64,000 nucleotides of DNA from Candidatus Iainarchaeum sp. GTDB lineage: Archaea; Iainarchaeota; Iainarchaeia; Iainarchaeales; JAAZKV01. This document shows positions 1 to 64,000 of the stretch, piece by piece. A program made the position numbers and the translations under genes. The stretch is from the NCBI GenBank assembly GCA_026397015.1, contig JAPLVR010000006.1, positions 128,001 to 192,000 on the forward strand. The letters run 5' to 3'. A model generated the notes under the pieces. The model worked only from the letters and a program-made list of their open reading frames with translations, was not told the origin of the DNA and ran no database searches. Numbering within the stretch: the first letter of the stretch is position 1; every line of letters starts with the position of its first letter.

Positions 1-667
1 CCTTGTAAAGAATCCTTGCGCGGTCCTGCGCGCCCCTTATTCCGAGCTCCTTAACCAAAAGATTGTGGAGCTCGCGCAACTGTTTTTCGGGCATTGTCCA
101 AAGATCAACATAATTCAGGCTTTTTGAAAAATCGAATCCCAGGCGCTTGAGAAGTTTCGATCTTGCAGCCCTTTGCTTCGGGGTCATTTTTAGCATTGCT
201 TTTATTTTTGCCGGAGAAGGGCTTATTCCCTTATAATAATCCGTCATGCTTCCCTTTGCTTCCCTTCTCAAAGAGACTGTTCTAACTTTCGTAAGCCCTC
301 TTTCGGTAACTCCAAGCTCCCCGAAAATCATCCTCCTGAGCTTCTCATTGAAAACCGGCCTTGTCGCCCTCAAATCTGCATGGAATGCATCGTAAATTCT
401 CCTCTCTGGCTGAGCAAGCCCTTGGTAACGATAATCCGAAATTTTTCGACTGACCAGCTGCCCGATTTTCTCGCGCCCAAGTTTGAGAGCGATTTTATAG
501 TTGTAATAATCGCCGAAACTTTTGAACTTTGCAGGATAGGCTCTTCCGGTTGCCTTGTTGCGTGCGCTTATTCTCCTCCGCATCCCCTTTAAAACGCGCC
601 TCTCATACGCCGCCTTTTCTTTCAGATTCATCTTGTTAATTTTTTTTGCGGGTTTTCTCGCGGGCAT
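1..667 (-). CDS. Orphan Lys/Arg-rich protein, runs off the left edge of the window
   Basis: ATG at 667 (MPARKPAKKINKMNLKEK...). I checked the frame by eye and found no stop down to base 1 (~222 codons). It is missing from the ORF track because its stop lies outside the window. Confidence 0.75.
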   Translation of the reverse strand, partial: MPARKPAKKINKMNLKEKAAYERRVLKGMRRRISARNKATGRAYPAKFKSFGDYYNYKIALKLGREKIGQLVSRKISDYRYQGLAQPERRIYDAFHADLRATRPVFNEKLRRMIFGELGVTERGLTKVRTVSLRREAKGSMTDYYKGISPSPAKIKAMLKMTPKQRAARSKLLKRLGFDFSKSLNYVDLWTMPEKQLRELHNLLVKELGIRGAQDRARILYK

Positions 668-850
668 AAAAATCACGTAACATGAAACAGGCTGCCATGC
701 AACCCTAATAATTAATTTGCGTTCCCTAAGTATTTAATACTTGCTATTCAACCAACCGTGAAACGGCCAAAAGTGGAATAGGGCGGTTTTCCCGAACCCG
801 AAAGATTTTTTAACTTCAAGGGGCAGGTCTTGTATAAAGAGGGTGGTAAC

Positions 851-1768
851 GTGCCGATAATTAGGTTTCGCGAGCCGCGAATGAAGAAAGAAGTAAAAAT
901 GGGCTTTGCCCAAAGGCTAAGATGCGGAACAAAAGCAATGATGACCAACCTCCACGTGAGAATGACCAAAAAAACCCCTGCAATAAAATTTTACACGTCA
1001 AAAAACCTCCCGAGAAACACAAGGGTCTGCGTTTTTGGGCCGCACCCTGACGACGCGGCAATAAGCCTCGGCGGAACGCTCCACATGCTTACAAGGCCAC
1101 ACGAGAAAAATAACGTTTTTTCATTTGCGCTTACCAGCGGACACAGGGGGGTTGGAAACCACCACGACCCGAAAATAAACAGGCGGCTTACGCCAAAAAT
1201 CAGGGCATACATAAGGAAGAGGGAAACCCGCGCGGCAGACAAAATAATCGGGATAAAAACAAATTTCCTCGACATGGATTTTTACGAAAAAGGGAAGATT
1301 ACCGCGCTCGACATGAAAAAAGCCGAAGAGGCGCTGCAAGCCGTAAAACCGAAAATAATCTTCATGCCTGCGCACGGCGACATAAAACAGGAAACACACC
1401 AATTTTCCCACGAACTGCTGAAAAGGGCAATAAACAATTACGTGAGAAAAACCGGCGAACCTTTGGAAATATGGTTTTATGAAACGCCCTACTACAGCCT
1501 TTCTCCAAGAATGCTGAATGTGGAAGTGGAGCTTGCCGAGAAAAGCAACAGCGCGAAAATTGCCTCACTTGGAAAACTTAAAAGCCAGACCGCAAGAACC
1601 AATCTTGAAGCCGAAGAAAGGCTTGGCGATGCGAGGAAGGGAATAGTTGAACAGGAACTAAAGCACAACGGAAACAGGAAAATTCTCACAAAAATAAGCC
1701 CTGTTGCAAATTTTTCAAGGTGCGCGGTAAGAAGGAGGCTCTTCGGAGTCAGCTGGAAACTATTATAA
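851..1768 (+). CDS. PIG-L/LmbE family deacetylase with basic N-terminal extension
   Basis: GPHPDD metal motif, RxxE (RKRE) and later ETH. A GTG at 851 is preceded by an SD-like GGTGG; ATG 881 and ATG 899 are alternative starts. Confidence 0.8.
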   Translation: MPIIRFREPRMKKEVKMGFAQRLRCGTKAMMTNLHVRMTKKTPAIKFYTSKNLPRNTRVCVFGPHPDDAAISLGGTLHMLTRPHEKNNVFSFALTSGHRGVGNHHDPKINRRLTPKIRAYIRKRETRAADKIIGIKTNFLDMDFYEKGKITALDMKKAEEALQAVKPKIIFMPAHGDIKQETHQFSHELLKRAINNYVRKTGEPLEIWFYETPYYSLSPRMLNVEVELAEKSNSAKIASLGKLKSQTARTNLEAEERLGDARKGIVEQELKHNGNRKILTKISPVANFSRCAVRRRLFGVSWKLL

Positions 1769-1828
1769 TCAAATATTTTTTTAATTATTTAAAATTTAAA
1801 AAGACAAGAATGAAAAGGCACGGTAAAA

Positions 1829-2692
1829 ATGCCAAAAAAAAATCCCATAGTTGAAAGGATACGGAAGCTCAGGATGCTCCACAAGACAAACGAAAAAAGG
1901 CCGGACTTTTACGGGCTGGGCCTGTTCCACGGAAGCGGAAAGGAGCTCTCGCAAATGAGGATTGCCGCCGCGCAGAAAAGGCTCGCGGCAGCAAACATAA
2001 AACCAAAAGTGACAGCAAGGCTCCTTGCAAAAATTGCAAGGGAAACGAAAAAGATGGGCTGGCACGAAAAGGAACTCAATGAACTTGTGCAGGCAAAACA
2101 AAAGTACATAGACAACCGCCTCTATCCAGAAAAGCTGGCGAAGCAGACATCGCAGAGAATAAAAAAAATCCATGAAAAAATGATGCTGGCGGAGAACACA
2201 ATAAAAAAAACACAGGCGCACATTGACAGGATACGCGCAAAAAAAGACAAAAGATACGACAGAAAAATATTCGCGCTTGAAGCGAAAAAATACCGGAAAA
2301 AAATGTTCAGCCTCATGAGGCGGCAGGCGCTTTACAGGCTTGCCGGCAAGGGCAAGGAAAGGTACAAATCGTTTGAACTTGAAATACTCGAGCAGGAAAA
2401 AGCCTACAGGATGTACCTGAAAATGGCAAAAATCAGGGAAAAATTTGACATTTTTGAGGCGAGGGAAAAAAAATTCGACAGGATGAACGGAAAACAAAAA
2501 ATTTCCCACCTGCAGAACGAGATAAACTATTTGAAACAATCAATAAGGCTCACCAGCGAGAACCCCTGGCTGGTCGCCGAAAAAATCGGGGGCAAAGCCG
2601 GGCACTTCACTGACATGCAGCTTGACATACTGAATGAAAAAATGGAGCTTCTCAAAAAGCTTCAAAACGCGGTCTCCGAAAAGCCCAAATAA
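1829..2692 (+). CDS. Orphan basic coiled-coil protein
   Basis: 287-aa ORF, K/R-rich and helical, starts MPKKNP; no recognisable motif. Confidence 0.7.
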   Translation: MPKKNPIVERIRKLRMLHKTNEKRPDFYGLGLFHGSGKELSQMRIAAAQKRLAAANIKPKVTARLLAKIARETKKMGWHEKELNELVQAKQKYIDNRLYPEKLAKQTSQRIKKIHEKMMLAENTIKKTQAHIDRIRAKKDKRYDRKIFALEAKKYRKKMFSLMRRQALYRLAGKGKERYKSFELEILEQEKAYRMYLKMAKIREKFDIFEAREKKFDRMNGKQKISHLQNEINYLKQSIRLTSENPWLVAEKIGGKAGHFTDMQLDILNEKMELLKKLQNAVSEKPK

Positions 2693-2734
2693 ATGGTTTT
2701 TTAAACACAAAAAACCTTACTCATATCGGTAAAA

Positions 2735-3865
2735 ATGTTTCAGGAAGCCGCAATAATTGTCTCAATTGCAGGGCTGATTGGCGCCACCTACACCGACTTA
2801 AAAGAAAGAATAGTTCCAAACAAGCTTAACTACGGCCTGGGTGCAGCAGGGCTCGCAATTTACAGCGCGCAAAGCCTATTCGAAGCGAGCTGGAATCCGA
2901 TATTTTATTCAATAATCGGATTGGCAACGGGTTTCGCATTCGGATGGCTTCTCTGGAAGCTCGGCGTCTTCGCCGGCGGGGACGTCAAACTATTTGCCGG
3001 ACTCGGCGCGCTCAACCCCCTGACTCCGGCGCTTGCGCAAACCATCAACCTATTTAACGTGCTTCCAAAATTTTACTCGCTTGGCCTTTTCTTTTTTCCA
3101 ATAACGCTTTTCATTTATTCCCTCATTTCTTTCCTCCCGTACGGACTGGTGGTCATCTTTTTCAAACTCTCAAAAAACAAGCCGTTTCAGAAAAAGCTTG
3201 CAAAGGAAGTGGCCATGCGGGCGAAGCAAGCCGCACATTTTTCGCTCTTTGCAGCGGCCGCATACACGCTGATTTACCAAATGACCCCAAACCCCCTCCT
3301 TGCACTTGTCGCAGTAATCGCGTGGGGGCTGCTCGGAAAGCACAAAAAATTTGCAACCATTCTCGCGCTTCTTTGGGCGCTTGCGGTGAATTATTCGATG
3401 CTTATTCAAAACGTCATAACACTAATTATTATTTCGATAATCGGCTATGGAACGGTAAAACTGCTTTTTTCGCTTAGGGCGCTCCTTTCAAAGAAGGTTG
3501 CCGTTGCAAAACTTGAAGAGGGGATGATCCCCGCAAACAGTTTTTTATACAGCGGAAAAAAAATTGTTATGGTTGAACCAATTTCTATTGAACAAATAAT
3601 TAGATATGCAAAAGAAAAAAAACTAGTTGAAATGCTGCGCGGATTAACGGGCGAGACGAAAGAAATAATTTCATCGAAAAAAGCCAGGGGCATGACACTC
3701 GAAGAAATACACCTGGTGAAAAAACTTGCGAAAGAAGGAAGAATGCCCCGAAAAATTACGGTGAAGGACTCGATGCCTTTCGTACCGACAATGCTAATCG
3801 GCTACTTCATCTGTCTTCTAATCGGAGATTTTTTTCTGATGGCATTTGTTGGGGGCATCTTATGA
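2735..3865 (+). CDS. Prepilin peptidase, A24 family (EppA/PibD-like)
   Basis: Catalytic Asp motifs TDLKERIVPN and GGDVKL, C-terminal MPFVP, multiple TM segments, adjacent to pilin-like genes. Confidence 0.9.
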   Translation: MFQEAAIIVSIAGLIGATYTDLKERIVPNKLNYGLGAAGLAIYSAQSLFEASWNPIFYSIIGLATGFAFGWLLWKLGVFAGGDVKLFAGLGALNPLTPALAQTINLFNVLPKFYSLGLFFFPITLFIYSLISFLPYGLVVIFFKLSKNKPFQKKLAKEVAMRAKQAAHFSLFAAAAYTLIYQMTPNPLLALVAVIAWGLLGKHKKFATILALLWALAVNYSMLIQNVITLIIISIIGYGTVKLLFSLRALLSKKVAVAKLEEGMIPANSFLYSGKKIVMVEPISIEQIIRYAKEKKLVEMLRGLTGETKEIISSKKARGMTLEEIHLVKKLAKEGRMPRKITVKDSMPFVPTMLIGYFICLLIGDFFLMAFVGGIL

Positions 3866-4323
3866 AAAAAGGGCAGGCATCAATAGAATTTGTAATAATT
3901 GTTTTCATAGTTATTCTTTTTGTTTTTACAACCACTAAACCACTGCTCGAAAACGCAAAAGGACTTACAGAAGACATCGCAACAATCACAAGGGCAAATA
4001 ATGAGACGAAAAAACTTGGAAACACAGTTATGGAAATTTCGATGCTTGGCGCGGGCTCAAAAAAAACAATCGAACTGAATGTGCCGAAAAATGCAGTGGT
4101 CCACTGCTATCAGGACAGAAATATCGGCTTCACGGTTGAACTGCAAGTGCCTCCATATCCAGAGGACTGCAACAACGGAATATGTGACAAAAATATAATC
4201 ACTGCGAAGTCATTCAACGGAACATCACCGGTTGACTGTAACTCGGAGTTGGTGAACATAAGGGGCCAAAGGACAATTGAAGTTAAAAAAATTGAGGGCA
4301 CACAAAATATATCCATAAAATAA
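3862..4323 (+). CDS. Type IV pilin-like protein (class III signal peptide)
   Basis: MKKG/QASIEF followed by a hydrophobic helix; ATGA overlap with the peptidase. Confidence 0.85.
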   Translation: MKKGQASIEFVIIVFIVILFVFTTTKPLLENAKGLTEDIATITRANNETKKLGNTVMEISMLGAGSKKTIELNVPKNAVVHCYQDRNIGFTVELQVPPYPEDCNNGICDKNIITAKSFNGTSPVDCNSELVNIRGQRTIEVKKIEGTQNISIK

Positions 4324-4343
4324 TTTTCAACGGGGCAACCAGA

Positions 4344-4688
4344 ATGAGACAAACCGGGCAGGTGAGTTTTGAGGCTTTGATAATTTTGCTGGTGGTAATA
4401 AGCTCCGCCATTTTCATAACAACTCTTTACCTGCAAACCCACGACATCACTGTTGCAACGGCAATATGCAGAAACGATTTGCTGCAGCAAATCAATTCAT
4501 TTGAGGGGCAGACAACTCTGGAAAGCATAAGGGTGACTGTAAATGCTGCAAAAGTTGCGACAATAAATGTCAAAACGACGCCTGATAATATTGACATAAA
4601 CAATTTTAAAAATTCAAAGATACAGGAAACAATCTCAAAAATAAAAAGCAATACCTCCTTCAGCGACGTGGAAATAACAATAAACTAA
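4344..4688 (+). CDS. Type IV pilin-like protein (class III signal peptide)
   Basis: MRQTG/QVSFEA followed by a hydrophobic helix. Confidence 0.8.
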   Translation: MRQTGQVSFEALIILLVVISSAIFITTLYLQTHDITVATAICRNDLLQQINSFEGQTTLESIRVTVNAAKVATINVKTTPDNIDINNFKNSKIQETISKIKSNTSFSDVEITIN

Positions 4689-4778
4689 AAAACGCGGCCG
4701 TTTTGAATTGCCGATTGATTTTCGTTGCTCGACGAAAAAAACGCTTTCTTTTTATTTGCCCAAAAAACATTTTTTCTG

Positions 4779-5114
4779 ATGAACGAAAAAATGCTCGCGC
4801 GAATCTGCCTTGCAATAACTATAATCGGAATGCTCCTGATGCTTGTTTTTTACAGCCCTGACTTTGGTGAAAAAAGCGTCTCCGAAATATTTTCAATGGA
4901 GGATGAAACAAACGGCCTTTTTTCCGGAAGAATAGATTATGTGATAAAAAATGAGCCTTCGACCAACTTCATCCTGAACGACGGAAATACCACCCTTGTT
5001 TATTACCCAAAAAAAACCGATTTGAAAAAGAATGATTTTGTAAAAGTTTATGCGACGAAAAAGACTCTAAACGGAAAAATCGAGCTTTATGCGCACAAAG
5101 TGGTCAGAGAATGA
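4779..5114 (+). CDS. Membrane-anchored OB-fold protein
   Basis: N-terminal TM followed by a beta-rich domain (FSGRIDYV...FILNDG...VKVYA...IELYA) with an OB-fold-like pattern. Confidence 0.65.
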   Translation: MNEKMLARICLAITIIGMLLMLVFYSPDFGEKSVSEIFSMEDETNGLFSGRIDYVIKNEPSTNFILNDGNTTLVYYPKKTDLKKNDFVKVYATKKTLNGKIELYAHKVVRE

Positions 5115-6274
5115 TTTTTTTCTACTGCATTCTCGGCATAATAGCGGGAATAATCGCAGGGTTAATCCCTGGTTTGCACACGAACAATATTTCAATACTG
5201 GCGCTTGCAAGCCCCCTTTTTGGAACGGAATTTGCCGCTTTTATTTTAAGTATGTGCGCCGTACAAACTTTTGTCGATTTTATTCCTGCAATTTTTATCG
5301 GGGCACCCGATAGCGATACCTTCGAAGGAGTCCTGCCCGGACACACGATGCTGCTTGAAGGAAAAGGAATGAACGCAATCTGCCACACGGTTTTTGGCGG
5401 AATAGTTTCACTTGTAATCGGAGCGCTTTTGACTCCCTTTTTCTTCCTATTCATCGTGCAGAACAGCGACAACATAATAACTGTAACTCCAATCATTCTT
5501 GCATTTTCGCTTTTAATGTTTGTTTTAGGAGAGGATACCAAAAATAAAAAATTATTCTGCTTATTTGCAATAATCTGCGCCGGCACTCAGGGATTTCTAT
5601 TCAAGAATCAGATATATCCGCTCATAACGGGCTACTTCGGGGTGCCTGCAATCGCATATGCCCTGGAAAAACAGCACAAACAGATAAATCAATCCGAAGA
5701 AGTTGAAATAAAAAATGAAAATATTTTTGATGGGCTTCTTGGAATGGCAGGGGGCTCAATGGTCGCGCTGATGCCCGGAATCGGAAGCAACGTGGCGGCA
5801 GGAATAATAAGACTATTTACAAAAAAAATAAAACGCGAAAATTATCTGACATTGATTGGAAGCATCAATGCTGCAAATTTCTTCTTTTCATATGCAGTGC
5901 TTTTTGCGCTTTCAAAAGCCAGAAACGGGGCGATGATCGTGCTAAAAGAAAAAATATTTTTCACAAACGAAACATTCCTGCTAGGCATAACAATCATGGT
6001 TTTTGCAGGGGGCATCGGGGGAATGGCGACCATTTTTTTCGCAAAAAAGGCAATCGGCTTTTTCACCGAAAAAAGGACGCTTGCGCTTTCAATCGGGGCG
6101 CTCGCCACGATGATTTTGCTTGTCGGGATATTCAACGGGGTTCCGGGTTTGATAGCGCTCGTATTTTCAAGCGCACTCGGCTTTCTGGTTCTGTTCAAAA
6201 AAATCAGGAGGAGCTGCTGCATGGCCTCGCTCATAATTCCCGCAATGTTTTTCTACACATTCATCCTAATTTAG
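5111..6274 (+). CDS. TctA/DUF112 family (tripartite tricarboxylate transporter-like) membrane protein
   Basis: GLIPGLHTN, FIPAIFIGAP, VLPGHxMLLEGKG and the second-repeat MPGIG motifs. Confidence 0.85.
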   Translation: MIFFYCILGIIAGIIAGLIPGLHTNNISILALASPLFGTEFAAFILSMCAVQTFVDFIPAIFIGAPDSDTFEGVLPGHTMLLEGKGMNAICHTVFGGIVSLVIGALLTPFFFLFIVQNSDNIITVTPIILAFSLLMFVLGEDTKNKKLFCLFAIICAGTQGFLFKNQIYPLITGYFGVPAIAYALEKQHKQINQSEEVEIKNENIFDGLLGMAGGSMVALMPGIGSNVAAGIIRLFTKKIKRENYLTLIGSINAANFFFSYAVLFALSKARNGAMIVLKEKIFFTNETFLLGITIMVFAGGIGGMATIFFAKKAIGFFTEKRTLALSIGALATMILLVGIFNGVPGLIALVFSSALGFLVLFKKIRRSCCMASLIIPAMFFYTFILI

Positions 6275-6276
6275 TG

Positions 6277-6642
6277 ATGTGGAAAATGAAAAAGAGCGTT
6301 CTTGAGGACATGCTGCTCAGCGCGAAAAATTCTTACCCGCGCGAATTTATTTCGCTTCTTGGTGGGGATTTGCAGGGGAAAAAAATAAGCGAATTTGTCA
6401 TCCCGCCGGCCGAGAGCGGAGTAAACTTTAGCTCGGTAAATCTTTATGCGATTCCAATTGATGAAACCATAATAGGAAGCATCCATTCACATCCGGGCAA
6501 TTCGGCTCTTCCAAGCACTGCTGATAAAAAATTTTTTTCGAGATTTCTTATGAACGCGATAGTCTGCCTTCCATTTGGCGAAGAAAACGTTGCTTTCTAT
6601 GATTCCACCGGGAAAAAAATAAGAGTTGAAATTGTTGAATAG
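6277..6642 (+). CDS. JAMM/MPN+ metalloprotease
   Basis: YPRE plus HSHP-x5-PS-x2-D zinc motif. Confidence 0.9.
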   Translation: MWKMKKSVLEDMLLSAKNSYPREFISLLGGDLQGKKISEFVIPPAESGVNFSSVNLYAIPIDETIIGSIHSHPGNSALPSTADKKFFSRFLMNAIVCLPFGEENVAFYDSTGKKIRVEIVE

Positions 6643-6676
6643 TAAGGTTAAAAAAAGCGAAAAGCGTTATTCTTTC

Positions 6677-7102
6677 ATGAAATCCGGACAGATAAGCCTA
6701 GACTTTATGATCGCCGCGCTGATTGCGGTAATAACAATCGGCTCATTTTTGGCTGTCGTGGACAATTTCAGAAACGATTATGAAAAAATGTTCGTGGAAA
6801 ACCAGCTGAAAAAAATCGCGTCTGAAATAGGCTCATTCGCGACAAGTACACAATCAATGGAAGACACCCGTTTCACGACGGAAATGCGCCTCCCAAAAGT
6901 ACAATACAAGGGCAGCACGATGCTTCCGGAAATAAATTTTTATGACGGGCGGGTGGATGTAAATGTAATAATAAACATCGCGTCTTCAGGCGGGCCAAAA
7001 AGTGAAAACATCGGCGCAACGGCTTTTTTCTCGCTCCCGATCGGCGCAAGAATTGACACCAACCAGGACATGTACCAGTGGGTGATTGTAACAAATGAAT
7101 AG
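6677..7102 (+). CDS. Pilin-like protein (class III signal peptide)
   Basis: MKSG/QISLDF followed by a hydrophobic helix; start moved to ATG 6677. Confidence 0.8.
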   Translation: MKSGQISLDFMIAALIAVITIGSFLAVVDNFRNDYEKMFVENQLKKIASEIGSFATSTQSMEDTRFTTEMRLPKVQYKGSTMLPEINFYDGRVDVNVIINIASSGGPKSENIGATAFFSLPIGARIDTNQDMYQWVIVTNE

Positions 7103-8165
7103 GGGGCAAATAACCACAATCGATTTCATTCTTGCGGCAGGGATTGCAATATTCTGTATCGGCGCCCTAATGAGTTTTGCAGAGCTTAAAACTTATGAAA
7201 TAAAAGAAAACATCGGGGCGAAAATTTTGGAGGAAAAGGCAGGTGCTGCAGTGGCGGTCCTCGCAAGCGGAGCAAAATTCGGCTGCCAGAAAGGAGATTA
7301 TAATTTGGCTTATTCGATAGACATGAACAAAATCCGCTTACTGAGTAAAAATGACCTAAAAAGAATTCTCGGCATTGGGCCAAATGAGGATTACAACATA
7401 AATATGAAAATTGGGGGGGCACCAATAATTGATGAGGCGCCGAACGGAAGAAATATTTTTTCAGTTGATTTGAATCTGCTTGGCTGCAACGATTCAAGCG
7501 TGGGCGGGCCAATCGGATTGTGGCATTTGAATGATAACCTATATGATTCGAGCGGCAACAACCAGACATTACAAAATTTCGGGGCAGCTTGGGATTATGG
7601 GAAAGATGGCAATGCACTAAAATTTGACGGGTTGGATGATAATGTTGGCATTAGTGGAGCGGGCAGCATTTCTGGCGCGAGAACTATTATTGCGTGGGTA
7701 AAGCCAAATTTCAACACTGGTAATGGGCTTCCTGTTATAACAGGCGGGGCTTCAGGAGCAGGAGACTTTTTTGGAATAGCAGGAACTTCTGGAGGGTGCA
7801 ATGTTGGTCAGTATGAATTATATATTGATCATTGGGGTTATGCCTGCTACGATAGTAATATTAAAGTTTTAACCGGTGTCTGGAATCAAGTTGCATTAGT
7901 TTACACAGGTTCAAGCATTACATTTTATGTAAACGAGGTGGCGGGTAACACTCTGCCAAACCAGTTGTACGATTATGGGATTAACACATACACCATTGGA
8001 GGAAATATAATTGGTGGGACCACAACAAAAGGATCATTTAATGGTTTAATTGATGAGGTTGCAATCTGGAACAGAACTTTGAGCGCGGATGAAATTCGCG
8101 CGCTTTATCTTACTGGGCTTTATAATGTTAAAAGAGAAAAGGCAACATTGAAGGTGAGCAAATGA
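7095..8165 (+). CDS. Pilin-like protein carrying a LamG/concanavalin-like domain
   Basis: MNRG/QITTIDF signal; LamG hallmarks IGLWHLN, ALKFDG, TIIAWVKP, WNQVALVY and FNGLIDEVAIWNRTLS. Confidence 0.85.
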   Translation: MNRGQITTIDFILAAGIAIFCIGALMSFAELKTYEIKENIGAKILEEKAGAAVAVLASGAKFGCQKGDYNLAYSIDMNKIRLLSKNDLKRILGIGPNEDYNINMKIGGAPIIDEAPNGRNIFSVDLNLLGCNDSSVGGPIGLWHLNDNLYDSSGNNQTLQNFGAAWDYGKDGNALKFDGLDDNVGISGAGSISGARTIIAWVKPNFNTGNGLPVITGGASGAGDFFGIAGTSGGCNVGQYELYIDHWGYACYDSNIKVLTGVWNQVALVYTGSSITFYVNEVAGNTLPNQLYDYGINTYTIGGNIIGGTTTKGSFNGLIDEVAIWNRTLSADEIRALYLTGLYNVKREKATLKVSK

Positions 8166-8446
8166 AAAAAAAAGGGTTCATTTTTTCGATTGAGGCTTTA
8201 CTTTCAATAATAGTAACGGTGGCTGCAATTTCAATAATAGGGGGCGCACTAATAAACAGCCAAACTGCGCATGCAAACTTTTTGGAAACAAATGTTGGGA
8301 GTTCTGCTGCAATGGGCGTTTACTTCGGTGATGCGAATCGTTTAGCAGTAGGAAATGAATCAAATGTTGTGTGCAAAACAATAGCTGATTATAATTCAAC
8401 AAGCAAAAACGTTTTTGAGAGAAAATTCTGCGGGGAAATTAAATGA
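8162..8446 (+). CDS. Pilin-like protein (class III signal peptide)
   Basis: MKKKG/FIFSIEA followed by a hydrophobic helix. Confidence 0.8.
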   Translation: MKKKGFIFSIEALLSIIVTVAAISIIGGALINSQTAHANFLETNVGSSAAMGVYFGDANRLAVGNESNVVCKTIADYNSTSKNVFERKFCGEIK

Positions 8447-8835
8447 AACCACGTGGATTTGCTTCGGTAATCGCGGTACTTGCCGCTTTCGCAGCCGCAA
8501 TAATACTGCTAAACACAGGTTATCAGGAAAACGAAACAATTTCATTCAAAAACAATTTTCCTGAAACGAAACTTTTTTTGACGGCACATGCGCTTGCGCT
8601 TGAAAGGGGATTGATGCAATGCGACCCTTCTTACAGCACTGAAAAATGCGTTGCAGATTACAACCAACAAATAATTGTTTCAAGCGCGCCGCAAAACACT
8701 TCTTGCAAAACATTCGTCGAGTCTGAAGCCGACGGAAGGTCAAAAATAACACTTGACTGTATAACTCTTGTCGAGGATTCAAAGGCGATGTTATTCTGGA
8801 ATCATTTCAGAAAAATATTTTTCGTGCGCAGATAG
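8443..8835 (+). CDS. Pilin-like protein (class III signal peptide)
   Basis: MKPRG/FASVI followed by a hydrophobic helix; four Cys in the globular part. Confidence 0.7.
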   Translation: MKPRGFASVIAVLAAFAAAIILLNTGYQENETISFKNNFPETKLFLTAHALALERGLMQCDPSYSTEKCVADYNQQIIVSSAPQNTSCKTFVESEADGRSKITLDCITLVEDSKAMLFWNHFRKIFFVRR

Positions 8836-8892
8836 GGTAAACTGCGGGCATATTTTAAGGGTTTTAAAATCCTTTTCTTTCCTATTTAATTT

Positions 8893-10650
8893 ATGAAATC
8901 GAAAAAACGAATTGCGGTAATCGACTACGACAGATGCAACTATGGGAAGTGCGGGAATTACCTGTGCGAAAAGCTCTGCCCGGTTAACAGGACCAGCAAG
9001 GAATGCATAAAGCACAACAAGGGCGAGAAGCCGGAAATTTCCGAAGAACTGTGCATAGGGTGCGAAATATGCCAGAACAGGTGCCCATTTGAAGCGATAA
9101 GCATCGTGAATATTAATTTCGATTTGGGCGAACCGGTGCATTCATTTGGCCAAAACAATTTCAGGCTTCACGGATTGCCGCTGCCGAAAGAAAAAAGTGT
9201 CGTAGGATTGGTTGGAAGAAATGGGATAGGAAAAACCACTTCGCTAAAAATTCTTTCCGGAGAGATAATCCCGAATTTCGGCGGAGAAAAACTGCCTAAG
9301 GAAAAAATAATCGAATACTATAAGGGGAAAGAAGCCCAAAAATTCTTCAAAAAACTTTATTCGGGCCTGGGCTTTTCAGTCGCGGTAAAACCCCAAAACA
9401 TCGGAGCAATAAGGGCAAAGGGAAAAGTCATTGATTTGCTCAAAAAAATTGCAGACGAAGAAAGCGTGCGGAAGGTTGCAAAGGAACTGAAAATTACTGA
9501 AATTCTTGAAAGGGGCGCGGACAATCTGTCCGGAGGAGAATTTCAAAAAATAGCGATTGCCGCAACATGCCTGAAAAGAGCCGATTTATATTTTTTTGAC
9601 GAGCCGACTTCGTTCCTTGACATAAGGGAAAGGCTCAGGGTTTCGGAAGTTATCAGAAATCTTGCAACGAGAGCGGACGTTGTAGTGATAGAACATGATT
9701 TGATTTTACTCGATTATTTGAGCGATTCCGTTTACCTGATGTATGGAAAGCCGGGAGTTTACGGATTCATTTCACAAATAAAAACAACCCGTGAAGGAAT
9801 AAATGCTTACCTCGAAGGCTACTCAAAAGAAGAGAATTATCGTTTCAGGGGGCATCAAATAAATTTCTTCGGGCATGGCGGCGAGGAAAAGAAAAAAAGC
9901 GGCGAAAAACTTGTGAGCTGGCCGAACATAGAAAAAAAACTCGGAAATTTTCATTTGCGCGTATCGGAAAATTCCGTAAAAAAGAATGAAGTGATAGGAA
10001 TTTTGGGGCCCAACGGAATCGGCAAAACAACTTTTATGAGAATTTTAGCCGGAGAAATAAAACCGGACAACACTGAACTCGCGACGCGAATAAAAATTTC
10101 ATATAAGCCGCAATACATCACATATGCCGGGGAGAAACTTGTTGAAGAACTTTTTGAAGTCAAAGATTTTGAAAAACTCAGGGGCGAACTCCTGAGGCCG
10201 CTTGAACTTGAATACCTGCTTGAGAAGAAAGCAAAAAATCTTTCAGGCGGGGAACTGCAAAGGCTTTCAATCGCACTCTGCCTTAGCAAGGAAGCTGACA
10301 TCTACCTTCTTGATGAGCCATCCGCATACCTTGATGTTGAACAAAGATTGAATGTCGCAAAAGTAATAAAGGGACAGATGGATGTGAAAAACCGCTCGGC
10401 GCTCATAATCGACCACGACCTGACATTCATTGACTATTTGAGTGACAAACTTATTGTTTTTACAGGCGAACCCTCTGCCAATGGAAACGCGGAAGGGCCT
10501 TTTTCAATGCGCACCGGAATGAACAAGCTGCTCAGTTATCTTGGCGTAACCGTCAGAAGAGACAAAGACACAAAAAGACCGAGAATAAACAAGGTCGGCT
10601 CGGTGCTTGACAGGGAACAAAAGGAAAAGGACGAATATTATTACGACTGA
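8893..10650 (+). CDS. rli: Ribosome recycling ATPase ABCE1/RLI
   Basis: N-terminal Fe-S domain (CIGCEICQNRCPF) and two ABC domains (GxNGIGKTT, LSGGE, DEP). Confidence 0.97.
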   Translation: MKSKKRIAVIDYDRCNYGKCGNYLCEKLCPVNRTSKECIKHNKGEKPEISEELCIGCEICQNRCPFEAISIVNINFDLGEPVHSFGQNNFRLHGLPLPKEKSVVGLVGRNGIGKTTSLKILSGEIIPNFGGEKLPKEKIIEYYKGKEAQKFFKKLYSGLGFSVAVKPQNIGAIRAKGKVIDLLKKIADEESVRKVAKELKITEILERGADNLSGGEFQKIAIAATCLKRADLYFFDEPTSFLDIRERLRVSEVIRNLATRADVVVIEHDLILLDYLSDSVYLMYGKPGVYGFISQIKTTREGINAYLEGYSKEENYRFRGHQINFFGHGGEEKKKSGEKLVSWPNIEKKLGNFHLRVSENSVKKNEVIGILGPNGIGKTTFMRILAGEIKPDNTELATRIKISYKPQYITYAGEKLVEELFEVKDFEKLRGELLRPLELEYLLEKKAKNLSGGELQRLSIALCLSKEADIYLLDEPSAYLDVEQRLNVAKVIKGQMDVKNRSALIIDHDLTFIDYLSDKLIVFTGEPSANGNAEGPFSMRTGMNKLLSYLGVTVRRDKDTKRPRINKVGSVLDREQKEKDEYYYD

Positions 10651-10673
10651 ACTAAAAGAATCCTTAAAAAAAA

Positions 10674-11072
10674 TCAGGAAAAGAGCGCCTTTCTTGAAGT
10701 AGGGGCAAGGTATCTTTGATTTATTTCACTCTTTTTTAAATACTTGAACTCGGAATGCTCGCTGCTTACCAAAACTTTTCCTTTTAATTTGGAAGAAAAA
10801 ACAAAGAGCAAAAAATTTCCGGGGGTGCCGTTGAACTTTCCAAAAATAGGCAGGACTTTTTCAAGTTTCAAATTTAAACATTTGCAGGAGGTTTCCTCTA
10901 AAATTTCCCTTTTAATCGCATCCTCGAGAGCCTCGCCAAGCTCCGCCTTCCCGCCTGGAAGCTGCCACTTGCCGACAAATATTCTGTTATTTTTGCTGCG
11001 CCTGAGAAACAGTATCCTGCCGCGCGAATCCTTTACTATCGCCTCCACTATTGCGAGATTTCTGAACACCAC
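10674..11072 (-). CDS. NUDIX hydrolase
   Basis: WQLPGGKAELGE...AIKREILEET Nudix box. Confidence 0.9.
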   Translation of the reverse strand: MVFRNLAIVEAIVKDSRGRILFLRRSKNNRIFVGKWQLPGGKAELGEALEDAIKREILEETSCKCLNLKLEKVLPIFGKFNGTPGNFLLFVFSSKLKGKVLVSSEHSEFKYLKKSEINQRYLAPTSRKALFS

Positions 11073-11123
11073 CCAAATTTACTGGTTAAAAGGTTTTATA
11101 ACTTTTTTTGAGGCAATTAATCT

Positions 11124-12158
11124 ATGAAAATAATAAAAATAGACCAAAAGAACAATCTGATAAAGGTCGTTCCGACAGTGCTTGATGACCTGTGGCACCT
11201 GGAAAAAATAATTGAGAAGGGGGATATCGCCTCAGGCATGACCGACAGAAAAATAAAACCCAAGAACGAGGGCGAAAAGGCAGAAAGAAAAAAAATATTT
11301 GTTGAACTGCAGATCGAGGAGGCGCATTTCCAGGAGTTCAGCGAGAATTTAAAAATAAACGGAATAATCCTTGCAGGAAAACCAGAGGGACTCATTGAAT
11401 TGAAAAGCCATCAGAGCATGGACATAAAAATCGGAGAAATGGCCACATTAAGAAAAAATTCCCTGAAAAAATGGCAGATTGAAAGGCTTTTCAACGCCGA
11501 AAAAGCGAGCGCATCATCCGGATTACTTGTCGCACTCATGGACGACGAAGAATGCGAAATTGCGTTCGTTAGCCAGTTTTCACTAAACAAAAAGGCAAAA
11601 ATACTTTCAAAAAAGCAGGGAAAAATGTTCAAAGAAGAAAAAAATACTTATTTTGAAGAAGTTCTGGCAAAAATAGTTGATTTGAGGCCGAAAAAAATTC
11701 TAATTGCGGGGCCGGGTTTCACAAGGGAAAATTTCAGGAAATTTGCGGAAGAAAAAAGGCTCAAAAATTTTCCGAAAATATTCAGCGAAAGCACGAACTC
11801 GATTGGTGAAACAGGATTCAGGGAATTGCTCGTGAGCGGAAAAATAAGCGTGCTTGAAAAGGAGCTGCAGCTCGCAAGCGAATCCATTTTGATTGAAGAA
11901 TTTTTGGAAAAACTTTCAAAAGGGCTTGCGGAGTATGGAGCCGAAAAAGTGCGCGAAATGATCCAAATCGGGGCGGTCGAAAAATTAATTGTGGGCGAAA
12001 AATATTTATTGGAAAACAGAAACAGCTGCGAAGAATTAATGGACCTTGCGGAAAAATCAGCCGCCGAAATACATATAATCTCCTCAAAAAATCCGGACGA
12101 AAAAAAAATCCACGGATTTGGCGGAGTGGTTGCGACGCTGAGGTACAAAATGGAATAA
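11124..12158 (+). CDS. pelA: Pelota (Dom34) ribosome rescue factor
   Basis: DDLWHL, IAGPGF and FGGVVATLRY motifs. Confidence 0.95.
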   Translation: MKIIKIDQKNNLIKVVPTVLDDLWHLEKIIEKGDIASGMTDRKIKPKNEGEKAERKKIFVELQIEEAHFQEFSENLKINGIILAGKPEGLIELKSHQSMDIKIGEMATLRKNSLKKWQIERLFNAEKASASSGLLVALMDDEECEIAFVSQFSLNKKAKILSKKQGKMFKEEKNTYFEEVLAKIVDLRPKKILIAGPGFTRENFRKFAEEKRLKNFPKIFSESTNSIGETGFRELLVSGKISVLEKELQLASESILIEEFLEKLSKGLAEYGAEKVREMIQIGAVEKLIVGEKYLLENRNSCEELMDLAEKSAAEIHIISSKNPDEKKIHGFGGVVATLRYKME

Positions 12159-12191
12159 ATAAGATCTGCCCGAATAAATAGGCAATAAAAA

Positions 12192-12539
12192 CTAAAAAGT
12201 TTTTACCCCTTCGCCGGTAATGACAATAAACTCATATTCGACACCGGCTTCTTTCAGGGCGGCGAGAAGCGCCAAATGCTCTTTTCCGGAACCGGAAATT
12301 ATTGAAACTTTTATTTTTCCGCCGGGCAGATTTTTCTTTATCTCTTCTTTTATCACGTCAAACCCTGCCCTGTTATTTACCATTATCCATTTCGCCGGCT
12401 TATCCATCTTAAAATTCTCCTTCCCCCATTCATTTGAAATAAGCGCGATTTCATCGAAAGGGTTTTCATCAATCAGCCTCTTTACGTGGCCCCACGTTCC
12501 CTTGCCTATCCCAAGAACTGCAATCAAAGAATTTCCCAC
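12192..12539 (-). CDS. Conserved hypothetical protein, possible CARF-like Rossmann fold
   Basis: LIAVLGIGKGTWGHV and VSIISGSGKEH. Start placed at GTG 12539 behind an SD-like GGTGG. Confidence 0.6.
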   Translation of the reverse strand: MGNSLIAVLGIGKGTWGHVKRLIDENPFDEIALISNEWGKENFKMDKPAKWIMVNNRAGFDVIKEEIKKNLPGGKIKVSIISGSGKEHLALLAALKEAGVEYEFIVITGEGVKTF

Positions 12540-12631
12540 AATAGCCACCGACAAGAAATGCCCCCAATAAAAATAATTGAAAAAAGAACCATTAAAAAAC
12601 AAACATTTATTCTACATAATTTAAATTGCCG

Positions 12632-14236
12632 TTATTTTATTGCTTTTGACATGTAAGGACCTTTCTTTTTATAACTAAAATTTTTTCTATAATATTCTTT
12701 CACGCCTGGGCCGGAAATGACAACAATCTTGTTAGAATCAAATTTTTCTTTCGCGATTCTTTCAGCCTCCCCCATCAACAACTTTCCAATCCCCTGATGC
12801 TGCGTGCTTTCGCCGCTTCTTTTTCCGAGCGGAAGCGCTTTACCATAAACATGCAGCTCCCTAACCAATGCTGTTTTCGAATCGATTTCTTTCCTAAAAG
12901 GTTCAAACGGTTTTCTGAGCCGCAAAAAACCAAACAACGCATCCTTTGATTCAAAGGAAACAAAAGCCTCTTCGCCGCCGCTTGCTTGATAAAATTCAGA
13001 CATTAATTTTGCTTTTGAAAACTCGCCGGCACCGATTTTTTCATCATACAACTTTAAACCCGCTTCCCTGCACCTGATACAGGCGCATTTTTTTCCGCCG
13101 AAACGAAGCTCTTCCCGCACAAGCTGCCTTAGATTTGTTTTTTTGATGCCTGCAGAAATAACATTGCTCGGAATATCCCTGTTGACACGCATGACACGAA
13201 CCCATTTCGGCAATTCTGATTTTATCCGCGCCAGCATTCTAACGGCTTTCTTTTCTTCAATCGGGAAAAAATTGCCTTTTAGCCATTCGTCATAAAGTTT
13301 AGTTCCTTCCATCACCAGGCACGGATAAAATTTTACCATATCCGGCTTAAAACGCGCATCGTGAAAAATATTTCTGAAATTTTTCAAATCTTTTTTGTAA
13401 TCACTTCCTGGCAGGCCGGGCATCAAGTGATAAAGAATTTTGAAGGCGGAATCTTTCAAAAGGCGGGTTGATTCAACAACATCTTCTACTGAATGGCCGC
13501 GGTTTATCGCCTCATAAATTTCATTGTCTGGATTTTGGACTCCCAGTTCAACTCTCGTGCCCCCGAGGGAAAGCATTTCACTTATCTCTTTTTTTCCGCA
13601 CAAATCCGGCCGGGTTTCAAAAGTAATTCCAATAATTCTCCGCTTGGAATGTTCGGCGTTCAAAAGCGCGGCTGAAAGATTTTCCGATTTTTTTTCCGTC
13701 ACCGCATCAATGCTTTTTTTCAAAATAGAAACCTGCTTTCGGCGCGGGAGAGCGGTGAAGGAACTTCCCTGAAAAATAAGCTCGATTTTTTCCGCAAAGT
13801 TTCCGGTCGCGTCAAGCTGCAGTATTCTGTTTGAAACTATTTTATACGGGTCATAATTTAGGCGCTGCGCCCTCAGTGCGCTCGGCTCGAAACCGGTATA
13901 TGATTGCGGAGCCTTCTTGCCCGCAAACGCAGACGGACAATAAATACATTTTCCGGGGCAAGGAAAAGGAGGCATCATAACAGCAATTACCTGGACGCCT
14001 GAAAGGGTGCGCGTCGGCTTTATTGAGAGAAGCGAAAGGACTTTTTTCGACGGTTTTTTTGCAAATGAAAGTACAAACGGATTTGAAGGCATTTCATCGA
14101 GATGCGATTTCTCACTCCAAAAAAATTTCCGCGCACTCAAATCCTTCTGCGAATTAATTTTGCCTGAATTGATTTCTTCAATCATGCGCAACGCGAATTC
14201 GGTGCGCCTCGCTAAGCCGCCTTTTTTGAAGACCAT
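12632..14236 (-). CDS. elp3: Elp3 tRNA uridine(34) acetyltransferase (radical SAM + KAT)
   Basis: RTLSGV, CPGKCIYCP, ETRPD, RDIP, RELHVYG and QHQGIG. Confidence 0.96.
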   Translation of the reverse strand: MVFKKGGLARRTEFALRMIEEINSGKINSQKDLSARKFFWSEKSHLDEMPSNPFVLSFAKKPSKKVLSLLSIKPTRTLSGVQVIAVMMPPFPCPGKCIYCPSAFAGKKAPQSYTGFEPSALRAQRLNYDPYKIVSNRILQLDATGNFAEKIELIFQGSSFTALPRRKQVSILKKSIDAVTEKKSENLSAALLNAEHSKRRIIGITFETRPDLCGKKEISEMLSLGGTRVELGVQNPDNEIYEAINRGHSVEDVVESTRLLKDSAFKILYHLMPGLPGSDYKKDLKNFRNIFHDARFKPDMVKFYPCLVMEGTKLYDEWLKGNFFPIEEKKAVRMLARIKSELPKWVRVMRVNRDIPSNVISAGIKKTNLRQLVREELRFGGKKCACIRCREAGLKLYDEKIGAGEFSKAKLMSEFYQASGGEEAFVSFESKDALFGFLRLRKPFEPFRKEIDSKTALVRELHVYGKALPLGKRSGESTQHQGIGKLLMGEAERIAKEKFDSNKIVVISGPGVKEYYRKNFSYKKKGPYMSKAIK

Positions 14237-14259
14237 ACGGACTAATTTGGCTGATTAGA

Positions 14260-15018
14260 TTAAAAAAACAGAGCCAAAAGCCCGTTGAGCATATAACTGG
14301 ACACCATCGAAAATGAATAGAAAGGCAAACCGTAAATCACCGATTTGAACTTGCTTGCCAGCGTCGGCACCGCGTCGAGGGTCGTTTTGAATTTAGATGC
14401 CTTGTTTGAATAGCCAACTATAAACTCAAACTGTTTTTTTCCCTGAACCTTTGGAACGATTGAAAGTTTTTCAACCTTTGAGGAATTCTTAGGAACGAAA
14501 AAATAGGTGCCCGCAAACCAATCGTTTGAAAGGGTCGATGAAACCGAGAAAAATGCATCAGCGCTTGATTTGTTCACCAAAACAAATTCATACTCCGCGG
14601 AGGAACCGACATCGACTGTTTTCGAAAATCCGTTCATTGAAGCCGCAAGCAGGCCATTTTCAACAAGAAAATAAACCTCCGCGGTTTCCTTAACGCCCGA
14701 ATCCTTTTCGGAAAACTCCAGCTTAATTAAATTTTTCCAGTTCACTTCGCTCTTTGGAACATAAATGAAAAGTTTCAATGATTCAATCTCCTCAACGACC
14801 TTTGTGGTAAATCCTTCGGGAAGTTTTGTTTTTAGCTCGACCGCCGAATACTTGTTGTTCTCTTTTGAAAAAATAAGTTCGAGAGTGCCCCCGGGATAAA
14901 CTTTTCCGACCAAATCATTACCTTCAAGGACTTTTGATTCGGGCTCAATAAGCCTTATCGCAAAGGCACCGGAAGCAATCATGAGCAGCAAAAGCAATGC
15001 AAGAGATTTTTTAAACAT
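14260..15018 (-). CDS. Secreted/surface protein with signal peptide and C-terminal hydrophobic anchor
   Basis: MFKKSLALLLLLMIASGAFA signal, beta-rich body, hydrophobic C-terminus. Confidence 0.7.
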   Translation of the reverse strand: MFKKSLALLLLLMIASGAFAIRLIEPESKVLEGNDLVGKVYPGGTLELIFSKENNKYSAVELKTKLPEGFTTKVVEEIESLKLFIYVPKSEVNWKNLIKLEFSEKDSGVKETAEVYFLVENGLLAASMNGFSKTVDVGSSAEYEFVLVNKSSADAFFSVSSTLSNDWFAGTYFFVPKNSSKVEKLSIVPKVQGKKQFEFIVGYSNKASKFKTTLDAVPTLASKFKSVIYGLPFYSFSMVSSYMLNGLLALFF

Positions 15019-15069
15019 TACAAACACTAATTGAATACGTATAGAAATGTAATAAAAAGGTTGGTTTTT

Positions 15070-15669
15070 ATGGGCAGTGCGGGGGAAAAAAGCCGTTTCA
15101 AGATGACAAAAGAACGCCATACGGGAACTTTTGAAAAGGCCCTAAGGGAAGGAAAAGTTGACAAGGATTTTGTTCCGCTCTGCAAATACATCTCAAAGAC
15201 AAAAAATTATTTCACCGCAAGCAGCTGCGCCGGAAGAATTGCGCTGGTCGCGCTTGACAAGGGAGAAACGAAGAAGGAAAGCGCTTTTTACAGAAAATGG
15301 CACCGCACAGTGGCTGAGAAAGAAGTAATTGGCGCGGTAAAAGAATTCAGCGGAAAAGTGCTTTGGTTCAAACAGGAATCGTTGATACTCCACCTCGGGA
15401 CGGACACCCTTGAAAACGCCAAAAAGATACTTGTTGCCTGTGAAAAGGCGGGAATAAAAAGGGCGGGAATAAAAGTCGCGAAAGAAGGAAGATTTATCGT
15501 TGAAATTATAGGAACGCAAACAATAAATACGCCGGTAAAGGAAGACGGAAAAATTCAGGCGGATGAAAACTTTTTGAATTACCTTGTGAAAAAAGCGAAT
15601 GAAAAATTTTCAAAGAACCTGAAAGTTTTGAAAAAACTTGAGAAAGAAGCGAGGAAGAATCTCAAATGA
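15070..15669 (+). CDS. taw3: tRNA wyosine-pathway methyltransferase Taw3 (TYW3)
   Basis: VDKDFVP, YFTASSCAGRI, KWH and ILH motifs. Confidence 0.9.
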   Translation: MGSAGEKSRFKMTKERHTGTFEKALREGKVDKDFVPLCKYISKTKNYFTASSCAGRIALVALDKGETKKESAFYRKWHRTVAEKEVIGAVKEFSGKVLWFKQESLILHLGTDTLENAKKILVACEKAGIKRAGIKVAKEGRFIVEIIGTQTINTPVKEDGKIQADENFLNYLVKKANEKFSKNLKVLKKLEKEARKNLK

Positions 15670-16181
15670 GCCGGCTGTTTGTTGCAATCGACCTCCCAAA
15701 AATCCTGAAAAAAATGATTTCCATGGAAATTATTGAAAAGCTTTCGGGCGTAAAAAAAACTCCTGAAAAAAATCTGCACATAACACTTTGCTTCATCGGC
15801 GAAGCGGACGAGAAAAAAACAATTGAAAAACTTTCAAAAATCGGATTTCAAAAATTCCGAATCGAACTTAACGGAATCGGGAAATTCGGGGAACGGGTTA
15901 TTTGGGTGGAAACAAAATCGGAAGAAATGAAAGTATTGGCGGAAAAAATTTCAAAAACGCTTGGAATAAAAGAGGAAGGGGGGTTCAGCGGGCATCTGAC
16001 AATTGCGCGCGCGAAAAAAAATCAAAATCCTTCCGTTTTTCTGAAAGAAATTGAAAAAATAAAAGACAAAAAAATCGGGAAAAAATTTTTGGCTGAAAAA
16101 TTCGTATTAATGAAAAGCGAGTTACTGCCGGAGGGGCCAGTTTACTCGCAATTAAAAGAATTTTCAGCTGAAGTGCTTTGA
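15666..16181 (+). CDS. thpR: RNA 2',3'-cyclic phosphodiesterase / 2'-5' RNA ligase (2H family)
   Basis: RLFVAIDLP, two HxT motifs (HITL, HLTI) and SELxxxGPVY. Confidence 0.92.
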   Translation: MSRLFVAIDLPKILKKMISMEIIEKLSGVKKTPEKNLHITLCFIGEADEKKTIEKLSKIGFQKFRIELNGIGKFGERVIWVETKSEEMKVLAEKISKTLGIKEEGGFSGHLTIARAKKNQNPSVFLKEIEKIKDKKIGKKFLAEKFVLMKSELLPEGPVYSQLKEFSAEVL

Positions 16182-17702
16182 AACAAGCGAAAGCACTTTG
16201 TCCGGTTGGAAATAATAATCCTGTATCACTTCAAGCACTTCAGAAGGCTTCCTTATTTTTTGTTCGAGCATCCATTCCAAGACTTTTTGCCGCATCAGCA
16301 TTTCCTGTTTCAACTCGTTCTTTGAAATGCCGTTTGCATTCGCCATTTTTTCTATTATATAACTAGGACAATCCGTACGTTTTATTGCCCCAATATTTTT
16401 ATCAAACTCAAATACATTTGCAAGCAAAACTTTGCTCTCCATCCTCGAAACTTCCGCCACCTGCAAAACATTCCTTTGCATTCCGCCGTCCTTCAAATGA
16501 TGCCGCCCCAAAACAACAATCAAATCAATCAGCGGAAGCAAACCCTGAGGAACTGACATCGGGGGTTCCTGCAGGCGGATAATGGCTTCCCTGGAATCGT
16601 TTGCGTGAATCGTGCCCATTACCCCGTCATGGCCGGTATCCATCGCAACAAACATTGTAAGAGCCTCTTTCCCCCTTACCTCCCCAACAATAATTCTGTC
16701 TGGGCGCATTCTCAAAGAATTTCTTAACAAATCATCTATCTGAATCTCATCGCCGGCGGAATGCCTCGCCTCCATTGGAACCCAGTTCGTTCGCCCAAAA
16801 AGTGCAAGCTCAAGGGTGTCTTCGATTGAAATTATCCGCTTGTTGATTCTCACAAAATTTGCAAGCACATTCAGAAAAGTGGTTTTTCCTGTTGCGGTGC
16901 CGCCTGTAATCAAAATATTTGCAGGAGTAACATCAAAGCCGTCAACCATCGTCCATAGGAAAGCGGCGAGCTCTGAATTCAACATTCCGCCCTCAATCAA
17001 ATCAATTATGGTAAGGGGCGTTGGAGAAAATTTTCTTATTGTGAGGGAAGTTCCATGCGGAGAAATATCTGAAATGGTTGCATTGACCCTGCTTCCATCC
17101 GGAAGGCGCGCATCAAGCAACGGATTTTTCGAATCAAATGTTTTTCCGACGCCGGAGGCAATGCGCTGAAGTATTACCTCGAACGATTTCTCCTCGAGCA
17201 CAACGTTTGTTTTGCACATGCCGTACTGCTTATGAAAAACAAAAATGCTATCGGAACTATTAACCATCAACTCTTCAAGAGAATCATCGAGCAAAAAGAA
17301 GGCGAACTGCCTAAGCCCTATTGAGTTTTGCAAAGCCATCCCTGCAAAAAGCTCCCTATTGCCTATGAACTTTATAGGCTCGAGAATTTTTGTGAATGCA
17401 TAAAAAAGGTCAGAAAAAATTTTGTTGGACGGAAGCCTCTCAAGCAGGGAATTTATTTCAACGAGCGAAACAACCTCCTCCCTAAAGACCGAGGAAAACT
17501 CTTCGCCGACGCCCTCAAATTCTGAGAGCTCCCTGAAAGAGGACTTCCTTTGTATCACCCTTTCAAGAAGGTCCATAAATGCCTGTTCTTTCTTTGCAAA
17601 AGGAAGCTGCTTTATTTCGTAAAAATTCTGCGGAAACCCTTCATAAACATCGCCAAATGGGGATGAAGCCAGTTTTTTTCCTTTTGATTCATTGAGGGGC
17701 AT
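16164..17702 (-). CDS. Type II/IV secretion ATPase (CpaF/TadA/VirB11 family)
   Basis: DARLPDGSRVN, TIRKF, Walker A GGTATGKTT, IEDTLEL, LRMRPDRIIVGEVRG and TGH. Confidence 0.93.
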   Translation of the reverse strand: MPLNESKGKKLASSPFGDVYEGFPQNFYEIKQLPFAKKEQAFMDLLERVIQRKSSFRELSEFEGVGEEFSSVFREEVVSLVEINSLLERLPSNKIFSDLFYAFTKILEPIKFIGNRELFAGMALQNSIGLRQFAFFLLDDSLEELMVNSSDSIFVFHKQYGMCKTNVVLEEKSFEVILQRIASGVGKTFDSKNPLLDARLPDGSRVNATISDISPHGTSLTIRKFSPTPLTIIDLIEGGMLNSELAAFLWTMVDGFDVTPANILITGGTATGKTTFLNVLANFVRINKRIISIEDTLELALFGRTNWVPMEARHSAGDEIQIDDLLRNSLRMRPDRIIVGEVRGKEALTMFVAMDTGHDGVMGTIHANDSREAIIRLQEPPMSVPQGLLPLIDLIVVLGRHHLKDGGMQRNVLQVAEVSRMESKVLLANVFEFDKNIGAIKRTDCPSYIIEKMANANGISKNELKQEMLMRQKVLEWMLEQKIRKPSEVLEVIQDYYFQPDKVLSLVSKHFS

Positions 17703-17781
17703 AAGACATCGCTTATATATAAGGAAAAGTAGTATAATAATTTTAGTTTTGAATAAAACAGGTTTTATTGGGGGTGAATGC

Positions 17782-19146
17782 ATGAAACCACTGTACCAAA
17801 GTGTTTTGAAAAAATTTACTCCTGCTCAAAGGGAGCTAGCGCTGGAGAAGGCGCTCGTCGAAAAAATAAGAGAAAAAATCGAAAACATCGAAGGAAAACA
17901 TTCGCATATCGAGTGGTGCGGAAGCTCTGCAAGAGGAACCCATCTTCGCGGAGACAGGGACATCGATTTATTTGTGATGTTCGACCAAAAAATTTCAGAC
18001 ACTGAATTGGAAAAAGAAGGTTTGCGGATTGGAAAAGCGGTTTTCAGGGGAAAAAAGTGGAAAAAAGCGTATTCACAGCATCCTTACATACGCGGAACAT
18101 TAGAAGGGTTTGACGTTGAAATAGTTCCAAGCTACATTGTCGAACACGGGCATTTAAAGAAAAGCGCGGTGGATAGGACACCTTTCCACAACAGGTGGCT
18201 CCTCCAAAGGCTTAATGAAAAGAAGCAAAAAGAAATTAGGCTTCTGAAACAATTCATGAAAGGAATCAACGCTTACGGTGCAGACCTGAAAAACAACGCG
18301 CTGCCGGGGTACGGAATTGAACTGCTTGTAACAACTTACGGAACTTTTGAGAACGCGATAAAACAAATCGCTTCATGGAAGCCCGGAAAAATAATTTCAT
18401 TCGGCGCGGATGAAAAAATTGCGAAAGAAAACTTCAAAGGGGCGCCGCTAATACTAATAGACCCTGTAGATGAAAACAGAAACGTGGCTTCGGCGCTATC
18501 CCTTGAACAATTCGAAAGAATGATTCTCGCCGCAAAACTTTTCCTAAAAAAACCCTCTGCGAAATTCTTCTTCGGTGCGAAAACCGAAAAATGGCCGAAA
18601 GAAAAAGTTGAGAAAATGCTCAAGAAAACGGAAATAATTTCAATAAAAGGAAAATTTCCTGCAACGATTTTGCCGGATTTAATCTGGGGACAGCTGGCGC
18701 GCTACGAAAAAAAAGTTTCAACCCATTTGAAGGAAAAAGACTTCTCAATTATTAGAAGCGCGCACTGGAGCGACGAAAAAGACGTTTTTTTCCTCTTTGA
18801 ACTGGAAGCGCTTGAACTGCAGAAAGCGAAAAAAATAACCGGACCTTTTGCAAGCGATTCCGAGAATGCGAAAAGATTTTTGGAGAAAAAAAGAAAAATA
18901 CTTTCCGGGCCGCGCGTCGAAAACGGGAGGCTTGTGCTGGAAATCGAGCGGAAAGAAGAGGAAACTTCCGCGAAAAAAATACTCGAAAAGTTTTTGAAAA
19001 AAAGCAAATGCGAGGAGAAATCAGGGATAAGGATTTGCATCAAAAGCGCGAAAGTGCTGGCTGAAAAGGACTTGCTCCGCGAATACAAGGGGAAATTCGC
19101 CGAATATTTCACGCTTTATCTGGGCGGAAAAGAGGTTTTTGAATAA
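17782..19146 (+). CDS. cca: Archaeal (class I) CCA-adding enzyme
   Basis: GSSARGTHLRGDRDIDLF, HPY, SAVDRTPFH and DPVDxNRNVA. Confidence 0.96.
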   Translation: MKPLYQSVLKKFTPAQRELALEKALVEKIREKIENIEGKHSHIEWCGSSARGTHLRGDRDIDLFVMFDQKISDTELEKEGLRIGKAVFRGKKWKKAYSQHPYIRGTLEGFDVEIVPSYIVEHGHLKKSAVDRTPFHNRWLLQRLNEKKQKEIRLLKQFMKGINAYGADLKNNALPGYGIELLVTTYGTFENAIKQIASWKPGKIISFGADEKIAKENFKGAPLILIDPVDENRNVASALSLEQFERMILAAKLFLKKPSAKFFFGAKTEKWPKEKVEKMLKKTEIISIKGKFPATILPDLIWGQLARYEKKVSTHLKEKDFSIIRSAHWSDEKDVFFLFELEALELQKAKKITGPFASDSENAKRFLEKKRKILSGPRVENGRLVLEIERKEEETSAKKILEKFLKKSKCEEKSGIRICIKSAKVLAEKDLLREYKGKFAEYFTLYLGGKEVFE

Positions 19147-19209
19147 GTGGATCTTGGTGGGATTGCACACTTGGCATATTGCCTGTTCATAAAATTGGTT
19201 TTATTTTGG

Positions 19210-20274
19210 TTATTTCAGCAATTCATAAATACAATGCATATTTCCTTCCCTCATTACCCAGCAGCCCCCAAAACATGAATATTTGCTTTTGCAGGCTGCA
19301 CACTTCGGATCGGCCTCAATTATGCTTCGACTCCGATACCTCCTGAAGCCGTTTTTCCAGATTTCTAAAAAAGGCTTTTCAATTGCAGAACCCTCCCTAT
19401 ACTTGGGAATATCCGGCTGCTCTGGACAACCCCTAACATTTCCGTCGACACCTATACAACAGGCAGTAAATCCTATGGTGCACACAAGTGGCTCGCTTCG
19501 TATTCTTGTCTCATACTCTGCCAAAAAAGGCAGGTTTTCGCCAATTTTTATGATTAATTTTCCTTTGTTACTTGATTTTACAAATTCAAAAAGTTTTTTC
19601 AACTCTGCAGGAGCTAGAAGAAGTTTTTTGGTCTGTGCCCTGCCTATTGGCATAACAACCGTAATTCTCCAAAGCCTGACATTTAACTCTAAAAGGATTT
19701 TAAGAAGCTTTTCAAGTTCATTTATGTTGCCGGGCGTAACTGTAGTTGCAACAGAAACAATCGGCACATTCCTTTCCTTCAACAATTTTATTGCATTTAT
19801 TGCCTTTTGATAGCTCTGCGAATTTCCACGGATCTTATTGTGTGTTTCTTCTGGACCGTCTAGGCTTATCTGAACAGAAGAAACACCTGCTTCTTTTATT
19901 TTGCTGGCCATTGCCGCATCAATAAAAAAACCGTTTGTGGCAATTCCGGTATCAATCCCCTTTGTTTTAGCGTATGACAGGATGCTCAGCAAATCGGTCC
20001 TCAACAGAGGCTCCCCGCCCGTAACTGCAAAAAACCCGACTCTTAATTCGGCAAGCTCGTCAATTATTTTTTTTATTTGGGGTTCGGTAAGTTCCTCTGA
20101 ATATTTTTCCTTTGTGGCGCCGCAATGTGCACAGTGGAGGTTGCACTTTCTTGTACAGTCCCACAAAACATAGTAGGGCGGATAAATTTTTCCCGTCCTG
20201 CTCAGCGTATTATTGAAACTGTCAAAAAATATTTGATCCCTTATCTCCGCAAAAAAATATCTCAGATTGAACAT
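19210..20274 (-). CDS. Radical SAM/SPASM domain peptide maturase (splicease-like candidate)
   Basis: WDCTRKCNLHCAHCG (CX3CX2C), TGGEP, QISLDG; SPASM CTIG...DGNVRGCP and CAACx5CFGGC. Confidence 0.88.
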   Translation of the reverse strand: MFNLRYFFAEIRDQIFFDSFNNTLSRTGKIYPPYYVLWDCTRKCNLHCAHCGATKEKYSEELTEPQIKKIIDELAELRVGFFAVTGGEPLLRTDLLSILSYAKTKGIDTGIATNGFFIDAAMASKIKEAGVSSVQISLDGPEETHNKIRGNSQSYQKAINAIKLLKERNVPIVSVATTVTPGNINELEKLLKILLELNVRLWRITVVMPIGRAQTKKLLLAPAELKKLFEFVKSSNKGKLIIKIGENLPFLAEYETRIRSEPLVCTIGFTACCIGVDGNVRGCPEQPDIPKYREGSAIEKPFLEIWKNGFRRYRSRSIIEADPKCAACKSKYSCFGGCWVMREGNMHCIYELLK

Positions 20275-20296
20275 ATAACAGAAAATAAGCCCTAAA

Positions 20297-20304
20297 TATT
20301 TAAA
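20297..20304 (-). promoter_or_regulatory. TATA box for the radical SAM gene (probably leaderless)
   Basis: TTTAAATA on the minus strand, 22 nt before the ATG at 20274. Confidence 0.5.
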
Positions 20305-20544
20305 CTACTTTGGAGGCGCTGGACCGTATTCTATCATAGTATTGGGCGGAGCAGGACCATAAGATACCATTGTGCTTGGAAGAATTACAAACAACAATAT
20401 AATCCCGGGAACAACAAATGTAAGTATTATTCCAAAAATTAAAAATATTTTCTTCTTTGTTTTGAGATATTTTTTAAGGCTGAATACGCCCCCGATTATG
20501 GAAGCGAAAAAAAGAATGACAGCTAATATCAAATATATTTCCAT
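20305..20544 (-). CDS. Small 2-TM membrane protein with duplicated C-terminal YGPAP motif (putative rSAM substrate)
   Basis: Two hydrophobic helices separated by KKYLKTKKK, then PSTMVSYGPAP-PNTMIEYGPAP-PK; directly upstream of the rSAM gene. Confidence 0.8.
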   Translation of the reverse strand: MEIYLILAVILFFASIIGGVFSLKKYLKTKKKIFLIFGIILTFVVPGIILLFVILPSTMVSYGPAPPNTMIEYGPAPPK

Positions 20545-20566
20545 TTGTATGTTTAGGGCAACCAAC

Positions 20567-20574
20567 TATATAAA
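20567..20574 (-). promoter_or_regulatory. TATA box for the YGPAP-repeat gene (probably leaderless)
   Basis: TTTATATA on the minus strand, 22 nt before the ATG at 20544. Confidence 0.55.
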
Positions 20575-20648
20575 TATTCCTAAACTTTTTGGCGGATTAC
20601 GAATAATTGCTTTTACAACTTAAAACTTAATAAAATTGAATATTACAG

Positions 20649-20720
20649 TGGACTCTGGGGGAATCGAACCCCCAATCCCGACCATGCGAAGGTCGTGCCT
20701 TACCGTTAGGCCAAGAGCCC
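20649..20720 (-). tRNA. tRNA-Ala(CGC)
   Basis: Cloverleaf folded by hand: acceptor GGGCTCT/AGAGTCC with G3:U70, anticodon arm CGACC-TT CGC AT-GGTCG, T loop TTCGATT; CCA not encoded. Confidence 0.95.
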
Positions 20721-20722
20721 AA

Positions 20723-21244
20723 TCAAAATTCCGCCTCTTCCATATCAATATCAAGCAATCCTTCATTATCCTCCTTAAACACAAACTTTCCTTTTACTTT
20801 TTTGTTGCACAAAACAACTGGCAGCCAGTGCCTGTCATCCTGCCACATTTTATCAAACGGAATCTTTTTCACATGCGTCCAAATCGGTTTCATCTCCTCG
20901 CTCTCTTTAGGCTCGCCCTCCCAATCGCGCACCAAAAAAACATGGACCACCTGGTCCCAGTGCCACTTCTTATCTTCAGGGATTGATGGGAAAATAAATG
21001 TAAGCTCTGCCATTTTTTCAATATTTTCCGGATATGCATTCAATCCCGCCTCCTCCCACAGCTCACGGATGATCGCTTCCTCGACCGATTCCCCGTCTTC
21101 AACCTTTCCTCCAAAGCCGTTCATCTTTCCGCTTCCAAAACCCCTTTTTTTCATCCCGAGCAAAACATGCTCCACCGGGTCGCCCTTCACCAGAAAGCAG
21201 AGTGTCGCCTGCTTCAACCCCTTGTTGTCAATTTTTTTGCCCAT
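20723..21244 (-). CDS. NUDIX 8-oxo-dGTP diphosphatase (MTH1-like)
   Basis: VLLGMKKRGFG, NGFGGKVE...RELWEEAG and IPFDKMWxDDRHWLP. Confidence 0.9.
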   Translation of the reverse strand: MGKKIDNKGLKQATLCFLVKGDPVEHVLLGMKKRGFGSGKMNGFGGKVEDGESVEEAIIRELWEEAGLNAYPENIEKMAELTFIFPSIPEDKKWHWDQVVHVFLVRDWEGEPKESEEMKPIWTHVKKIPFDKMWQDDRHWLPVVLCNKKVKGKFVFKEDNEGLLDIDMEEAEF

Positions 21245-21276
21245 AACAATACCTGTAAAAACCCTTTCTAAATCAC

Positions 21277-21879
21277 CTATGAAAAAACTTTTACATTGAG
21301 CTTTTCCAAATCTTTCTTCAACTGATTGTGATCCTTGTAGTGAATCACATTCATTCCAAGCTTTTTGGCGGGCACAAGATTTACTTCTTTGTCATCAATA
21401 AAAACTATTTTTTGGGGGGCAACGCCAAGCTCCTTCAGCGCAAATTCATAAAACTTCATATCTGGCTTCCTTAAGCCAATTTCTGCCGAGTTAAATATTT
21501 TTGAGAAAAAAGAGACATCCGCCTGACCAACAGAATGCGCCATAAACTCTATTGAGTTGTTCGAAAACCCTGCTAATTTGTATTTTTTCGAAACCTTTCT
21601 GTAAAATTCAATATTTTCGTGCAGGGGAACAATTGTTGCCAAAACTTCTTTTCTCAATTCTTCAATCGATTCATTTGTCCCAAGATTTTTTGCGACAACC
21701 CCCAAAAATTCCTCTTCGCCAATTTTTCCGGTTTCGTACCTGCGCCAATGCTCTCCCTTAAATGAAGAAAAAACCTTTTCTTCATTCAACCCTTTTTTCG
21801 CTTTATACCTTTCAGAAAATCCGGGAAAAATGTCGCTGAAAACAACCCCTCCAAAATCCGTCAAAATCACTTCGATCAT
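21277..21879 (-). CDS. HAD family phosphatase
   Basis: DFGGV, SNN, KPD and FIDD motifs. Confidence 0.9.
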   Translation of the reverse strand: MIEVILTDFGGVVFSDIFPGFSERYKAKKGLNEEKVFSSFKGEHWRRYETGKIGEEEFLGVVAKNLGTNESIEELRKEVLATIVPLHENIEFYRKVSKKYKLAGFSNNSIEFMAHSVGQADVSFFSKIFNSAEIGLRKPDMKFYEFALKELGVAPQKIVFIDDKEVNLVPAKKLGMNVIHYKDHNQLKKDLEKLNVKVFS

Positions 21880-21972
21880 CTTTCCACCGTGGCAATTCCA
21901 CAAAATTACTGAAAACAAGCCTTTTTTAGATTTTGTTTTTGAAAAATAATCAATAAAAATAAGAACGGCGGG

Positions 21973-22836
21973 CTAATTGTCCCCCTTTAAGGCAATTACC
22001 GCGCTGCCGGCCAAAACGAGAACGCCCCCGATGACAACTATTCCTGATGGAATGCTGACCGCGAAAATAAGTGAATAAATGAGGGCGAAGGTTGCCTCGT
22101 TGATTTTTATTGCAGTGGCGTAAGCCAGCTTTATCTCTTTCAAGCCTTTATAGAAAAGGGTCATTCCGATTACGACGCTTAAAGCAGACCCAAAAAAAAT
22201 CAAACCTGCCTGTTCGATTGAGGGGATGACGAACGGCTGGCCCGTAAATAACAGAATGGGAATCGCAAAAAAAATTGCTGAAAAAGTCCTGATGGCGTTC
22301 ACTACAAACGGCGTGGAGTTCAGAGACGCCTTTTTGGCCGAAAGGTATGCAAGCGAATAAAAAAATGCCGATAGAATCCCAAAAAATGTGCCCCCGGAAA
22401 CCAAAAGCGTCTTGTCAAAATTCATCAGTGTGGCGCCGGCCAATACCACTATGATGCCGCCCATTTTGAACCTGTTCAATGTTTCCCTGAAAAAAATAAA
22501 CCCGAACAATGCCGAAAAAACGACCATGGATTGGACCAGCAGCGCGGTGGCGCCCCCGCCGACCAGCGAAATGCCTAACAAGGAAAAAAAAGTTGCAAGT
22601 ATATTAAAGAAGCCGGACAGGACCATCTGTTTTTTTCCGCGAGCAGAAAGCAATTCCTTCCTGTAAAAACAGATGCCGATTGGAAGAAGAAGCAGCCCTC
22701 CGAAAAAAAACCAGTAAAAATTCACAATTTGGGGAGAGAGGCTCTGGACCAACAGGCTGCTTATCACCCAAAAAGTTCCCAAAAAAGCGGCCGAAAGAAA
22801 AACGTAAAAGGCACCGGCCAAAGAAGTCCTATCCAT
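21973..22836 (-). CDS. DMT/EamA family transporter
   Basis: About 10 TM helices in two repeats; FFRETL motif. Confidence 0.85.
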   Translation of the reverse strand: MDRTSLAGAFYVFLSAAFLGTFWVISSLLVQSLSPQIVNFYWFFFGGLLLLPIGICFYRKELLSARGKKQMVLSGFFNILATFFSLLGISLVGGGATALLVQSMVVFSALFGFIFFRETLNRFKMGGIIVVLAGATLMNFDKTLLVSGGTFFGILSAFFYSLAYLSAKKASLNSTPFVVNAIRTFSAIFFAIPILLFTGQPFVIPSIEQAGLIFFGSALSVVIGMTLFYKGLKEIKLAYATAIKINEATFALIYSLIFAVSIPSGIVVIGGVLVLAGSAVIALKGDN

Positions 22837-22880
22837 ACAACCAACAAATAAAACAAAAGTTTATATCAATAAGCAGGCAG

Positions 22881-22989
22881 TTTTTGCCAGCGCTTTTTTC
22901 GCCAGCCTTTTTTTCAAAAGGGCAAGTTCGCTATCAGCGAACACATTTTTGCCAGCGTTTTTTCGCCGGCCTTTTTTCTAAAAAGGCCG
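22881..22989. repeat. REP-like palindromic repeat, two copies (22881-22923, 22946-22989) separated by hairpin GTTCGCT-ATC-AGCGAAC
   Basis: TTTTTGCCAGCG(C)TTTTTTCGCC(A/G)GCCTTTTTT..AAAA(A/G)GGC; the same family occurs at 24079, 34131, 45455 and 49590. Confidence 0.85.
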
Positions 22990-23094
22990 AATGCAGCCGC
23001 CGGGACTCTTTTCCTGTTGGCTGGTAGTTTGAGGTTGGTTGTTTGTAGAGGGGTGCATTCGAATCCGTTCTGATTGATTTACCTTTCCTTCCAT
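22978..23094 (-). CDS. 38-aa ORF reading into the att-like repeat (possible gene remnant)
   Basis: SD AGGAG then ATG 23094; MEGKVNQSERIRMHPSTNNQPQTTSQQEKSPGGCIRPF*. Confidence 0.35.
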   Translation of the reverse strand: MEGKVNQSERIRMHPSTNNQPQTTSQQEKSPGGCIRPF

Positions 23095-23107
23095 TTAATC
23101 AACTCCT

Positions 23108-23878
23108 TTATTGAATTAAGCCAATAAAAACACAATTTTCTTTATCATAAGCAATTGCTCCGTCAGTATAGCTCGAATTTAACATTATTTCTCTGTGACC
23201 AGTGGTGCTTCCCATCCACAAACTTAATGCCCTTATACAATTTGACCCGGCAATATTTTCCCCAGAACTATACCCTGACCTCAAAATTATTCCAAAGCGG
23301 CTAACATAATCATCAAAATATTTCCCATCAGAATCTTGATGATCACAACGTGTATAATTACAAAGATCCTTAGACGCTTGAAATTTTACCAATTCATAAA
23401 TCTTGTCATTCCATTTTAGCCGCATTAAGCCATTCTCTTCCCGGATATCATTAAGCTCTTCAAAACTTTCGACATCAATTTCTTTTTGCGATTTACTTGG
23501 TTGGCTTATCACAATTTCTACTAAATCGGGTTCACTTATTGGATCACTTTGATTATCATTCACCAAATCATTTTCAATCGGGTTATTGTTATCCAAGAAA
23601 GGTTGGCTATTAGAATCAATTTCTTGATTAGGGTTCATTTTTATTTGCAACAATAAATACGCCCCAAATGTAACAAGCACTAATAATATTATACAAGCAA
23701 AAATTGTTTCAGCATGGGGAAATGAACTCATACCGTGCGCTATTTTAATATGGGTTCTTGGGCGAGGGTTAAATCTATTGTGTCTTTTTTGAACAGAATA
23801 ATGATAATTGCACAAGCCTGAAGAGAAATACTTCCATTTAGCTATTTTTTTTCCACATCTTTTGCAATGATAACTCAT
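23108..23878 (-). CDS. CAP/SCP domain protein with N-terminal Zn-finger-like motif and TM segment
   Basis: CKRC...CNYH, TM helix, then LNDIREENGL, GENIA, WMGSTTGHREIML. Confidence 0.85.
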   Translation of the reverse strand: MSYHCKRCGKKIAKWKYFSSGLCNYHYSVQKRHNRFNPRPRTHIKIAHGMSSFPHAETIFACIILLVLVTFGAYLLLQIKMNPNQEIDSNSQPFLDNNNPIENDLVNDNQSDPISEPDLVEIVISQPSKSQKEIDVESFEELNDIREENGLMRLKWNDKIYELVKFQASKDLCNYTRCDHQDSDGKYFDDYVSRFGIILRSGYSSGENIAGSNCIRALSLWMGSTTGHREIMLNSSYTDGAIAYDKENCVFIGLIQ

Positions 23879-23948
23879 TCAAATCAACTCTTATGTTTAG
23901 AACAGGTATTCGCACCCACTACAGACTCAAAACTACCAACTAATTGAA

Positions 23949-23973
23949 TGCAGCCGCCGGGGCTCGAACCCGA
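23949..23973 (-). other. Isolated tRNA 3' fragment (T arm + acceptor 3' strand)
   Basis: Minus strand reads TCGGG-TTCGAGC-CCCGG-CGGCTGC-A, with no matching 5' half upstream. Confidence 0.7.
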
Positions 23974-23996
23974 AGCAATCTTTTTTTGTACCATTA

Positions 23997-24068
23997 TGCG
24001 GCTTACGGGAATTGAACCCGTTCATCCACCTTGGGAAGGTGGAATCATAACCGTTAGACCAAAGCCGC
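23997..24068 (-). tRNA. tRNA-Gly(CCC), intronless
   Basis: Acceptor GCGGCTT/AAGCCGC, anticodon arm CCACC-TT CCC AA-GGTGG, T loop TTCAATT. Confidence 0.95.
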
Positions 24069-24078
24069 CCTAAACTTA

Positions 24079-24152
24079 TTTTCGCCAGCCTTTTGGAAAA
24101 AGGCACGCCTGCAAAGCAGGCAATTTTTTGCCGGCTTTTTTCTAAAAAGCCG
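24079..24152. repeat. REP-like palindromic repeat, two copies (24079-24104, 24124-24152) around hairpin GCCTGC-AAA-GCAGGC
   Basis: TTTTCGCCAGCCTTTTGGAAAAAGGC and TTTTTTGCCGGCTTTTTTCTAAAAAGCCG; fills the spacer between tRNA-Arg and tRNA-Gly. Confidence 0.85.
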
Positions 24153-24154
24153 AA

Positions 24155-24243
24155 CGGGCCTAGAGGGAATCGAACCCCCATCCCAAGATCTCTTCACATT
24201 AAAATTCCGAAGTCTTGTCGGCTATCCATTACCACATAGGCCC
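24155..24243 (-). tRNA. tRNA-Arg(TCG) with 17-nt intron at 37/38 (24190-24206)
   Basis: Acceptor GGGCCTA/TAGGCCC, anticodon stem CAAGA/TCTTG, BHB central helix CTTC/GAAG with AG|A bulge. Confidence 0.92.
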
Positions 24244-24271
24244 CTTGAAAGAATAATTCGCCGCGCTATTT

Positions 24272-25192
24272 TTAATCTTTGGGTAAGGGCACATTCAGAT
24301 TGTTCATCAAGGCCAGTCGCCTGCCAACTATTTTTGGCAAAATTTTTTCCGAATCGATAACTGGACCCTCATAAAATTCATTTGGATTAACAACCCCTGA
24401 TAAAATATTCTTTTGATTTTTGAGAACCAGATTTGGCGGCATAAAACCAAATCTTTTCCAAATCAAAAATCTGTTGTATTTCATATTATTTTTGAAGCCA
24501 ATATTGTGCATCCACAGAATGATGTTCTGATCACCCATTATTGACAGCCTATAAGAATCGTGATTAATTGGGCCCTTTATTTGGCGAGACATCGAAAACT
24601 GAAACCCAGTGTTAATTAAAAGTTTTCCAACACCATCGCATAATTCTTTTGAACAAATGCCCACACAAATAATAGGATATGTGTGCCGCTTCTTATGAAT
24701 TTCTCTATAACCTGACCCGCCCCTTTTTTTGAAATAAATTGTGCCATCTGTATCAAATAACCCTCTTAAAAAACCATAAATAACATCCAAATTCCTCGAA
24801 TTGAGAATTTGTTCTGGAATAGCCACTGTCAAAGTTTTCTTCCCATATGGAAAGCCCTGAGAGTGCATAAATTCGCACACTTTTCTGTTGCAAATCAGAA
24901 ACCCATAAGTATTTCTGTGAGGAAAAAATTTTGGTTTTATTTTAATACCAAAAACCCTTTCAAATAACGGAACAACGTGTTCATCGTAATATTCTTTTTC
25001 GTCAACATTACCGCTTATGTCAAGTTCGAAATGCCTGTTGTTGCGATTCCGCAAATATCCGTCGCCCGCATGAATGCCGCAAACTTCTGCCAAGTCCGGC
25101 GTCATTTCAAGATTCAAAGTTGACTCGCCCAAAGAATTTTGATTCAGCAATTTAAAACTGTTTTGTGAGTTTGATGCCGGTGATGGATTCAT
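24272..25192 (-). CDS. Free-standing LAGLIDADG (intein-type DOD) endonuclease domain protein
   Basis: Two LAGLIDADG helices, LAEVCGIHAGDG and FLRGLFDTDG; no intein splicing termini. Confidence 0.85.
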   Translation of the reverse strand: MNPSPASNSQNSFKLLNQNSLGESTLNLEMTPDLAEVCGIHAGDGYLRNRNNRHFELDISGNVDEKEYYDEHVVPLFERVFGIKIKPKFFPHRNTYGFLICNRKVCEFMHSQGFPYGKKTLTVAIPEQILNSRNLDVIYGFLRGLFDTDGTIYFKKRGGSGYREIHKKRHTYPIICVGICSKELCDGVGKLLINTGFQFSMSRQIKGPINHDSYRLSIMGDQNIILWMHNIGFKNNMKYNRFLIWKRFGFMPPNLVLKNQKNILSGVVNPNEFYEGPVIDSEKILPKIVGRRLALMNNLNVPLPKD

Positions 25193-25359
25193 TCCACCAC
25201 CTCATCATCAAAATCGTCTTCAGAATTCTCCGATACATATTCGAGAATCCAGAGTTCTCTCGAATCCAAGAGTTCCGGGCAATTCCTTGCCAACTTCTTT
25301 ACTGATTTTATTTCCTCTTCTGAGGGAACAAGACAATCATCAATATTAGAAAAAACCAT
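25189..25359 (-). CDS. Small acidic hypothetical protein
   Basis: Strong SD GGAGGTG before ATG 25359; its TGA stop overlaps the LAGLIDADG ATG. Confidence 0.55.
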   Translation of the reverse strand: MVFSNIDDCLVPSEEEIKSVKKLARNCPELLDSRELWILEYVSENSEDDFDDEVVE

Positions 25360-25518
25360 TTGAGCCACCTCCGCAAAAAAATTCCAAGAGCGGAGGTGGC
25401 AATGGCTTTCATTTGACGCAATCATTTAATAATTCTGGCAAAAGGCATCTGAAAGGCTTATTAAAGGTTTCTTTCAAGAAAATTGTTAAAGTTTTTTGAG
25501 AGCTTGCTGGTGAGCGGA

Positions 25519-25674
25519 ATGAAGAAGTGCGGAACATGCAATACAACGATAACACGGGATTACATAAACTTTAAGTGCCCGTCATGTGGAAAGGGGCAGA
25601 TAGTGCGGTGCGAGCACTGCAAGGAAACTGCGAAAACATACACTTGCACAGAGTGCGGATTCATGGGCCCATAA
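25519..25674 (+). CDS. Zinc-ribbon protein (DUF1610/HVO_2753-like)
   Basis: Four CxxC pairs ending CGFMGP; conserved position upstream of EF-1beta. Confidence 0.9.
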   Translation: MKKCGTCNTTITRDYINFKCPSCGKGQIVRCEHCKETAKTYTCTECGFMGP

Positions 25675-25710
25675 AAGGGCTAAAAAAAATTCTTATTTCT
25701 GGTGAAAGCA

Positions 25711-25968
25711 ATGGGAAACGCGCTCGTAATATTCAAGGTCTTTGCTGACCCTGAACAGCTGAATTCTGTCGAAGCAGAACTGAGGAAAATTGACACCGAC
25801 CAATTCAGGGATTTGAAGCGCGAACCAATAGGATTCGGTATTGAAGTAATAAGGGTCGGATATATTATTCCCGACAAGGTGGACGGGGCGCTGGAAAAGC
25901 TTGAAAATGCGGTAAGAACGGTAAAGGGAATAAATGAAGTCGAAGTTGATGGTGTAACATTATTGTAA
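25711..25968 (+). CDS. ef1b: Translation elongation factor 1-beta
   Basis: REPIGFGI motif, size and context. Confidence 0.92.
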   Translation: MGNALVIFKVFADPEQLNSVEAELRKIDTDQFRDLKREPIGFGIEVIRVGYIIPDKVDGALEKLENAVRTVKGINEVEVDGVTLL

Positions 25969-26049
25969 AAACAATTCGCAATTTTGAATGCAAATCAGTG
26001 GCACGGAGCCAAGCGAGTTTTTTTATTACTTTTTCAGCCTAATTCTTGG

Positions 26050-28089
26050 ATGATAACTTCTATTACGCTTCAAAACTGGCGCACGCACAAAAATAGCACG
26101 CTCGAATTTGGGAAGGGAACTAATGTAATAGTCGGAATAATGGGTTCCGGAAAAAGCTCGGTGATAAATGCAATAAGTTACGCGCTCTTCGGAACTTTCC
26201 CCGCGCTACAAAGCAAACAGGTTTCTCTCGGCGAAATAATAATGGCGCGACCAAACAAATGCGATAATGCGAAGGTAATTCTTCATTTCGAGTATGGCGG
26301 CGGAAATTATAGGATTGAAAGAGAAATTTCGGAGGAAAAAACAAACTACTCAAAACTGTTTGAAGATGAAAAACTGGTTGCCGGACCGAAACAAAAAGAT
26401 GTCAACGAGGCAATTGAAAAAATACTTGAAATCAACTATGAACTTTTCAGCAGGGCGATTTACGCGGAACAAAACGAAATGGATTTTTTTCTCAAACTGA
26501 GCCCGCGGGAAAGAAAACAAAAATTTGACGAACTCCTTGGATTGGAGAAATATGAGAATGCAAGGAAAAATGCCGTTGCCTTGCAAAACCAATTTGCGAA
26601 AGCCAACAAAGAGAGAAACTCACTCCTAAAAGAACAAAAAAAATTGCACGACCCGAAAGAAGAGGCTGCGCTTCGAAAAAAAATAACTGCTGATGAAAAA
26701 GAACTCGAAGAGATTGAAAAGAAAATTACTGGGGCGAAAAAAGAGGAGAAAATGCTGAGAGAAAAGTTGAAAACCGAGGAAGAGAAGGAAAAAGAACACA
26801 AGCTTTATTCCGATTTGCTGATAAAGACAAATTCAAAAATTGAAACACTGCGGGAGCAGATTGAAAAAAGCAAGGCAATTTCACCCAAAGAAATAACAAA
26901 AAAAATCGAAAAGGCGGAAAAAACGCTTGAAGAAAGAGGGAAGGAACTTGAAGGCTGCGAAAAAGAAATTGAAAAACTGGAAAACGAATCCAAGAAACAG
27001 GGAGAAGAAGCGAGGGTTTGTGCGTACAAGAAAAAAGAGCTTGAGAGGGAATTAAAAGAAATCGCCCATCTGAAGGGGAAATGCCCCACCTGCAAAAGGG
27101 AACTTGATGATACACACAAAAACAAACTCGCGGAGGAAATTAACTCAAAAATTTCTGAAATTTCTGCCGCAGGCGAAAAATACGAAAGAGAAGCGAAAAT
27201 CTTTGAAGAAAAAATTGCGAAAGAAAAAAAACAAAGGCGGGCGCGCGAAGAGGAAATTAAAACTCTGCGAAAAGAATTTTACGAACTGGAGGCGGGGCAG
27301 AGGGGGGCAAAGGAAGCGGAAGAAAAGGCAAAGCAGTTTGAGGCGCTGAAAAATGAGCCTGAAAATTTGAAAAAAGAAATAAAGAAAATCGGGTTCAGCA
27401 AGGAAGAGCTGGAGAAGGCGAGAAAAGCGTTTTTTGAAAAGCAGTCGGCGGCGGAACTGCTCGAAGAAAAAGTTTCCTCAAAAAAAGAGCTCTTGAAAAA
27501 CTACGGAAACGGGTTGCAGAAAATCGCCGAGATGAAAAAACTTTTCGAGGAAACCGAAAAAAAAATTGAAAAAACCGAAAGAGCGGCAAATGCGCTCGGA
27601 GTTTTCGGAAATTGCCTGGCAGCAACGCAAACGAGCCTGAGAGAATCTCTAATTGAAACGGTAAATGACGCGACCTCGAACATATGGGAAAAAGTTTACC
27701 CTTACAAGGACTTCACTAACGCAAAACTTTCTATAGAAGAAAACGGGTATGAACTAAAAGTGCTAACGCGAAACAATGAATGGGTGAGGGTTGAAGGGAT
27801 ACTTTCGGGCGGAGAAAGAAGCGCCGCTGCCATCTGCATAAGAATTGCGTTCGCGCTTGTGCTCACAAAGAAATTGTCGATGCTGATACTGGACGAGCCG
27901 ACGCATAACCTTGACACGAACGCGGTTGAAACACTCGGAAAAATGCTGAGGGAAGAACTGCCAAGAATAATCGACCAAATATTTGTTATTACCCATGATA
28001 AACAGTTGGAAAGCGCGGCATCAAGCAATCTTTACACTCTGAAAAGGGACAAAAATTCCGACGGGGCAACTGTAATAGAAACAATTTAA
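26050..28089 (+). CDS. rad50: Rad50/SMC-like ATPase
   Basis: Walker A GIMGSGKSS, Q-loop, coiled coil with CPTC zinc hook, LSGGE, LDEPT and ITH. Confidence 0.9.
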   Translation: MITSITLQNWRTHKNSTLEFGKGTNVIVGIMGSGKSSVINAISYALFGTFPALQSKQVSLGEIIMARPNKCDNAKVILHFEYGGGNYRIEREISEEKTNYSKLFEDEKLVAGPKQKDVNEAIEKILEINYELFSRAIYAEQNEMDFFLKLSPRERKQKFDELLGLEKYENARKNAVALQNQFAKANKERNSLLKEQKKLHDPKEEAALRKKITADEKELEEIEKKITGAKKEEKMLREKLKTEEEKEKEHKLYSDLLIKTNSKIETLREQIEKSKAISPKEITKKIEKAEKTLEERGKELEGCEKEIEKLENESKKQGEEARVCAYKKKELERELKEIAHLKGKCPTCKRELDDTHKNKLAEEINSKISEISAAGEKYEREAKIFEEKIAKEKKQRRAREEEIKTLRKEFYELEAGQRGAKEAEEKAKQFEALKNEPENLKKEIKKIGFSKEELEKARKAFFEKQSAAELLEEKVSSKKELLKNYGNGLQKIAEMKKLFEETEKKIEKTERAANALGVFGNCLAATQTSLRESLIETVNDATSNIWEKVYPYKDFTNAKLSIEENGYELKVLTRNNEWVRVEGILSGGERSAAAICIRIAFALVLTKKLSMLILDEPTHNLDTNAVETLGKMLREELPRIIDQIFVITHDKQLESAASSNLYTLKRDKNSDGATVIETI

Positions 28090-28140
28090 GCAAAGCGATT
28101 TTCACCGCGCACAAAAAATAGAGATTTAATTAAAATCGAA

Positions 28141-28335
28141 TTATTGCTTTGCTTTTTGTTCTGCAAGCCTTGTGATGTAACCTGCGACAATATTCCTGCT
28201 CGGTTTTGAAAGGCCAAGCTCCATTGTATTCAGAAATTTTTTGTTCTTCTCATAGTCGCCGCCGACCTTATCCGGGAATTCCCTAAGCAGGACCTCAGAG
28301 CGGTATTTCAAAGACTTTGCAACAGATTTTCCCAT
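28141..28335 (-). CDS. rps17e: 30S ribosomal protein S17e
   Basis: DYEKNKK and RNIVAGYITR. Confidence 0.93.
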   Translation of the reverse strand: MGKSVAKSLKYRSEVLLREFPDKVGGDYEKNKKFLNTMELGLSKPSRNIVAGYITRLAEQKAKQ

Positions 28336-28360
28336 GAAAACACCAAATTAAACTTGCCAA

Positions 28361-28567
28361 TTATTCCAGGTCAATTACTCTTGTTTTGCCGTTGGGATAC
28401 TTCCTCAAAATGCTCAGGGGCAAAACATGCTCGTTGTATTCTTTCTCGGAAACTTCAAGCATTGACATTTCCCTAGTTCCCTTTACCATCGGAGGCGCGC
28501 CCAGCGAAAGCTGAAGGCTCCTCGCGGATAAAACCCTTGTCATCTCAAAACGAGTTAATCTTACCAA
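28361..28567 (-). CDS. rpoK: RNA polymerase subunit K (Rpo6)
   Basis: LTRFEMTRVLSARSLQLSLGAP; start placed at a TTG behind SD GGTGA. Confidence 0.9.
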   Translation of the reverse strand: MVRLTRFEMTRVLSARSLQLSLGAPPMVKGTREMSMLEVSEKEYNEHVLPLSILRKYPNGKTRVIDLE

Positions 28568-28640
28568 CGGCTCACCAACAAGAATAGGTTCAAGAGAAGC
28601 TTTAAAAAAGTAATCCTGAAACAAGCCCAAATGACTGTTA

Positions 28641-30143
28641 TTATGCCCAACGGGAATTCCGTCTCTCAATTTTTGAGCTCAAAGAAAAAGCCCTTATCTC
28701 CGGCTGAGGAAGGCAGTACTCCTTCGAAAAACTCTTTGCAAGTGCAAGAGAAGAAAAGCCCCTCACAAATGCCCCTTTTTGGTCGGCATAAAGAACGCGA
28801 TAACCGCGTTTTTCGGAAAACTCTTTAAACTTGCAGATCGTTGATTCCTGGACAGAGTTTATCGTGCCCGCAATTGAAGGCGAGAAAAATTTTGAGTTGA
28901 GATTCATCAGTTGAAAAGGAATTTCCATTAAAATTCCGCCGAGCAACCTCGCTTGAATCATGGAAAACCAGTAAACGGGATCTGTTTTGGTGAAAAGAGA
29001 ATGACCGGATTTTTCAACATAAGAATTTAGCGCGACAATTTCAGAATTTATCCCGGAAATTTCTTTTGAAAAAAAGCTTTCCTCGTTTTTGCAGAACCAG
29101 CTTAGCAAATGGTTCTTTCCAAACGACGCCTTTTCATTTGTGAGAAGGCGCTTTGCGTCGCCCAGAGGCACTAATTCTTTTTGCCCGTTAAAAAAAGGCC
29201 CGACAGGATAGTTTTTCAAAAAAAACTCCCTTCTTTTCTCCAAGCGAGCTTCATGGAACGGCTTTTCATCGTGAAATTTTTTTGAAAAATTGTTTGAAGA
29301 GCTCTCAAAAAAAACCGCGTCTTCATTAAATATTACTTCAATCATCGAATCCGGGTAAAGATTTTTGTCGTCAACTGTTATTGGGGAACAGCAGGAACAA
29401 TTCTTTGTCTCCAGACCAATATTGAAAAAATTTTTGGTGAACATTTGAGCCCACACCGGAGAAAAATCTATTTCAGAGATATTTTCATAGTGGCCGAGCG
29501 GGGCAAACTCTTTTACGGCATAAAATTTTTCATTTTCTTTGAATGTAAATGGCATGCCTGTTTTGAAATACATATTCTCCAGAAAAATTTCGGTGGCGTC
29601 CTTTGAAGATTCCGGTGCATTTTCCATTTTTACCGAAAGAATGCGTGAGAGCGCCGCTTTTTCCACGAGCGCGACCGTTCCGTCTTCATCAATTCGAACC
29701 GCTTCGCCGAAAGGAATTTTTTTTGTCAGAAAAAAACCGATATCGGAAAAATAATTTTTTGTTTTCATCGGGCCGAAATCTGTGAGTTCGAATTCGTCAA
29801 AAAATTTCCATTTATTTTCCAGCAAAAATTGCCTTTCCGGTTCGAGGAGCAGCGGCTTTTCTCCAAAGGCTCGTGCGAAAACATTCGATATTTTTTTTAG
29901 TTCTGAAAATGAAACGGTTTCGATGCGCTTCTTCTCATTTTCCCCCGAAACCTTAAATTTTTTGATGCCAAGGGAGAGCAGCAAATCTTCAAGCTGTCCG
30001 TTCGAAAGCTTCGTGGAGAAATTAATGAAAGGAAAAAAGGTAAAGCGGTGCGCTGCCTTTTTGCTTTCGTCCGAGAACTCGGCAAGAACCTGCTGCTTCT
30101 CCTCGCGGTACGCTACATTAGTCAAGTAAGCGTGTGTTGGCAT
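28641..30143 (-). CDS. Degenerate, probably inactive B-family DNA polymerase-like protein
   Basis: IDFSPVW (motif A-like), NIGLETKNCSCC (PolB2-like NISPET..C.CC) and VLYADQKG in place of YGDTDS. Confidence 0.6.
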   Translation of the reverse strand: MPTHAYLTNVAYREEKQQVLAEFSDESKKAAHRFTFFPFINFSTKLSNGQLEDLLLSLGIKKFKVSGENEKKRIETVSFSELKKISNVFARAFGEKPLLLEPERQFLLENKWKFFDEFELTDFGPMKTKNYFSDIGFFLTKKIPFGEAVRIDEDGTVALVEKAALSRILSVKMENAPESSKDATEIFLENMYFKTGMPFTFKENEKFYAVKEFAPLGHYENISEIDFSPVWAQMFTKNFFNIGLETKNCSCCSPITVDDKNLYPDSMIEVIFNEDAVFFESSSNNFSKKFHDEKPFHEARLEKRREFFLKNYPVGPFFNGQKELVPLGDAKRLLTNEKASFGKNHLLSWFCKNEESFFSKEISGINSEIVALNSYVEKSGHSLFTKTDPVYWFSMIQARLLGGILMEIPFQLMNLNSKFFSPSIAGTINSVQESTICKFKEFSEKRGYRVLYADQKGAFVRGFSSLALAKSFSKEYCLPQPEIRAFSLSSKIERRNSRWA

Positions 30144-30167
30144 GAAAAGTGGTTTATTTTCTTTTAT

Positions 30168-30557
30168 TTAAAAAGGCTTTGAGGGTTCCATGCCGGTGGA
30201 ACCGAAAAACCTGGTTCGGCGGATTTTGCCCCGCATCCTTCTTGTCGGCAGATGTTTCATCCGAAAAAGTCTTAGAGAAGCTTTTGGATCGGCAACATTT
30301 CTTGCAACGGTTTTGAAAACGGAGCCGCTTCTTCTGAGGCGGGCATCTTCTTTCGCTTTTCTCGCAAATTGTTCCCGAATTGATTTTGAAAACAAATCAA
30401 CTTTTTGTTCGCGCGACAACTTTGAAGGTTTTGTTCGAAATGGTGCAGCGTCGCGAGCCCGCCACGCGCCGAATACTTCCTTCACGGCGGCGTCTGCCCG
30501 CGCATGTTCACGAACGCTTTGATTAAGTCTTCTTCTGAAAAGCGCCCTTCTCACCAT
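30168..30557 (-). CDS. Orphan Arg-rich protein
   Basis: SD GGAG and TTTATA box upstream; starts MVRRALFRRRLN. Confidence 0.7.
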   Translation of the reverse strand: MVRRALFRRRLNQSVREHARADAAVKEVFGAWRARDAAPFRTKPSKLSREQKVDLFSKSIREQFARKAKEDARLRRSGSVFKTVARNVADPKASLRLFRMKHLPTRRMRGKIRRTRFFGSTGMEPSKPF

Positions 30558-30656
30558 TCAATCTCCTAATGAGAATTCGGTCTTTGAAGGATATAAATTT
30601 TTTGGGTGCCGCTTAAATGGGTTTTTAATCCGAATAAAAAAATGTCAAGCCAAAAA

Positions 30657-32237
30657 TCACAAAAAAGTGTCCGCCTCATCTTCCGCCGATTCCTGCGAGG
30701 CGGCATACATTTTCGCGGCTTCCTCAAGCGAAAACTCGTGCTTGCTCGGCTGCGACTTTCTGTTGCGCACCCTGAAAAAGGTCGGCGCATTAACTGCCTC
30801 GCCCAAAAGCAACGCTTCACCTACACGAAGGGAAGAGACAAGGTCCATGCTAGATTTGTCAAGGGCTTCGCTGCTCTGTGCAATATGATCCAAATCGTAG
30901 GGATTGGTTATTCGCAAAATTACATTAGTATTGCAGTTTGCAAGAGTTGTAGTGTCAAGGTGCTTTGGGCGCTGGGAAATTATCACAAGAGAGGCGCCGA
31001 ACTTCCTTCCTTCTCTTGCAATCGTCCGCAGTATTCCCTTTGCAATCGCATGCTCTTCCCCCGTTTTTTCAGGGATGAAGTTATGCGCCTCTTCAAGGAA
31101 AAGAGAAAAGGGCGGAACTCTTTTGGAACGCCTTGAATGGAACAATTTGTGCGCAAAGTAAGCGACAATTATCTGTTTCTTGCGCTGTGAAATAATCCCG
31201 CTTAAGTCGATTACCGTTAACTGCCCGGATTTAACCAAATCTAAAACGCTTGGGTTGTCAATCTTTGAAAACAAATCCAAGTCTTCGAGCTCGCCGACGG
31301 TTGCCAAAATCGTTGAAGCGGTTTTTTCATTCAAATCCGACTGCATCACCTCTGTTTTAATTGTGTTTAAATCGAAGGGACCGACACCAGATTTCATCTC
31401 CGAAGAAAGTTTTGAAATTATTGAGGAAAGGTCGCGCCTTTGGGGCGTTGAAAGTTTCGGCAAAATCATTGAGAGAAACGCAGAGTCAAGTTTTGAAGCC
31501 GCAATCTTAACTTTTGAAGCGTCAACAATCCGCGTTTTCGAAGAAAAATCAACATATTTTTTATCCTTCACGGGCTCGCCGAAACACGTGTACTCGCCGT
31601 GAATATCAAAAACAATTACTGCCACCTGCCCCTGTTCTTTTTTCCGCGAAAGCAATTCTTCTATCAGCGACGCGGCGAAAACAGATTTTCCTGCTCCGCT
31701 CAACGCAAGGACTGCAAGATGCTTTTGCAGCAAACGGGAGAGATTTGGCGAAACTTCAACGTTGTGAAATTGCATCGTTCCAAGCTTCAATCCCTCGTTG
31801 TCGAAACCCAAAAATTCTGTCAACCGCGAATCATCAGCCTTGAAAACTTTTGTTCCGGGAGAAGGGGGAAAGGTGGTGCGCTCAACAATAACTTTTCCTT
31901 CGGAATTTTTTTTGAACACACCGAGCGGCTTCGCCTTTCCGAGCAAAAACTCCCATTCGGCGGTCGGAAACTTCCTCTCCAACTCCTCTCCGATTTCTTT
32001 AACGGAATCAGGGCGCTCAAAATACTTATTCGTTTTTATCACATCATTTATGCGGCAAATCATTGTGCCCTCCGAATACTCGAGCTCGACAAACATCCCT
32101 TTGTGCGCCTTTCCGTTGTTAACGACAAAATCGACGGTTGAGGGCGAAGGGCCTTCGAAAGTGGAAACCACTGTTCCCAAAACTTCCCTTGCACCTTCAG
32201 CATTTTTGCCACTCGTTTCTTTTACTTTCACAACCAT
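30657..32237 (-). CDS. herA: HerA helicase/ATPase
   Basis: HAS-barrel-like N-terminus, KHLAVLALSGAGKS, DIHGEY, EEAH, REGRKFG and SQRP. Confidence 0.93.
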   Translation of the reverse strand: MVVKVKETSGKNAEGAREVLGTVVSTFEGPSPSTVDFVVNNGKAHKGMFVELEYSEGTMICRINDVIKTNKYFERPDSVKEIGEELERKFPTAEWEFLLGKAKPLGVFKKNSEGKVIVERTTFPPSPGTKVFKADDSRLTEFLGFDNEGLKLGTMQFHNVEVSPNLSRLLQKHLAVLALSGAGKSVFAASLIEELLSRKKEQGQVAVIVFDIHGEYTCFGEPVKDKKYVDFSSKTRIVDASKVKIAASKLDSAFLSMILPKLSTPQRRDLSSIISKLSSEMKSGVGPFDLNTIKTEVMQSDLNEKTASTILATVGELEDLDLFSKIDNPSVLDLVKSGQLTVIDLSGIISQRKKQIIVAYFAHKLFHSRRSKRVPPFSLFLEEAHNFIPEKTGEEHAIAKGILRTIAREGRKFGASLVIISQRPKHLDTTTLANCNTNVILRITNPYDLDHIAQSSEALDKSSMDLVSSLRVGEALLLGEAVNAPTFFRVRNRKSQPSKHEFSLEEAAKMYAASQESAEDEADTFL

Positions 32238-32249
32238 AAAAAACCCCTC

Positions 32250-32918
32250 TCATTTTTTGTTAAGCTCTCCCAAAATTCTGAAAATTTCATCCAAAGACTT
32301 TATTCTGAACTCGGCTTTTATGCCGTGATCACTTTGAATGCGAACCTTCCTTTCAATAATACAATTATGCATGCCGACAGCACCAGCACCCCCCGCATCC
32401 GAAGCCGGAGTATCGCCAACCATCAGACATTCATTTGGTTTAACGCCAAAATGGTTCATTACAAATTCAAAATTTTTTGTGCTGGGTTTCAAGTCTCCGA
32501 CAACAAAGCTATACGCTAAAAGGTCAAAATAATCCTTCAAATGGAGTTTTTCTTCGACTTCTTTCATATTGAAGCTTTCAGTATTGGACAATAAAGCCAA
32601 CTTGTAGCCCTGTTTCTTAATTTTTTTAAGAGCATTTTCAACATCTGGAAAATAATAAATCTTATCAAACCGGTTGAAATAAATTTCATAGAGGGCTTCT
32701 TCCAATAACACATTGTCTGCTTCGCCGAATTCCACAAAAAAATCCCTCCGAAGTTCTTCAAACGAACCATATTTTTTTAACTGCACCGCACGCTCATAAC
32801 GCAAAATAAAATCATCTATATCAAAACTCCCTTTTTTCAGAAGAAACCGCAAATGCACGAAATCAATCGTTGGAGGAATGAGCGTATTCCACAAATCAAA
32901 AATCACAACCTTAATCAT
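32250..32918 (-). CDS. HAD family hydrolase
   Basis: FDLWNTL, LSNT, KP and MVGDxxxxD. Confidence 0.9.
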   Translation of the reverse strand: MIKVVIFDLWNTLIPPTIDFVHLRFLLKKGSFDIDDFILRYERAVQLKKYGSFEELRRDFFVEFGEADNVLLEEALYEIYFNRFDKIYYFPDVENALKKIKKQGYKLALLSNTESFNMKEVEEKLHLKDYFDLLAYSFVVGDLKPSTKNFEFVMNHFGVKPNECLMVGDTPASDAGGAGAVGMHNCIIERKVRIQSDHGIKAEFRIKSLDEIFRILGELNKK

Positions 32919-32952
32919 TTTTTCACCATCAGCTGCCTGCCAAAAAATTTTT

Positions 32953-34044
32953 TCACCCGAAGGGGCGCGCATTCCTGCGGAGCATAATCTTCGCTCCGAC
33001 CTTATCGATTAATTTCTCGTAAATAATATTAATCTCATTTGGGCTAAGCCGCGCCCTCAAATCCGCCTCAATCAAAACACTTGGAAAAACATACTCCTTG
33101 TGCAAAGCACTCAAAGAAAAAACAACTTCGGCAATTTCGTCCGCACAACCCTTCAAATCCGCTATAGAATTTTTTTTGCAAATGAACTCGACCCTCAGAG
33201 GCTTGTCAAATTTCGAAACCTTCAGGTAAAAAACAAAAATGCTTTCAGACCATTCCTTTGAATAATCCTTCAGAATTGCATGGTTATCAGTATTTTTTGT
33301 GTAAGGGAAAGCGAATGTTCTTTCGCCCTCGTTCAAAAAATAATCCAAAAAAATCGAGTCGAAGGTTTTTTCGAGCGTATTCGGTGCAACTGAAACTCCC
33401 TTGGCTTTCGGAAGGATTTCCTCGCGCATTATTTGATTAAACCTTGAGCCCCTCGAATCCTCAACACACGCAATCAAAGTGCAGCTGTTTTTCTCCGCAA
33501 TCTTGTAGAGGATTTGAAAGTGTTCGACAATCGATTTGTAATCTTCATTTATTGCGGATTCCCTGCGCGGCTTGTCCTGGTACTGCGGAACGATTGAGCC
33601 GTCGATGAAAAAATATTTTGGCTTAAATTTTTCAATCACCTCGATTGAAAGGGAAACTTCCTTGCGCAAACGCTCTAAGGAAGTGCTCTGCCCGACCTCG
33701 TCATTTTCAAGCGAAGAGCGGAGCATAATCGGTTCGGGAAAGGAAACTATTTTCGGAAAATAAGCGGAGCTTTGAAGCAACCCCTTATCATATTCAAAAA
33801 CCACCCCTGCTGTTTTAATCAGCAGCAAATCAAGGAAAGCAAGTTTTTTCGGGGCGAAGCCGGAATCAACTCCCGCAACTACTGCTGAAAGTTGCTCGCG
33901 CGCAACTGTTTCGACAATTTTTTCCCCGGAATTCGGCGCATTTTGAAATTTCAAATAAGAAAGTTTGTTTCCCAACGATTCGTGGAACGAATGATACTGC
34001 TGAATAGCAGAAACTGCCCTATCCATAAAATCGTTGATGGCCAT
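32953..34044 (-). CDS. nurA: NurA nuclease
   Basis: AGVDSG, FIDGS, PLRVEF and PSVLIEAD; upstream of herA. Confidence 0.9.
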   Translation of the reverse strand: MAINDFMDRAVSAIQQYHSFHESLGNKLSYLKFQNAPNSGEKIVETVAREQLSAVVAGVDSGFAPKKLAFLDLLLIKTAGVVFEYDKGLLQSSAYFPKIVSFPEPIMLRSSLENDEVGQSTSLERLRKEVSLSIEVIEKFKPKYFFIDGSIVPQYQDKPRRESAINEDYKSIVEHFQILYKIAEKNSCTLIACVEDSRGSRFNQIMREEILPKAKGVSVAPNTLEKTFDSIFLDYFLNEGERTFAFPYTKNTDNHAILKDYSKEWSESIFVFYLKVSKFDKPLRVEFICKKNSIADLKGCADEIAEVVFSLSALHKEYVFPSVLIEADLRARLSPNEINIIYEKLIDKVGAKIMLRRNARPFG

Positions 34045-34130
34045 GAAGTCAGCCAATAAAAACAATATAGAAGGAATTCTTTAATATAAAAAGGTTTGGA
34101 AGGGTGCGTGCCAGTGGAAAAATCTAATGG

Positions 34131-34191
34131 TTTTGCCAGGGCTTTTTTCGCCGGCCCTTGTTTTTCGCCAGCCTTTTTCGAAAAAAGGCTG
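34131..34191. repeat. REP-like palindromic repeat (one partial and one full copy)
   Basis: TTTTGCCAGGGCTTTTTTCGCCGGCC followed by TTTTTCGCCAGCCTTTTTCGAAAAAAGGCTG. Confidence 0.85.
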
Positions 34192-34226
34192 ATAAGAAGA
34201 TTTGCAGGGAGACGTGCCGGTGGAAA

Positions 34227-34475
34227 CTAAAAACCAATTTCTCTTAAAATTTCCTTGGCCTTTTCAGGGGTTAAGCCGTGCCCCAAAAGATAGCTTTCTA
34301 CGTAACCCTTCGAAACCCCCTTCCGCCTAAAAAAGCCAGCATCAATCTTTCTTCTCAAAAGAGTTTTTGCAGGGTCTTTGGTACGAATGGCTCGTACCAA
34401 AATCCTGGAAACAGGCGACCCTCCATGATGCGGCTTACCGCCGGGAAACCCTCTTGGTTTTACTACAGGACACAT
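34227..34475 (-). CDS. Small orphan basic protein
   Basis: 82 aa with its own TTTATA box; basic, Pro/Gly-rich N-terminus. Confidence 0.6.
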   Translation of the reverse strand: MCPVVKPRGFPGGKPHHGGSPVSRILVRAIRTKDPAKTLLRRKIDAGFFRRKGVSKGYVESYLLGHGLTPEKAKEILREIGF

Positions 34476-34582
34476 ATGAGATAACCACTGTAGAGGAAAT
34501 ATAAATGCTTTTCCATTCTGTTAGCCCTAACTAATTTTCAATAAAAAAAGGTTTCCGGGCGGCGTGCCGGTGAAATCCCAAA

Positions 34583-35335
34583 TTAACTCCGAGTTGAAAT
34601 CGCCCTTTTCCTAATTTCAAGTATTTCTGTCCACGTCGTTGGATTCTCGGTAACCAGACGCGCCAAAAAACTTTTCGAACATTTTTGTCCCCATTCCATC
34701 TTAAGCCGCACAGCTACAAGAGCTGAACGGAGCCCCAAAATAGCTTCAGCTTTATAATTTTTTACTGGAAAAAACGGCCCAAACTCAAGATCTTTTATTT
34801 TTTTTGATTCGTAGCTTCCGGTCAAAAAATTACTTTGCGCAAACGGATTAAGGCGATTAACGAATAAATCTTGGAAAGTAAAAGCATAAGCGGCGACTTC
34901 ATTTCCGCCAAGAATATGAACAAACTCGTGATTCAATAACTCAATAGTCTCAGGGCGCCTCAAAGACCTTTCAGGAACAAAAATGTGCATACCTTTATTA
35001 GTCCGAAATCCGGCCGCTTCCATTTCGCCAGATGCAAACGACAAAGTTGAAAAAATATCGTCAGGAACGATACAAACCCTTTGAATTAATTTCTGCACTA
35101 ACACTTTATTATTGCCCAAACCGAGAACCGAAAGAACGCTTCTCGCCTCTTTTCGAAGAGGCGCCGAGAAAGGGCGCCTGTATCTTTCACGACCATATTT
35201 TTGCAAAACCTTGGCCCTTATCCCATTCTGTGCAGCCGATAGGGGATTCATTAGTAATGGATTTTTGGGCTCACGCTTACCCATTACTGCTAAAAACTTT
35301 TTCGCCCCTTGGGAAGAGCGAGCCGTTGAAACCAT
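34583..35335 (-). CDS. Orphan zincin-like (HExxH) protein with basic N-terminus
   Basis: LLNHEFVHILGGNE; start moved to ATG 35335 because the longer ORF overlaps the tRNA. Confidence 0.7.
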   Translation of the reverse strand: MVSTARSSQGAKKFLAVMGKREPKNPLLMNPLSAAQNGIRAKVLQKYGRERYRRPFSAPLRKEARSVLSVLGLGNNKVLVQKLIQRVCIVPDDIFSTLSFASGEMEAAGFRTNKGMHIFVPERSLRRPETIELLNHEFVHILGGNEVAAYAFTFQDLFVNRLNPFAQSNFLTGSYESKKIKDLEFGPFFPVKNYKAEAILGLRSALVAVRLKMEWGQKCSKSFLARLVTENPTTWTEILEIRKRAISTRS

Positions 35336-35382
35336 GTTTAATTTATGCAAAAGGGCATATTTATTGATTTGTATCCAAAAAA

Positions 35383-35453
35383 TGGACCGTGCGGGAATCG
35401 AACCCACATCGAATCAATGCCATTGATCCAGCCTACCTTTGGCAGAACGGCCC
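35383..35453 (-). tRNA. tRNA-Ala(GGC)
   Basis: Acceptor GGGCCGT/ACGGTCC with G3:U70, anticodon loop AT GGC AT (A32-U38), T loop TTCGATT; U10-U25 mismatch in the D stem. Confidence 0.88.
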
Positions 35454-35555
35454 CGACACGAAAAATAATCTGGGAAAAATTATTAAAGCACACCAATCAA
35501 CACATTCCCGGCCGCACCAAACCATTTAAATACCTTCATATGAAGAATAATTCAT

Positions 35556-35876
35556 ATGAAAGTGGAGTCATTTGAACAGGCCTGCGGGCTCAACTGCTTC
35601 GAGATCTTGGGGAACAAACTCAGGGTTTCAATAATAAAATCCCTCATAAAAAAACCGAAAACAGTGCAGAAACTTTGCGACGAGCTCAAAAGGGAACAGA
35701 GCGCGGTCAGCCACGCGCTCGCGCAGCTGAGGGAATGCAATTTTGTGGATTACAAAAGAAAGGGAAAAGAGAAAGAATACTTTCTCAAAAGCGGAATCTT
35801 CACCAAAAAAATGAACAAACCGCTGTTCGAAGCCATTGAAGAGCACGCAAAGAAACACTGCAGAGTGAGACGATGA
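35556..35876 (+). CDS. ArsR/SmtB family transcriptional regulator
   Basis: FEILGNKLRVSII...EQSAVSHALAQLR winged HTH; ATGA-coupled to iscS. Confidence 0.88.
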   Translation: MKVESFEQACGLNCFEILGNKLRVSIIKSLIKKPKTVQKLCDELKREQSAVSHALAQLRECNFVDYKRKGKEKEYFLKSGIFTKKMNKPLFEAIEEHAKKHCRVRR

Positions 35877-37069
35877 AAAAACCGAAGGAAATTTACCTGG
35901 ATTACAGTGCAACGACGCCTGTGCGCGAAGAAGTGCTGAAAGAGGCGCTGCCTTACTTTTCGGAAAAATTCGGGAACCCGAGCAGTTTCCATTCACGAGG
36001 ATTAGAAGCGAAAAATGCGATTGAAAGCGCGAGAAAAAGAATCGCGAAGATTTTGAATTGCGAAGCGGAGGAAATAATTTTCTGCGGAAGCGGAACAGAA
36101 AGCATAAACCTTGCAATAAAAGGAATTGCTTTCCGCGAGCTGGCGAAAGGAAAAAGAGGGCATTTTATTACGCAAAAAACGGAGCACGAAGCGGTTCTAA
36201 AAACTATGGACTGGCTCAAGAGAATTGGATTTGAAATCACTTACCTCAATGTTGATGAAAACGGATTAATTGATTTGGGAGAATTGACGCGGAGCATAAA
36301 GGAAGACACTTTGTTAGTTTCAATAATGTATGCGAACAACGAAGTGGGAACAATCCAGCCAATAAAAGAAATTGCCGAAATTTGCCACAAAAAAAATACT
36401 TTACTTCATACAGATGCATGTCAGGCGTCAGAATATTTGGATTTGAACGTAAAAAAACTGGGCGCTGATTTGATGACACTGAACGGAAGCAAGGTTTATT
36501 CGTTCAAAGGAACGGGACTGCTTTACAAAAGAAAAGAAATTGAAATTGAAGCGCTGATACACGGCGGGGGGCAGGAAAGTGGGGCGAGGTCTGGAACGGA
36601 AAATGTGCCGGGAATAGTTGCGCTTGCAAAGGCGCTTGAAATTGCGGAGTGGGAGAAAAAAAAGGAAGCAAAACGTATTACGGCGCTGAGGGATTATTTC
36701 ATTAAAAGAGTGGAAAAGGAAATTCCGAAGGCGAAGCTGAACGGGCACAGGACAAAAAGGCTTCCCAACAACGTCAACTTTTCATTCGAAGGGATTGAGG
36801 GAGAATCGCTCATACTTTACATGAATGAGGAAGGAGTAAGACTCAGCACTGGCTCCGCTTGCAGCTCAAAATCGCTGGACCCGAGCCACGTGCTAACAGC
36901 AATGGGCATAGACCACGGAACTGCGCACGGAAGCATCAGGTTTTCGCTCGGAAAAGAAACGACAAAAAAAGAATTGGATTTTGTAATTGGAAAACTCAAG
37001 GAAAAGGTAGAATTCTTGAGGAGAATTTCCCCGGTTTGGAAAAAAGGAAAAGGAGTGAGGAAAAAATGA
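35873..37069 (+). CDS. iscS: Cysteine desulfurase (IscS/NifS)
   Basis: YLDYSATTP, GNPSS, ANNEVG, HTDACQ, RSGTEN and STGSACSS. Confidence 0.96.
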   Translation: MKKPKEIYLDYSATTPVREEVLKEALPYFSEKFGNPSSFHSRGLEAKNAIESARKRIAKILNCEAEEIIFCGSGTESINLAIKGIAFRELAKGKRGHFITQKTEHEAVLKTMDWLKRIGFEITYLNVDENGLIDLGELTRSIKEDTLLVSIMYANNEVGTIQPIKEIAEICHKKNTLLHTDACQASEYLDLNVKKLGADLMTLNGSKVYSFKGTGLLYKRKEIEIEALIHGGGQESGARSGTENVPGIVALAKALEIAEWEKKKEAKRITALRDYFIKRVEKEIPKAKLNGHRTKRLPNNVNFSFEGIEGESLILYMNEEGVRLSTGSACSSKSLDPSHVLTAMGIDHGTAHGSIRFSLGKETTKKELDFVIGKLKEKVEFLRRISPVWKKGKGVRKK

Positions 37070-37503
37070 AAGTTGAAGGGCAGGATTGGTTCTATTCAAA
37101 AACAGTTAAAGAACATTTTATGAAACCGAAAAACTTCCTGAATGATTTGAAAGAAGTCAAAGGTTTCAACGGGTACGGAAAAACCGGCAATATGAAATGC
37201 GGGGACGTAATGGAAATGTGGATAAAAGTTGCTGACGGAAGGATAAAGGGGTGCAAATGGCGGACTTTTGGGTGCGCCTCTGCAATTGCGTCCACTTCAA
37301 TTCTTTCCGAAATGGTTACGGAAAAAGGCGGAATGAAAATCGAGGATGCGTTAAAAATAACGGGAAAAGAAATAATGGAAAGGCTCGGCGGATTGCCCGC
37401 GGTGAAGGTTCATTGCTCCGTGCTTGGGGACCAGGCGCTAAGAGAAGCGATAAAGGATTATGAGAAAAAACAAAGCAATAAAAAAACAAAGCAGAACAAA
37501 TAA
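37066..37503 (+). CDS. iscU: Fe-S cluster scaffold (IscU/NifU N-terminal)
   Basis: EHFMKPKN, CGD, FGCASAIAS and LPAVKVHCS; start at ATG 37066 overlapping the iscS stop. Confidence 0.95.
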   Translation: MKVEGQDWFYSKTVKEHFMKPKNFLNDLKEVKGFNGYGKTGNMKCGDVMEMWIKVADGRIKGCKWRTFGCASAIASTSILSEMVTEKGGMKIEDALKITGKEIMERLGGLPAVKVHCSVLGDQALREAIKDYEKKQSNKKTKQNK

Positions 37504-37523
37504 TTCAAAAGAAGGGATTTGAA

Positions 37524-37865
37524 ATGGGGTCCGTGCAATACATAATTGTAAACAAAGGAATAAACATGAAAAATGGGAAAACCTGTGCTCAGGTTGCACA
37601 CGCTTCTCTTGAAGTGCTTGACAAGGTCGACCCCGAAATAATCAAGGCGTGGAGGCTTCAGGGAATGAAAAAGGTTGTACTGAAAGTTAAGGGTGACATG
37701 GAACTGCTCGAATTGTTTGAAAGGGCAAAAAAGGAACTGCCCTGCGCGCTGATAACTGACGCGGGGCACACACAAGTTGCTGCAGGGTCGAAAACCTGTT
37801 TCGCCTGCGGGCCGGTGGAAGAGGCGAAAGGCGCGAAATATTTTAAGCACTTAAAACTGCTTTAG
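37524..37865 (+). CDS. pth: Peptidyl-tRNA hydrolase Pth2
   Basis: GKTCAQVAHAS, KKVVLKV, DAGHTQV and LKLL end. Confidence 0.95.
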   Translation: MGSVQYIIVNKGINMKNGKTCAQVAHASLEVLDKVDPEIIKAWRLQGMKKVVLKVKGDMELLELFERAKKELPCALITDAGHTQVAAGSKTCFACGPVEEAKGAKYFKHLKLL

Positions 37866-37874
37866 ATATTTTAT

Positions 37875-38426
37875 TTAACCCCTCAATTGTTTGTTCAACT
37901 CAGCAACTCTCTTTTTGAGCGATTCAGCCCTTTCTTTTTCAACTATTTTTTTTCTTTTTGCCTGATCTAATTCACGCCGCTTTTCAATCTGCAATCTTCT
38001 TTCTCTTGGCTTGACAGAGGACAAATCGCGAAGGGTGGTAAGTGTATACATTGAAATTGGTTCGTATTCGAACCTATTGTTAACAACCCCTGTTACCCCA
38101 AGTTTTTGCAATTCACCAAGCCTAGCTTCAATTTTTTCATATGCCTTTAAACCATGCTCCCTAACCAAAGATGCCATGAGTGAAGTATCTGCTGGACTAA
38201 TTGTGGCATGCCCTTCAAAAGCAATTATAGTCGGATTAAATACCCTGTTCAAATTTGCTTGATATTTTTTAAGCCTCTTAAGCCTTGATTTAACGGCGAC
38301 AGGGGCAGAAACCTTTCTAATAAATCCCTTCACACCACTGCTTCTTTTTTCCATCTCTCTTATCGGCAAATAACCTTCCGAAATCTCCCGATTAACTTTC
38401 TTCCTAAAACTAAATCTTCTTACCAC
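37875..38426 (-). CDS. Orphan basic protein
   Basis: GTG 38426 behind SD AGGGGTG and a TTTATA box; starts MVRRFSFRKKVN. Confidence 0.7.
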   Translation of the reverse strand: MVRRFSFRKKVNREISEGYLPIREMEKRSSGVKGFIRKVSAPVAVKSRLKRLKKYQANLNRVFNPTIIAFEGHATISPADTSLMASLVREHGLKAYEKIEARLGELQKLGVTGVVNNRFEYEPISMYTLTTLRDLSSVKPRERRLQIEKRRELDQAKRKKIVEKERAESLKKRVAELNKQLRG

Positions 38427-38568
38427 AAAAACACCCCTTACCAGAAGATATTCGGCGCAAGAACAATATAAACTTTTCCAAATGCCCACACAATGAGAAT
38501 TACTACATAACTTGTTTTTGTTTCATTTGTAGAATGATTTAATAAAAACAAACGAAAATATTTGTTTC

Positions 38569-39339
38569 ATGAAAAAAAGCTTTATCCAGCAGATAGACAA
38601 GTTAATACAGGAAAGCGACATACTGCTGGAAATACTTGACTCGCGGTTTCCTGACAAAACGAGAAACGAAAACCTTGAAAGAAAAATAATTCGAAAAGGG
38701 AAGAAACTGATTGTTGTTCTGAATAAGGCCGATTTGCGGAGCAAGGAAGAGCTTGAAAGCGTGAAAAAAGAAGTTACGGGGCAAGTAAAGGCAAGGGTTG
38801 TTTTCCTCTCAGCAAAGGAAAGGAAAGGAATAAATCTGTTAAAAAAAGAAATCGAAAATGCAAAAGGAAAAAATGGAAAAGCCATAATCGGCTTGATTGG
38901 TTATCCGAATTGCGGAAAAAGCACGCTCATAAATGCGCTCGCTGGAAGCGGAAGGGCACGGGTTGGAGTTTCAAGGAAAGCGGGTTTCACACGCGGACTG
39001 CAAAGAATAAAAATTGATGAGGGCGTTTATTTGATTGATGCACCCGGAATAATCCCAATTGATAAGAAAGACGAATTTGATTTGTTCTTGGTAAGCGCAA
39101 GGAATCCGAACCAATTGAATGACATGGAAACAATTGCGGTAAAGTTGGTTCAATTTTTGGGAAAGGAAAAAATCGCCGCAAAATTTGAAATTAAGTTGAG
39201 TGAAATTAATGAGGCGGATGAAGAGGAAATCCTTGAGATGATTGCGATAAAAAAAGGGTGGCTCGCAAGCGGCGGAAAGGGAAACATTGAAAGGGCTTCG
39301 AGGGAACTTTTGGAAATATTTCAAAGAAATGAGATTTAA
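38569..39339 (+). CDS. Circularly permuted ribosome-biogenesis GTPase (YlqF/RbgA family)
   Basis: G4 NKAD precedes G1 GYPNCGKS; G2 GFT and G3 DAPG follow. Confidence 0.92.
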   Translation: MKKSFIQQIDKLIQESDILLEILDSRFPDKTRNENLERKIIRKGKKLIVVLNKADLRSKEELESVKKEVTGQVKARVVFLSAKERKGINLLKKEIENAKGKNGKAIIGLIGYPNCGKSTLINALAGSGRARVGVSRKAGFTRGLQRIKIDEGVYLIDAPGIIPIDKKDEFDLFLVSARNPNQLNDMETIAVKLVQFLGKEKIAAKFEIKLSEINEADEEEILEMIAIKKGWLASGGKGNIERASRELLEIFQRNEI

Positions 39340-39368
39340 ATATTTAAATAATAAGAATGCCAGCAGAA

Positions 39369-39485
39369 CTACAATTGCGAAATATTCTCAATTATTTTTT
39401 TCAACAAAACCTTTTTTTTAAGGGATTTTTCCTTTGAGAGGCGAAGCTTGAGTTCCTCCAAAATATCCTCATTTGACAATTTCAT
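39369..39485 (-). CDS. Small helical protein (38 aa), not in ORF track
   Basis: MKLSNEDILEELKLRLSKEKSLKKKVLLKKIIENISQL*; fills the gap between hjc and the GTPase. Confidence 0.45.
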   Translation of the reverse strand: MKLSNEDILEELKLRLSKEKSLKKKVLLKKIIENISQL

Positions 39486-39580
39486 AAAAAATCAATTCCC
39501 TAAAAATCAAATCCTTACTAGAAAATTTCTGAAATGAATTGTTTTTAAAGCAACCTCAAAACAAAAAAATGCGCAAAAAA

Positions 39581-39997
39581 TTAACCCTTAGCAAGCTTGA
39601 GCTGCGACTGCGTTCCAAGGATTACGCCCAAATCAACTGAGTGAAGCTTCGCATCGTGCAAAGAAATCATAAAATTTTTTCCGGCTTTGTGAAAGGCATC
39701 CGCGCGGACAAAAAGCCAGCCGTGATTTGGAATCTTCCATGCAATAAAAAACTCTGCGCCCGCCGTTTCAGCCCAGCCGACTTCTTCGGCCATATTTATG
39801 TGAGGGATTGCGAGGTGCTTTCCCTTCCATGCCTTGCATTCAAAGGCAATAATACGCCCTTTTTTTAGGGCGATAACATCCGGGCAGGGAAGCGGATTTA
39901 CCCCTGAACCGGCTACGCGCGTAACGGCAAAACCAGCCCTGAAAAGCTCCTTAATGAGCTCCCTTTCCGCATTTGCACCCTTATTGTAGTGAGTCAT
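39581..39997 (-). CDS. hjc: Holliday junction resolvase Hjc
   Basis: KGANAEREL, RVAGSG, PDVIA and FECK. Confidence 0.94.
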   Translation of the reverse strand: MTHYNKGANAERELIKELFRAGFAVTRVAGSGVNPLPCPDVIALKKGRIIAFECKAWKGKHLAIPHINMAEEVGWAETAGAEFFIAWKIPNHGWLFVRADAFHKAGKNFMISLHDAKLHSVDLGVILGTQSQLKLAKG

Positions 39998-40065
39998 TTT
40001 GCACCGCCAAAAATGGATAAATTTATATACACTTTATTGGGAAGGTCTTTTATACATAGGCAGAA

Positions 40066-40347
40066 TTGTTTGTGTTTGAAGTGGAAACAATAATAAGTTT
40101 GAGAGTTTCAGCGGGCAGAGGAAAATTCTCCATGCGCTGGAACGATGAAAAAAAAGTTTTGTTTATCGAAACTAAAGGAAAGGCTTTGAAAGGAAAAGCC
40201 AATATTGAAATTTTGAAAGAAACAAAAAAATTCTTCAAAACTGAAACGCAGATTGTTTCCGGCGAAAAAAGCAAAAATAAAAAATTGAAAATAACGGCTT
40301 CCAATGAAGAAGCCATGAACAGGCTTATCACAACTAATTCTGCATAA
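40066..40347 (+). CDS. DUF167 (UPF0235/YggU) family protein
   Basis: GKANIEI and IVSGEKSKNKKLKI. Confidence 0.8.
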   Translation: MFVFEVETIISLRVSAGRGKFSMRWNDEKKVLFIETKGKALKGKANIEILKETKKFFKTETQIVSGEKSKNKKLKITASNEEAMNRLITTNSA

Positions 40348-40508
40348 GTAAAAAAATAAAGTGGAAAAATTGCGGCGCAAATTTTTACAAAATAAAGGTG
40401 CTGCAAAATTTCAAAAATAAAAGTACAGTACAAAAATAAAAATCGAAGAAATTCGAAAATAAAAAAAGCATTTTAAAAAATGCAAAAAAATAAAGGAGAT
40501 GATTAGCT

Positions 40509-41942
40509 ATGGCTAAAACATATTTAGGAACTGTAAAATACGAAATACAGGCGAACTACGAAGTTAGCGGAGTGGTTGAAAAGCCTGACATTGTAGGGGC
40601 AATATTCGGACAGAGCGAAGGGCTGCTCGGAGAGGACATGGATCTCAAAGAACTGCAGCAGAACGGAAAAATAGGCCGAATAGAAATAACCGTAAAAAAA
40701 GGAAAAGGCACAACACACGGGGAAATAATAATTCCGAGCTCGCTTGACAGGGTAAAGACAAGCATCCTTGCAGCGGCAATGGAAACCGTTGAAAAGGTTG
40801 GGCCGTGCGAAGCGAAAGTAAAGGTCAACAAAATAGTCGACACGCGAAAAGAAAAAAGGGAGATTATAACGGATAGGGCACAGCAACTCCTCAAACAAAT
40901 GATGAAATTTGAGGGGGCTGAAAGCGGCGAGCTCGCGGAAACAATCAAGGCGGGAGTCAGAACCGAAAAAGTAATCAACGTTGATGGAATGGCTGCTGGG
41001 CCGGAAGTTGAGGAGAGCGACTCAATAATAGTGGTTGAGGGAAGAGCGGATGTTCTAAAACTTTTGAGTTACGGAATAAAAAACGCGGTTGAAATGAACG
41101 GAAGCAATATTTCAAAATCACTAATTGATTTGTGCAAATCAAAAACTGTGACTGTTCTTACCGACGGCGACCGTGGAGGAGAGCTTAACGCGAAAAAACT
41201 TTCACAGCTTACGAAAGTGGATTTCGTTGCAAGCGCACCCGACGGAAAAGAAGTCGAAGAACTAACCCAAAAAGAAATCCTTCAGGCGCTGAAAAAAAGG
41301 AGGCCCGCCGAGGAAATACTCGGAAAAGAATTCAGACCATACAGAGAAACAAGGGAGGGGAGTTATCAAAGGGAATACGAACCAAGATACGGGGAAGAAA
41401 GGCGCTATGAAAGGCCGAGAAACCCTTACGGGCACAGAGGTTATGACGGCGGGCATGAAAGGCCTTATGGGAGAGCGCACGAAAACAGAGGCTATGACAG
41501 ACCCTTCCATTCAAGAGAAAGAGACAATTTTGGAAGAGGGGCCCCAAGGCACTTCGACCGCAGAGAAAGAAGGCCGCACTTCGGAGGAGACTTTAGAGGC
41601 GGATTCAGGGATCAGTTCTTTGAACCAAGGCCAATGCCCCAATATGAGGCGCCGCAGGAGATTCCCAAGGACATCCTCGCACTCAAAAAAGACCTTAATT
41701 CGCTCAAAGGAAAACTGAAGGCAAGGCTTTTTGATGAAAAGAAAAAGAAAATCAAGGACGTTGCCGTAAAAGAAATGCTCGAGGCCCTGAAAAAGACGAA
41801 GAAAAAAGTCGACACAATAGTTTTCGACGGAATAATAACTTCGAGAGTAATAGAAGCAGCCGAAGAAAAAGGCGTGAAAAATATTGTCGGAGTCAGGAAA
41901 GCAAACGTGCATTCAAAAACAATAAAGATGTACACGCTGTAA
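40509..41942 (+). CDS. dnaG: Archaeal DnaG (TOPRIM; exosome-associated)
   Basis: VEKPDIVGAIFGQSEG, VVEGRADV, DGDRGG, KEVEEL and FDGIIT. Confidence 0.96.
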   Translation: MAKTYLGTVKYEIQANYEVSGVVEKPDIVGAIFGQSEGLLGEDMDLKELQQNGKIGRIEITVKKGKGTTHGEIIIPSSLDRVKTSILAAAMETVEKVGPCEAKVKVNKIVDTRKEKREIITDRAQQLLKQMMKFEGAESGELAETIKAGVRTEKVINVDGMAAGPEVEESDSIIVVEGRADVLKLLSYGIKNAVEMNGSNISKSLIDLCKSKTVTVLTDGDRGGELNAKKLSQLTKVDFVASAPDGKEVEELTQKEILQALKKRRPAEEILGKEFRPYRETREGSYQREYEPRYGEERRYERPRNPYGHRGYDGGHERPYGRAHENRGYDRPFHSRERDNFGRGAPRHFDRRERRPHFGGDFRGGFRDQFFEPRPMPQYEAPQEIPKDILALKKDLNSLKGKLKARLFDEKKKKIKDVAVKEMLEALKKTKKKVDTIVFDGIITSRVIEAAEEKGVKNIVGVRKANVHSKTIKMYTL

Positions 41943-42024
41943 AACAGCTACACGGAAAAAGAGCAAAAAAATTAAAAGCCGAAAACGGAAAAGGAAAGCG
42001 ATTGCTTTCCTTTTCAAAAAAGAT

Positions 42025-42474
42025 TTACCTCTTTCTTCTTCTGGCGAATCCTGATTCTACCGTTAATTCTTCAATCGGAATCACTATTGAAGGATTTGCC
42101 CACGCAAACAGCCCTAACAACAGAACTATCGCCCAAACAAAGAACTGGCTAATCGGCCCTATTAATGCCGTCCAGAATTGCCTCTGCGTCAGCCCGGAAT
42201 GGTCGCTCAAAACCTGCGCACCACTAAGCTGATACAATGTGTTCCTGCAATCCTGATACCTCAGCTCGGCTGAAATGTAATCCGGATTGTTTTCCATCGG
42301 CAAATCCCTTACCCCTGAGGTTTCAACGCACGTGCTGAATCCCTTGAGGGCGTTCCAAGAGTCAAACATCACCGCACCCGATTTTATGAGCATCAAAACT
42401 GATAGCACAATCAGGAAGGCGCCTATGAGCCTTGGCAGCTGGGCATTCTTAGAACCTATTCTCAAAAAAACCAT
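42025..42474 (-). CDS. Hypothetical 2-TM membrane protein
   Basis: Two hydrophobic helices flanking a loop with two Cys; start uncertain. Confidence 0.65.
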   Translation of the reverse strand: MVFLRIGSKNAQLPRLIGAFLIVLSVLMLIKSGAVMFDSWNALKGFSTCVETSGVRDLPMENNPDYISAELRYQDCRNTLYQLSGAQVLSDHSGLTQRQFWTALIGPISQFFVWAIVLLLGLFAWANPSIVIPIEELTVESGFARRRKR

Positions 42475-42624
42475 CTGCCTCAAAACGATCACCTGATTCT
42501 AATAAGAAAACCTACTATTTAAATGTTCGTTTCGCCAAAAAATTCCTTGAAATAAGGGTTTCCCATCTGAAGGTTTAAAAAAACAGCGCAACAGTTTTTA
42601 TTTTATAAAGCAAATTAATAGCCA

Positions 42625-42695
42625 ATGCCGAGCAAAGCGAGGCATACTTTGTCGAGCGCAGCGAAGACAATGCTCAAGTGCCAGCTGATTGAGCA
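42625..42695 (+). repeat. Three consecutive hairpins upstream of tRNA-Val
   Basis: ATGCC-GAGCAAAGCGA-GGCAT, TTGTC-GAGCGCAGCGAA-GACAA and TGCTCAA...TTGAGCA. Confidence 0.7.
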
Positions 42696-42698
42696 GCT

Positions 42699-42770
42699 GG
42701 GCCGGTGGTCTAGCGGTATGACATCACCCTTACAAGGTGAGAGTCGACGGTTCGAATCCGTCTCGGCCCA
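42699..42770 (+). tRNA. tRNA-Val(TAC)
   Basis: Acceptor GGGCCGG/TCGGCCC, anticodon arm TCACC-CT TAC AA-GGTGA, T loop TTCGAAT. Confidence 0.96.
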
Positions 42771-42819
42771 TTTTTCATAATAAGCATTTTAACTATTTTT
42801 TGAAACGCGGCGAAAAAAA

Positions 42820-43500
42820 ATGAAAAAACTCGTTTATGTGATGCCTCACAAATCCGGCATTTTGTATCTTAACTTCGGGGCGGAATGCCTGAATAATTGC
42901 AGGTTCTGCATAAAGAGGTTCGAAAATTTTTACGGAAATGCTCTGGAAACGAATTATTCTCCAAAATTGATAATTGAAATAAAAGAGGAATTAAAAAAAA
43001 TTAAAATTGCCAATAAAAAAACCAAAGAAATCGTTTTTTGCGGAATCGGCGAACCTTTTCTGCACTATGAAACCTTAATAGAAATTGCGAAATTTTGCAG
43101 AAAATTGTTTGGCGAAGGGATCCAAATAAGGGCAGACACCGCGGGCCTTTGGTGGGGCGCAAACAAAAACCTTTCATTTCTCGATTACATAACAGGATTG
43201 AGCGTCAGCCTGAATGCCGAATCGGAAGAAAAATACGAACAAATGTGCCAGCCGAAAATTCAAAACGCTTACGGCATTCTGATGGATTTCCTAACGACAT
43301 TGTCAAAAGAAAAAAAGAAAAGAAAAAAGTTTCCGAAAATAAGGCTGACAATAGTTGATACCTCGGACAAAAAATCAATGCCTGAAAGAAAAAAAGGCGA
43401 CCGAGCAGGGGATTGCCCTGTTCCAAATTTTGAAAAGTGCGAAAAAATTGCCGAAAACCTCGGATTTCCACTGGAAGTAAGAAAATTATTTAAAAAATAG
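42820..43500 (+). CDS. Radical SAM protein (TatD-associated-like)
   Basis: LYLN...CLNNCRFC, EIVFCGIGEP and SVSLNA. Confidence 0.85.
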   Translation: MKKLVYVMPHKSGILYLNFGAECLNNCRFCIKRFENFYGNALETNYSPKLIIEIKEELKKIKIANKKTKEIVFCGIGEPFLHYETLIEIAKFCRKLFGEGIQIRADTAGLWWGANKNLSFLDYITGLSVSLNAESEEKYEQMCQPKIQNAYGILMDFLTTLSKEKKKRKKFPKIRLTIVDTSDKKSMPERKKGDRAGDCPVPNFEKCEKIAENLGFPLEVRKLFKK

Positions 43501-43588
43501 CAAAGAAATTATTTAAAAAATCCGATTAAGAGCGAAATCTAATCGAAGCGCTTTTATATATCTTTAATATAATCTATGTGTCTTTGCC

Positions 43589-45382
43589 ATGAAACTTTGC
43601 ACAAACAATACAGCCGGGAAACTGATTGCACTGCTTTTATTTATTGTACTCGCGGCGCCGGTTTTTGCGGCGGATACCGCGAGCAATTTCTACCCAACCA
43701 CCATCGGAAATCTTACCGCAAATGTAAGGGTATATGGCTGGGGAATGGTAAGCGGTTTGAAAGACGGGCAGGAAACCACAGTGCAGGTGCTTACTTTCCA
43801 AGAATCGCCGCTGCAAAGCATGGAATTAATCAGGGAAGCACTTTACATAAACGGAAAAGTCATTCTGCCAAAAAGAATAACCGACGAATTCGGGAACAAC
43901 TACGCAAAATTCACAATAACTGAAAATGGGGATTTTAATTATGAACTGATTGCAAAAATAAATGTATCATCATTGATTTACAAATTGGAGGACTTTAATT
44001 TAAGCGACGCCCCTCAAATCCCGGAAAATGAAAAAATTTACATAGCACCAAGCCAAAAAATTGAGAGCGATTCGAGCGAGATAAAAACGCTCGTAAAAAA
44101 CAAGCTGCTTGAAAAAGGATTCATTGAAACACTGAACAAAACGGTTTCATGGGTGAATGATTATGTGCAGTACGCCGAGGGAAAAGACTTTCAGGAGTAT
44201 TACGTTCTGCAAAAATCCGCAATTGAAACCCTGCGCAACAAAAAAGGAGTCTGCGATGAATTCGCAAACCTGGGCGCGGCAATGCTGAGGGCAAAAGGAA
44301 TTCCCACGAAAATAATAATAGGCATAACTTTCGACGGAAAAGAATGGGGAAACCACGCGTGGATAGAGGTAAAAAATAACAAGGACGAATGGATACCATC
44401 GGATCCGACTTTCAGGGAAGCGGGTTTTGTGGATGCAACGCATATAAAGATGGGTTCATACAGCGACGTTACCCTTTCGCTTGCAAAGGCATTTTACCCG
44501 GCGAATTCAAACATTTTCTTCTACACCCAAACAATCCCGGAAGTGCGAATCCTTGACAAAAAATATTTTGACGCAGTCAATGTTGAAATAGAAAATGCAG
44601 AACTAAAAGAAAAAAGATGGAACAACATTAAAGTAAGGGTAACAAATAAGACAAACGGCGAAATTATTGCACCTGTTTCCATGCCGGAAAAGTTTTCAAG
44701 CCTTTATGTCAGGGAAACCAGCAAAGTCGTTTTTCTTAATCCGAATGAAACAAAAGAAGTTGATTTTCTGATATACCCTGACATAATCTTAAACAATCAA
44801 GTTGCAACAGCAAAACTGAGAATAAACAGCCTCTCAGAACCAATTGAAAAGGACTTTACAATTGTTTCATCACTCCCGTTGGAAAACGGCGAAGTAAAAG
44901 TAAATGATTTAACGCCGATAATTTCCGGAAATGATTTGAAAGTTAATATTGAGATTGCCAATTATTTTACAAAATACTCTTATGTGAATGTAACTATTTA
45001 CGATGGCGATTCAAACCTTTCCTCGAAAGAAAGCGTTCTGCCATTCATTTTATCCGACAACAATAGGACGCCCGCCGTTCAAAACATAATAAAGGAAATA
45101 AAATCATTCAAAGAACAAGCATACAGCATAAAAGTTGAAACGCCAACTGAAATATACCTTCAATCGGTTTATCCGGTGAAAACAAACAGCGTTTCTCCAA
45201 ACGAAAAAGACAAAAATGAGAGCGGAGGCGAAAACGCGATAATCCAGCACATAACGCCGCAAAAGGAAGAAACACTCATTGAATACCTTACAGGACACCC
45301 TGCGATTCCCCTGGGAATAATTCTGTTCGGAATACTTTCCGCGCTGCTAATAGTAGTTGGAAGAAACAAAAGATACATATAG
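43589..45382 (+). CDS. Surface transglutaminase-like domain protein
   Basis: Signal peptide, Cys-His-Asp triad (GVCDEF, HAW, DPT) and C-terminal TM anchor. Confidence 0.9.
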   Translation: MKLCTNNTAGKLIALLLFIVLAAPVFAADTASNFYPTTIGNLTANVRVYGWGMVSGLKDGQETTVQVLTFQESPLQSMELIREALYINGKVILPKRITDEFGNNYAKFTITENGDFNYELIAKINVSSLIYKLEDFNLSDAPQIPENEKIYIAPSQKIESDSSEIKTLVKNKLLEKGFIETLNKTVSWVNDYVQYAEGKDFQEYYVLQKSAIETLRNKKGVCDEFANLGAAMLRAKGIPTKIIIGITFDGKEWGNHAWIEVKNNKDEWIPSDPTFREAGFVDATHIKMGSYSDVTLSLAKAFYPANSNIFFYTQTIPEVRILDKKYFDAVNVEIENAELKEKRWNNIKVRVTNKTNGEIIAPVSMPEKFSSLYVRETSKVVFLNPNETKEVDFLIYPDIILNNQVATAKLRINSLSEPIEKDFTIVSSLPLENGEVKVNDLTPIISGNDLKVNIEIANYFTKYSYVNVTIYDGDSNLSSKESVLPFILSDNNRTPAVQNIIKEIKSFKEQAYSIKVETPTEIYLQSVYPVKTNSVSPNEKDKNESGGENAIIQHITPQKEETLIEYLTGHPAIPLGIILFGILSALLIVVGRNKRYI

Positions 45383-45416
45383 CCTTTTAAACAATAACAA
45401 CAAAAATTATTTTTAT

Positions 45417-45593
45417 GCGACCGTAGTCTAACGGTTATGATTCAACCTTGCCAACGGCCTTTTTAGAAAAAAGGCCGGCGAAAAAAACTGGCGAAAATGC
45501 TTCGCACCAGCAGTCTTTATGAAAAAGATCAACAAAAAAATTAGAAAAAAGAGCAACCAGGTTGAGGCCCGGGTCCAATTCCCGGCGGTCGCA
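45417..45593 (+). tRNA. tRNA-Gly(GCC) with 105-nt intron at 37/38 (45454-45558)
   Basis: Acceptor GCGACCG/CGGTCGC, anticodon stem CAACC/GGTTG, central helix TTGC/GCAA with CC|A bulge; atypical T loop TCCAATT. Confidence 0.88.
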
Positions 45594-45617
45594 TTACTCA
45601 AAAAAATTGGTGGTTAA

Positions 45618-45761
45618 ATGCAGAAAAAATTTGTCAAAATCTGCTCGAAGTGCAGAAGCGAAAACATAAAGCAAAGACTTCCGCAAATCACGAATTCTTG
45701 GATATGCAACAACTGCGGAAACACAAATTTTAGCCCAATTGAAATAAAGAAAGGAAAATAA
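45618..45761 (+). CDS. 47-aa zinc-ribbon protein, not in ORF track
   Basis: SD GGTGG; MQKKFVKICSKCRSENIKQRLPQITNSWICNNCGNTNFSPIEIKKGK* (CxxC...CxxC). Confidence 0.75.
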   Translation: MQKKFVKICSKCRSENIKQRLPQITNSWICNNCGNTNFSPIEIKKGK

Positions 45762-45777
45762 GTGAAAAAGTGATTGA

Positions 45778-46434
45778 ATGAGAACAAAAATAGCATTAAT
45801 TTTCGGGCTTGTCCTGCTTTCATTCGCCATCGCAATTTATTCATACCAATTCATGCCGGACCAAATGGCTTCCCACTGGGGAATAAGCGGCGAGGCGAAC
45901 GGCTATTCGGACAAAATGTTCGCGACATTTTCAATCCCTGTGCTTATCGCTGTTTTTACGGCGATTTTTTTGCTTCTGCCAAAAATCGACCCCATGAAGG
46001 AGAACATAAAAAAATTCTATTCTTATTATGAAAAATTTGTAATTGTTTTTATCGGGTTCATGCTTTTTTTGCAAATAATGATGCTGCTGTGGAATGCCGG
46101 CATGAAAATAAGCTTTAATTTAATCCTTCCGATTGCGATGGGCGCGCTATTTTACTTTTTGGGAATTCTGCTCGAAAAGGCGAAAAGAAACTGGACTATA
46201 GGGATAAGGACTCCGTGGACGATGAGCAGCGAAAAAGTTTGGAACAAGACGCACAAGCTGGCGGGAAAGGTGTTTCGCGCAGCCGGAATAATTTCCATAA
46301 TCGGAGTGCTAATTCCGGTATATTCATTCCTTTTCGTAATATTTCCCGTAATGCTGGCTGCGACATATCTGATAATTTATTCATGTTTGGAATACAAGAA
46401 GGAACCGAAAGGGAAACGCAGAACTAAACGATAG
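45778..46434 (+). CDS. SdpI/DUF1648 family membrane protein
   Basis: ASHWGISGEANG, NWTIGIRTPWT and WNKTHKLAG. Confidence 0.92.
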   Translation: MRTKIALIFGLVLLSFAIAIYSYQFMPDQMASHWGISGEANGYSDKMFATFSIPVLIAVFTAIFLLLPKIDPMKENIKKFYSYYEKFVIVFIGFMLFLQIMMLLWNAGMKISFNLILPIAMGALFYFLGILLEKAKRNWTIGIRTPWTMSSEKVWNKTHKLAGKVFRAAGIISIIGVLIPVYSFLFVIFPVMLAATYLIIYSCLEYKKEPKGKRRTKR

Positions 46435-46963
46435 ATATCTGAATTTTTTTGTTTACATCAAAAGATCCCGGAACGTCCAAGGAAGCTGCGAGTTCCCACC
46501 TTATCGGACCGGGAGACTGGGAAAATGGCTGAAGGGCTTTCAAAACATTTATGACGCCGTTTTGTGGCACATTTCCCTGATTAAGCGCGGGAGCGCTAAT
46601 TTCAAACGAATACTCTGAAAAACCCGAATATTCCTTTTCTCCGTCAAGAACAGCCTTGAACTCATAAACAACAACATCCTTGATATCGTATTCCATTGAA
46701 TACCTTCCCTGATTTCTGGAGGACTGTGAATTTATTCCAAAATCACGAGGCCCCATCGGGTCGAGTCCACTGCCGGCTCTTCTGTCTGTAACGGTCCTGA
46801 CGACCTGCTGTTTTTGCGTTCCAGAAAGGGCCACTCTCAACTCGCGGGCCTTTTTCGGGGAATTCAATGTCAACAAAAGCTTTCCCGTTATCAATTCGCC
46901 GGAAGAATAATTCTGCTTCGGAAGTTGAATTTCAATTTTTCCTTCGCCAAACCCAAAAACCAT
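46424..46963 (-). CDS. SpoOM/arrestin-N-like hypothetical protein
   Basis: FGFGEGKIEIQL..NYSSGELITG, YSFEI and WELAASLDVP pattern. Confidence 0.65.
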   Translation of the reverse strand: MVFGFGEGKIEIQLPKQNYSSGELITGKLLLTLNSPKKARELRVALSGTQKQQVVRTVTDRRAGSGLDPMGPRDFGINSQSSRNQGRYSMEYDIKDVVVYEFKAVLDGEKEYSGFSEYSFEISAPALNQGNVPQNGVINVLKALQPFSQSPGPIRWELAASLDVPGSFDVNKKIQISIV

Positions 46964-46991
46964 CAAATTCCCCCTAAAAAAATAAATTTTG

Positions 46992-47954
46992 TTACCTGCT
47001 TCTTTTTTTTCCAAAATTTTTTGCCTTTCCAGCTTTTTTCCTAACGCGCCCGCGCCCAAGTTTTTTCGGGTAAAGGACCCTCCATGCAAGGATCCTCTTT
47101 ATCCTAGTTGAAGAATCGTGATGCTTTACAACCTGCAAATAAATTTTTGAGATTGCAAACCAGTAGCCCACAATGAAAACAGAAACGCCGAAAGCGGCTC
47201 CAATGTGCCTCGCCAACTCAAGGTCAGCACTAAGCGAAGAACCCAAAATCGCGTGAAGCCCGAAAAAAAGCAAAATTATATTTGCAACGGCGCCCGCGAA
47301 AAATGAAGTGATCGCGCAAAGCACGAATAAGAACAGCAGCACGAACACGAGCGCAATAAAAATTTCTTTTTCCCTTTGATGGGTGAGGCGCCACGACTCG
47401 AGAATTGCATCTTTAATTTTTATCCCTTTATTAATCAAAATAAGCGTCGGAAAAAGCAGCCTAATGGAACTATACAAGACGCACAAAAAGTAAATAATTG
47501 AAAGGAAAATAAGAGAATACGCGAGAAGCTCCGACCGCACAACTGAGGCGGCGTAATTCGTAAGCAAAATCCCCATTAGGGAAAGAAGCTGAATAACCCT
47601 GTATCGCTTTTCAAGATTCCAAACAAGAAGATACCAAAGCTCTAAAATTTGAAGAAAAAAAACATCAACGATTTTGAAAACCGAAATTTTTATTGATTGA
47701 AAGCCGGAGTTTTTAAGCGAAACCCTGATTAGGCAAACCATTCCCGCAAAGACAAGTGCCTGTGCAACGTAATAAATGTCGCTGAAAATCGCTTCGGCTT
47801 CATAAGAGAAATAAAACTGCCCCCAAAAAATTTCGACCATTCTTTCAAGGACGAAAATAAGCAGGAACATTATGAAAAAGAAAAGCAGGTACATTTTCGC
47901 TTTTCCATGGAGAACCCACTTGTATGTGGATTCAATAACCGCCTCGTAATCCAT
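46992..47954 (-). CDS. Multi-pass membrane protein
   Basis: Several TM helices; DAILESWRLT motif. Confidence 0.75.
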   Translation of the reverse strand: MDYEAVIESTYKWVLHGKAKMYLLFFFIMFLLIFVLERMVEIFWGQFYFSYEAEAIFSDIYYVAQALVFAGMVCLIRVSLKNSGFQSIKISVFKIVDVFFLQILELWYLLVWNLEKRYRVIQLLSLMGILLTNYAASVVRSELLAYSLIFLSIIYFLCVLYSSIRLLFPTLILINKGIKIKDAILESWRLTHQREKEIFIALVFVLLFLFVLCAITSFFAGAVANIILLFFGLHAILGSSLSADLELARHIGAAFGVSVFIVGYWFAISKIYLQVVKHHDSSTRIKRILAWRVLYPKKLGRGRVRKKAGKAKNFGKKRSR

Positions 47955-48012
47955 GCTTAAATAACACTTTTCTTATTATTAAGAATTACCTTAAACCAAA
48001 ATTGCAAAAAAT

Positions 48013-48645
48013 CTAGTGAAGGGCTTCATCCAAAAAAGGCTTTATTTGGGCAAAAACCTCCTCAATCGGGACATTCGCGTCAATCACCTTTATATTTTCC
48101 TCCGGAAGAAGCTTTGGTTGCCCCAAAAAAAGCCCCCTCAAATTTGAAATGAACCCAATGCTTCGAAATTTGTCGGATTCTTTTCTTTTTTCCGACTTTT
48201 CGGAATGCATGCGCCTATGGGCTTCTTTCGGATTAACGTCAAGAATCAGGGCTAAATCGGGCGCCAAAAAGTTTTTGTGTGCGGCAAAAACTTTGTTAAA
48301 ATCTTTTCCCTGTGCTGTTTGGTAGGCAATGCTCGAATATTTGTAGCGGTCGCAAATCACGACAAAATTTTTTTCCAAAGAAGGTTTGATGATATTTTCA
48401 ATATGCCACTTTCTGTCATCCACAAAAAGCTGGAATATTTCTTCGGCATAATCCGCCGAAGATTTCTGCTTTTTGAAATATTCTCTCAATTTTAATCCGT
48501 GCGGGCCGCGCGTGGGCTCATCCGTTATGAGAATATTGTCATACTTTTTGCTTTTATCATAAATGTATTCGAAAGTTTTCTTCACCATGGTTCCTTTGCC
48601 GCAGCCTGAAATGCCGTCAAAAACAATAAAAGTCCCCTTCCTCAT
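48013..48645 (-). CDS. tmk: Thymidylate kinase
   Basis: FIVFDGISGCGKGT, EPT, CDRYKYSSIAYQ and PDL. Confidence 0.92.
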   Translation of the reverse strand: MRKGTFIVFDGISGCGKGTMVKKTFEYIYDKSKKYDNILITDEPTRGPHGLKLREYFKKQKSSADYAEEIFQLFVDDRKWHIENIIKPSLEKNFVVICDRYKYSSIAYQTAQGKDFNKVFAAHKNFLAPDLALILDVNPKEAHRRMHSEKSEKRKESDKFRSIGFISNLRGLFLGQPKLLPEENIKVIDANVPIEEVFAQIKPFLDEALH

Positions 48646-48672
48646 CAAACCACTGCCAACGCAATATCCTCT

Positions 48673-49317
48673 TTATTTGTCCAAAACCCTTTTTACCCCT
48701 TTCCAAACCATTTCGTGAATTGCTTCAATTGAAAGAAGCTTTTCCTTTTCAACACAGGAAATTTTTTTCCAACCCAACTTTTCAGTATTGCGTTCGTACT
48801 CCCCGAAAATCGCGCGCTGAAAATTAGAATCCGATTCATGCTGGTCTTTTTTTTGATTTCTGCCATTCATTAATTTTTCAGCGATATTCGGCGGAACGGA
48901 AAGAACCAGCACCAAATCCGGTTTTGGCAATTTTTTACAAACAAAATTAATCCACTCCCGCAAAGAATCTTTTTCGTTTTCTTTTGCAAGCGCGACCTGA
49001 TAAGTAAGGGTCGAGGTAAAATACCTGCTCATCAAAACGGTTTTTCCTTCAGAGAGCGCATTTTCAATCTGTTTTTTTGATTCATAAAAATCGGCCATAT
49101 AAAGCAGGGAGATGAATTCTGCCGGCAAATCCTCTTTTCTGCCAAATTTTCCTTCCAAGTAATCGTCGACAACCTTTCCGAAAGAAACTCCGTGCTTCGG
49201 AAAATGCATTTGAACAAGCCGGGCGCCTTCTTTTTGCAAATGTTCCGCAAGAAGATTTAGCTGAGTTGTTTTGCCGGAAGCATCCGTGCCTTCCAAAACA
49301 ATTAATTTTCCTTTCAT
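48673..49317 (-). CDS. tmk: Thymidylate kinase paralog
   Basis: LIVLEGTDASGKTTQ, FP, SRYFTSTLTYQ, PKPDL and DQHE. Confidence 0.88.
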   Translation of the reverse strand: MKGKLIVLEGTDASGKTTQLNLLAEHLQKEGARLVQMHFPKHGVSFGKVVDDYLEGKFGRKEDLPAEFISLLYMADFYESKKQIENALSEGKTVLMSRYFTSTLTYQVALAKENEKDSLREWINFVCKKLPKPDLVLVLSVPPNIAEKLMNGRNQKKDQHESDSNFQRAIFGEYERNTEKLGWKKISCVEKEKLLSIEAIHEMVWKGVKRVLDK

Positions 49318-49430
49318 CTGGAATCCAAAAAGCAGTGAAGCTCCATCCCCTTAAAAAACCATTTCTTGAATTTCACGCCCGAGAGACAAATTTAAAAAAG
49401 AAACCAAAGCTAATCTATCTGATGCAAGTC

Positions 49431-49531
49431 GACAGCTTCGCTGTCAAAGTGTCATTGCGAAGCAATGGCGCGTGTAATGCATGATTCGGATGCATACACA
49501 CCAAGAAAGTGCCATCGACGTACGATGGCAC
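49431..49531 (+). repeat. Chain of four hairpins upstream of tRNA-Gly(TCC)
   Basis: GACAGC-TTC-GCTGTC, GTGTCATTGC-GAA-GCAATGGCGC, GTGT(A)ATGCAT...ATGCATACAC and GTGCCATCG-ACGTA-CGATGGCAC. Confidence 0.75.
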
Positions 49532-49552
49532 GCGTAACGCATATGCAATAGC

Positions 49553-49719
49553 GCGTCCGTGATGTAACGGTAGCATGAAAGCCTTCCATCGGCCTTTTTC
49601 AAAGGCCGGCGAAAAGCACTGTCTTCGCCTTCGGCTCGACAGAGCGTGCTTCGCAGGTTTTGATTTAAAAAAAGGATTGAAGAAAGCTTTCCGTTGGGGT
49701 TCAAATCCCCACGGGCGCA
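49553..49719 (+). tRNA. tRNA-Gly(TCC) with 96-nt intron at 37/38 (49589-49684)
   Basis: Acceptor GCGTCCG/CGGGCGC, anticodon stem AAAGC/GCTTT, central helix CTTC/GAAG with AA|A bulge, T loop TTCAAAT. Confidence 0.9.
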
Positions 49720-49776
49720 TATAATTGGAAATAATTGAACGACTGCCAAGACTTTATCAAAAGTCGCAACATTAAA

Positions 49777-50508
49777 TTACAAGTCATACAAAAGTATTGT
49801 CTTTGTTTCAGGAATGTAAAACATATTGTGCGTCCCAATATCACAATATACCGGGAGCTTTGCAGATTCCACCGCTTTTTTAAGCTTCAACATTGCCATG
49901 AAAGCCGGCACGAATCTGATTTTGCTGTCGCGTAGTTGGACAACCTCACCTTTGTTAAAAAAATCAGTCACGAAATACATCGACCCTCCGCCCCTACCAT
50001 AAATTACATTGGGTTTTATTGTACGAATATTGATTTTCCCGATTCTGTGATTAATACTTTCCAATACCCCTTCCATTTGCAAATACGCATTTGCTGTCCT
50101 TTCCACATCCATTCCCGGAGGATATGTTTTGACAAAAAACTCTTTATTGCCCGCAGTTACTTTAAGAAGCATTTCATGCATCGACCCAAGATCGGTGCCA
50201 GTGGCGCCGTGTTGAATTTTAATGCCCCTTTTTCGATCGGAAATTATTTCGCCTTTTTCCAGACGTTTTTTATTTTTTTCAATCAATCGGTATGTTGGTA
50301 TCAGAATCCCTTTGTTTTTTCTAACAAAATCTTTCATTTCTGGGGAATATGCAAATAAATTTTTTTTGGGAAGTGCGTACCGGCCCCTCTTTCGCGTTAT
50401 TCTCAAATTGGTTTTATTCATTGCAACATTTGAGGCAACTACTTTTGGTGCAGTAACCAATGTTTTAAGCCGTTTTCTGAGCCATTTTTTAATCCCAGTA
50501 AATGCCAT
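49777..50508 (-). CDS. Orphan protein with basic N-terminus and minimal kinase-like domain
   Basis: GATGTDLGS, FFVK, DIGTHN and LLYDL at the extreme C-terminus; start moved to MAFTG. Confidence 0.6.
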   Translation of the reverse strand: MAFTGIKKWLRKRLKTLVTAPKVVASNVAMNKTNLRITRKRGRYALPKKNLFAYSPEMKDFVRKNKGILIPTYRLIEKNKKRLEKGEIISDRKRGIKIQHGATGTDLGSMHEMLLKVTAGNKEFFVKTYPPGMDVERTANAYLQMEGVLESINHRIGKINIRTIKPNVIYGRGGGSMYFVTDFFNKGEVVQLRDSKIRFVPAFMAMLKLKKAVESAKLPVYCDIGTHNMFYIPETKTILLYDL

Positions 50509-50650
50509 GTAATAATTTATGGACTGGTTGCTTTTATTGTTTTCGTTTATGATGCAAACTGCATTAATGCACAAACCCAGAAACCAAAAGCCTAATAAAC
50601 GCCCAAAGCCATACTTATTTCACAGTGCTGCAAATTGACATGGTGAAAAA

Positions 50651-51148
50651 ATGAGGCCCAAAATCATGAAACGCGTTTTACGGACCAAACCTGAAGCGGC
50701 AAAACAGCCGACTCCGGGAAAATGGGCCGAATTTGAAAGGGCAAGCGAAATTGCGGAAAGACGGCTCATTGGAAAAATTGCGCTGAGCCGCGCGGGCATA
50801 AAGAAAATTCCGAAATGGGAACAGCTCATGGGTTCAATTCAAAAATTCGAAGCGAGCAGAAAAACAGCGGCGTCAAGGTATTCGCGCGGGAAGCTAAAAG
50901 CCAGAAGCCTGGCGGATGCATATGCGAAAGAGCGGACCAAGTTTGAAAGGGATGTCTGCTCCGTTTTGGGAACGGAAAAGGGCAAAAAATTCCTCAGGCG
51001 ATTTGACAAAATAAAAAAAGAAATGGAAAAAATAAAATGGGAAATTCACAAGAGCGAAATTAATGGATTCATTAAAGCGACCGGAAGGAACCCCTATCCT
51101 GAAGCAAAAAAACGAAATAATAACCCTAATAAACCCCCGAAGCGCTAA
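50651..51148 (+). CDS. Orphan basic protein
   Basis: SD GGTGA; starts MRPKIMKR; K/R-rich and helical. Confidence 0.7.
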   Translation: MRPKIMKRVLRTKPEAAKQPTPGKWAEFERASEIAERRLIGKIALSRAGIKKIPKWEQLMGSIQKFEASRKTAASRYSRGKLKARSLADAYAKERTKFERDVCSVLGTEKGKKFLRRFDKIKKEMEKIKWEIHKSEINGFIKATGRNPYPEAKKRNNNPNKPPKR

Positions 51149-51162
51149 TTTGTCTGATACTG

Positions 51163-52299
51163 ATGAGTTTGAAAGCGAGGGGGTTGGTGGATTACTTCAA
51201 AAACAAGCAGGCGCTTTCAAGAAGGCTTAACGCACTCGGACTGAACAAAAAAATTGTAAATACGAGAAAGAGAAGCGTTTCAAAAAAAGAGCTCATTCTT
51301 GAAAGAATTAAAAGGGCGCAGGCGGCAGGCAGACAAATGAGAAAAGGAACGATTACGCCAGAAGAGCTTTCAATAAGAATCGGGGCGGAAGTGAAAGGCG
51401 CAAAAAAAAGCCAGATTCAAAAACATGGAATAAGGCTGCTTGGATATAAAGTGGGAACGGACCCGATTGAAAGAGTTGCGTTTGAAGAAAGATTTAGGCG
51501 GCTGAAAAGAGAAACCAAACTAAGCGACAGGCAGATAAGGCTCCTTCTTGGAAAAGAACGGATGTACGGAAGGCAGCTTAAAAGAAGCGACTTTCAAAAG
51601 GAGCACTGGCGGACTGTAAGGGAAGGAATAAATTTTGCAGTTAACCTAATGACACAGCACCTCCCGCCGGCTGAAAGGAAAAAAATAATTGAGCAGGCCA
51701 AAAAAAAGAAGCTTTATCTGCTTTCGGCGCGGGATTTTTTAACCGAAGCAACTTCCAAGGGGGTCCTGAGGGAATTAAAGACCACGCTCGGAGAAATTAA
51801 GAACGAACATTTAACGGACACCATGCACACCCCGAGGTATGGAAAAATAAGTTTTTCACAGGATTGGCTAGGGTACATCAAATCCGATGAATACTATGAA
51901 AAAAAGGATATTTACAATGTGGTGCATGAAACCATGCACTGGCTGAACAACAAAATTGACATTAAGGATGTTCCGTTCGGAGAAGCAGCCGCGGTGGCAT
52001 GGGGAATGGAAAAAGGAATTTGGAAATTCGACAAAAAAATCGGCGAGCCGACCAAAGAAACATTCGACCGCGTACCAAAAGAGGAACCTGACTGGAGCTA
52101 CGATGCAGGAATAAAAATCGGGCAATGGGCATACACCAACATGGAAAAAAACTGGCCGAATTACCTCTATCTGCGCTCCGTCGGAAATTCGCATGAACAC
52201 GCGATAAGAATAATTGGGAACGGAAAAATGAAAGAAGCGGTTGAAGCGGCCAGACAGAAATATTTGAAGAAGAAAAGAGAAGGAAAAATAAAAATTTGA
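51163..52299 (+). CDS. Orphan zincin-like (HExxH) protein with long basic N-terminus
   Basis: VVHETMHWL...FGEAAA...SYDAG. Confidence 0.75.
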   Translation: MSLKARGLVDYFKNKQALSRRLNALGLNKKIVNTRKRSVSKKELILERIKRAQAAGRQMRKGTITPEELSIRIGAEVKGAKKSQIQKHGIRLLGYKVGTDPIERVAFEERFRRLKRETKLSDRQIRLLLGKERMYGRQLKRSDFQKEHWRTVREGINFAVNLMTQHLPPAERKKIIEQAKKKKLYLLSARDFLTEATSKGVLRELKTTLGEIKNEHLTDTMHTPRYGKISFSQDWLGYIKSDEYYEKKDIYNVVHETMHWLNNKIDIKDVPFGEAAAVAWGMEKGIWKFDKKIGEPTKETFDRVPKEEPDWSYDAGIKIGQWAYTNMEKNWPNYLYLRSVGNSHEHAIRIIGNGKMKEAVEAARQKYLKKKREGKIKI

Positions 52300-52321
52300 A
52301 AAAAACAATCTGGGCGGGAAA

Positions 52322-52933
52322 ATGGGTCCGAGAAAAGGCAAGCTGAAAATTTTGAAAGGAAAATTTGGCGGCAGGGGAGAGCCGCGCTATATCCTCGCCA
52401 TTACAAGACCGGGGGAAATAGCCGAAGGGAGAGCGCTTGAGGAAAAAATCAGGAAAAGGCCGCTCTTTCAGAAAAAATTTCCCAGACAAATGTGGACGCC
52501 CGAAGTGGTTGAGGGCTGCATGAACCCCGGGCAGAAGCGATTGAATGAAATGTTTGCAAAGCTTTTCCCTTCAAAAAAATTATGGAAAAGCATTGCAAAA
52601 GGACGCTGGTACCCGGACACCAATCAAATCGGCGAAGTAGAATGTTTTGCAACAATCCATGCTATGAAATCACTTCCCGGAATAACCGAAATGCAGCGAA
52701 AAAAAATAATCAAATTTGCAAATCTGCAAAAAAAAGAGCAGATGCTGCTGCCGATGCAAAAAGCCGCGGCAATACTCGAAATGGAAATAGGGAAGGAATA
52801 TTATAACGAATTGATGGCGAGGAGAAACGAGGTTGCAAATTGGATGCTTGACGTTATGCGAATCAAAGTATGGGAAATCGCAAAGGAAAAAGAGGTCTCG
52901 TACAGGCAGCCTTTGTTGGGCAGGGGATATTAA
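52322..52933 (+). CDS. Orphan basic protein
   Basis: 203-aa ORF starting MGPRKGK. Confidence 0.7.
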   Translation: MGPRKGKLKILKGKFGGRGEPRYILAITRPGEIAEGRALEEKIRKRPLFQKKFPRQMWTPEVVEGCMNPGQKRLNEMFAKLFPSKKLWKSIAKGRWYPDTNQIGEVECFATIHAMKSLPGITEMQRKKIIKFANLQKKEQMLLPMQKAAAILEMEIGKEYYNELMARRNEVANWMLDVMRIKVWEIAKEKEVSYRQPLLGRGY

Positions 52934-53004
52934 CAAAACAAAAAAGGCAGGCGGCTTTTTTCAGACAGGCAAGTATTATAAAGGATTGAAGCGGGAATAT
53001 TTGT

Positions 53005-54348
53005 ATGGGCCCGAGAAGTAGAACCAATTTGCCAAATCTAAGGTTTTCAGGCGGGAGGAAGAGAAGCGTCCGCTGGATAAGAACCCCGATGTACAAAGCG
53101 TGGGCGAGAAAGGCGGGCGCGGCGGCAGAAAAAAGGGCACTTCAATCGCTCCCGAAAAGGATTCAAACATTGCCGGGAACGAAGGGAATCGATGCCATAA
53201 GAACTGGAAAACCGATTTCTGCGGAAAAACTTTCTGAAATAAGAAGGATTGCTGTGAGCAAAGCGCTGACTCCGGAACAACAGGTTGCAGGCGTGAAAAG
53301 AATCGTTTCGGAAATAGACCCGCGGGCGAAACTTGAACAATACAAATATGACCCGCGCGGCCACCTGACAAAAACTGTTTCGATAAAAGTCATATTTAAG
53401 GATGGAAAGTGGCACCTTTCAAGCGGAAAAATGGCGAACGCATATATTTACATTACAAAGGACGGAATAATAAAAATAAATGCAAATGAACTTGAAAGAG
53501 AAATAAGAAAGAATTTCCATCCGGGAAATCCCGAAATGAACAACGGAAAAATACATTCCTCCTTCACCGCAGGTTCAAGCGGAAAAAAATGGGTTGTAAG
53601 AATACCTTATGTCGGGGAAAATAAAAGCAGGGCAATACAATCAATACTCTGGGATGACGTGCGAAGAGATGTGTTAAAAGCATCAAAAAAAGCAGGAATA
53701 AAACTCGACAAGCCTTACCATGAATGGAGCGAAGGCGAAAGAAAAAAATATTTTGACATACTTAAAAAGACAAAAAAGGAATCTAGAAAAGGCGATAAGA
53801 AAGCGAGAAAAATACAAAGCGAGTGGCTGAATAAACAACAGGCATTCCAGAGCAAACTCATCAAGGAATCGGAGAGAATGGTCAGGAAACTGCAAAGAAT
53901 GCAGAAACACCACTATGAGACGCGGATTCCAAAATACCCTTTACATGAAATACTCAGAATGGAAGAAGCGCTGAAGACTCTCAGAAACACAACCCTTGCG
54001 AATCCAAAAAGCGTTCCAGGGGCGGAAGCAAGAGGGTGGATCGACTGGACACTGCCGAAAATGAGAAGCCTGCGAAGGAAACAAAGGGCGGCATATAAAA
54101 TAGAAAAAAGAATCGAGAAGGCGAGAAAAATGATCAGTGCCGCTGAAAAGACGAAAAATCCGGCAAAGATTAAGGAGTACAACGCAAAATTAGTAAGGGG
54201 GGTGAGGGTGCTAAACCGCATTTCAAGCGATTTAACAAAAGACACCAGACTGATACAGCAGGGAATAAACAACACCGCCCAATTTGTTTCCATGATAAAA
54301 TACCGCGGCGGGGAAAGACAGAACGAAATAATTCAAAATAATCAATAA
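53005..54348 (+). CDS. Orphan very basic protein with C-terminal coiled coil
   Basis: 447-aa ORF starting MGPRSRT; TATTATAA about 22 nt upstream. Confidence 0.75.
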   Translation: MGPRSRTNLPNLRFSGGRKRSVRWIRTPMYKAWARKAGAAAEKRALQSLPKRIQTLPGTKGIDAIRTGKPISAEKLSEIRRIAVSKALTPEQQVAGVKRIVSEIDPRAKLEQYKYDPRGHLTKTVSIKVIFKDGKWHLSSGKMANAYIYITKDGIIKINANELEREIRKNFHPGNPEMNNGKIHSSFTAGSSGKKWVVRIPYVGENKSRAIQSILWDDVRRDVLKASKKAGIKLDKPYHEWSEGERKKYFDILKKTKKESRKGDKKARKIQSEWLNKQQAFQSKLIKESERMVRKLQRMQKHHYETRIPKYPLHEILRMEEALKTLRNTTLANPKSVPGAEARGWIDWTLPKMRSLRRKQRAAYKIEKRIEKARKMISAAEKTKNPAKIKEYNAKLVRGVRVLNRISSDLTKDTRLIQQGINNTAQFVSMIKYRGGERQNEIIQNNQ

Positions 54349-54392
54349 AAAAAGAAAAATAAAAAAAGAGCTTACTTTTTTTCTAAAAGACC

Positions 54393-55766
54393 TTATTCTT
54401 TTCTCCCTTTCAAAAGGTTTTTGAAGGAAATGTAGTCGTTTTCAATAATCTCAAAATTTTCCTTTTTCTCGGCAACTCCTTTCAAGCACGGGTGAAGAGC
54501 GGGCTTAATGTTCAAAAGCGCTTCAATTTCTTCCGGAAATTTCGAAGGGTGCGCCGTTTCAAGCGAAACCAATTTTTCCTCAACCTTGCCGCCGCTCTTT
54601 TCCAAAAAAACTTCCAGCCCTTTCCACGCAACAGCGCCATGAGGTTCCAAAAGAAGCATATGCTTGTTATAAGCATCAATTATTGTTTTTTTGGTTTCGT
54701 TGTCTGAAACGGCGACTGAAAAAATTTCGCCGCGCATTTTTTCCAGGTCGGGAAGCTTAATTATTTTTCCGTTTTCATCCATCTGACCGTTGTAAAAATC
54801 AATCAAGCGCGAAAGGTTGCTCGGATGCCCGACGTTCATTGCGTTGGAAACGCATTTCTTCGAAGGAACAATTTTTTTGTATCTTCCCGTTTCCAAAAAA
54901 ATCGGAAATTCGTCATTCTCATTGACAGCCGCAACAAATTTCTTAACTGGCAACCCCATCCTTTGCGCAATCAATCCGCCGCAGAGGTTTCCGAAATTGC
55001 CGCAGGGAACAGAAAAAATAATTTTTTCCCAAAAAGAATCGGCGACGCGCGAATAACTGTAAAAGTAATAAACCGACTGGGGGATTAATCTGCCGAGATT
55101 TATCGAATTTGCGGAGGAAAAATTATATTCGCACAAATCAGAATCCGCAAAGGCGCGCTTAACCATCGCCTGGCAATCATCAAATTTTCCTTTTACAGCC
55201 AAAACGGAAATATTTTTTCCGAGGGTTGTCATCTGCCTCCTCTGATTTGAAGTAACTTCTTTTTCCGGGAAAAGAACAATGACTTCGATATTTTCCAATC
55301 CGTAAAAAGCGTTTGCAACCGCGCTCCCGGTATCGCCGCTCGTTGCAACAAGAATTGTCAGCTTCTTTTCATCCGAACGCATGAAATAATCCATGAGGCG
55401 TGCCATGGTACGCGCGGCAAAATCCTTGAAAGAAGCGGTTGGGCCGCCGTCGAGGCGCAGCACATATGTCCCGCTCCCGACGCCCCTTACCTTTTCAATC
55501 GGCACACTAAAATTATATGTGTCTTCAACAATTTTCCTCAAATCTTTTTCCGGAATTTCCTTTCCGATAAATTTTGAGAAAATTGTAAAAGCGATTTCTG
55601 GATATTTCTTTTCTTTAAAGCCGAAAATTTCTTTCTGCGAAAGCCTCGGGATTACTTCGGGCATGAAAAGCCCCTTGTCTTCTGCGATGCCCTGCAACAG
55701 GACCTCCCTGAAAGAGGATTTTTGCGAAACGCCGTTGGTGCTGTAATACTTCATATTCTCTGACAT
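54393..55766 (-). CDS. thrC: Threonine synthase (long bacterial/fungal-type)
   Basis: GPTASFKDF (PLP Lys), ATSGDTG, GKFDDCQ, SANSIN, PCGNFGN and TAHPSKF. Confidence 0.95.
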   Translation of the reverse strand: MSENMKYYSTNGVSQKSSFREVLLQGIAEDKGLFMPEVIPRLSQKEIFGFKEKKYPEIAFTIFSKFIGKEIPEKDLRKIVEDTYNFSVPIEKVRGVGSGTYVLRLDGGPTASFKDFAARTMARLMDYFMRSDEKKLTILVATSGDTGSAVANAFYGLENIEVIVLFPEKEVTSNQRRQMTTLGKNISVLAVKGKFDDCQAMVKRAFADSDLCEYNFSSANSINLGRLIPQSVYYFYSYSRVADSFWEKIIFSVPCGNFGNLCGGLIAQRMGLPVKKFVAAVNENDEFPIFLETGRYKKIVPSKKCVSNAMNVGHPSNLSRLIDFYNGQMDENGKIIKLPDLEKMRGEIFSVAVSDNETKKTIIDAYNKHMLLLEPHGAVAWKGLEVFLEKSGGKVEEKLVSLETAHPSKFPEEIEALLNIKPALHPCLKGVAEKKENFEIIENDYISFKNLLKGRKE

Positions 55767-55814
55767 ATTCAAGAAAAAACAGATTTTTTAACCTGATTGC
55801 AGCCAAAAGAAGTT

Positions 55815-56099
55815 ATGGAAAAAAAATTGAAGCCGAACCAGAAACTGGCGCTGGAAAGGATTTACAGGCTTTTTGAGCTGGCTGAAGAGGACAACACAAA
55901 AAGAAAGGGCAAATACTCCAAACGCTACCTAAAATTAATGGTTGAAATCGGAAAAAAAGTTAATGTGCCGGTGCCAAAAGAACTGAAGAAAAAGTTCTGC
56001 AAAAAATGCTTTTCCTTAAATGTTGACGGAAGAGAAGAAAAACCATTTTTGATTGTGAAATGCGGGGAATGCGGATTTGAGAAAAAATTTTCGGCTTAA
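55815..56099 (+). CDS. rnp4: RNase P protein component 4 (Rpp21)
   Basis: LALERIYRLF, RY, KKKFCKKC and CGECG. Confidence 0.9.
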   Translation: MEKKLKPNQKLALERIYRLFELAEEDNTKRKGKYSKRYLKLMVEIGKKVNVPVPKELKKKFCKKCFSLNVDGREEKPFLIVKCGECGFEKKFSA

Positions 56100-56191
56100 A
56101 CCCATAAAATACGCGGCAATTCACAAAATGCAGGGTTTTTAATTTTGGAAAGGAATAAAAACTGCGGAAACGGATATTTATACGTGAAAGA

Positions 56192-57244
56192 ATGAACTTG
56201 CAGAAAACCCCGAAAAAAAGGGCAAGGCATAATCCGAAACTTCTGCGAAGGAGACGCAAATTATACAAAAATCTCACGAGCAGCGCGAGAGAGGCATTCG
56301 CAATAAGGTGCGTTTTTTATGAAAATCCAGTGCTGCCTCTTGGGGGTATTTTAAAAAAAGCATCAGAAAATCTCGGGAGAAAAAAACAAAGCTGGAATTT
56401 CAATGCGAGAGATTATGCAAAAACTTTGAAAAAAAATGCCAGGCGCACAAAAAGTGGCATGATGCGCCTTCTTTCCGCACACCACAACAATCCGGGCGAA
56501 CTTTTTGCGCACATTTCAGGGTTCACTCCAAAACACCCTGTAAAAGTTTTAATTCATCATTTGGCAAACTATTTTCAACTCGCGCCGGAGGACATGGCGG
56601 AATTCGCGAATATGTCCGGGGTGAAGGGTTCGCTTGGAATCAGAATTGCTGGCAACGGGATTTGCGCGGGAATAGAAAGGCCGGACGTATTTTTGCACGA
56701 AATCGAACATTCCCACAGCTGGCTGATAAAAAATAAGGAAATTGAAAAAATAAAAAAAATACGCGCGATGCAGCGAAAAAGGGGAAAGGACATAAAGGTT
56801 GAAAGAGCCGATTTTGTCTGGGACACTTCGGTCGGAAGGGCATACAGGACGCTTACATGGTCGGCAAAAAGCGAGCTGGTTGCACATCTCGCCGAAAGCA
56901 TGCACACAGGTGTAATAAAAAACCCGCTTGCCGGAGCATCTCTGCCGTTCAAAGGAAGAAATTTTTATGAATCAATGGAAACACTGAAAAAATACACAAA
57001 AATGAGAATCAAAGATCCGGAAGAAAGGCAGAAACTTTTGGATTATCTCGGCAAAATGGAAAAAATACATGAGAAAAACAGGGAAGCGCTTGTTCCTGCA
57101 ATCAAACGCATTCCGGTAGAAGACCTTATTTACATAATAAACGCGACAGAATACCACAGGCTCGCACCCCGACTGGCTTATCTCACAAAAAAATACGCGC
57201 GCGAAGATGCCAGAAAAACGGCTGAGAAAAAACAAAACAAATAA
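56192..57244 (+). CDS. Orphan zincin-like (HExxH) protein with basic N-terminus
   Basis: VFLHEIEHS...KSELVAH; starts MNLQKTPKKRARHNPKLLRRRRK. Confidence 0.75.
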   Translation: MNLQKTPKKRARHNPKLLRRRRKLYKNLTSSAREAFAIRCVFYENPVLPLGGILKKASENLGRKKQSWNFNARDYAKTLKKNARRTKSGMMRLLSAHHNNPGELFAHISGFTPKHPVKVLIHHLANYFQLAPEDMAEFANMSGVKGSLGIRIAGNGICAGIERPDVFLHEIEHSHSWLIKNKEIEKIKKIRAMQRKRGKDIKVERADFVWDTSVGRAYRTLTWSAKSELVAHLAESMHTGVIKNPLAGASLPFKGRNFYESMETLKKYTKMRIKDPEERQKLLDYLGKMEKIHEKNREALVPAIKRIPVEDLIYIINATEYHRLAPRLAYLTKKYAREDARKTAEKKQNK

Positions 57245-57275
57245 AATTATAAACCCAAAAAGCAAAAAGATTATT

Positions 57276-57475
57276 ATGAAGCCGAAAAGGGAAAAGTGGC
57301 GGCCGATTGCAAAACGGATTCAGACATTCAGGTGGATAGTGAATCCGGCGGTGAGCGAAAATAGAACAGCCACCCAGAAGCGGTAAAAAGAATTAGGGAA
57401 AGAAAGGCAAGGAACAAAGGCAAATCAAAGCTGCAAAAAAATGGCGGCAGTAAGAGAATTTTTAAAGGTTATTGA
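57276..57475 (+). pseudogene. Short basic ORF (36 aa, 57276-57386), possibly continued by frameshift
   Basis: TTATAA box about 24 nt upstream; MKPKREKWRPIAKRIQ...; an overlapping frame continues NSHPEAVKRIRERKARNKGK...Y* to 57475. Confidence 0.35.
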
Positions 57476-57501
57476 TTAGAGAATACTTAGAAACTTTTTT
57501 T

Positions 57502-57546
57502 GGCTCCTCGAAAGGGTAGAGCCGAAAAGCGCCGGAAGGCGGTTTC
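57502..57546 (+). promoter_or_regulatory. Structured 5' leader of the rps19e operon (two GNRA hairpins)
   Basis: GGCTC-CTC-GAAA-GGG-TA-GAGCC and GAAA-AG-CGCC-GGAA-GGCG-G-TTTC, between a TTTAAA box (~57461) and ATG 57578. Confidence 0.5.
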
Positions 57547-57577
57547 AAAGGAAAAAGAATTCAAAATAGTGATGGAT

Positions 57578-58159
57578 ATGGCTATACAGGATGTGCCTCC
57601 GGGCTATGTGGTTGAAGAGGCGGGAAAAAAACTGTTGCCCGAACTTGAGGAACCGAAATTCGCCAGCTATGTTAAAACAGGGATGCATCGCGAAAGGAGC
57701 CCTGAAAGGGAAGACTGGTTCCCGATAAGATGCGCAAGCATATTGTACAGGGCTTACAAGGAAGGAGTAATAGGAACAGAAATGCTCAGGTCATACTACG
57801 GCGGAAAGAGAAACAGGGGAAGAAAAAAGGAACACTTTTACAAGGCAAGCGGAAAAGTGATCAGGACATGCGTACAGCAGCTTGAGAAAAAAGGGTACTT
57901 GAAAAAAGCGGAACCAAAAGGGAGAAAAATAACGCAGAAAGGAATGCAGTTGCTGGACAGTGCAGCGAAAATCGCGCAAGAAAACTGGAAACAGGGCAAG
58001 TACGTGAAAAAAGTCAGAATGGTCGTTGAAGACAAGGTGAAGAGGGAAGTTGAACAGGCACTAAGGGCGCAGGACAAAAGAGAAAAGGACAAACACGCCA
58101 AGCCGGAAAAAGTTCATCAGGCAAAGAGGGCTGAAAAGAAAGCCGAAGTTACAGAGTAA
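57578..58159 (+). CDS. rps19e: 30S ribosomal protein S19e with C-terminal extension
   Basis: VKTGMHRE, DWFPIRCASI, YGG, SGKVIRTCVQQLE and GRKIT. Confidence 0.95.
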   Translation: MAIQDVPPGYVVEEAGKKLLPELEEPKFASYVKTGMHRERSPEREDWFPIRCASILYRAYKEGVIGTEMLRSYYGGKRNRGRKKEHFYKASGKVIRTCVQQLEKKGYLKKAEPKGRKITQKGMQLLDSAAKIAQENWKQGKYVKKVRMVVEDKVKREVEQALRAQDKREKDKHAKPEKVHQAKRAEKKAEVTE

Positions 58160-58179
58160 AAAGAAAGAAGTGGGCAAAA

Positions 58180-58422
58180 ATGGGCAGCAACAAGGAAAAG
58201 GAATTCAAGGATTTCCAAATCAGCGAGAGAAAAAAGATAGGGTCGGGGCTGACGAACGCGCCGGTGTGGCTCATGCAAAAAGCCGGGAAAAGAATCTGGA
58301 ACTCTAGGCAAAAAAGAACATGGAAAAATATAGAGCTTAAAGACAGGTTCGAAAGGCATAAAAGAAAACAGGCAAAAAAAACGACTAAAACTGGAGACCA
58401 CAAGACAAAGAAAAAAAATTGA
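58180..58422 (+). CDS. rpl39e: 50S ribosomal protein L39e with extension
   Basis: NAPVWLMQK...KRTWK and operon position. Confidence 0.85.
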   Translation: MGSNKEKEFKDFQISERKKIGSGLTNAPVWLMQKAGKRIWNSRQKRTWKNIELKDRFERHKRKQAKKTTKTGDHKTKKKN

Positions 58423-58460
58423 CAATAAAAAATTTGTTTTTTTGAAAAACGGTGAAGAAA

Positions 58461-58871
58461 ATGGCAAAAGAGTTTAAGGAAAAAACGATTACTGTAAATC
58501 TCAAGAAGGCATTTTTTAAGCCGACCTCCAAGAGGGCGAAATCGGCGCTCTTTTTCGTAAAAGAAGCCGTAAAAAAAGAATCAAGAAAAAAGGAAGTCGC
58601 AATAAGCAACGGAATCAACGAAAGCCTCTGGGCGAGAGGGCTTTACAAAATCCCGAGAAGGATTGTCGTGAAAATTATTGCGGAAAAAGAAAGGGCATTC
58701 GTCTGCCTGCCGAATGAAAAAATTACGAAGAAAGAGGAAAAAAAAGGCGAAGCAAAAGTGATAAGGGAAAGCACGTCCGAAAAAATACAGGAAAAACTGA
58801 AAGAAGTTATTGAAGAAAAAAAAGAAGAAAGAAAAAAACGGAAGGCAAAGAAAAAAATGAGTCGAAGCTGA
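58461..58871 (+). CDS. rpl31e: 50S ribosomal protein L31e with charged C-terminal extension
   Basis: TVNL, KRAKSA and INESLWARG..KIPRRIVV. Confidence 0.93.
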   Translation: MAKEFKEKTITVNLKKAFFKPTSKRAKSALFFVKEAVKKESRKKEVAISNGINESLWARGLYKIPRRIVVKIIAEKERAFVCLPNEKITKKEEKKGEAKVIRESTSEKIQEKLKEVIEEKKEERKKRKAKKKMSRS

Positions 58872-58934
58872 AGGAAACAGCTGGAAAGAAAACGGAAGCA
58901 AAAAAATAATTTTTTCGGCAAATTACTTATTCTT

Positions 58935-59603
58935 ATGAAAGTTGAAATACTCAAGGTGCTGGGTTCGCCGTACGTAGGATTATTCGGGGTGGCAAACGAT
59001 TCGATCTGCTTCGTGCCGAACGGCATAGACAACTCGGCGGCAAAAAAAATAGAAGAAACGCTCGACGTAAAAACATTGAAAGTGAGCGTCTATGAAAGCT
59101 CGCTGCTCTCCGTGTTCGGCTGCATAAACAACAAAAAAATATTTCTGCCGTCAAATACGTCGGCGAGGGAAATCGAGGCGATTGAAAAGGAAATGAAGGT
59201 TGAAATTATCAATACTGGAAACGCGCTCGGGAATCTGGTTGCAATAAACGATTTCGGCGCGGTAATATCAAAAACTCTGCCAAGCGAAATCGCAATGCAG
59301 ATAAAATCAAGCGGGCTGAATGTGGCGCACATGAATGTGGCCCAAAGCGAAGTAGTTGGATCGTCAATAGTGGCAACAAGCACCGGATTCGTGATGAATC
59401 CGAATTCATCGAAAGAAGAGGTTAAAAAGGTTCAGGAAACACTTAATGTTAGCGGAGGATTCTCCACGGCAAACGCCGGGGACGTATTCATAAGAAACTC
59501 CATAATTGCAAATGCGAAAGGGTTTGTTGCTGGAAGCTTAACGACCGGGCACGAACTCAACAGAATTGAAGAGGCGCTGGGTGAGAAAAAATGGCACAAA
59601 TGA
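58935..59603 (+). CDS. eif6: Translation initiation factor 6
   Basis: GSPYVGLF, ALGNLVAIND, TANAG and TTGHELNRIEEAL. Confidence 0.95.
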   Translation: MKVEILKVLGSPYVGLFGVANDSICFVPNGIDNSAAKKIEETLDVKTLKVSVYESSLLSVFGCINNKKIFLPSNTSAREIEAIEKEMKVEIINTGNALGNLVAINDFGAVISKTLPSEIAMQIKSSGLNVAHMNVAQSEVVGSSIVATSTGFVMNPNSSKEEVKKVQETLNVSGGFSTANAGDVFIRNSIIANAKGFVAGSLTTGHELNRIEEALGEKKWHK

Positions 59604-59788
59604 AACAATTCGAAGTGAAGGGAATATTCGAGAAAAACGGGAAAAAAGAAAAATTTGCAAAAATGGCCAGATGCGGAAGTGAAAAACTTGCGCGGGAAAG
59701 CGTTCTCAGCCAAATAGGCGGAAAACAGAGAATCAAAAGGGTAAACATTGAAATAACGGAAATAAAGGAATTCGAAGAAAAAAAATAG
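59591..59788 (+). CDS. rplX: 50S ribosomal protein LX (L18Ae/L20)
   Basis: FEVKG...FAK...ARESVLSQIGG..RIKRVNIEI and operon position. Confidence 0.9.
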   Translation: MAQMKQFEVKGIFEKNGKKEKFAKMARCGSEKLARESVLSQIGGKQRIKRVNIEITEIKEFEEKK

Positions 59789-59798
59789 GGGAATAAAA

Positions 59799-60230
59799 AT
59801 GCCGCAATTTGAATTTTCAGAACAACAATTGCTTGAAATGGCAAGAGAGGCGGAAGCGGAAACGAACGGAAGAAGAATGGCGCTCGAAAGAATGAATGTG
59901 GCGCTGAGAGAAACCAACTCTACGATAGAATCGCTTGAAGAATTAAAGAAAAACAAGGAAACAATAGCTGTGAGGCTTGGTGCCGGCGTGATGATTGACG
60001 TGGAAGCAAAAGAAATTAAAAAATGCAAAAGAGCATTTTCGGAAAGCGGCTATCTGGAGGAAAGCGTTGATGACGCGGCAAAATGGCTGGGCGACAGAAA
60101 AAAAGAACTTATCACACAAATCGGAAAAATCGAGCAGGAACTCGCTGTCTCAAACAAAAAGCTCTCTGACCTTATAAGCATCCTCAACCAAATAGAAGCT
60201 GAAAAAAGAAAAAACTTCAGCAGGCAATGA
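59799..60230 (+). CDS. pfdA: Prefoldin alpha subunit
   Basis: Coiled coil - beta hairpins (VRLGAGV, SGYLEES) - coiled coil, and operon position. Confidence 0.88.
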   Translation: MPQFEFSEQQLLEMAREAEAETNGRRMALERMNVALRETNSTIESLEELKKNKETIAVRLGAGVMIDVEAKEIKKCKRAFSESGYLEESVDDAAKWLGDRKKELITQIGKIEQELAVSNKKLSDLISILNQIEAEKRKNFSRQ

Positions 60231-61795
60231 ATATGTTCGGATTCTTAAAGAAAAAAATCGCCGGCTTCAGCGAAAAGCTAAAGCAGACGCTTGAAAAAAA
60301 AACTCCCGCGGAAGCCAAAACTGTTTCTGAAGAATCGAAAAAAGCGGAAGAAGAAAAACAAAAAAAGGAACAACCGGTTCAAACCGTCCAAAGTTCGGAA
60401 AAGGAACAAAAAGAGGCGGCAAAAAAGGAAGAAGCTGAAAAACCAAAATCAAAAAAAGAGGAAAAAGCCGGGGAAATGGAAAAAAAACTTTTTGAAGAAA
60501 TAGGGGCTGAAATAGAGGAAGAGGAAAAAAAAGAGCAAACGACCGGAAGCGCGGAAGGAGCCGAACCGCATGAAAGGATGAGAAGGCACCGCGGAAAAAA
60601 AATTGAAGGGATTCCAGAAAAAACAGGCGCGGAAAAAATTCCTGAGGGCGGAGAAGAAGAGGTCGGCGCGGAAGAACTCGAGGAAATCGGCGAAGCAATC
60701 GAAGAAGAAAAAAAAGGCGAAGGCGGAGACAAAGAAATCGAAGAGGCGATGGAAGAGGAAAAAGAAAAAACAAGGGAAGGTAAAATCGAAGAAATAAAAA
60801 GGGAAATGGGCGAAAGAGCTGCAGCGGTTGAAATTAAAAGGGAAGAAAAACAAAAAAAGAAATTTGAAATAAAAAAAGCCGGGGAAGACAAGCGCGAATT
60901 AAAAGCCAAGGTGGGCGTGAAGGGAAATATCTTTGGAAGAATTTTCGGCGGCGTCGCGATAAAAGAAAGCGAAGTAAGTGAATTGCTCTCGGAGCTCGAA
61001 CTGAGTTTAATTGAAAGCGACGTTGAACAGGGTGCGGCGCGTGAACTCGTCGCAAAAATAAAGGAAAGAATTGTCGGACAAAAAGTTTCGCTGAAAAGCA
61101 TCGACGAGTTTCTGAAAGAACAAATAAAAGAAATTTTAGTGGAAATGATGAAAACGGAGGAAATCGATCTTTTGCAGAGGATAAAGGAGAAAAAAAAGCA
61201 GGGAAAGCCCTACAAAATACTTATGCTCGGGCCGAACGGGGCGGGAAAAACCACTACCATTGCCAAACTCGCCAACCACTTTCAAAAAAACAATTTGAGC
61301 GTAATAATAGCCGCTGGAGATACCTTTAGGGCGGCTGCAATCGACCAAATAGAAGTGCATGCAAAAAGGCTTGGCGTTAGGCTGGTTAAACACAAATACG
61401 GGGGGGATCCAACGGCTGTTGCTTTTGACGCGGTAAAGGCGGCGGAGGCGAACAAAATTGATGTTGTAATGATTGATTCGGCAGGAAGGCAGGAAACCAA
61501 CAAAAATTTAATGGAAGAACTCAAAAAAATGGGTCGCGTAGTAGAACCGGATTTAAAATTATATGTGGGAGAAGCGTACGCCGGGCAGGGATTATTGGAA
61601 CAGGCGAAAGAATTTGACGATGCTGTCGGGCTCGACGGATTCATACTGACAAAAATTGATACGGACGCGAAAGGCGGAACAACAATTTCGCTGCTTTACA
61701 AATTGAAGAAGCCGATTCTTTATGTTGGAACCGGGCAGGGGTATGATGATTTCCAAAAGTTCACTCCGGAGTTTGTGCTGAACAGGATAATTTGA
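60227..61795 (+). CDS. ftsY: SRP receptor FtsY with long acidic N-terminal domain
   Basis: GPNGAGKTTT, DTFRAAA, DSAGR, TKIDTDAKGG and GTGQ. Confidence 0.96.
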   Translation: MNMFGFLKKKIAGFSEKLKQTLEKKTPAEAKTVSEESKKAEEEKQKKEQPVQTVQSSEKEQKEAAKKEEAEKPKSKKEEKAGEMEKKLFEEIGAEIEEEEKKEQTTGSAEGAEPHERMRRHRGKKIEGIPEKTGAEKIPEGGEEEVGAEELEEIGEAIEEEKKGEGGDKEIEEAMEEEKEKTREGKIEEIKREMGERAAAVEIKREEKQKKKFEIKKAGEDKRELKAKVGVKGNIFGRIFGGVAIKESEVSELLSELELSLIESDVEQGAARELVAKIKERIVGQKVSLKSIDEFLKEQIKEILVEMMKTEEIDLLQRIKEKKKQGKPYKILMLGPNGAGKTTTIAKLANHFQKNNLSVIIAAGDTFRAAAIDQIEVHAKRLGVRLVKHKYGGDPTAVAFDAVKAAEANKIDVVMIDSAGRQETNKNLMEELKKMGRVVEPDLKLYVGEAYAGQGLLEQAKEFDDAVGLDGFILTKIDTDAKGGTTISLLYKLKKPILYVGTGQGYDDFQKFTPEFVLNRII

Positions 61796-61860
61796 TTCGA
61801 CACAGGGCAAAAACTCATTAGAAAGCAATAAATATTCCGCAAGCATATATTTTGTTCGAA

Positions 61861-63804
61861 ATGGACAAAAAAATTATTCTCTTTTTTCTTCTGCTTTTGA
61901 TATTTATTCCTGCTTTCTGCTACGCAAAAAGTTATTCAATCCCAAACGCAAAAGTGGAATTCACGATAAATGGAAACGGGTCAATAAGCGCAACCGAATA
62001 CATTACGTTTAGTTTCAGCGGAAGCTTCACATTTGCGTACAGATATCTTCCGAAAGGAAGCTGGCAGTACGAAAACTTCCGCGTCTTTGATGGCGCCAAA
62101 GAATTAACATTTGAAACTGACGAAGAATGGAACAGAACAAAATACACGTGGTACTACTCCGCAACAAACGAACAAAAAACATTCAAAATGCAATACACAA
62201 TAAAAAACGCGGTTATGGCGTACAACGATGTAGGGGACTTTTACTGGAAAGTTTGGCAGGAAGGATGGGAAAAAGAGGTAGGAAACCTGGAAGGATTTAT
62301 ACTTCTGCCCGGAAAAGTGAATGACTCAAAAGAAGTCTATTCCTGGGGTTATCCGAATTTGAACGGAAAAATCGGTTTGGTTGATAATCAAAAATTAATT
62401 TTCCAGGTTCTGAATGTGCCGGCAAATAATTGGGTGGAAATAAGGGTTGCATTTCCAAGGACGCTGCTGAAAAGCACTAATTTTGCGATTGAAGAAAACA
62501 CAGACGGGTTGGAAAAAATAATTTCAGAGGCGGCAAACTATTCGCCGATGACTAACCAAATGTCATCATTATTCGAATCAATAATTCCATTATTGATAGT
62601 GCTCTTTGTTGGAATACTCATGTACCTCTTAATCATAAAATTTAGAAAAGTCACAATTTTAATTTTTCCAGCAATACTAGTCGGGGCAATATTGCTTCCA
62701 ATTTTTTTTGAGACCTTAACCGCCCAAACAACAAATCTTATTATTTCTATTTTAATCTTTGGAGGAATCCAAGTTGTAATATTCATAATTTGCTGGCATT
62801 TTTGGGGCAGAGAACCAAAAACAGATTACAACGCAGTATACGAAAGGGAACCACCATATGAATATTCTCCCACAATAGTAAAAATGCTGACCAAGGGGGG
62901 CATAATAAAAGGCGCAAGTGCAGAAGACATAACTGGGGAAATTCTAGTGCTTGCGCTGAAGGGAAAAATCGCAATCGAAAAAAAAGACAAAACTTATATA
63001 ATACACATAAAGAATGGAGACTCCGCGGGAATTACCGAAAGCCAAACAATGATTTTGGATTTGTTGGGCGGAGCAGCTGGCTATGATTACCAATCGTTTT
63101 GGGAAAAATATATCTTGCGAAGGAAACTGGAACCAACACCATATTTGGCAACAATCAAAGATATTCAAAAATATTTGGAAAACACTCCGTCCTACAGCAG
63201 GGAATGGTATGAAGACTGGAAAAACGCCGCATCGGAAGAATATCAAAATGAAAATTTTGACGGAGAAAGTAATGGAATAATTCCTTACATAATATTGAGC
63301 ATAATAAATTTGTATATATCAATAAATATATCTGCCACCATAATAGTTGCGCCAAATCAATGGCTCGCCCCTTTAACAATTTCAATTGCCTGCTATTTAC
63401 TTTTTCCGCAAGCCCTTGCAGTCAGAACGCAAAAAGGTGCCCTCCACTATGAAAGGTGGATAAAATTCAAAAAATTCCTTCACGATTTTTCCGCACTCAA
63501 AGAGGTGCCGCCGACCGCAATTGCACTTTGGGAAAAATACCTTGTTTATGCAATTCCATTGGGCGAAGCAAAAAATGTTGAGAAGGCGATGAAATTCGCA
63601 TTCAAAGATTATCATATGGAAGTGCATTCATCAATATTTATTGGAAGCGCAATGGGAAGCTTTTCCGTTGGAGACCTCTCCGGAATATCCTCGGGCTTCT
63701 CTTCCGCATTCTCCTCCGCAATGGCAACCTCCGGAGGCGGAGGATTTGGGGGCGGGGGTGGCGGCGGTGGAGGGGGAGGCGGAGGCGGCGGGGGAGCGGG
63801 TTAA
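61861..63804 (+). CDS. DUF2207 domain membrane protein
   Basis: Signal peptide, INGNGS...EYITF, FYW, WEKYLVYA and poly-Gly C-terminus. Confidence 0.9.
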   Translation: MDKKIILFFLLLLIFIPAFCYAKSYSIPNAKVEFTINGNGSISATEYITFSFSGSFTFAYRYLPKGSWQYENFRVFDGAKELTFETDEEWNRTKYTWYYSATNEQKTFKMQYTIKNAVMAYNDVGDFYWKVWQEGWEKEVGNLEGFILLPGKVNDSKEVYSWGYPNLNGKIGLVDNQKLIFQVLNVPANNWVEIRVAFPRTLLKSTNFAIEENTDGLEKIISEAANYSPMTNQMSSLFESIIPLLIVLFVGILMYLLIIKFRKVTILIFPAILVGAILLPIFFETLTAQTTNLIISILIFGGIQVVIFIICWHFWGREPKTDYNAVYEREPPYEYSPTIVKMLTKGGIIKGASAEDITGEILVLALKGKIAIEKKDKTYIIHIKNGDSAGITESQTMILDLLGGAAGYDYQSFWEKYILRRKLEPTPYLATIKDIQKYLENTPSYSREWYEDWKNAASEEYQNENFDGESNGIIPYIILSIINLYISINISATIIVAPNQWLAPLTISIACYLLFPQALAVRTQKGALHYERWIKFKKFLHDFSALKEVPPTAIALWEKYLVYAIPLGEAKNVEKAMKFAFKDYHMEVHSSIFIGSAMGSFSVGDLSGISSGFSSAFSSAMATSGGGGFGGGGGGGGGGGGGGGGAG

Positions 63805-64000
63805 AAAAACTGCTTGGTTAAAATTAGATTTTTTTTGTCCACGCAAGATTGCAATTCTGTCACCGGCATTTAAGTCTAGAAAACAATAAATATTGAAAAA
63901 ACTTATTTATGCAATGGAATATCCTCTTCTATTTTATTGCGGAAAGAGACCTGACAACTGTCAAAGCCAAATGAAAAAGGATTTAATAAAATACGTCAAA

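What the first reader, a model, noticed from the sequence alone, without database searches (positions are those of the whole stretch)
19210..20544. Candidate archaeal splicease-type system: rSAM/SPASM enzyme plus membrane-anchored substrate with two YGPAP repeats
Seen: a 79-aa protein has two TM helices followed by a tandem 11-aa repeat, PSTMVSYGPAP / PNTMIEYGPAP. The YGPAP codons differ at synonymous positions, which suggests selection on the peptide. The gene lies 30 nt upstream of a radical SAM/SPASM gene, and the pair sits just past the 3' end of tRNA-Ala(CGC). Established: PlpX-type radical SAM spliceases excise tyramine from X-Tyr-Gly motifs, leaving alpha-keto-beta-amino amides, a protease-inhibitor warhead. 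From memory, their motifs (W..T..CNL.C.HCG; C..G....I..DG...GCP) match this enzyme, and the TIGR04133/TIGR04134 rSAM-lipoprotein pair also has a YG partner. Inference: this DPANN archaeon makes a doubly backbone-spliced, membrane-tethered ketoamide peptide, with no PqqD/RRE partner, protease or transporter in the locus.
Basis: partly seen in the sequence, partly recalled or inferred. Interest (0 to 1): 0.85.

Follow-up and report, generated by a model that had tools for sequence, protein, structure and literature searches.

The report
Radical SAM enzyme with membrane-anchored Tyr-Gly substrate
A small archaeal genome carries a two-gene cassette, a radical SAM enzyme and a tiny membrane protein with Tyr-Gly-Pro motifs that the enzyme probably modifies; the pair recurs in unrelated archaea and bacteria, and its chemistry is unknown.

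Summary
Window 20305-20544(-) encodes a 79-aa protein with two TM helices and a PSTMVSYGPAP/PNTMIEYGPAP tail. It lies 30 nt upstream of a 354-aa rSAM/SPASM gene (19210-20274,-) and just past tRNA-Ala(CGC). The pairing is not chance. In 38 of 47 orthologous loci (archaea, CPR, Chloroflexota, Cloacimonadota, Proteobacteria) an adjacent same-strand ORF carries Y[GAM][PA]x[PE], against 3 of 1226 non-adjacent ORFs. Enzyme clades follow the partner's architecture. A complex model threads the first YGPAP into the barrel (ipSAE 0.83; best control 0.01). The nearest named family is TIGR04133 (223 bits; cut-off 425, not met). Its relatives sit beside lipoproteins that carry x-Y-G shortly after the lipid-anchor Cys. 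The cassette is therefore a TM-anchored variant of the uncharacterised "rSAM/lipoprotein" system. It is not a member of the PlpX family model (TIGR04103: 135 bits; cut-off 725). Tyramine splicing is the leading candidate chemistry (about 0.4) because Tyr-Gly is the superfamily-wide core, but it is untested. The cassette was found in 1 of 215 genomes of its phylum (plus one 41% variant) and is missing at the same site in the congeneric genome. There is no RRE, protease or transporter.

The parts
20305..20544 (-). Partner/substrate gene, 79 aa (stop at 20305-20307): N-out, two-TM hairpin with a C-terminal tail carrying two x-Y-G-P-x-P motifs
   Evidence: A family of 30 aligned homologues has G19, L35 and Y62 invariant, and T29, G38, T42, P64 and P66 at 90% or more. 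It is single copy in its own genome.
20476..20541 (-). TM helix 1 (residues 2-23)
   Evidence: hydropathy; conserved in A2
20449..20475 (-). Basic loop KKYLKTKKK (residues 24-32), predicted cytoplasmic by the positive-inside rule (inference)
   Evidence: consensus (K/R)(Y/F)xxT(R/K)K
20380..20448 (-). TM helix 2 (residues 33-55) with the conserved GLxLTFxVPG
20347..20379 (-). Motif repeat 1, PSTMVSYGPAP (residues 56-66); Tyr62 is the invariant residue of the family
   Evidence: In the complex model G63-P66 make the lowest-error contacts inside the barrel.
20314..20346 (-). Motif repeat 2, PNTMIEYGPAP (residues 67-77)
   Evidence: residues 72 and 75-79 also touch the enzyme in the model
20567..20574 (-). 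TATA-like box TTTATATA, 21-28 nt upstream of the partner ATG (likely a leaderless or short-leader transcript; inference)
20275..20304 (-). 30-nt spacer containing TTTAAATA; either co-transcription or a second TATA-like box for the enzyme gene
19210..20274 (-). rSAM/SPASM maturase gene, 354 aa (stop at 19210-19212)
   Evidence: model pLDDT 90.8
20122..20145 (-). Radical SAM cluster motif C44-x3-C48-x2-C51 (CNLHCAHCG)
   Evidence: invariant C44, C48, H50, C51, G52
19231..19482 (-). SPASM region, residues 265-348, with cysteines C265, C272/273, C283, C325, C328, C334, C338 and C348 for two auxiliary clusters
20194..20265 (-). N-terminal helix of the enzyme (residues 4-27), which contacts the partner in the model in place of an RRE domain
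   Evidence: enzyme residues 9-32 are in the interface
20648..20720 (-). tRNA-Ala(CGC), the upstream boundary of the cassette (context, not part of the system)
   Evidence: The same tRNA lies between the same flanking genes in congeneric G001, without the cassette.

Best explanation
The two genes are a self-contained maturase-substrate cassette. The cytoplasmic rSAM/SPASM enzyme has no RRE domain. It binds the juxtamembrane tail of the 79-aa protein with its N-terminal helix and barrel. It uses a 5'-deoxyadenosyl radical to modify the invariant Tyr of each hydrophobic-x-Tyr-Gly-Pro-x-Pro motif, and it does so before the tail is moved across the membrane. The modified motif then stays tethered at the outer face of the membrane. 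Shown: the enzyme's domains, the conserved pairing, co-variation of enzyme clade with partner architecture, motif conservation, and the absence of other conserved genes. Inferred: the substrate relation, the order of modification before export, and the topology. The chemistry is not shown. My leading candidate (about 0.4 absolute) is splicease-like excision of a tyramine equivalent at x-Tyr-Gly, leaving an alpha-keto-beta-amino amide, because Tyr-Gly is the only feature shared across all partner architectures and the sister TIGR04133 system. The confidence given here is for the maturase-substrate reading, not for the splicing chemistry.
For: Pairing: 38 of 47 orthologous loci have an adjacent same-strand ORF with Y[GAM][PA]x[PE], against 3 of 1226 other ORFs. 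Of the 9 misses, 4 are cut by contig ends (L044, L052, L058, L075), 4 carry variant motifs (L024, L045, L047, L078), and 1 has a truncated enzyme gene (L063).
Partner family: 30 two-TM partners align with Tyr62 invariant.
Co-variation: enzyme clades B and C (each 100/99 support) match the partner types signal peptide + motif + C-terminal TM, and lipobox-like multi-motif. Type A is one side of a branch.
No third gene recurs across phyla.
Complex model: ipSAE 0.70/0.83/0.83, best of 3 controls 0.01; the runs share at least 85% of contacts; partner pLDDT is at least 58. That mark was reached by 58 of 80 solved complexes and 2 of 110 mismatched pairs. Partner residues 63-66 touch strand ends 35-37, 81-85, 110-112, 133-135 and 172-176.
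Fold neighbours are peptide- or protein-modifying SPASM enzymes: SkfB, SuiB, CteB, PqqE and anSME.
Sister family: TIGR04133-like enzymes lie beside lipoprotein-like ORFs with Y[GA]x0-2P within 60 aa of the Cys in 55 of 79 loci, against 10 of 1278 other ORFs.
For splicing specifically: the core is x-Tyr-Gly and the -1 residue is variable, as in published XYG sites. Published splice tags read ...PLYGLPI and ...AGYGVVFP, and sister partners read ...VVMYGVRPP. Binary spliceases also lack an RRE protein.
Against: No experiment bears on this family. No RNA holder is on record, and no paper on TIGR04133 was found.
The enzyme fails the PlpX family model (135 against 725 bits) and is no nearer to it than to MftC (155) or AhbD (152).
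Gly is Ala in 9 and Met in 4 of 64 motif instances. Pro at +2 is more conserved (61 of 64) than Gly (51 of 64) within this family, which fits a Tyr-x-Pro logic equally well. The selection regex itself required Y[GAM] and a nearby Pro.
The predicted topology puts the tail outside while the enzyme is cytoplasmic, so modification must precede insertion. That is assumed, not shown.
The complex score is a model's confidence. This job used my own alignments and carried ligands, unlike the calibration set.
Confidence: 0.75

Rival explanations
1. Same enzyme-substrate pair, but the chemistry is a Tyr-centred crosslink. This could be a three-residue cyclophane-type C-C or C-O bond from the Tyr ring to Pro at +2, or a link to the conserved Val/Met/Ile at -2. 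It would rigidify the juxtamembrane segment.
For: Within this family Tyr (64 of 64) and Pro+2 (61 of 64) are more conserved than the residue between them (G 51, A 9, M 4), and -2 is V/M/I in 62 of 64. Repeated short motifs are typical of cyclophane-forming rSAM substrates (recalled). WgkB, MftC and PqqE, all crosslinking SPASM enzymes, are among the better NCBIfam hits. SuiB is a close fold match.
Against: In the sister TIGR04133-like loci and in L002 the Pro shifts to +3 or +4 or is absent, while Tyr-Gly stays. This argues against a fixed Tyr-x-Pro geometry. No crosslinking family model is met.
Confidence: 0.2
2. Same pair, but another radical modification of the motif: epimerisation, beta-hydroxylation, or Calpha-Cbeta cleavage of Tyr (tyrosine-lyase-like). 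The last could even yield a membrane-tethered, Tyr-derived redox group.
For: The second-best family is the mycofactocin maturase MftC (155-172 bits), which acts on a Val-Tyr end. PqqE also acts on Tyr. The scaffold is conserved and never released (no protease), as expected for a functional modified protein rather than a secreted peptide.
Against: Cut-offs are not met (MftC 265, PqqE 381). There are no MftB/D/E/F or PqqB/C/D neighbours. Tyr is not C-terminal here.
Confidence: 0.12
3. The small protein is not a substrate. It is a membrane-docking or regulatory subunit that brings the rSAM enzyme to the membrane to act on something else, for example a lipid.
For: The two TM helices are themselves conserved (GLxLTFxVPG). 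A lipid-modifying rSAM (GDGT-MAS) appears among weak PDB hits (53 bits).
Against: In architectures B and C and in the TIGR04133 partners the motif follows a signal peptide or lipobox, so it ends up outside the cell, where a cytoplasmic Fe-S enzyme cannot stay bound. The only element shared by all architectures is the Tyr-Gly motif, not the anchor. The model places the motif in the active-site barrel.
Confidence: 0.06
4. The small ORF is a chance or unexpressed reading frame, and the adjacency means nothing.
For: No RNA evidence could be obtained. The protein has no Pfam or NCBIfam family.
Against: Homologous ORFs of 31-51% identity lie next to the enzyme gene across two domains of life. Synonymous differences between the two repeats and a TATA-like box also argue against it.
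Confidence: 0.02

Closest known systems
TIGR04133 / TIGR04134 'rSAM/lipoprotein system' (NCBIfam hypothetical equivalogs; function unknown; commonest phylum Bacteroidota in the Atlas cluster)
   Same: It is the best-scoring family for the window enzyme and for 13 of 13 orthologues tested (207-234 bits, 50-70 bits above the next family). It has the same two-gene logic, the same length, and the same N-terminal helix plus rSAM plus full SPASM. The partner is membrane-anchored and carries hydrophobic-x-Tyr-Gly close to the anchor, at a median of 14 residues after the lipobox Cys. One partner even reads C-YGPAP (L149).
   Different: The enzyme is below the 425-bit cut-off, and the partner does not match TIGR04134 (0 of 14). 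The anchor is a two-TM hairpin, or a signal peptide plus C-terminal TM, rather than a lipid. The motif is Y-G-P-x-P rather than Y-G-x-P. The hosts are DPANN archaea, CPR, Chloroflexota and Cloacimonadota. The enzyme family is a separate clade (95/99 support).
Tyramine spliceases / spliceotides (PlpX, PcpX, RhaX; IPR026482)
   Same: Both are rSAM/SPASM enzymes that act on x-Tyr-Gly motifs, often repeated, with a variable x. Binary systems work without an RRE protein, and proteins can be substrates. A published genome-mining approach used YG enrichment next to rSAM-SPASM genes (review text), and this locus would pass that approach.
   Different: TIGR04103 scores 135 bits against a cut-off of 725. 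There is no Nif11/NHLP-type leader, and the substrate is an integral membrane protein that is not released. Gly is not invariant. No mass data exist. I could not read Scott et al., Chem 2022 (not held), so I cannot say whether that survey already includes this clade.
Anaerobic sulfatase-maturating enzyme (anSME)
   Same: It is a SPASM enzyme that modifies a short motif of a protein in the cytoplasm before export, and it is a fold match (4k36-4k39).
   Different: Its target is Cys/Ser, converted to formylglycine in sulfatases. Sequence similarity is only 56 bits.
Mycofactocin maturase MftC / PqqE
   Same: Both are Tyr-directed SPASM enzymes acting on small peptides, and they are the second tier of HMM hits.
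   Different: Cut-offs are not met, there are no accessory genes, and Tyr is internal rather than C-terminal.

Membership tests
TIGR04133 (rSAM_w_lipo) | HMM score at or above the curated cut-off of 425 bits | tested here: not met
   223.5 bits; 13 orthologues score 207-234. A true member, P0155, scores 457.
TIGR04133 (rSAM_w_lipo) | Adjacent TIGR04134 lipoprotein | tested here: not met
   The TIGR04134 model finds nothing at the locus. 0 of 14 partners match at E<=1. The window partner has 0 NCBIfam families and has two TM helices and no lipobox.
TIGR04133 (rSAM_w_lipo) | Partner is membrane-anchored and carries x-Tyr-Gly near the anchor (a feature I derived here, not a curated one) | tested here: met
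   for TIGR04133-like loci; for this family
Tyramine splicease (PlpX type) | Membership of the PlpX family model (TIGR04103; the mapping to IPR026482 is recalled) | tested here: not met
   135.2 bits against a cut-off of 725, sixth in rank
Tyramine splicease (PlpX type) | rSAM CX3CX2C plus a SPASM domain | tested here: met
Tyramine splicease (PlpX type) | x-Tyr-Gly splice motif in the co-encoded precursor | tested here: inconclusive
   The window has SYG and EYG. Across orthologues Tyr is 64 of 64 but Gly only 51 of 64 (Ala 9, Met 4).
Tyramine splicease (PlpX type) | Loss of C8H9NO (135.06 Da) per site, giving an alpha-keto-beta-amino amide | not testable with these tools
   needs co-expression and LC-MS/MS
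Canonical RiPP cluster | RRE/PqqD element, leader protease or exporter in the locus | tested here: not met
   No PqqD domain. Neighbours are a T2SSE ATPase, a CCA-adding enzyme, NUDIX, HAD and EamA. No third gene recurs across phyla.
Mycofactocin maturase MftC (TIGR03962) | HMM cut-off of 265 bits and an MftA/B context | tested here: not met
   155.3 bits; no such neighbours
Three-residue cyclophane (triceptide-type) maturases | Aromatic-x-x3 motif with fixed spacing in the precursor | tested here: inconclusive
   Y-x-P holds in 61 of 64 instances here, but the spacing drifts in sister families. No family model for these enzymes appeared among the 25 listed hits.
Prokaryotic viperin (defence) | pVip model as best match, no SPASM domain | tested here: not met
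   88 bits over the rSAM core only, far below TIGR04133; a SPASM domain is present

The most novel reading that the evidence does not exclude
This cassette and the Bacteroidota rSAM/lipoprotein system together form one cross-domain superfamily that performs backbone splicing (tyramine excision) on juxtamembrane x-Tyr-Gly motifs of permanently membrane-anchored proteins. Cells, including minimal-genome DPANN and CPR organisms, would then display an electrophilic alpha-ketoamide on their outer membrane face. It could serve as a tethered protease trap or as a covalent handle for surface or host attachment, rather than being secreted as a natural product.
Probability: 0.3. Interest if true: 0.85.

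Novelty: new variant of a known kind. Interest (0 to 1): 0.62.

Why it matters
If the enzyme does modify the tail, this is a compact, portable system of two genes that installs a radical modification on an integral membrane protein. It has spread between archaea and bacteria, including lineages with very small genomes, so it probably serves cell-surface physiology rather than antibiotic production. It also links an orphan family that has no Pfam or NCBIfam name to the unexplained TIGR04133/TIGR04134 system, and it gives both a shared, directly testable target: the Tyr of x-Tyr-Gly next to the anchor. If the chemistry is tyramine splicing, the known substrates would extend from soluble peptides to membrane proteins and to archaea, and a short RRE-free enzyme and tag would become available for protein engineering. 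If it is not, the family probably hides a new Tyr-directed reaction.

Tried and rejected
TIGR04134 model: no match at the locus and none to 14 partner proteins of all architectures.

Single-sequence search with the partner: only itself and P0122. The profile search found 35 proteins, all unnamed; one carries a mismatched transporter name.

Literature: 'TIGR04133' gave 0 papers. 'TIGR04134' occurs in one T9SS review only. 'splicease'+'Bacteroid' gave 2 papers and nothing specific. 'radical SAM'+'YG motif' gave 3 papers, 2 of them listed, both reviews. Two searches were badly framed and useless. Scott et al., Chem 2022 is not held, and supplements are closed. That survey may already list this clade.

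Sequencing runs: no RNA holder listed; read laying was not used.

Atlas: for the partner the best score was 0.81, below the useful range. For the enzyme it returned generic rSAM/SPASM clusters, with one 'rSAM/lipoprotein system' cluster at rank 4.

PADLOC: only generic viperin-core hits.

Base composition: the cassette has about 0.40 GC, like its flanks, so there is no compositional sign of transfer.

Double-rSAM fusion proteins among the distant hits (P0128, P0129, P0131 and others) showed no YG-rich extension and were dropped.

I could not obtain sequences of validated spliceases, so no joint tree or similarity network with PlpX, PcpX or RhaX was made.

Considered and rejected: a C-terminal sorting signal (PGF-CTERM or PEP-CTERM-like). 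In type B partners the motif is about 20 or more residues from the TM helix, and in type A it follows the helix.
Full report
**What is in the window**

On the minus strand lie, in order, tRNA-Ala(cgc) at 20648-20720, a small ORF, and a 354-aa ORF at 19210-20274. The small ORF is listed from TTG 20565 (86 aa). The 79-aa reading from ATG 20544 is the better one. A TTTATATA box lies 21-28 nt upstream of that ATG, and homologues align from that Met.

The 79-aa protein has two hydrophobic stretches around a KKYLKTKKK loop. It ends in PSTMVSYGPAP-PNTMIEYGPAP-PK. The two YGPAP units differ at 4 of 5 third codon positions. Thirty nucleotides separate its stop from the ATG of the enzyme gene.

The enzyme has Radical_SAM, Fer4_12 and SPASM domains and an invariant CNLxCxHCG. 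It also has the full SPASM complement of cysteines.

**Is the pairing real?**

The enzyme has many close relatives. The search returned 3231 proteins at E<=0.001, and the best 120 are all 52-70% identical. A scan of one genome per species returned 77 loci. I treated 47 of them as orthologues: L021-L065, L075 and L078, with best segments of 44-65% identity.

These orthologues come from records titled Woesearchaeota, Methanosarcinales, Methanobacteriota, Micrarchaeota, Altiarchaeota, Nanobdellota, Chloroflexota/Anaerolineae, several CPR groups, Cloacimonadota, Gammaproteobacteria, Bdellovibrionales and Omnitrophota.

In 38 of the 47 loci, a same-strand ORF within 400 nt of the enzyme gene carries Y[GAM][PA]x[PE]. 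Only 3 of 1226 other ORFs of 40-250 aa in the same loci do. The nine misses are as follows:
- Four are cut by a contig end: L044, L052, L058 and L075.
- Four have variant partners:
  - L024 has MMPYGPAY on a duplicated two-TM protein.
  - L045 has TMIYGG ahead of a homologous two-TM unit, encoded downstream.
  - L047 has VVYASPEV.
  - L078 has PAYGSD.
- One, L063, has a truncated enzyme gene.

All-against-all clustering of flanking ORFs found only the enzyme and the partner recurring across phyla. The window's own neighbours are unrelated: a T2SSE ATPase, an archaeal CCA-adding enzyme, NUDIX, HAD and EamA. The unit is therefore two genes.

**The partner is a protein family, not just a motif**

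Thirty two-TM partners align at 31-51% identity to the window protein. G19, L35 and Y62 are invariant. T29, G38, T42, P64 and P66 are conserved at 90% or more. The loop consensus is (K/R)(Y/F)xxT(R/K)K, and TM2 reads GLxLTFxVPG. A profile of this alignment finds 35 proteins in the large protein collection. None has a Pfam domain or a meaningful name. The window's genome holds one copy.

Three architectures occur:
- Type A: a two-TM hairpin with a C-terminal tail holding 1-3 motifs. Found in archaea, Chloroflexota and some CPR.
- Type B: a signal peptide, then the motif, then often a CGxNKxC loop, a C-terminal TM helix and a basic end. Found in Proteobacteria, Bdellovibrionales, Omnitrophota and other CPR.
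- Type C: in Cloacimonadota, longer proteins with a lipobox-like LLSSSC or LLGTC and 2-4 YGPP motifs, some encoded downstream of the enzyme.

In a careful IQ-TREE analysis the 40 enzymes form one group (95/99 support). Types B and C are each a clade with 100/99 support. Type A is one side of a weakly supported branch (52/81) (the quick version is). Enzyme and partner have therefore diversified together.

Across 64 motif instances from 43 partners:
- Tyr is present in 64.
- The residue at +1 is Gly in 51, Ala in 9 and Met in 4.
- Pro is at +2 in 61.
- Position -2 is Val, Met or Ile in 62.
- Position -1 is variable.

Two cautions apply. The selection required Y[GAM] and a nearby Pro, and one instance (L026) is probably spurious.

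**Does the enzyme bind the tail?**

The enzyme model is confident (pLDDT 90.8, pTM 0.90). It shows a long N-terminal helix (residues 4-27), a partial barrel and a SPASM domain, and no RRE-like domain.

Its nearest solved folds and sequences are enzymes that modify peptides or proteins: SkfB, SuiB, CteB, PqqE and anSME.

A complex prediction was run with enzyme, partner residues 40-79, SAM and three clusters. The details are:
- ipSAE was 0.70, 0.83 and 0.83, against a best control of 0.01.
- The runs agree in at least 85% of contacts, and partner pLDDT is at least 58.
- That mark was reached by 58 of 80 solved complexes and 2 of 110 mismatched pairs. My own alignments and the ligands make those counts approximate.
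- Partner residues 53-70, 72 and 75-79 touch the enzyme.
- The lowest-error pairs join G63, P64, A65 and P66 to enzyme residues 35, 37, 81-85, 110-112, 133-135, 172-176 and 284. These are the strand ends that line the barrel.
- The N-terminal helix (residues 9-32) is also in the interface.

This supports a substrate-in-active-site arrangement but does not prove it. I had no coordinates, so I could not measure the distance from Tyr to SAM.

**Topology (inference)**

By the positive-inside rule the basic loop is cytoplasmic, and the short N-terminus and the tail are outside. In types B and C the motif follows a signal peptide or a lipobox, so it too ends up outside. The enzyme has no signal peptide or TM helix and needs Fe-S clusters, so it is cytoplasmic. 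The two can therefore meet only before export or insertion, as with anSME and sulfatases (established knowledge). This also argues against the small protein being a stable docking subunit.

**Comparison with named families**

TIGR04133 ('rSAM_w_lipo') is the best NCBIfam hit at 223.5 bits against a cut-off of 425. Lower scores are MftC 155, AhbD 152, NirJ2 143, TIGR04103 135, WgkB 133 and PqqE 117. The same ranking holds for 13 of 13 orthologues tested (207-234 bits).

An exhaustive profile search shows how compact the family is. About five 50%-identity representatives score 335-545 bits, and below them scores run on continuously. Of 40 lower hits scanned, 16 have TIGR04133 as their family at E<=1e-75. 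One of them, P0155, is above the cut-off at 457 bits.

Using 13 of these 16 as a query, I fetched 80 metagenome loci. In the 18 that I read in full, the neighbour is a lipoprotein with a motif soon after the lipobox Cys. Examples are VVMYGVRPP, QLMYGVPFP, ICMYGTPT, VVAYGSPH, SVEYGTPT and three copies of AVYGSPEII.

Scripted counts over the 79 loci that hold an enzyme ORF gave these results:
- 31 of 79 with the strictest pattern, against 3 of 1278 other ORFs.
- 40 of 79 with a looser pattern, against 8 of 1278.
- 55 of 79 (43 distinct partner sequences) with a lipoprotein-like N-terminus and Y[GA]x0-2P within 60 residues, against 10 of 1278. The median distance from Cys to Tyr is 14 residues.

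Many of the remaining loci are visible hits that the regular expressions missed, for example VVVMYGVRTP, or are cut by contig ends. Many loci are near-copies of each other, so these counts are not independent.

The more distant homologue in the window's own order (L002, 41% identity) sits behind a multi-TM protein with RPMYGV, EPMYGV and APEYGV.

The common denominator across the whole superfamily is thus a membrane anchor plus hydrophobic-x-Tyr-Gly. The window cassette is nevertheless not a member, because both HMM tests fail.

**The splicease question**

What I read in the literature:
- PlpX-type enzymes (IPR026482) excise a tyramine equivalent (C8H9NO, 135.06 Da) at XYG, with X variable (passages).
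- Later 'binary' systems lack the Y/RRE protein, and a helix from the leader activates the enzyme (main text, parts 1-2 of 4).
- Proteins carrying a short tag can be spliced.
- A survey that I could not read (Scott et al., Chem 2022) mined rSAM-SPASM genes with YG-rich neighbours. One review says it confirmed 27 pairs. Another paper says it found thousands of clusters in bacteria and archaea.

The present locus fits that search logic. It has x-Tyr-Gly repeats, a variable x, no RRE, and an enzyme-borne N-terminal helix at the interface.

Against membership:
- The PlpX family model is far from met (135 against 725 bits).
- It ranks no better than cofactor and crosslinking SPASM families.
- Gly is replaced in 13 of 64 natural motifs.

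In favour of a Tyr-Gly-centred reaction over a Tyr-x-Pro crosslink, the Pro drifts (+2, +3, +4 or absent) across sister families while Tyr-Gly stays. I put tyramine splicing at about 0.4, a Tyr crosslink at about 0.2, and other radical chemistry at about 0.12. The maturase-substrate relation itself I put at about 0.75-0.85.

**Distribution and mobility**

Among 215 genomes of the window's phylum, only its own genome and G034 (the 41% variant) match at E<=1e-60. None of the 58 high-quality genomes match (for the 41 nearest relatives).

In the congeneric genome G001 (88% complete), the T2SSE-CCA block (78% DNA identity) and the NUDIX gene are syntenic. Between them lie unrelated small ORFs, the same tRNA-Ala(cgc) and a 380-aa ORF with LAGLIDADG-like motifs. 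There is no rSAM cassette.

In the enzyme tree two CPR sequences nest among archaeal ones (L041 and L042 with L038). The window enzyme's nearest relatives are Woesearchaeota records at 64% identity.

The cassette is therefore an accessory unit that has moved between lineages and domains. Its GC content (about 0.40) matches its flanks.

**Verdict**

This is a real, conserved two-gene system. It is best described as a TM-anchored, archaeal/CPR/Chloroflexota variant of the uncharacterised rSAM/lipoprotein system, with a Tyr-Gly target next to the membrane anchor. The splicease reading is a reasonable but unproven lead. Membership of the PlpX family was tested and not met. The system is a new variant of a known kind, it is directly testable, and I score its interest at about 0.6.

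Noticed in passing
window 24155-24243 (-): ARAGORN reports an 89-nt tRNA of undetermined identity ('tRNA-???', anticodon read as 'cg'), next to tRNA-Gly(ccc) at 23997-24068. It may be an intron-containing or otherwise atypical archaeal tRNA.
   Followed up: no
L189 (G001:C1:102700-105400) 1113-2255 (-): In the congeneric genome, a 380-aa ORF with LAGLIDADG-like motifs (LGDGH...LLDTDGH) abuts tRNA-Ala(cgc) at the site where the window has a NUDIX gene directly. This spot beside the tRNA is variable between the two genomes.
   Followed up: partly
L025 43-171 and 270-521; L030 2372-2629 and 2721-2972; L155 3577-4056 and 4088-4576: Some loci carry two tandem partner genes for one enzyme: Anaerolineales in the window's family, and a TIGR04133-like locus with two lipoproteins.
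   Followed up: no
L024 2432-2992: A 186-aa partner in a Methanosarcinales record looks like an internal duplication of the two-TM unit joined by a Pro/Thr/Ser-rich linker, with one MMPYGPAY motif.
   Followed up: no
P0128, P0129, P0131, P0133, P0143, P0144: Among the nearest non-family hits are 660-850-aa proteins made of two complete rSAM/SPASM modules in tandem. Their second module is the one most like this enzyme.
   Followed up: partly
window 23108-23878 (-): A 256-aa protein has an N-terminal Cys-rich (zinc-ribbon-like) segment, one TM helix and a C-terminal CAP/SCP domain (Pfam CAP, E 4e-8). This is an unusual domain for a small archaeal genome.
   Followed up: no
L048, L050, L047 (type B partners): A conserved Cys pair, ACG(G/D/R)NK(L/V)C, follows the Tyr motif directly in the proteobacterial-type partners. 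It suggests a small disulfide loop next to the modified site.
   Followed up: no
G000:C4:22983-23945 (-) and G000:C5:226432-227256 (-): The window's genome holds two further, distant rSAM/SPASM-like genes (31% identity; TIGR04133 model 116 and 41 bits). Their contexts were not examined.
   Followed up: no

Follow-up and report, generated by a model that had tools for sequence, protein, structure and literature searches.

A palindromic repeat at tRNA genes and tRNA introns of DPANN archaea: a candidate small non-autonomous DNA element

The window analyzed here, a 64,000-nucleotide (64-kb) stretch of a Candidatus Iainarchaeum sp. contig, carries a short palindrome behind tRNA 3′ ends and within tRNA introns. 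This raises the question of whether the repeat is (i) a small element that moves, (ii) a fixed transcription signal, (iii) an RNA module of tRNA processing, or (iv) a degenerate CRISPR-like unit. A sequence-only reading had proposed the first.

The repeat unit and its copies in the window

The unit consists of a 9-10 bp hairpin, C-R-G-C-C-T(4-6)/loop/A(4-7)-G-G-C-Y-G, followed by the invariant 3′ tail GCGAAAA. The T-tract/A-tract core, the G+C clamps, and the unpaired tail make up a constant 5′ module of ~30 nt, often followed by a variable 3′ part, which may include another hairpin, rich in G+C, and in some cases a further copy of the module. The minimal unit, at locus L009 of the collection scan described below, is ~33 nt.

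A covariance model of the repeat (R1), run on the window with filters off, recovers seven complete copies, which occupy five sites. The only further matches below E 0.01 are these hairpins read on the reverse strand, the rest lying at E ≥ 0.02. The pattern CCTTTTN{1,8}AAAGGCYGGCGAAAA has six matches in the window, whereas 100 dinucleotide shuffles average 0.00, and the 14-mer AAGGCYGGCGAAAA, with up to two mismatches, has 10 versus 3.65 ± 1.73 (largest 9). All eight positions named in the sequence-only reading have the content it described, seven being full copies and the eighth (34131-34159, minus strand) a tail alone. The copies and their immediate surroundings are as follows, with the supporting evidence in brackets.

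22944..22991, minus strand: copy A, directly 3′ of a duplicated tRNA 3′ end; TT, hairpin CGGCCTTTTT-AG-AAAAAAGGCCG (22967-22989), tail GCGAAAAAA, second tail-like unit CGCTGGCAAAAATG (R1 42.6 bits, E 1.3e-12, match 22958-22991; sequence)
22926..22942, minus strand: small G+C hairpin GTTCGC-TGATA-GCGAAC between copies A and B (sequence; fold)
22881..22927, minus strand: copy B; weaker hairpin GCCCTTTTG-AAAAAAAGGC, then TGGCGAAAAAA and GCGCTGGCAAAAA, ending ~20 nt before the TATA-like TTGATATAAA of an EamA gene (R1 24.8 bits, E 2.6e-6, match 22894-22927; pattern match; sequence)
24123..24154, minus strand: copy C; TT, hairpin CGGCTTTTT-AG-AAAAAAGCCG, then GCAAAAAA (R1 37.2 bits; sequence)
24107..24121, minus strand: small hairpin GCCTGC-TTT-GCAGGC between copies C and D (sequence; fold)
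24077..24108, minus strand: copy D; hairpin GCCTTTTT-CC-AAAAGGC, then TGGCGAAAA (R1 37.9 bits; sequence)
34192..34227, minus strand: upstream unit of a 36-nt direct repeat around copy E (local alignment score 31; null 99th percentile 26)
34160..34193, minus strand: copy E, the sole window site away from any tRNA; hairpin CAGCCTTTTTT-CG-AAAAAGGCTG, then GCGAAAAA (R1 43.0 bits; sequence)
34131..34159, minus strand: tail-only partial repeat GGGCCGGCGAAAAAAGCCCTGGCAAAAC (R1 13.3 bits, E 0.032; sequence)
34086..34120, minus strand: downstream unit of the direct repeat around copy E (alignment; sequence; NurA Pfam match)
45453..45499, plus strand: copy F; hairpin, GCGAAAAAAA, CTGGCGAAAATG (R1 43.2 bits, match 45453-45486; ARAGORN intron mode; fold)
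49588..49617, plus strand: copy G; hairpin CGGCCTTTTT-C-AAAGGCCG, then GCGAAAA (R1 35.7 bits; ARAGORN intron mode; fold; sequence)

The proposed layout of palindrome, small hairpin, and palindrome is present at 22881-22991 and 24077-24154. The identity noted between the copies from 22990 (A, in a trailer) and 45455 (F, in an intron), given as ~30 nt, amounts to 32 identical bases in common and 48 of 53 aligned positions, which is read as a sign of recent copying. Should the GC-skew minimum at about 35 kb be an origin, the sense strand of all seven window copies would be the lagging-strand template, one likeness to the IS200/IS605-type ends discussed below.

The R and Y positions of the stem covary as one pair that the search pattern leaves free. 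Among the matches listed, the 57 unique archaeal copies include 30 with CAG..CTG, 18 with CGG..CCG, and two mixed; in a 33-row alignment the free pair is AU in 21 rows, GC in eight, GU in one, and other in three, a score reached by none of 500 shuffles. The pair type even switches within sub-families that have a common 3′ part (L006 versus L015; L040 and L096 versus L063 and L076). No Rfam family matches the repeat, and a full-text literature search with motif strings of the forward strand and the reverse complement returned nothing relevant. The repeat is a genuine family.

Association with tRNA genes in the window and in other archaea

Four of the five window sites are tRNA-linked: the interval between tRNA-Arg and tRNA-Gly(CCC), the site after a tRNA 3′ fragment, and the introns of tRNA-Gly(GCC) and tRNA-Gly(UCC). 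The relevant features are:

24155..24243, minus strand: tRNA-Arg(UCG) with a 17-nt intron that lacks the repeat (ARAGORN; Rfam)
23997..24068, minus strand: tRNA-Gly(CCC) (ARAGORN; Rfam)
23948..23975, minus strand: orphan tRNA 3′ fragment comprising the T-arm, the acceptor 3′ strand, and the discriminator; a duplicate of the final ~20 nt lies at 22989-23008 (sequence)
45417..45593, plus strand: tRNA-Gly(GCC), intron at 37/38 (ARAGORN intron mode; fold)
49553..49719, plus strand: tRNA-Gly(UCC), intron at 37/38 (ARAGORN intron mode; sequence; fold)

Default ARAGORN and Rfam miss both long-intron tRNAs, which are found only in ARAGORN intron mode; the latter miscalls tRNA-Gly(UCC) as SeC because the intron border is ambiguous. 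Three further window tRNAs (Ala-CGC, Ala-GGC, and Val) have no adjoining repeat copy.

Copies F and G form the first bases of a 105-nt intron (45454-45558) and a 96-nt intron (49589-49684), respectively. In tRNA-Gly(GCC), the pairing partner of TTGC (32-35) is GCAA, located near the 3′ end of the intron, and either side has a 3-nt bulge; in tRNA-Gly(UCC), CTTC pairs with GAAG (49679-49682), the bulges being CAT and AAA. The offsets claimed for the window are borne out: TT follows the discriminator of tRNA-Arg (24155), where copy C starts, and that of the duplicated tRNA end (22992), while in both Gly introns A37 (45453, 49588) is followed by one base and then CGGCC from 45455 and 49590.

This regularity invites a reading at the RNA level, in which a stable hairpin 0-3 nt from the cut would present the 3-nt bulge to the splicing endonuclease or, in another variant, would cap and stabilize the released intron or trailer, leaving it to act as a small RNA of hairpin 1, GCGAAAA, and hairpin 2. 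Helix, 3-nt bulge, and hairpin recur at the 5′ splice sites of Gly(GCC), Gly(UCC), and the tRNA-Leu(CAA) genes of L074 and L085, two distant lineages in which the module sits at the identical position, and a like geometry (N73 plus TT or T) follows discriminators. Seven of the 10 ARAGORN-called introns of at least 46 nt begin with such a hairpin and a GG(C/G)(G/A)AAA tail. Compensatory changes maintain hairpin 2, as seen where a portion of the Gly(UCC) intron aligns with an intergenic unit of a relative (L073), a match that is itself read as a sign of recent copying. Against these stand the lack of conservation of hairpin 2 across sub-families, the empty Rfam search, and the distribution and orientation of the wider family.

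That family was surveyed in a collection scan, which yielded at least 125 loci (48 archaeal and 77 bacterial look-alike) among the matches listed. Among these, exact matches occur in MAGs labelled Iainarchaeum (including GW2011_AR10), Woese-, Pace-, Micr-, Alti-, and Undinarchaeota, that is, the same motif is found in many DPANN lineages. That lineages as far apart as phyla have a nearly identical 25-nt core could just as well be due to a conserved function. The suspected tRNA association proves strong well beyond the window: among the matches listed, a tRNA lies within 150 nt of 19 of the 48 archaeal loci versus none of the 77 bacterial look-alikes, with only five tRNAs at a greater distance from archaeal loci. 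Within 150 nt of tRNA genes the elements are ~30-fold enriched. The element is confined in these matches to intergenic DNA or to tRNA introns and flanks, its start often lying 0-3 nt from a processing site (discriminator, 5′ end, or 5′ splice site). Copies lie in 3′ trailers, 5′ leaders, and introns, from which RNA processing would remove them. The remaining 29 archaeal loci listed have no tRNA within 150 nt, which weighs against a role restricted to tRNA processing.

The rule that tRNA-adjacent copies are always sense and at a fixed offset holds within the window but fails across the family. Seven tRNA-adjacent exact copies among the matches listed are antisense to the tRNA, either (i) abutting its 5′ end (L004, L073), (ii) upstream of it (L002, L089, L124), (iii) downstream of tRNA-Val (L015), or (iv) within an intron (L009). 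Sense copies lie 36-48 nt upstream of the tRNA at L013, L094, L115, and L106; overall, 10-48 nt separate copies from a downstream tRNA, whereas others directly adjoin its 5′ end. Orientation relative to neighboring ORFs is also mixed, with ~14 co-directional and ~8 opposite copies tallied in tandem gene pairs among the matches listed, which favors recognition at the DNA level over a sense-RNA role. On balance, the RNA-module reading is improbable.

Insertion footprints and the search for an enzyme

Flanking direct repeats were scored by local alignment against a cross-locus null for 55 copies. Ten exceed the 95th percentile (2.75 expected) and four the 99th, while 45 have no flanking duplication above the null. 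The repeats span 14-36 nt; some abut the hairpin foot, and in seven copies the upstream repeat stops within 2 nt of it. At L039, a flanking duplication of 23 identical nt covers an ORF start; at L031 and L013 the duplications are of tRNA 5′ ends; and at L009 a 14-nt duplication flanks an intronic copy that is nested, in inverted orientation, in the tail of a further variant copy. Around copy E, the upstream unit (34192..34227) starts immediately behind a stop codon and adjoins the foot of the hairpin, and the downstream unit (34086..34120) extends into TTTTTATATTAAAG, a TATA-like sequence upstream of the NurA gene. Together, direct repeats and nested copies suggest insertion. Two of the 10 positives were rejected as target duplications, one in the window being an internal tail repeat and that at L125 lying far from the motif.

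The proposal of a mobile element is supported in part: insertion footprints at several copies speak for it and two other results do not. First, the HUH/RAYT or other mobilizer that had been anticipated was not found: at the thresholds used, no transposase, integrase, HUH, or Cas1 family is encoded among 67 window ORFs or 120 ORFs flanking 31 loci. No protein family recurs beside the motif in the flanks of the loci listed; the genes in the 31 flanks are all housekeeping (aaRS, ribosomal proteins, RNAP, MCM), none being of a mobile element. Second, one site is shared with a relative. The site after the tRNA 3′ fragment is filled both in the window and at L078, with the core intact in both and a neighboring gene at ~77% nucleotide identity. 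At least that copy is old or maintained there, and selection on a functional signal would give the same picture.

Since many CRISPR repeats are likewise built of a hairpin and a 7-8 nt handle, degenerate solitary CRISPR-like units were also considered. The hairpin with GCGAAAA(A), start-to-start spacings of 65 and 46 nt in the window and 48 nt at L088, short tandem arrays at L014 and L096, and flanking duplications of repeat size all recall such loci. Yet there are never more than two exact copies per locus among the 125 listed, paired copies differ from one another, the “spacers” are self-complementary hairpins, and the window and 31 flanks contain no cas gene, making this origin very hard to credit.

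Transcription signal or small DNA element

A more substantial competitor, albeit one that we regard as unlikely, is a fixed cis-acting DPANN transcription signal that serves as a two-way stop or insulator and in places as a TATA-like promoter core, selected beside highly transcribed stable-RNA and housekeeping genes such as those listed above. The 5′ arm offers T4-T6, and A4-A7 with the tail GAAAA(AA) supplies two or three T-runs on the opposite strand. At three of the five window sites the repeat separates the end of one transcribed unit from the promoter of its neighbor, tRNAs without the repeat carry a plain T5 or T6 at the same place, and the site shared with L078 has been kept. Copy D ends 10 nt before the 5′ end of tRNA-Gly(CCC) (24068), and its A-tract ends 22 nt before it; this spacing of 22-23 nt, also seen at tRNA-Pro of L002, is that of the TATA-like box of tRNA-Arg. 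However, a terminator role fits poorly with the sense T5 (window) and T6 (L061, L009) runs at the starts of tRNA introns, where a stop is unexpected. Archaeal termination is not known to need a hairpin, yet pairing is maintained here by compensatory change; nor does a two-way signal account for a tail that is invariant and asymmetric, or for the flanking duplications. L002, L008, and L063 lie between divergent ORFs; nothing ends at L008 or L063, and only a tRNA start is near at L002. The variable distance to downstream tRNAs also counts against such a signal.

Known systems resemble the repeat in part. Archaeal oligo-T terminators and the conserved tRNA promoter of Nanoarchaeum equitans provide T-runs directly after tRNA 3′ ends, an A/T-rich box ending ~23 nt before some tRNA 5′ ends and, in N. 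equitans, a DPANN member, a stereotyped sequence that adjoins both whole and half tRNA genes; the present family differs by its covarying pairing, invariant asymmetric tail, sense intron copies, and variable tRNA distance. REPs and REPINs are short, multi-copy intergenic palindromes that are mobilized by RAYT, occur in pairs or clusters, and can double as transcription stops. They share with the repeat a 20-40 nt intergenic palindrome with a conserved unpaired motif next to the stem, but have a 5′ GTAG-type head rather than a 3′ GCGAAAA tail, and no RAYT/Y1 gene was found in the ORFs searched. To our knowledge, REPs are not tRNA-linked, do not occur in introns, and cause no target duplications. 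Small insertion elements (MITEs, Sulfolobus SM elements, Rickettsia palindromic elements, and Correia elements) are similarly non-coding, multi-copy, and tolerated in transcribed, processed regions, with target duplications; those duplications are short and fixed rather than long and variable, and the repeat, at a minimum of ~33 nt, has no terminal inverted repeats besides its hairpin. Duplications varying from 14 to 36 nt fit no transposase class that we know of. Recognition of a folded DNA hairpin with a few adjacent bases is a plausible likeness to IS200/IS605-type ends and their hairpin-only derivatives, a family that inserts beside a fixed tetra- or pentanucleotide and is not known to duplicate its target; the repeat has duplications and a 5′ flank without a fixed word, and neither TnpA nor TnpB was found among the same ORFs. 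Finally, Fujishima et al. reportedly described tRNA intron transposition in Thermoproteales in 2010. A preprint (10.64898/2026.10.13.758758) uses this case as a positive control. In both systems, different tRNA genes within a genome have related intron sequences, but in the present family only the 5′ module is common, and it also occurs in trailers, leaders, and plain intergenic DNA, in both orientations and with some flanking duplications.

We tentatively favor, with a confidence somewhat short of even, a small non-autonomous palindromic DNA element of DPANN archaea that is enzyme-mobilized and tolerated, possibly used, at tRNA processing sites. An enzyme acting in trans and encoded elsewhere would read the folded hairpin and tail on DNA and make staggered breaks, through which copies insert; those that RNase Z, RNase P, or the splicing endonuclease takes out of the RNA would persist. 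An intronic hairpin may replace the outer helix of the bulge-helix-bulge motif; it would then have to start right after the 3-nt bulge, which would explain the fixed intron offset. With T-runs on both strands, many copies probably have a secondary use as transcription stops or insulators, and the A/T core could occupy the position of a TATA box. A tiny mobile element at tRNA genes may help explain the origin of such introns.

Structure and covariation of the repeat

The repeat consists of a hairpin with a T-tract/A-tract core and G+C clamps and is built as C-R-G-C-C-T(4-6), a loop of 1-4 nt, and A(4-7)-G-G-C-Y-G, followed by the tail GCGAAAA. A second tail-like stretch, CTGGC(A/G)AAAA, often extends the unit in the window copies of the source genome. 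At all eight positions that the sequence-only reading had named for it, the repeat is present in the sequence. The pattern CCTTTTN{1,8}AAAGGCYGGCGAAAA has six matches in the window versus none in 100 shuffles. A covariance model of the motif (R1), built on a gap-free alignment of the 33 of 54 unique archaeal copies that are 32 nt long and run with filters off, recovers seven full copies with scores of 24.8-43.2 bits at five intergenic or intronic sites; in the window, an E value below 0.01 is otherwise reached only by reverse-strand reads of those same palindromes.

Full copies of the repeat in the window
22944..22991, minus strand: copy A
22881..22927, minus strand: copy B
24123..24154, minus strand: copy C
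24077..24108, minus strand: copy D
34160..34193, minus strand: copy E
45453..45499, plus strand: copy F, in the tRNA-Gly(GCC) intron
49588..49617, plus strand: copy G, in the tRNA-Gly(UCC) intron

A direct scan of the window for T-tract/A-tract hairpins with G+C clamps finds them at four of the five repeat sites; the Gly(UCC) intron copy escapes because its A3 arm lies under the A4 cut-off of the scan. Three further weak hairpins occur at 8857, 40468, and 47669, and a tail-only match, GCGGCGAAAAAAA (42804-42818, plus strand; 13.6 bits, E 0.024 by covariance model), lies 33 nt past tRNA-Val and may be a remnant or chance. The window also has a cumulative GC skew minimum at ~34000-36000, where the gene strand shifts from mostly minus to mostly plus, a combination that may point to an origin or a terminus of replication. 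The five copies leftward of this switch are on the minus strand and the two rightward on the plus strand.

Invariance of the stem columns is uninformative because the search pattern itself fixed most of them, and the informative stem positions are the three bases before CCTTTT, plus Y. Among the matches listed, the 57 unique archaeal copies comprise 30 with CAG and T, 18 with CGG and C, 2 mixed, and 7 with other 5′ bases. In the 33-row alignment, the R/Y pair is AU in 21 rows, GC in 8, GU in 1, and other in 3, and in 500 shuffles neither the covariation score nor the number of double changes attains the observed value. Both pair types occur within groups of loci from other genomes that share a downstream part (L006 and L015; L040 and L096 versus L063 and L076), and the double change has therefore occurred more than once. 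Covariation thus indicates a hairpin whose pairing is under selection, in RNA or in folded DNA.

Association with tRNA genes and introns

The window has a G+C content of 41-42% and carries archaeal housekeeping genes identified by Pfam, including (i) RLI/ABCE1, aRF1, the CCA-adding enzyme, Rad50, HerA, NurA, and Hjc and (ii) Rpr2, S19e, L31e, aIF6, prefoldin, and the SRP receptor. With default settings, ARAGORN and Rfam detect five tRNA genes; ARAGORN with introns allowed detects seven.

tRNA genes of the window (ARAGORN)
20648-20720, minus strand: tRNA-Ala(CGC)
23997-24068, minus strand: tRNA-Gly(CCC)
24155-24243, minus strand: tRNA-Arg(UCG), 17-nt intron
35383-35453, minus strand: tRNA-Ala(GGC)
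42698-42771, plus strand: tRNA-Val(UAC)
45417-45593, plus strand: tRNA-Gly(GCC), 105-nt intron, intron mode
49553-49719, plus strand: tRNA-Gly(UCC), 96-nt intron at 49589-49684, labeled SeC by ARAGORN

The gene labeled SeC is assigned to Gly(UCC) by its loop CTTCCA and its stem AAAGC/GCTTT. Both Gly(GCC) and Gly(UCC) are interrupted at position 37/38, and sequence and folds give each the two 3-nt bulges and 4-bp helix of a bulge-helix-bulge. Loop bases 32-35 pair with bases near the intron 3′ end as TTGC/GCAA in Gly(GCC), with bulges CAA and ACC or CCA, and form the helix CTTC/GAAG in Gly(UCC), with bulges CAT and AAA. In both introns, the local hairpin takes the place of the outer helix. The motif is also a practical marker: two of the three tRNA-Gly genes of the window are overlooked by default tRNA finders. 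Immediately upstream of tRNA-Arg lies a 306-aa ORF with a LAGLIDADG_3 domain (24272-25192, minus strand; E 5.3e-7).

A species-representative genome collection, searched by pattern with R permitted at one tail position, yields at least 125 loci, of which at least 48 are archaeal and at least 77 bacterial by record title; the genome of the window is absent from this set. Among the matches listed, archaeal carriers include Iainarchaeum (with the complete GW2011_AR10 chromosome), Woese-, Pace-, Micr-, Alti-, and Undinarchaeota, one "Thaumarchaeota" MAG, one "Methanobacteriota" MAG, and other archaea, while the bacterial matches (at least 77) belong mostly to Oscillospiraceae and other Clostridia. 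An expected enrichment near tRNA genes is borne out: among the loci listed, the motif lies inside a tRNA or no more than 150 nt from one at 19 of 48 archaeal loci (ARAGORN intron mode; 5 tRNAs further off), versus 0 of 77 bacterial look-alike loci (2 further off). Without intron mode, the archaeal count is 10 of 48, with 3 tRNAs further off. If the near zone is taken, by estimate, as a tenth of the sequence examined, the enrichment is roughly 30-fold. At L031, tRNA 5′ fragments flank the motif on both sides without an ARAGORN call.

Placement of the motif relative to tRNA genes
Sense, 1-3 nt past the discriminator base: window tRNA-Arg, window tRNA fragment, L029, L088, L078
Sense past the discriminator base, variant copies: L074, L106
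Sense, first intron bases: window Gly(GCC) and Gly(UCC); Leu(CAA) in L074 and L085
Sense, first intron bases, Ser(CGA) in L061: first copy variant, second copy exact
Sense, 10-48 nt upstream of the tRNA: window Gly(CCC), L013, L094, L115, L106
Antisense, abutting the tRNA 5′ end: L004, L073
Antisense, upstream of the tRNA: L002, L089, L124
Antisense, 65 nt downstream of tRNA-Val: L015
Antisense, within an intron: L009

The proposed rule that copies next to a tRNA are always in sense and at a fixed offset holds within the window but breaks down across the family, where relatives have antisense copies and varied distances; it is therefore a property of the window and not of the family. Among the ten introns of at least 46 nt called by ARAGORN, seven have a T-tract/A-tract hairpin and then GG(C/G)(G/A)AAA at their start; in one only the hairpin is present, and in two both hairpin and tail are absent. 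A module acting in sense RNA would account for the fixed geometry at processing sites, but it leaves unexplained the mixed orientation and the 29 of 48 listed loci without a nearby tRNA, and we regard it as quite improbable.

Related palindromes with AAAC/GTTT or CAAC/GTTG clamps and without GCGAAAA also abut tRNA 5′ or 3′ ends. Tail-less T-tract/A-tract palindromes are found in L015 (~740-760), L106 (~350-374), L124 (~440-463), and L009 (at tRNA 3′ ends), and bracketing of tRNA genes by such palindromes seems to be general in these genomes. In two different genomes (L028 and L029), the order is tRNA (Leu or Ile), motif, and a class I aminoacyl-tRNA synthetase gene.

Insertion footprints, relatives, and comparison with known elements

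None of the 38 copies examined lies inside a credible ORF. The genes flanking the motif have housekeeping roles (aminoacyl-tRNA synthetases, ribosomal proteins, RNA polymerase, MCM, exosome, chaperonin), and orientation is mixed, with a tally of ~14 copies running with the genes and ~8 against them between tandem genes. For footprints of insertion, the 60 nt before each hairpin were aligned to the 160 nt after its tail, with cross-locus pairings as the null. Flanking repeats exceed the 95th percentile of the null in 10 of 55 copies (2.75 expected) and the 99th in 4 of 55, and in seven cases the upstream repeat ends no more than 2 nt from the hairpin foot. Two of the ten, the internal tail repeat of the window and L125, are not of this kind.

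Flanking repeats at motif copies
L039: 23 identical bases that take in the downstream gene's start codon
Window 34192-34227 versus 34086-34120: 36 nt with gaps and mismatches, beginning just past a stop codon and ending within the TATA-like box of NurA
L115: 33 nt
L031: 17 nt, a tRNA 5′ end
L013: 18 nt, a decayed tRNA-Glu 5′ end copy
L009: 14 nt
L090: 23 nt
L028: 16 nt

The inserted piece extends from the hairpin foot to 2-85 nt past the tail and is smallest, at ~33 nt, in L009. There, in a tRNA-Ser intron, an exact copy lies in inverted orientation inside a variant copy, in its GGGAAAAG tail, and is thus nested.

The Clostridia matches served as a control. These look-alikes (e.g., L020, L024, L068) come from Oscillospiraceae and other Clostridia, among them Butyricicoccus pullicaecorum DSM 23266, and have the same 25-nt hairpin plus GGCGAAAA and the same CAG/CTG and CGG/CCG covariation; CTTT follows, and the motif is embedded in a ~370-nt multi-hairpin repeat. 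They have no tRNA link (77 loci listed), no abutting duplications among the alignments inspected, and no match in plasmid or phage collections. Although 6 of the 75 copies exceed the 95th percentile of the footprint null, none of the six top-scoring alignments inspected abuts the hairpin foot. The resemblance to the archaeal motif may reflect homology or convergence.

Near-identical copies occupy different settings. When aligned, the trailer copy (22991) and the intron copy (45453) match at 48 of 53 positions and have 32 identical bases in common, in agreement with the ~30-nt identity reported earlier for this pair. Part of the Gly(UCC) intron (tail and second hairpin) aligns to an intergenic unit adjoining tRNA-Ser in a relative MAG (L073), with compensatory stem changes (TGTC/GACA versus TACC/GGTA), while the 3′ part of the Gly(GCC) intron and its exon align to the region before an orphan tRNA 3′ fragment in L078. 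Several sub-families with different 3′ parts are common to genomes with unrelated flanking genes.

The closest relative among the fetched loci is L078, from MAG SO_2017_LW3_27, whose NUDIX gene has 77% nucleotide identity to that of the window over 495 bases. As the other carriers of the motif bear DPANN labels, the source of the window is taken to be a DPANN-type archaeon. In L078, the orphan tRNA 3′ fragment is followed by TT, one motif copy, and then directly the NUDIX upstream region; in the window, a duplicate of the fragment precedes two copies with a hairpin between them and then EamA and HAD genes. The site is filled in both genomes and has thus been occupied since before they diverged, while copy number and loop sequences differ and a gene-content breakpoint falls at the A-rich tail. 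The EamA and HAD genes (21277-22836) lie between repeat and NUDIX and are absent in L078 (1950-2010), where the NUDIX upstream region is 92% identical to window 21894-21940.

The orphan fragment, a T-arm plus acceptor ending CGGCTGC-A, lies at 23948-23975 (minus strand) in the window and at 2028-2062 (minus strand) in L078. It may be what is left of an att site, or else a split tRNA's 3′ half; a search for a matching 5′ half in the window and in six relative-MAG loci gave no credible GCAGCCG... start. A ~0.95-kb insert (22989-23965), which has a 20-nt stretch of a tRNA 3′ end directly repeated at its two borders (22989-23008 and 23946-23965), carries one ORF with a CAP domain (23108-23878, minus strand). 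Its imperfect inverted ends of ~60 nt score 37 (shuffles 19.6 +/- 4.1, maximum 41), and no integrase was found in it. The equivalent place in L078 holds a different ~1-kb insert, flanked by CAGCGGTCGCATT, with a 118-nt end in common.

An HUH (RAYT/TnpA) or other mobiliser was sought beside the repeat: Pfam finds no transposase, integrase, HUH, RAYT, or Cas1 gene among 67 window ORFs and 120 ORFs flanking 31 related loci. A transposon carrying its own gene was rejected, since Pfam gives no transposase among these ORFs and no family recurs beside archaeal copies in an all-against-all BLASTP of 874 flanking ORFs.

REP/RAYT systems comprise an intergenic imperfect palindrome with a GTAG-like 5′ head and a RAYT (Y1 HUH) gene usually flanked by REPs. 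The present motif resembles them as a short imperfect palindrome repeated in intergenic DNA (seven window copies, five sites) but has no GTAG-like 5′ head, its positions -4 to -12 are unconserved, and a conserved unpaired GCGAAAA lies 3′ of the stem. MITEs are delimited by terminal inverted repeats, and their target duplications are short and constant in length, whereas this unit is asymmetric, with a 5′ hairpin, a variable 3′ end, and flanking repeats of a variable 14-36 nt. IS200/IS605-derived hairpin elements insert 3′ of a fixed short target word without duplication; here there is no fixed 5′ word (among the 57 copies listed, A occupies -5 in 26, and T or A occupies -4 in 45), and duplications lie beside a minority of copies. 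CRISPR arrays consist of at least three near-identical repeats separated by unique spacers, together with cas genes. With at most two exact copies per locus across the 125 loci listed and no cas domain in the window or 31 flanks, a CRISPR-like origin of the motif is scarcely credible.

Short tandem arrays with periods of ~48 and 60 nt are found in L014 (~1850-2000, minus strand) and L096 (~150-300, minus strand), with variant units bearing GGGAAAA or ACGAAAA tails. In one MAG, contigs L050 and L114 end and L075 starts inside a repeat of at least 90 nt that opens with the motif, which suggests a multi-copy element that breaks assembly.

Rfam matches in the window at gathering score are tRNA only, and ten loci searched with E up to 0.1 add one sub-threshold tmRNA match. 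Hammerhead and other known ribozyme or RNA families were dismissed, with no Rfam match and the CUGANGA core absent by eye. A full-text literature search for the motif strings on both strands returned one unrelated primer only, and the papers listed on tRNA introns in DPANN and on mobile tRNA introns, judging by titles and abstract starts, do not describe the motif.

Readings of the motif and its significance

Our tentative preference, at slightly less than even odds, is for a small mobile element read as folded DNA. This reading accounts for the pairing and the asymmetric tail, for the independence of orientation, for nesting and duplications, and for the occurrence of near-identical copies across settings; under it, the fixed offsets follow from which insertions survive. 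Its weak points are the missing enzyme, the long and variable duplications, and the old shared site.

A fixed transcription signal is somewhat unlikely. Five of the seven window copies have T5 or T6 on the sense strand (T4 in copy B, T6 in copy E), and a plain terminator would account for these T-runs and for placement past tRNA 3′ ends; however, two T5 copies sit within introns, and sense T5-T6 at intron starts, the selected pairing, the invariant tail, and the duplications are left unaccounted for. A promoter role, which we keep within this reading, has fitting spacing in two cases (window Gly(CCC) and L002), while other upstream copies either adjoin the tRNA directly or are 36-48 nt from it. 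These readings are not exclusive, because mobile palindromes frequently come to serve as transcription stops. Even if the motif were only a transcription signal, it would be an unusually stereotyped one, common to DPANN phyla.

The arrival route of archaeal tRNA introns is still open, according to a 2026 preprint on Asgard tRNA introns (10.64898/2026.10.13.758758). A bolder extension of the mobile reading, speculative and in our view unlikely, is that hairpin and tail form a mobile cassette that creates or enlarges DPANN tRNA introns and opens a route to split tRNA genes. The cassette would insert at or beside tRNA processing sites, and its own hairpin would supply the outer helix needed for splicing. 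Its T-run stop and TATA-like core could then turn an intron-containing tRNA gene into two transcription units, a first step toward split tRNA genes, and the orphan tRNA 3′ fragment with copies before and after it in the window and L078 might be a product of such splitting.

One short module is found in four settings: (i) the starts of long introns, (ii) tRNA flanks on both sides, (iii) ordinary intergenic DNA, and (iv) sites of which some bear insertion footprints. These settings make tRNA intron acquisition and the origin of split tRNAs testable in a defined lineage, and the cassette, if real, would provide a concrete route by which archaeal tRNA introns arrive.
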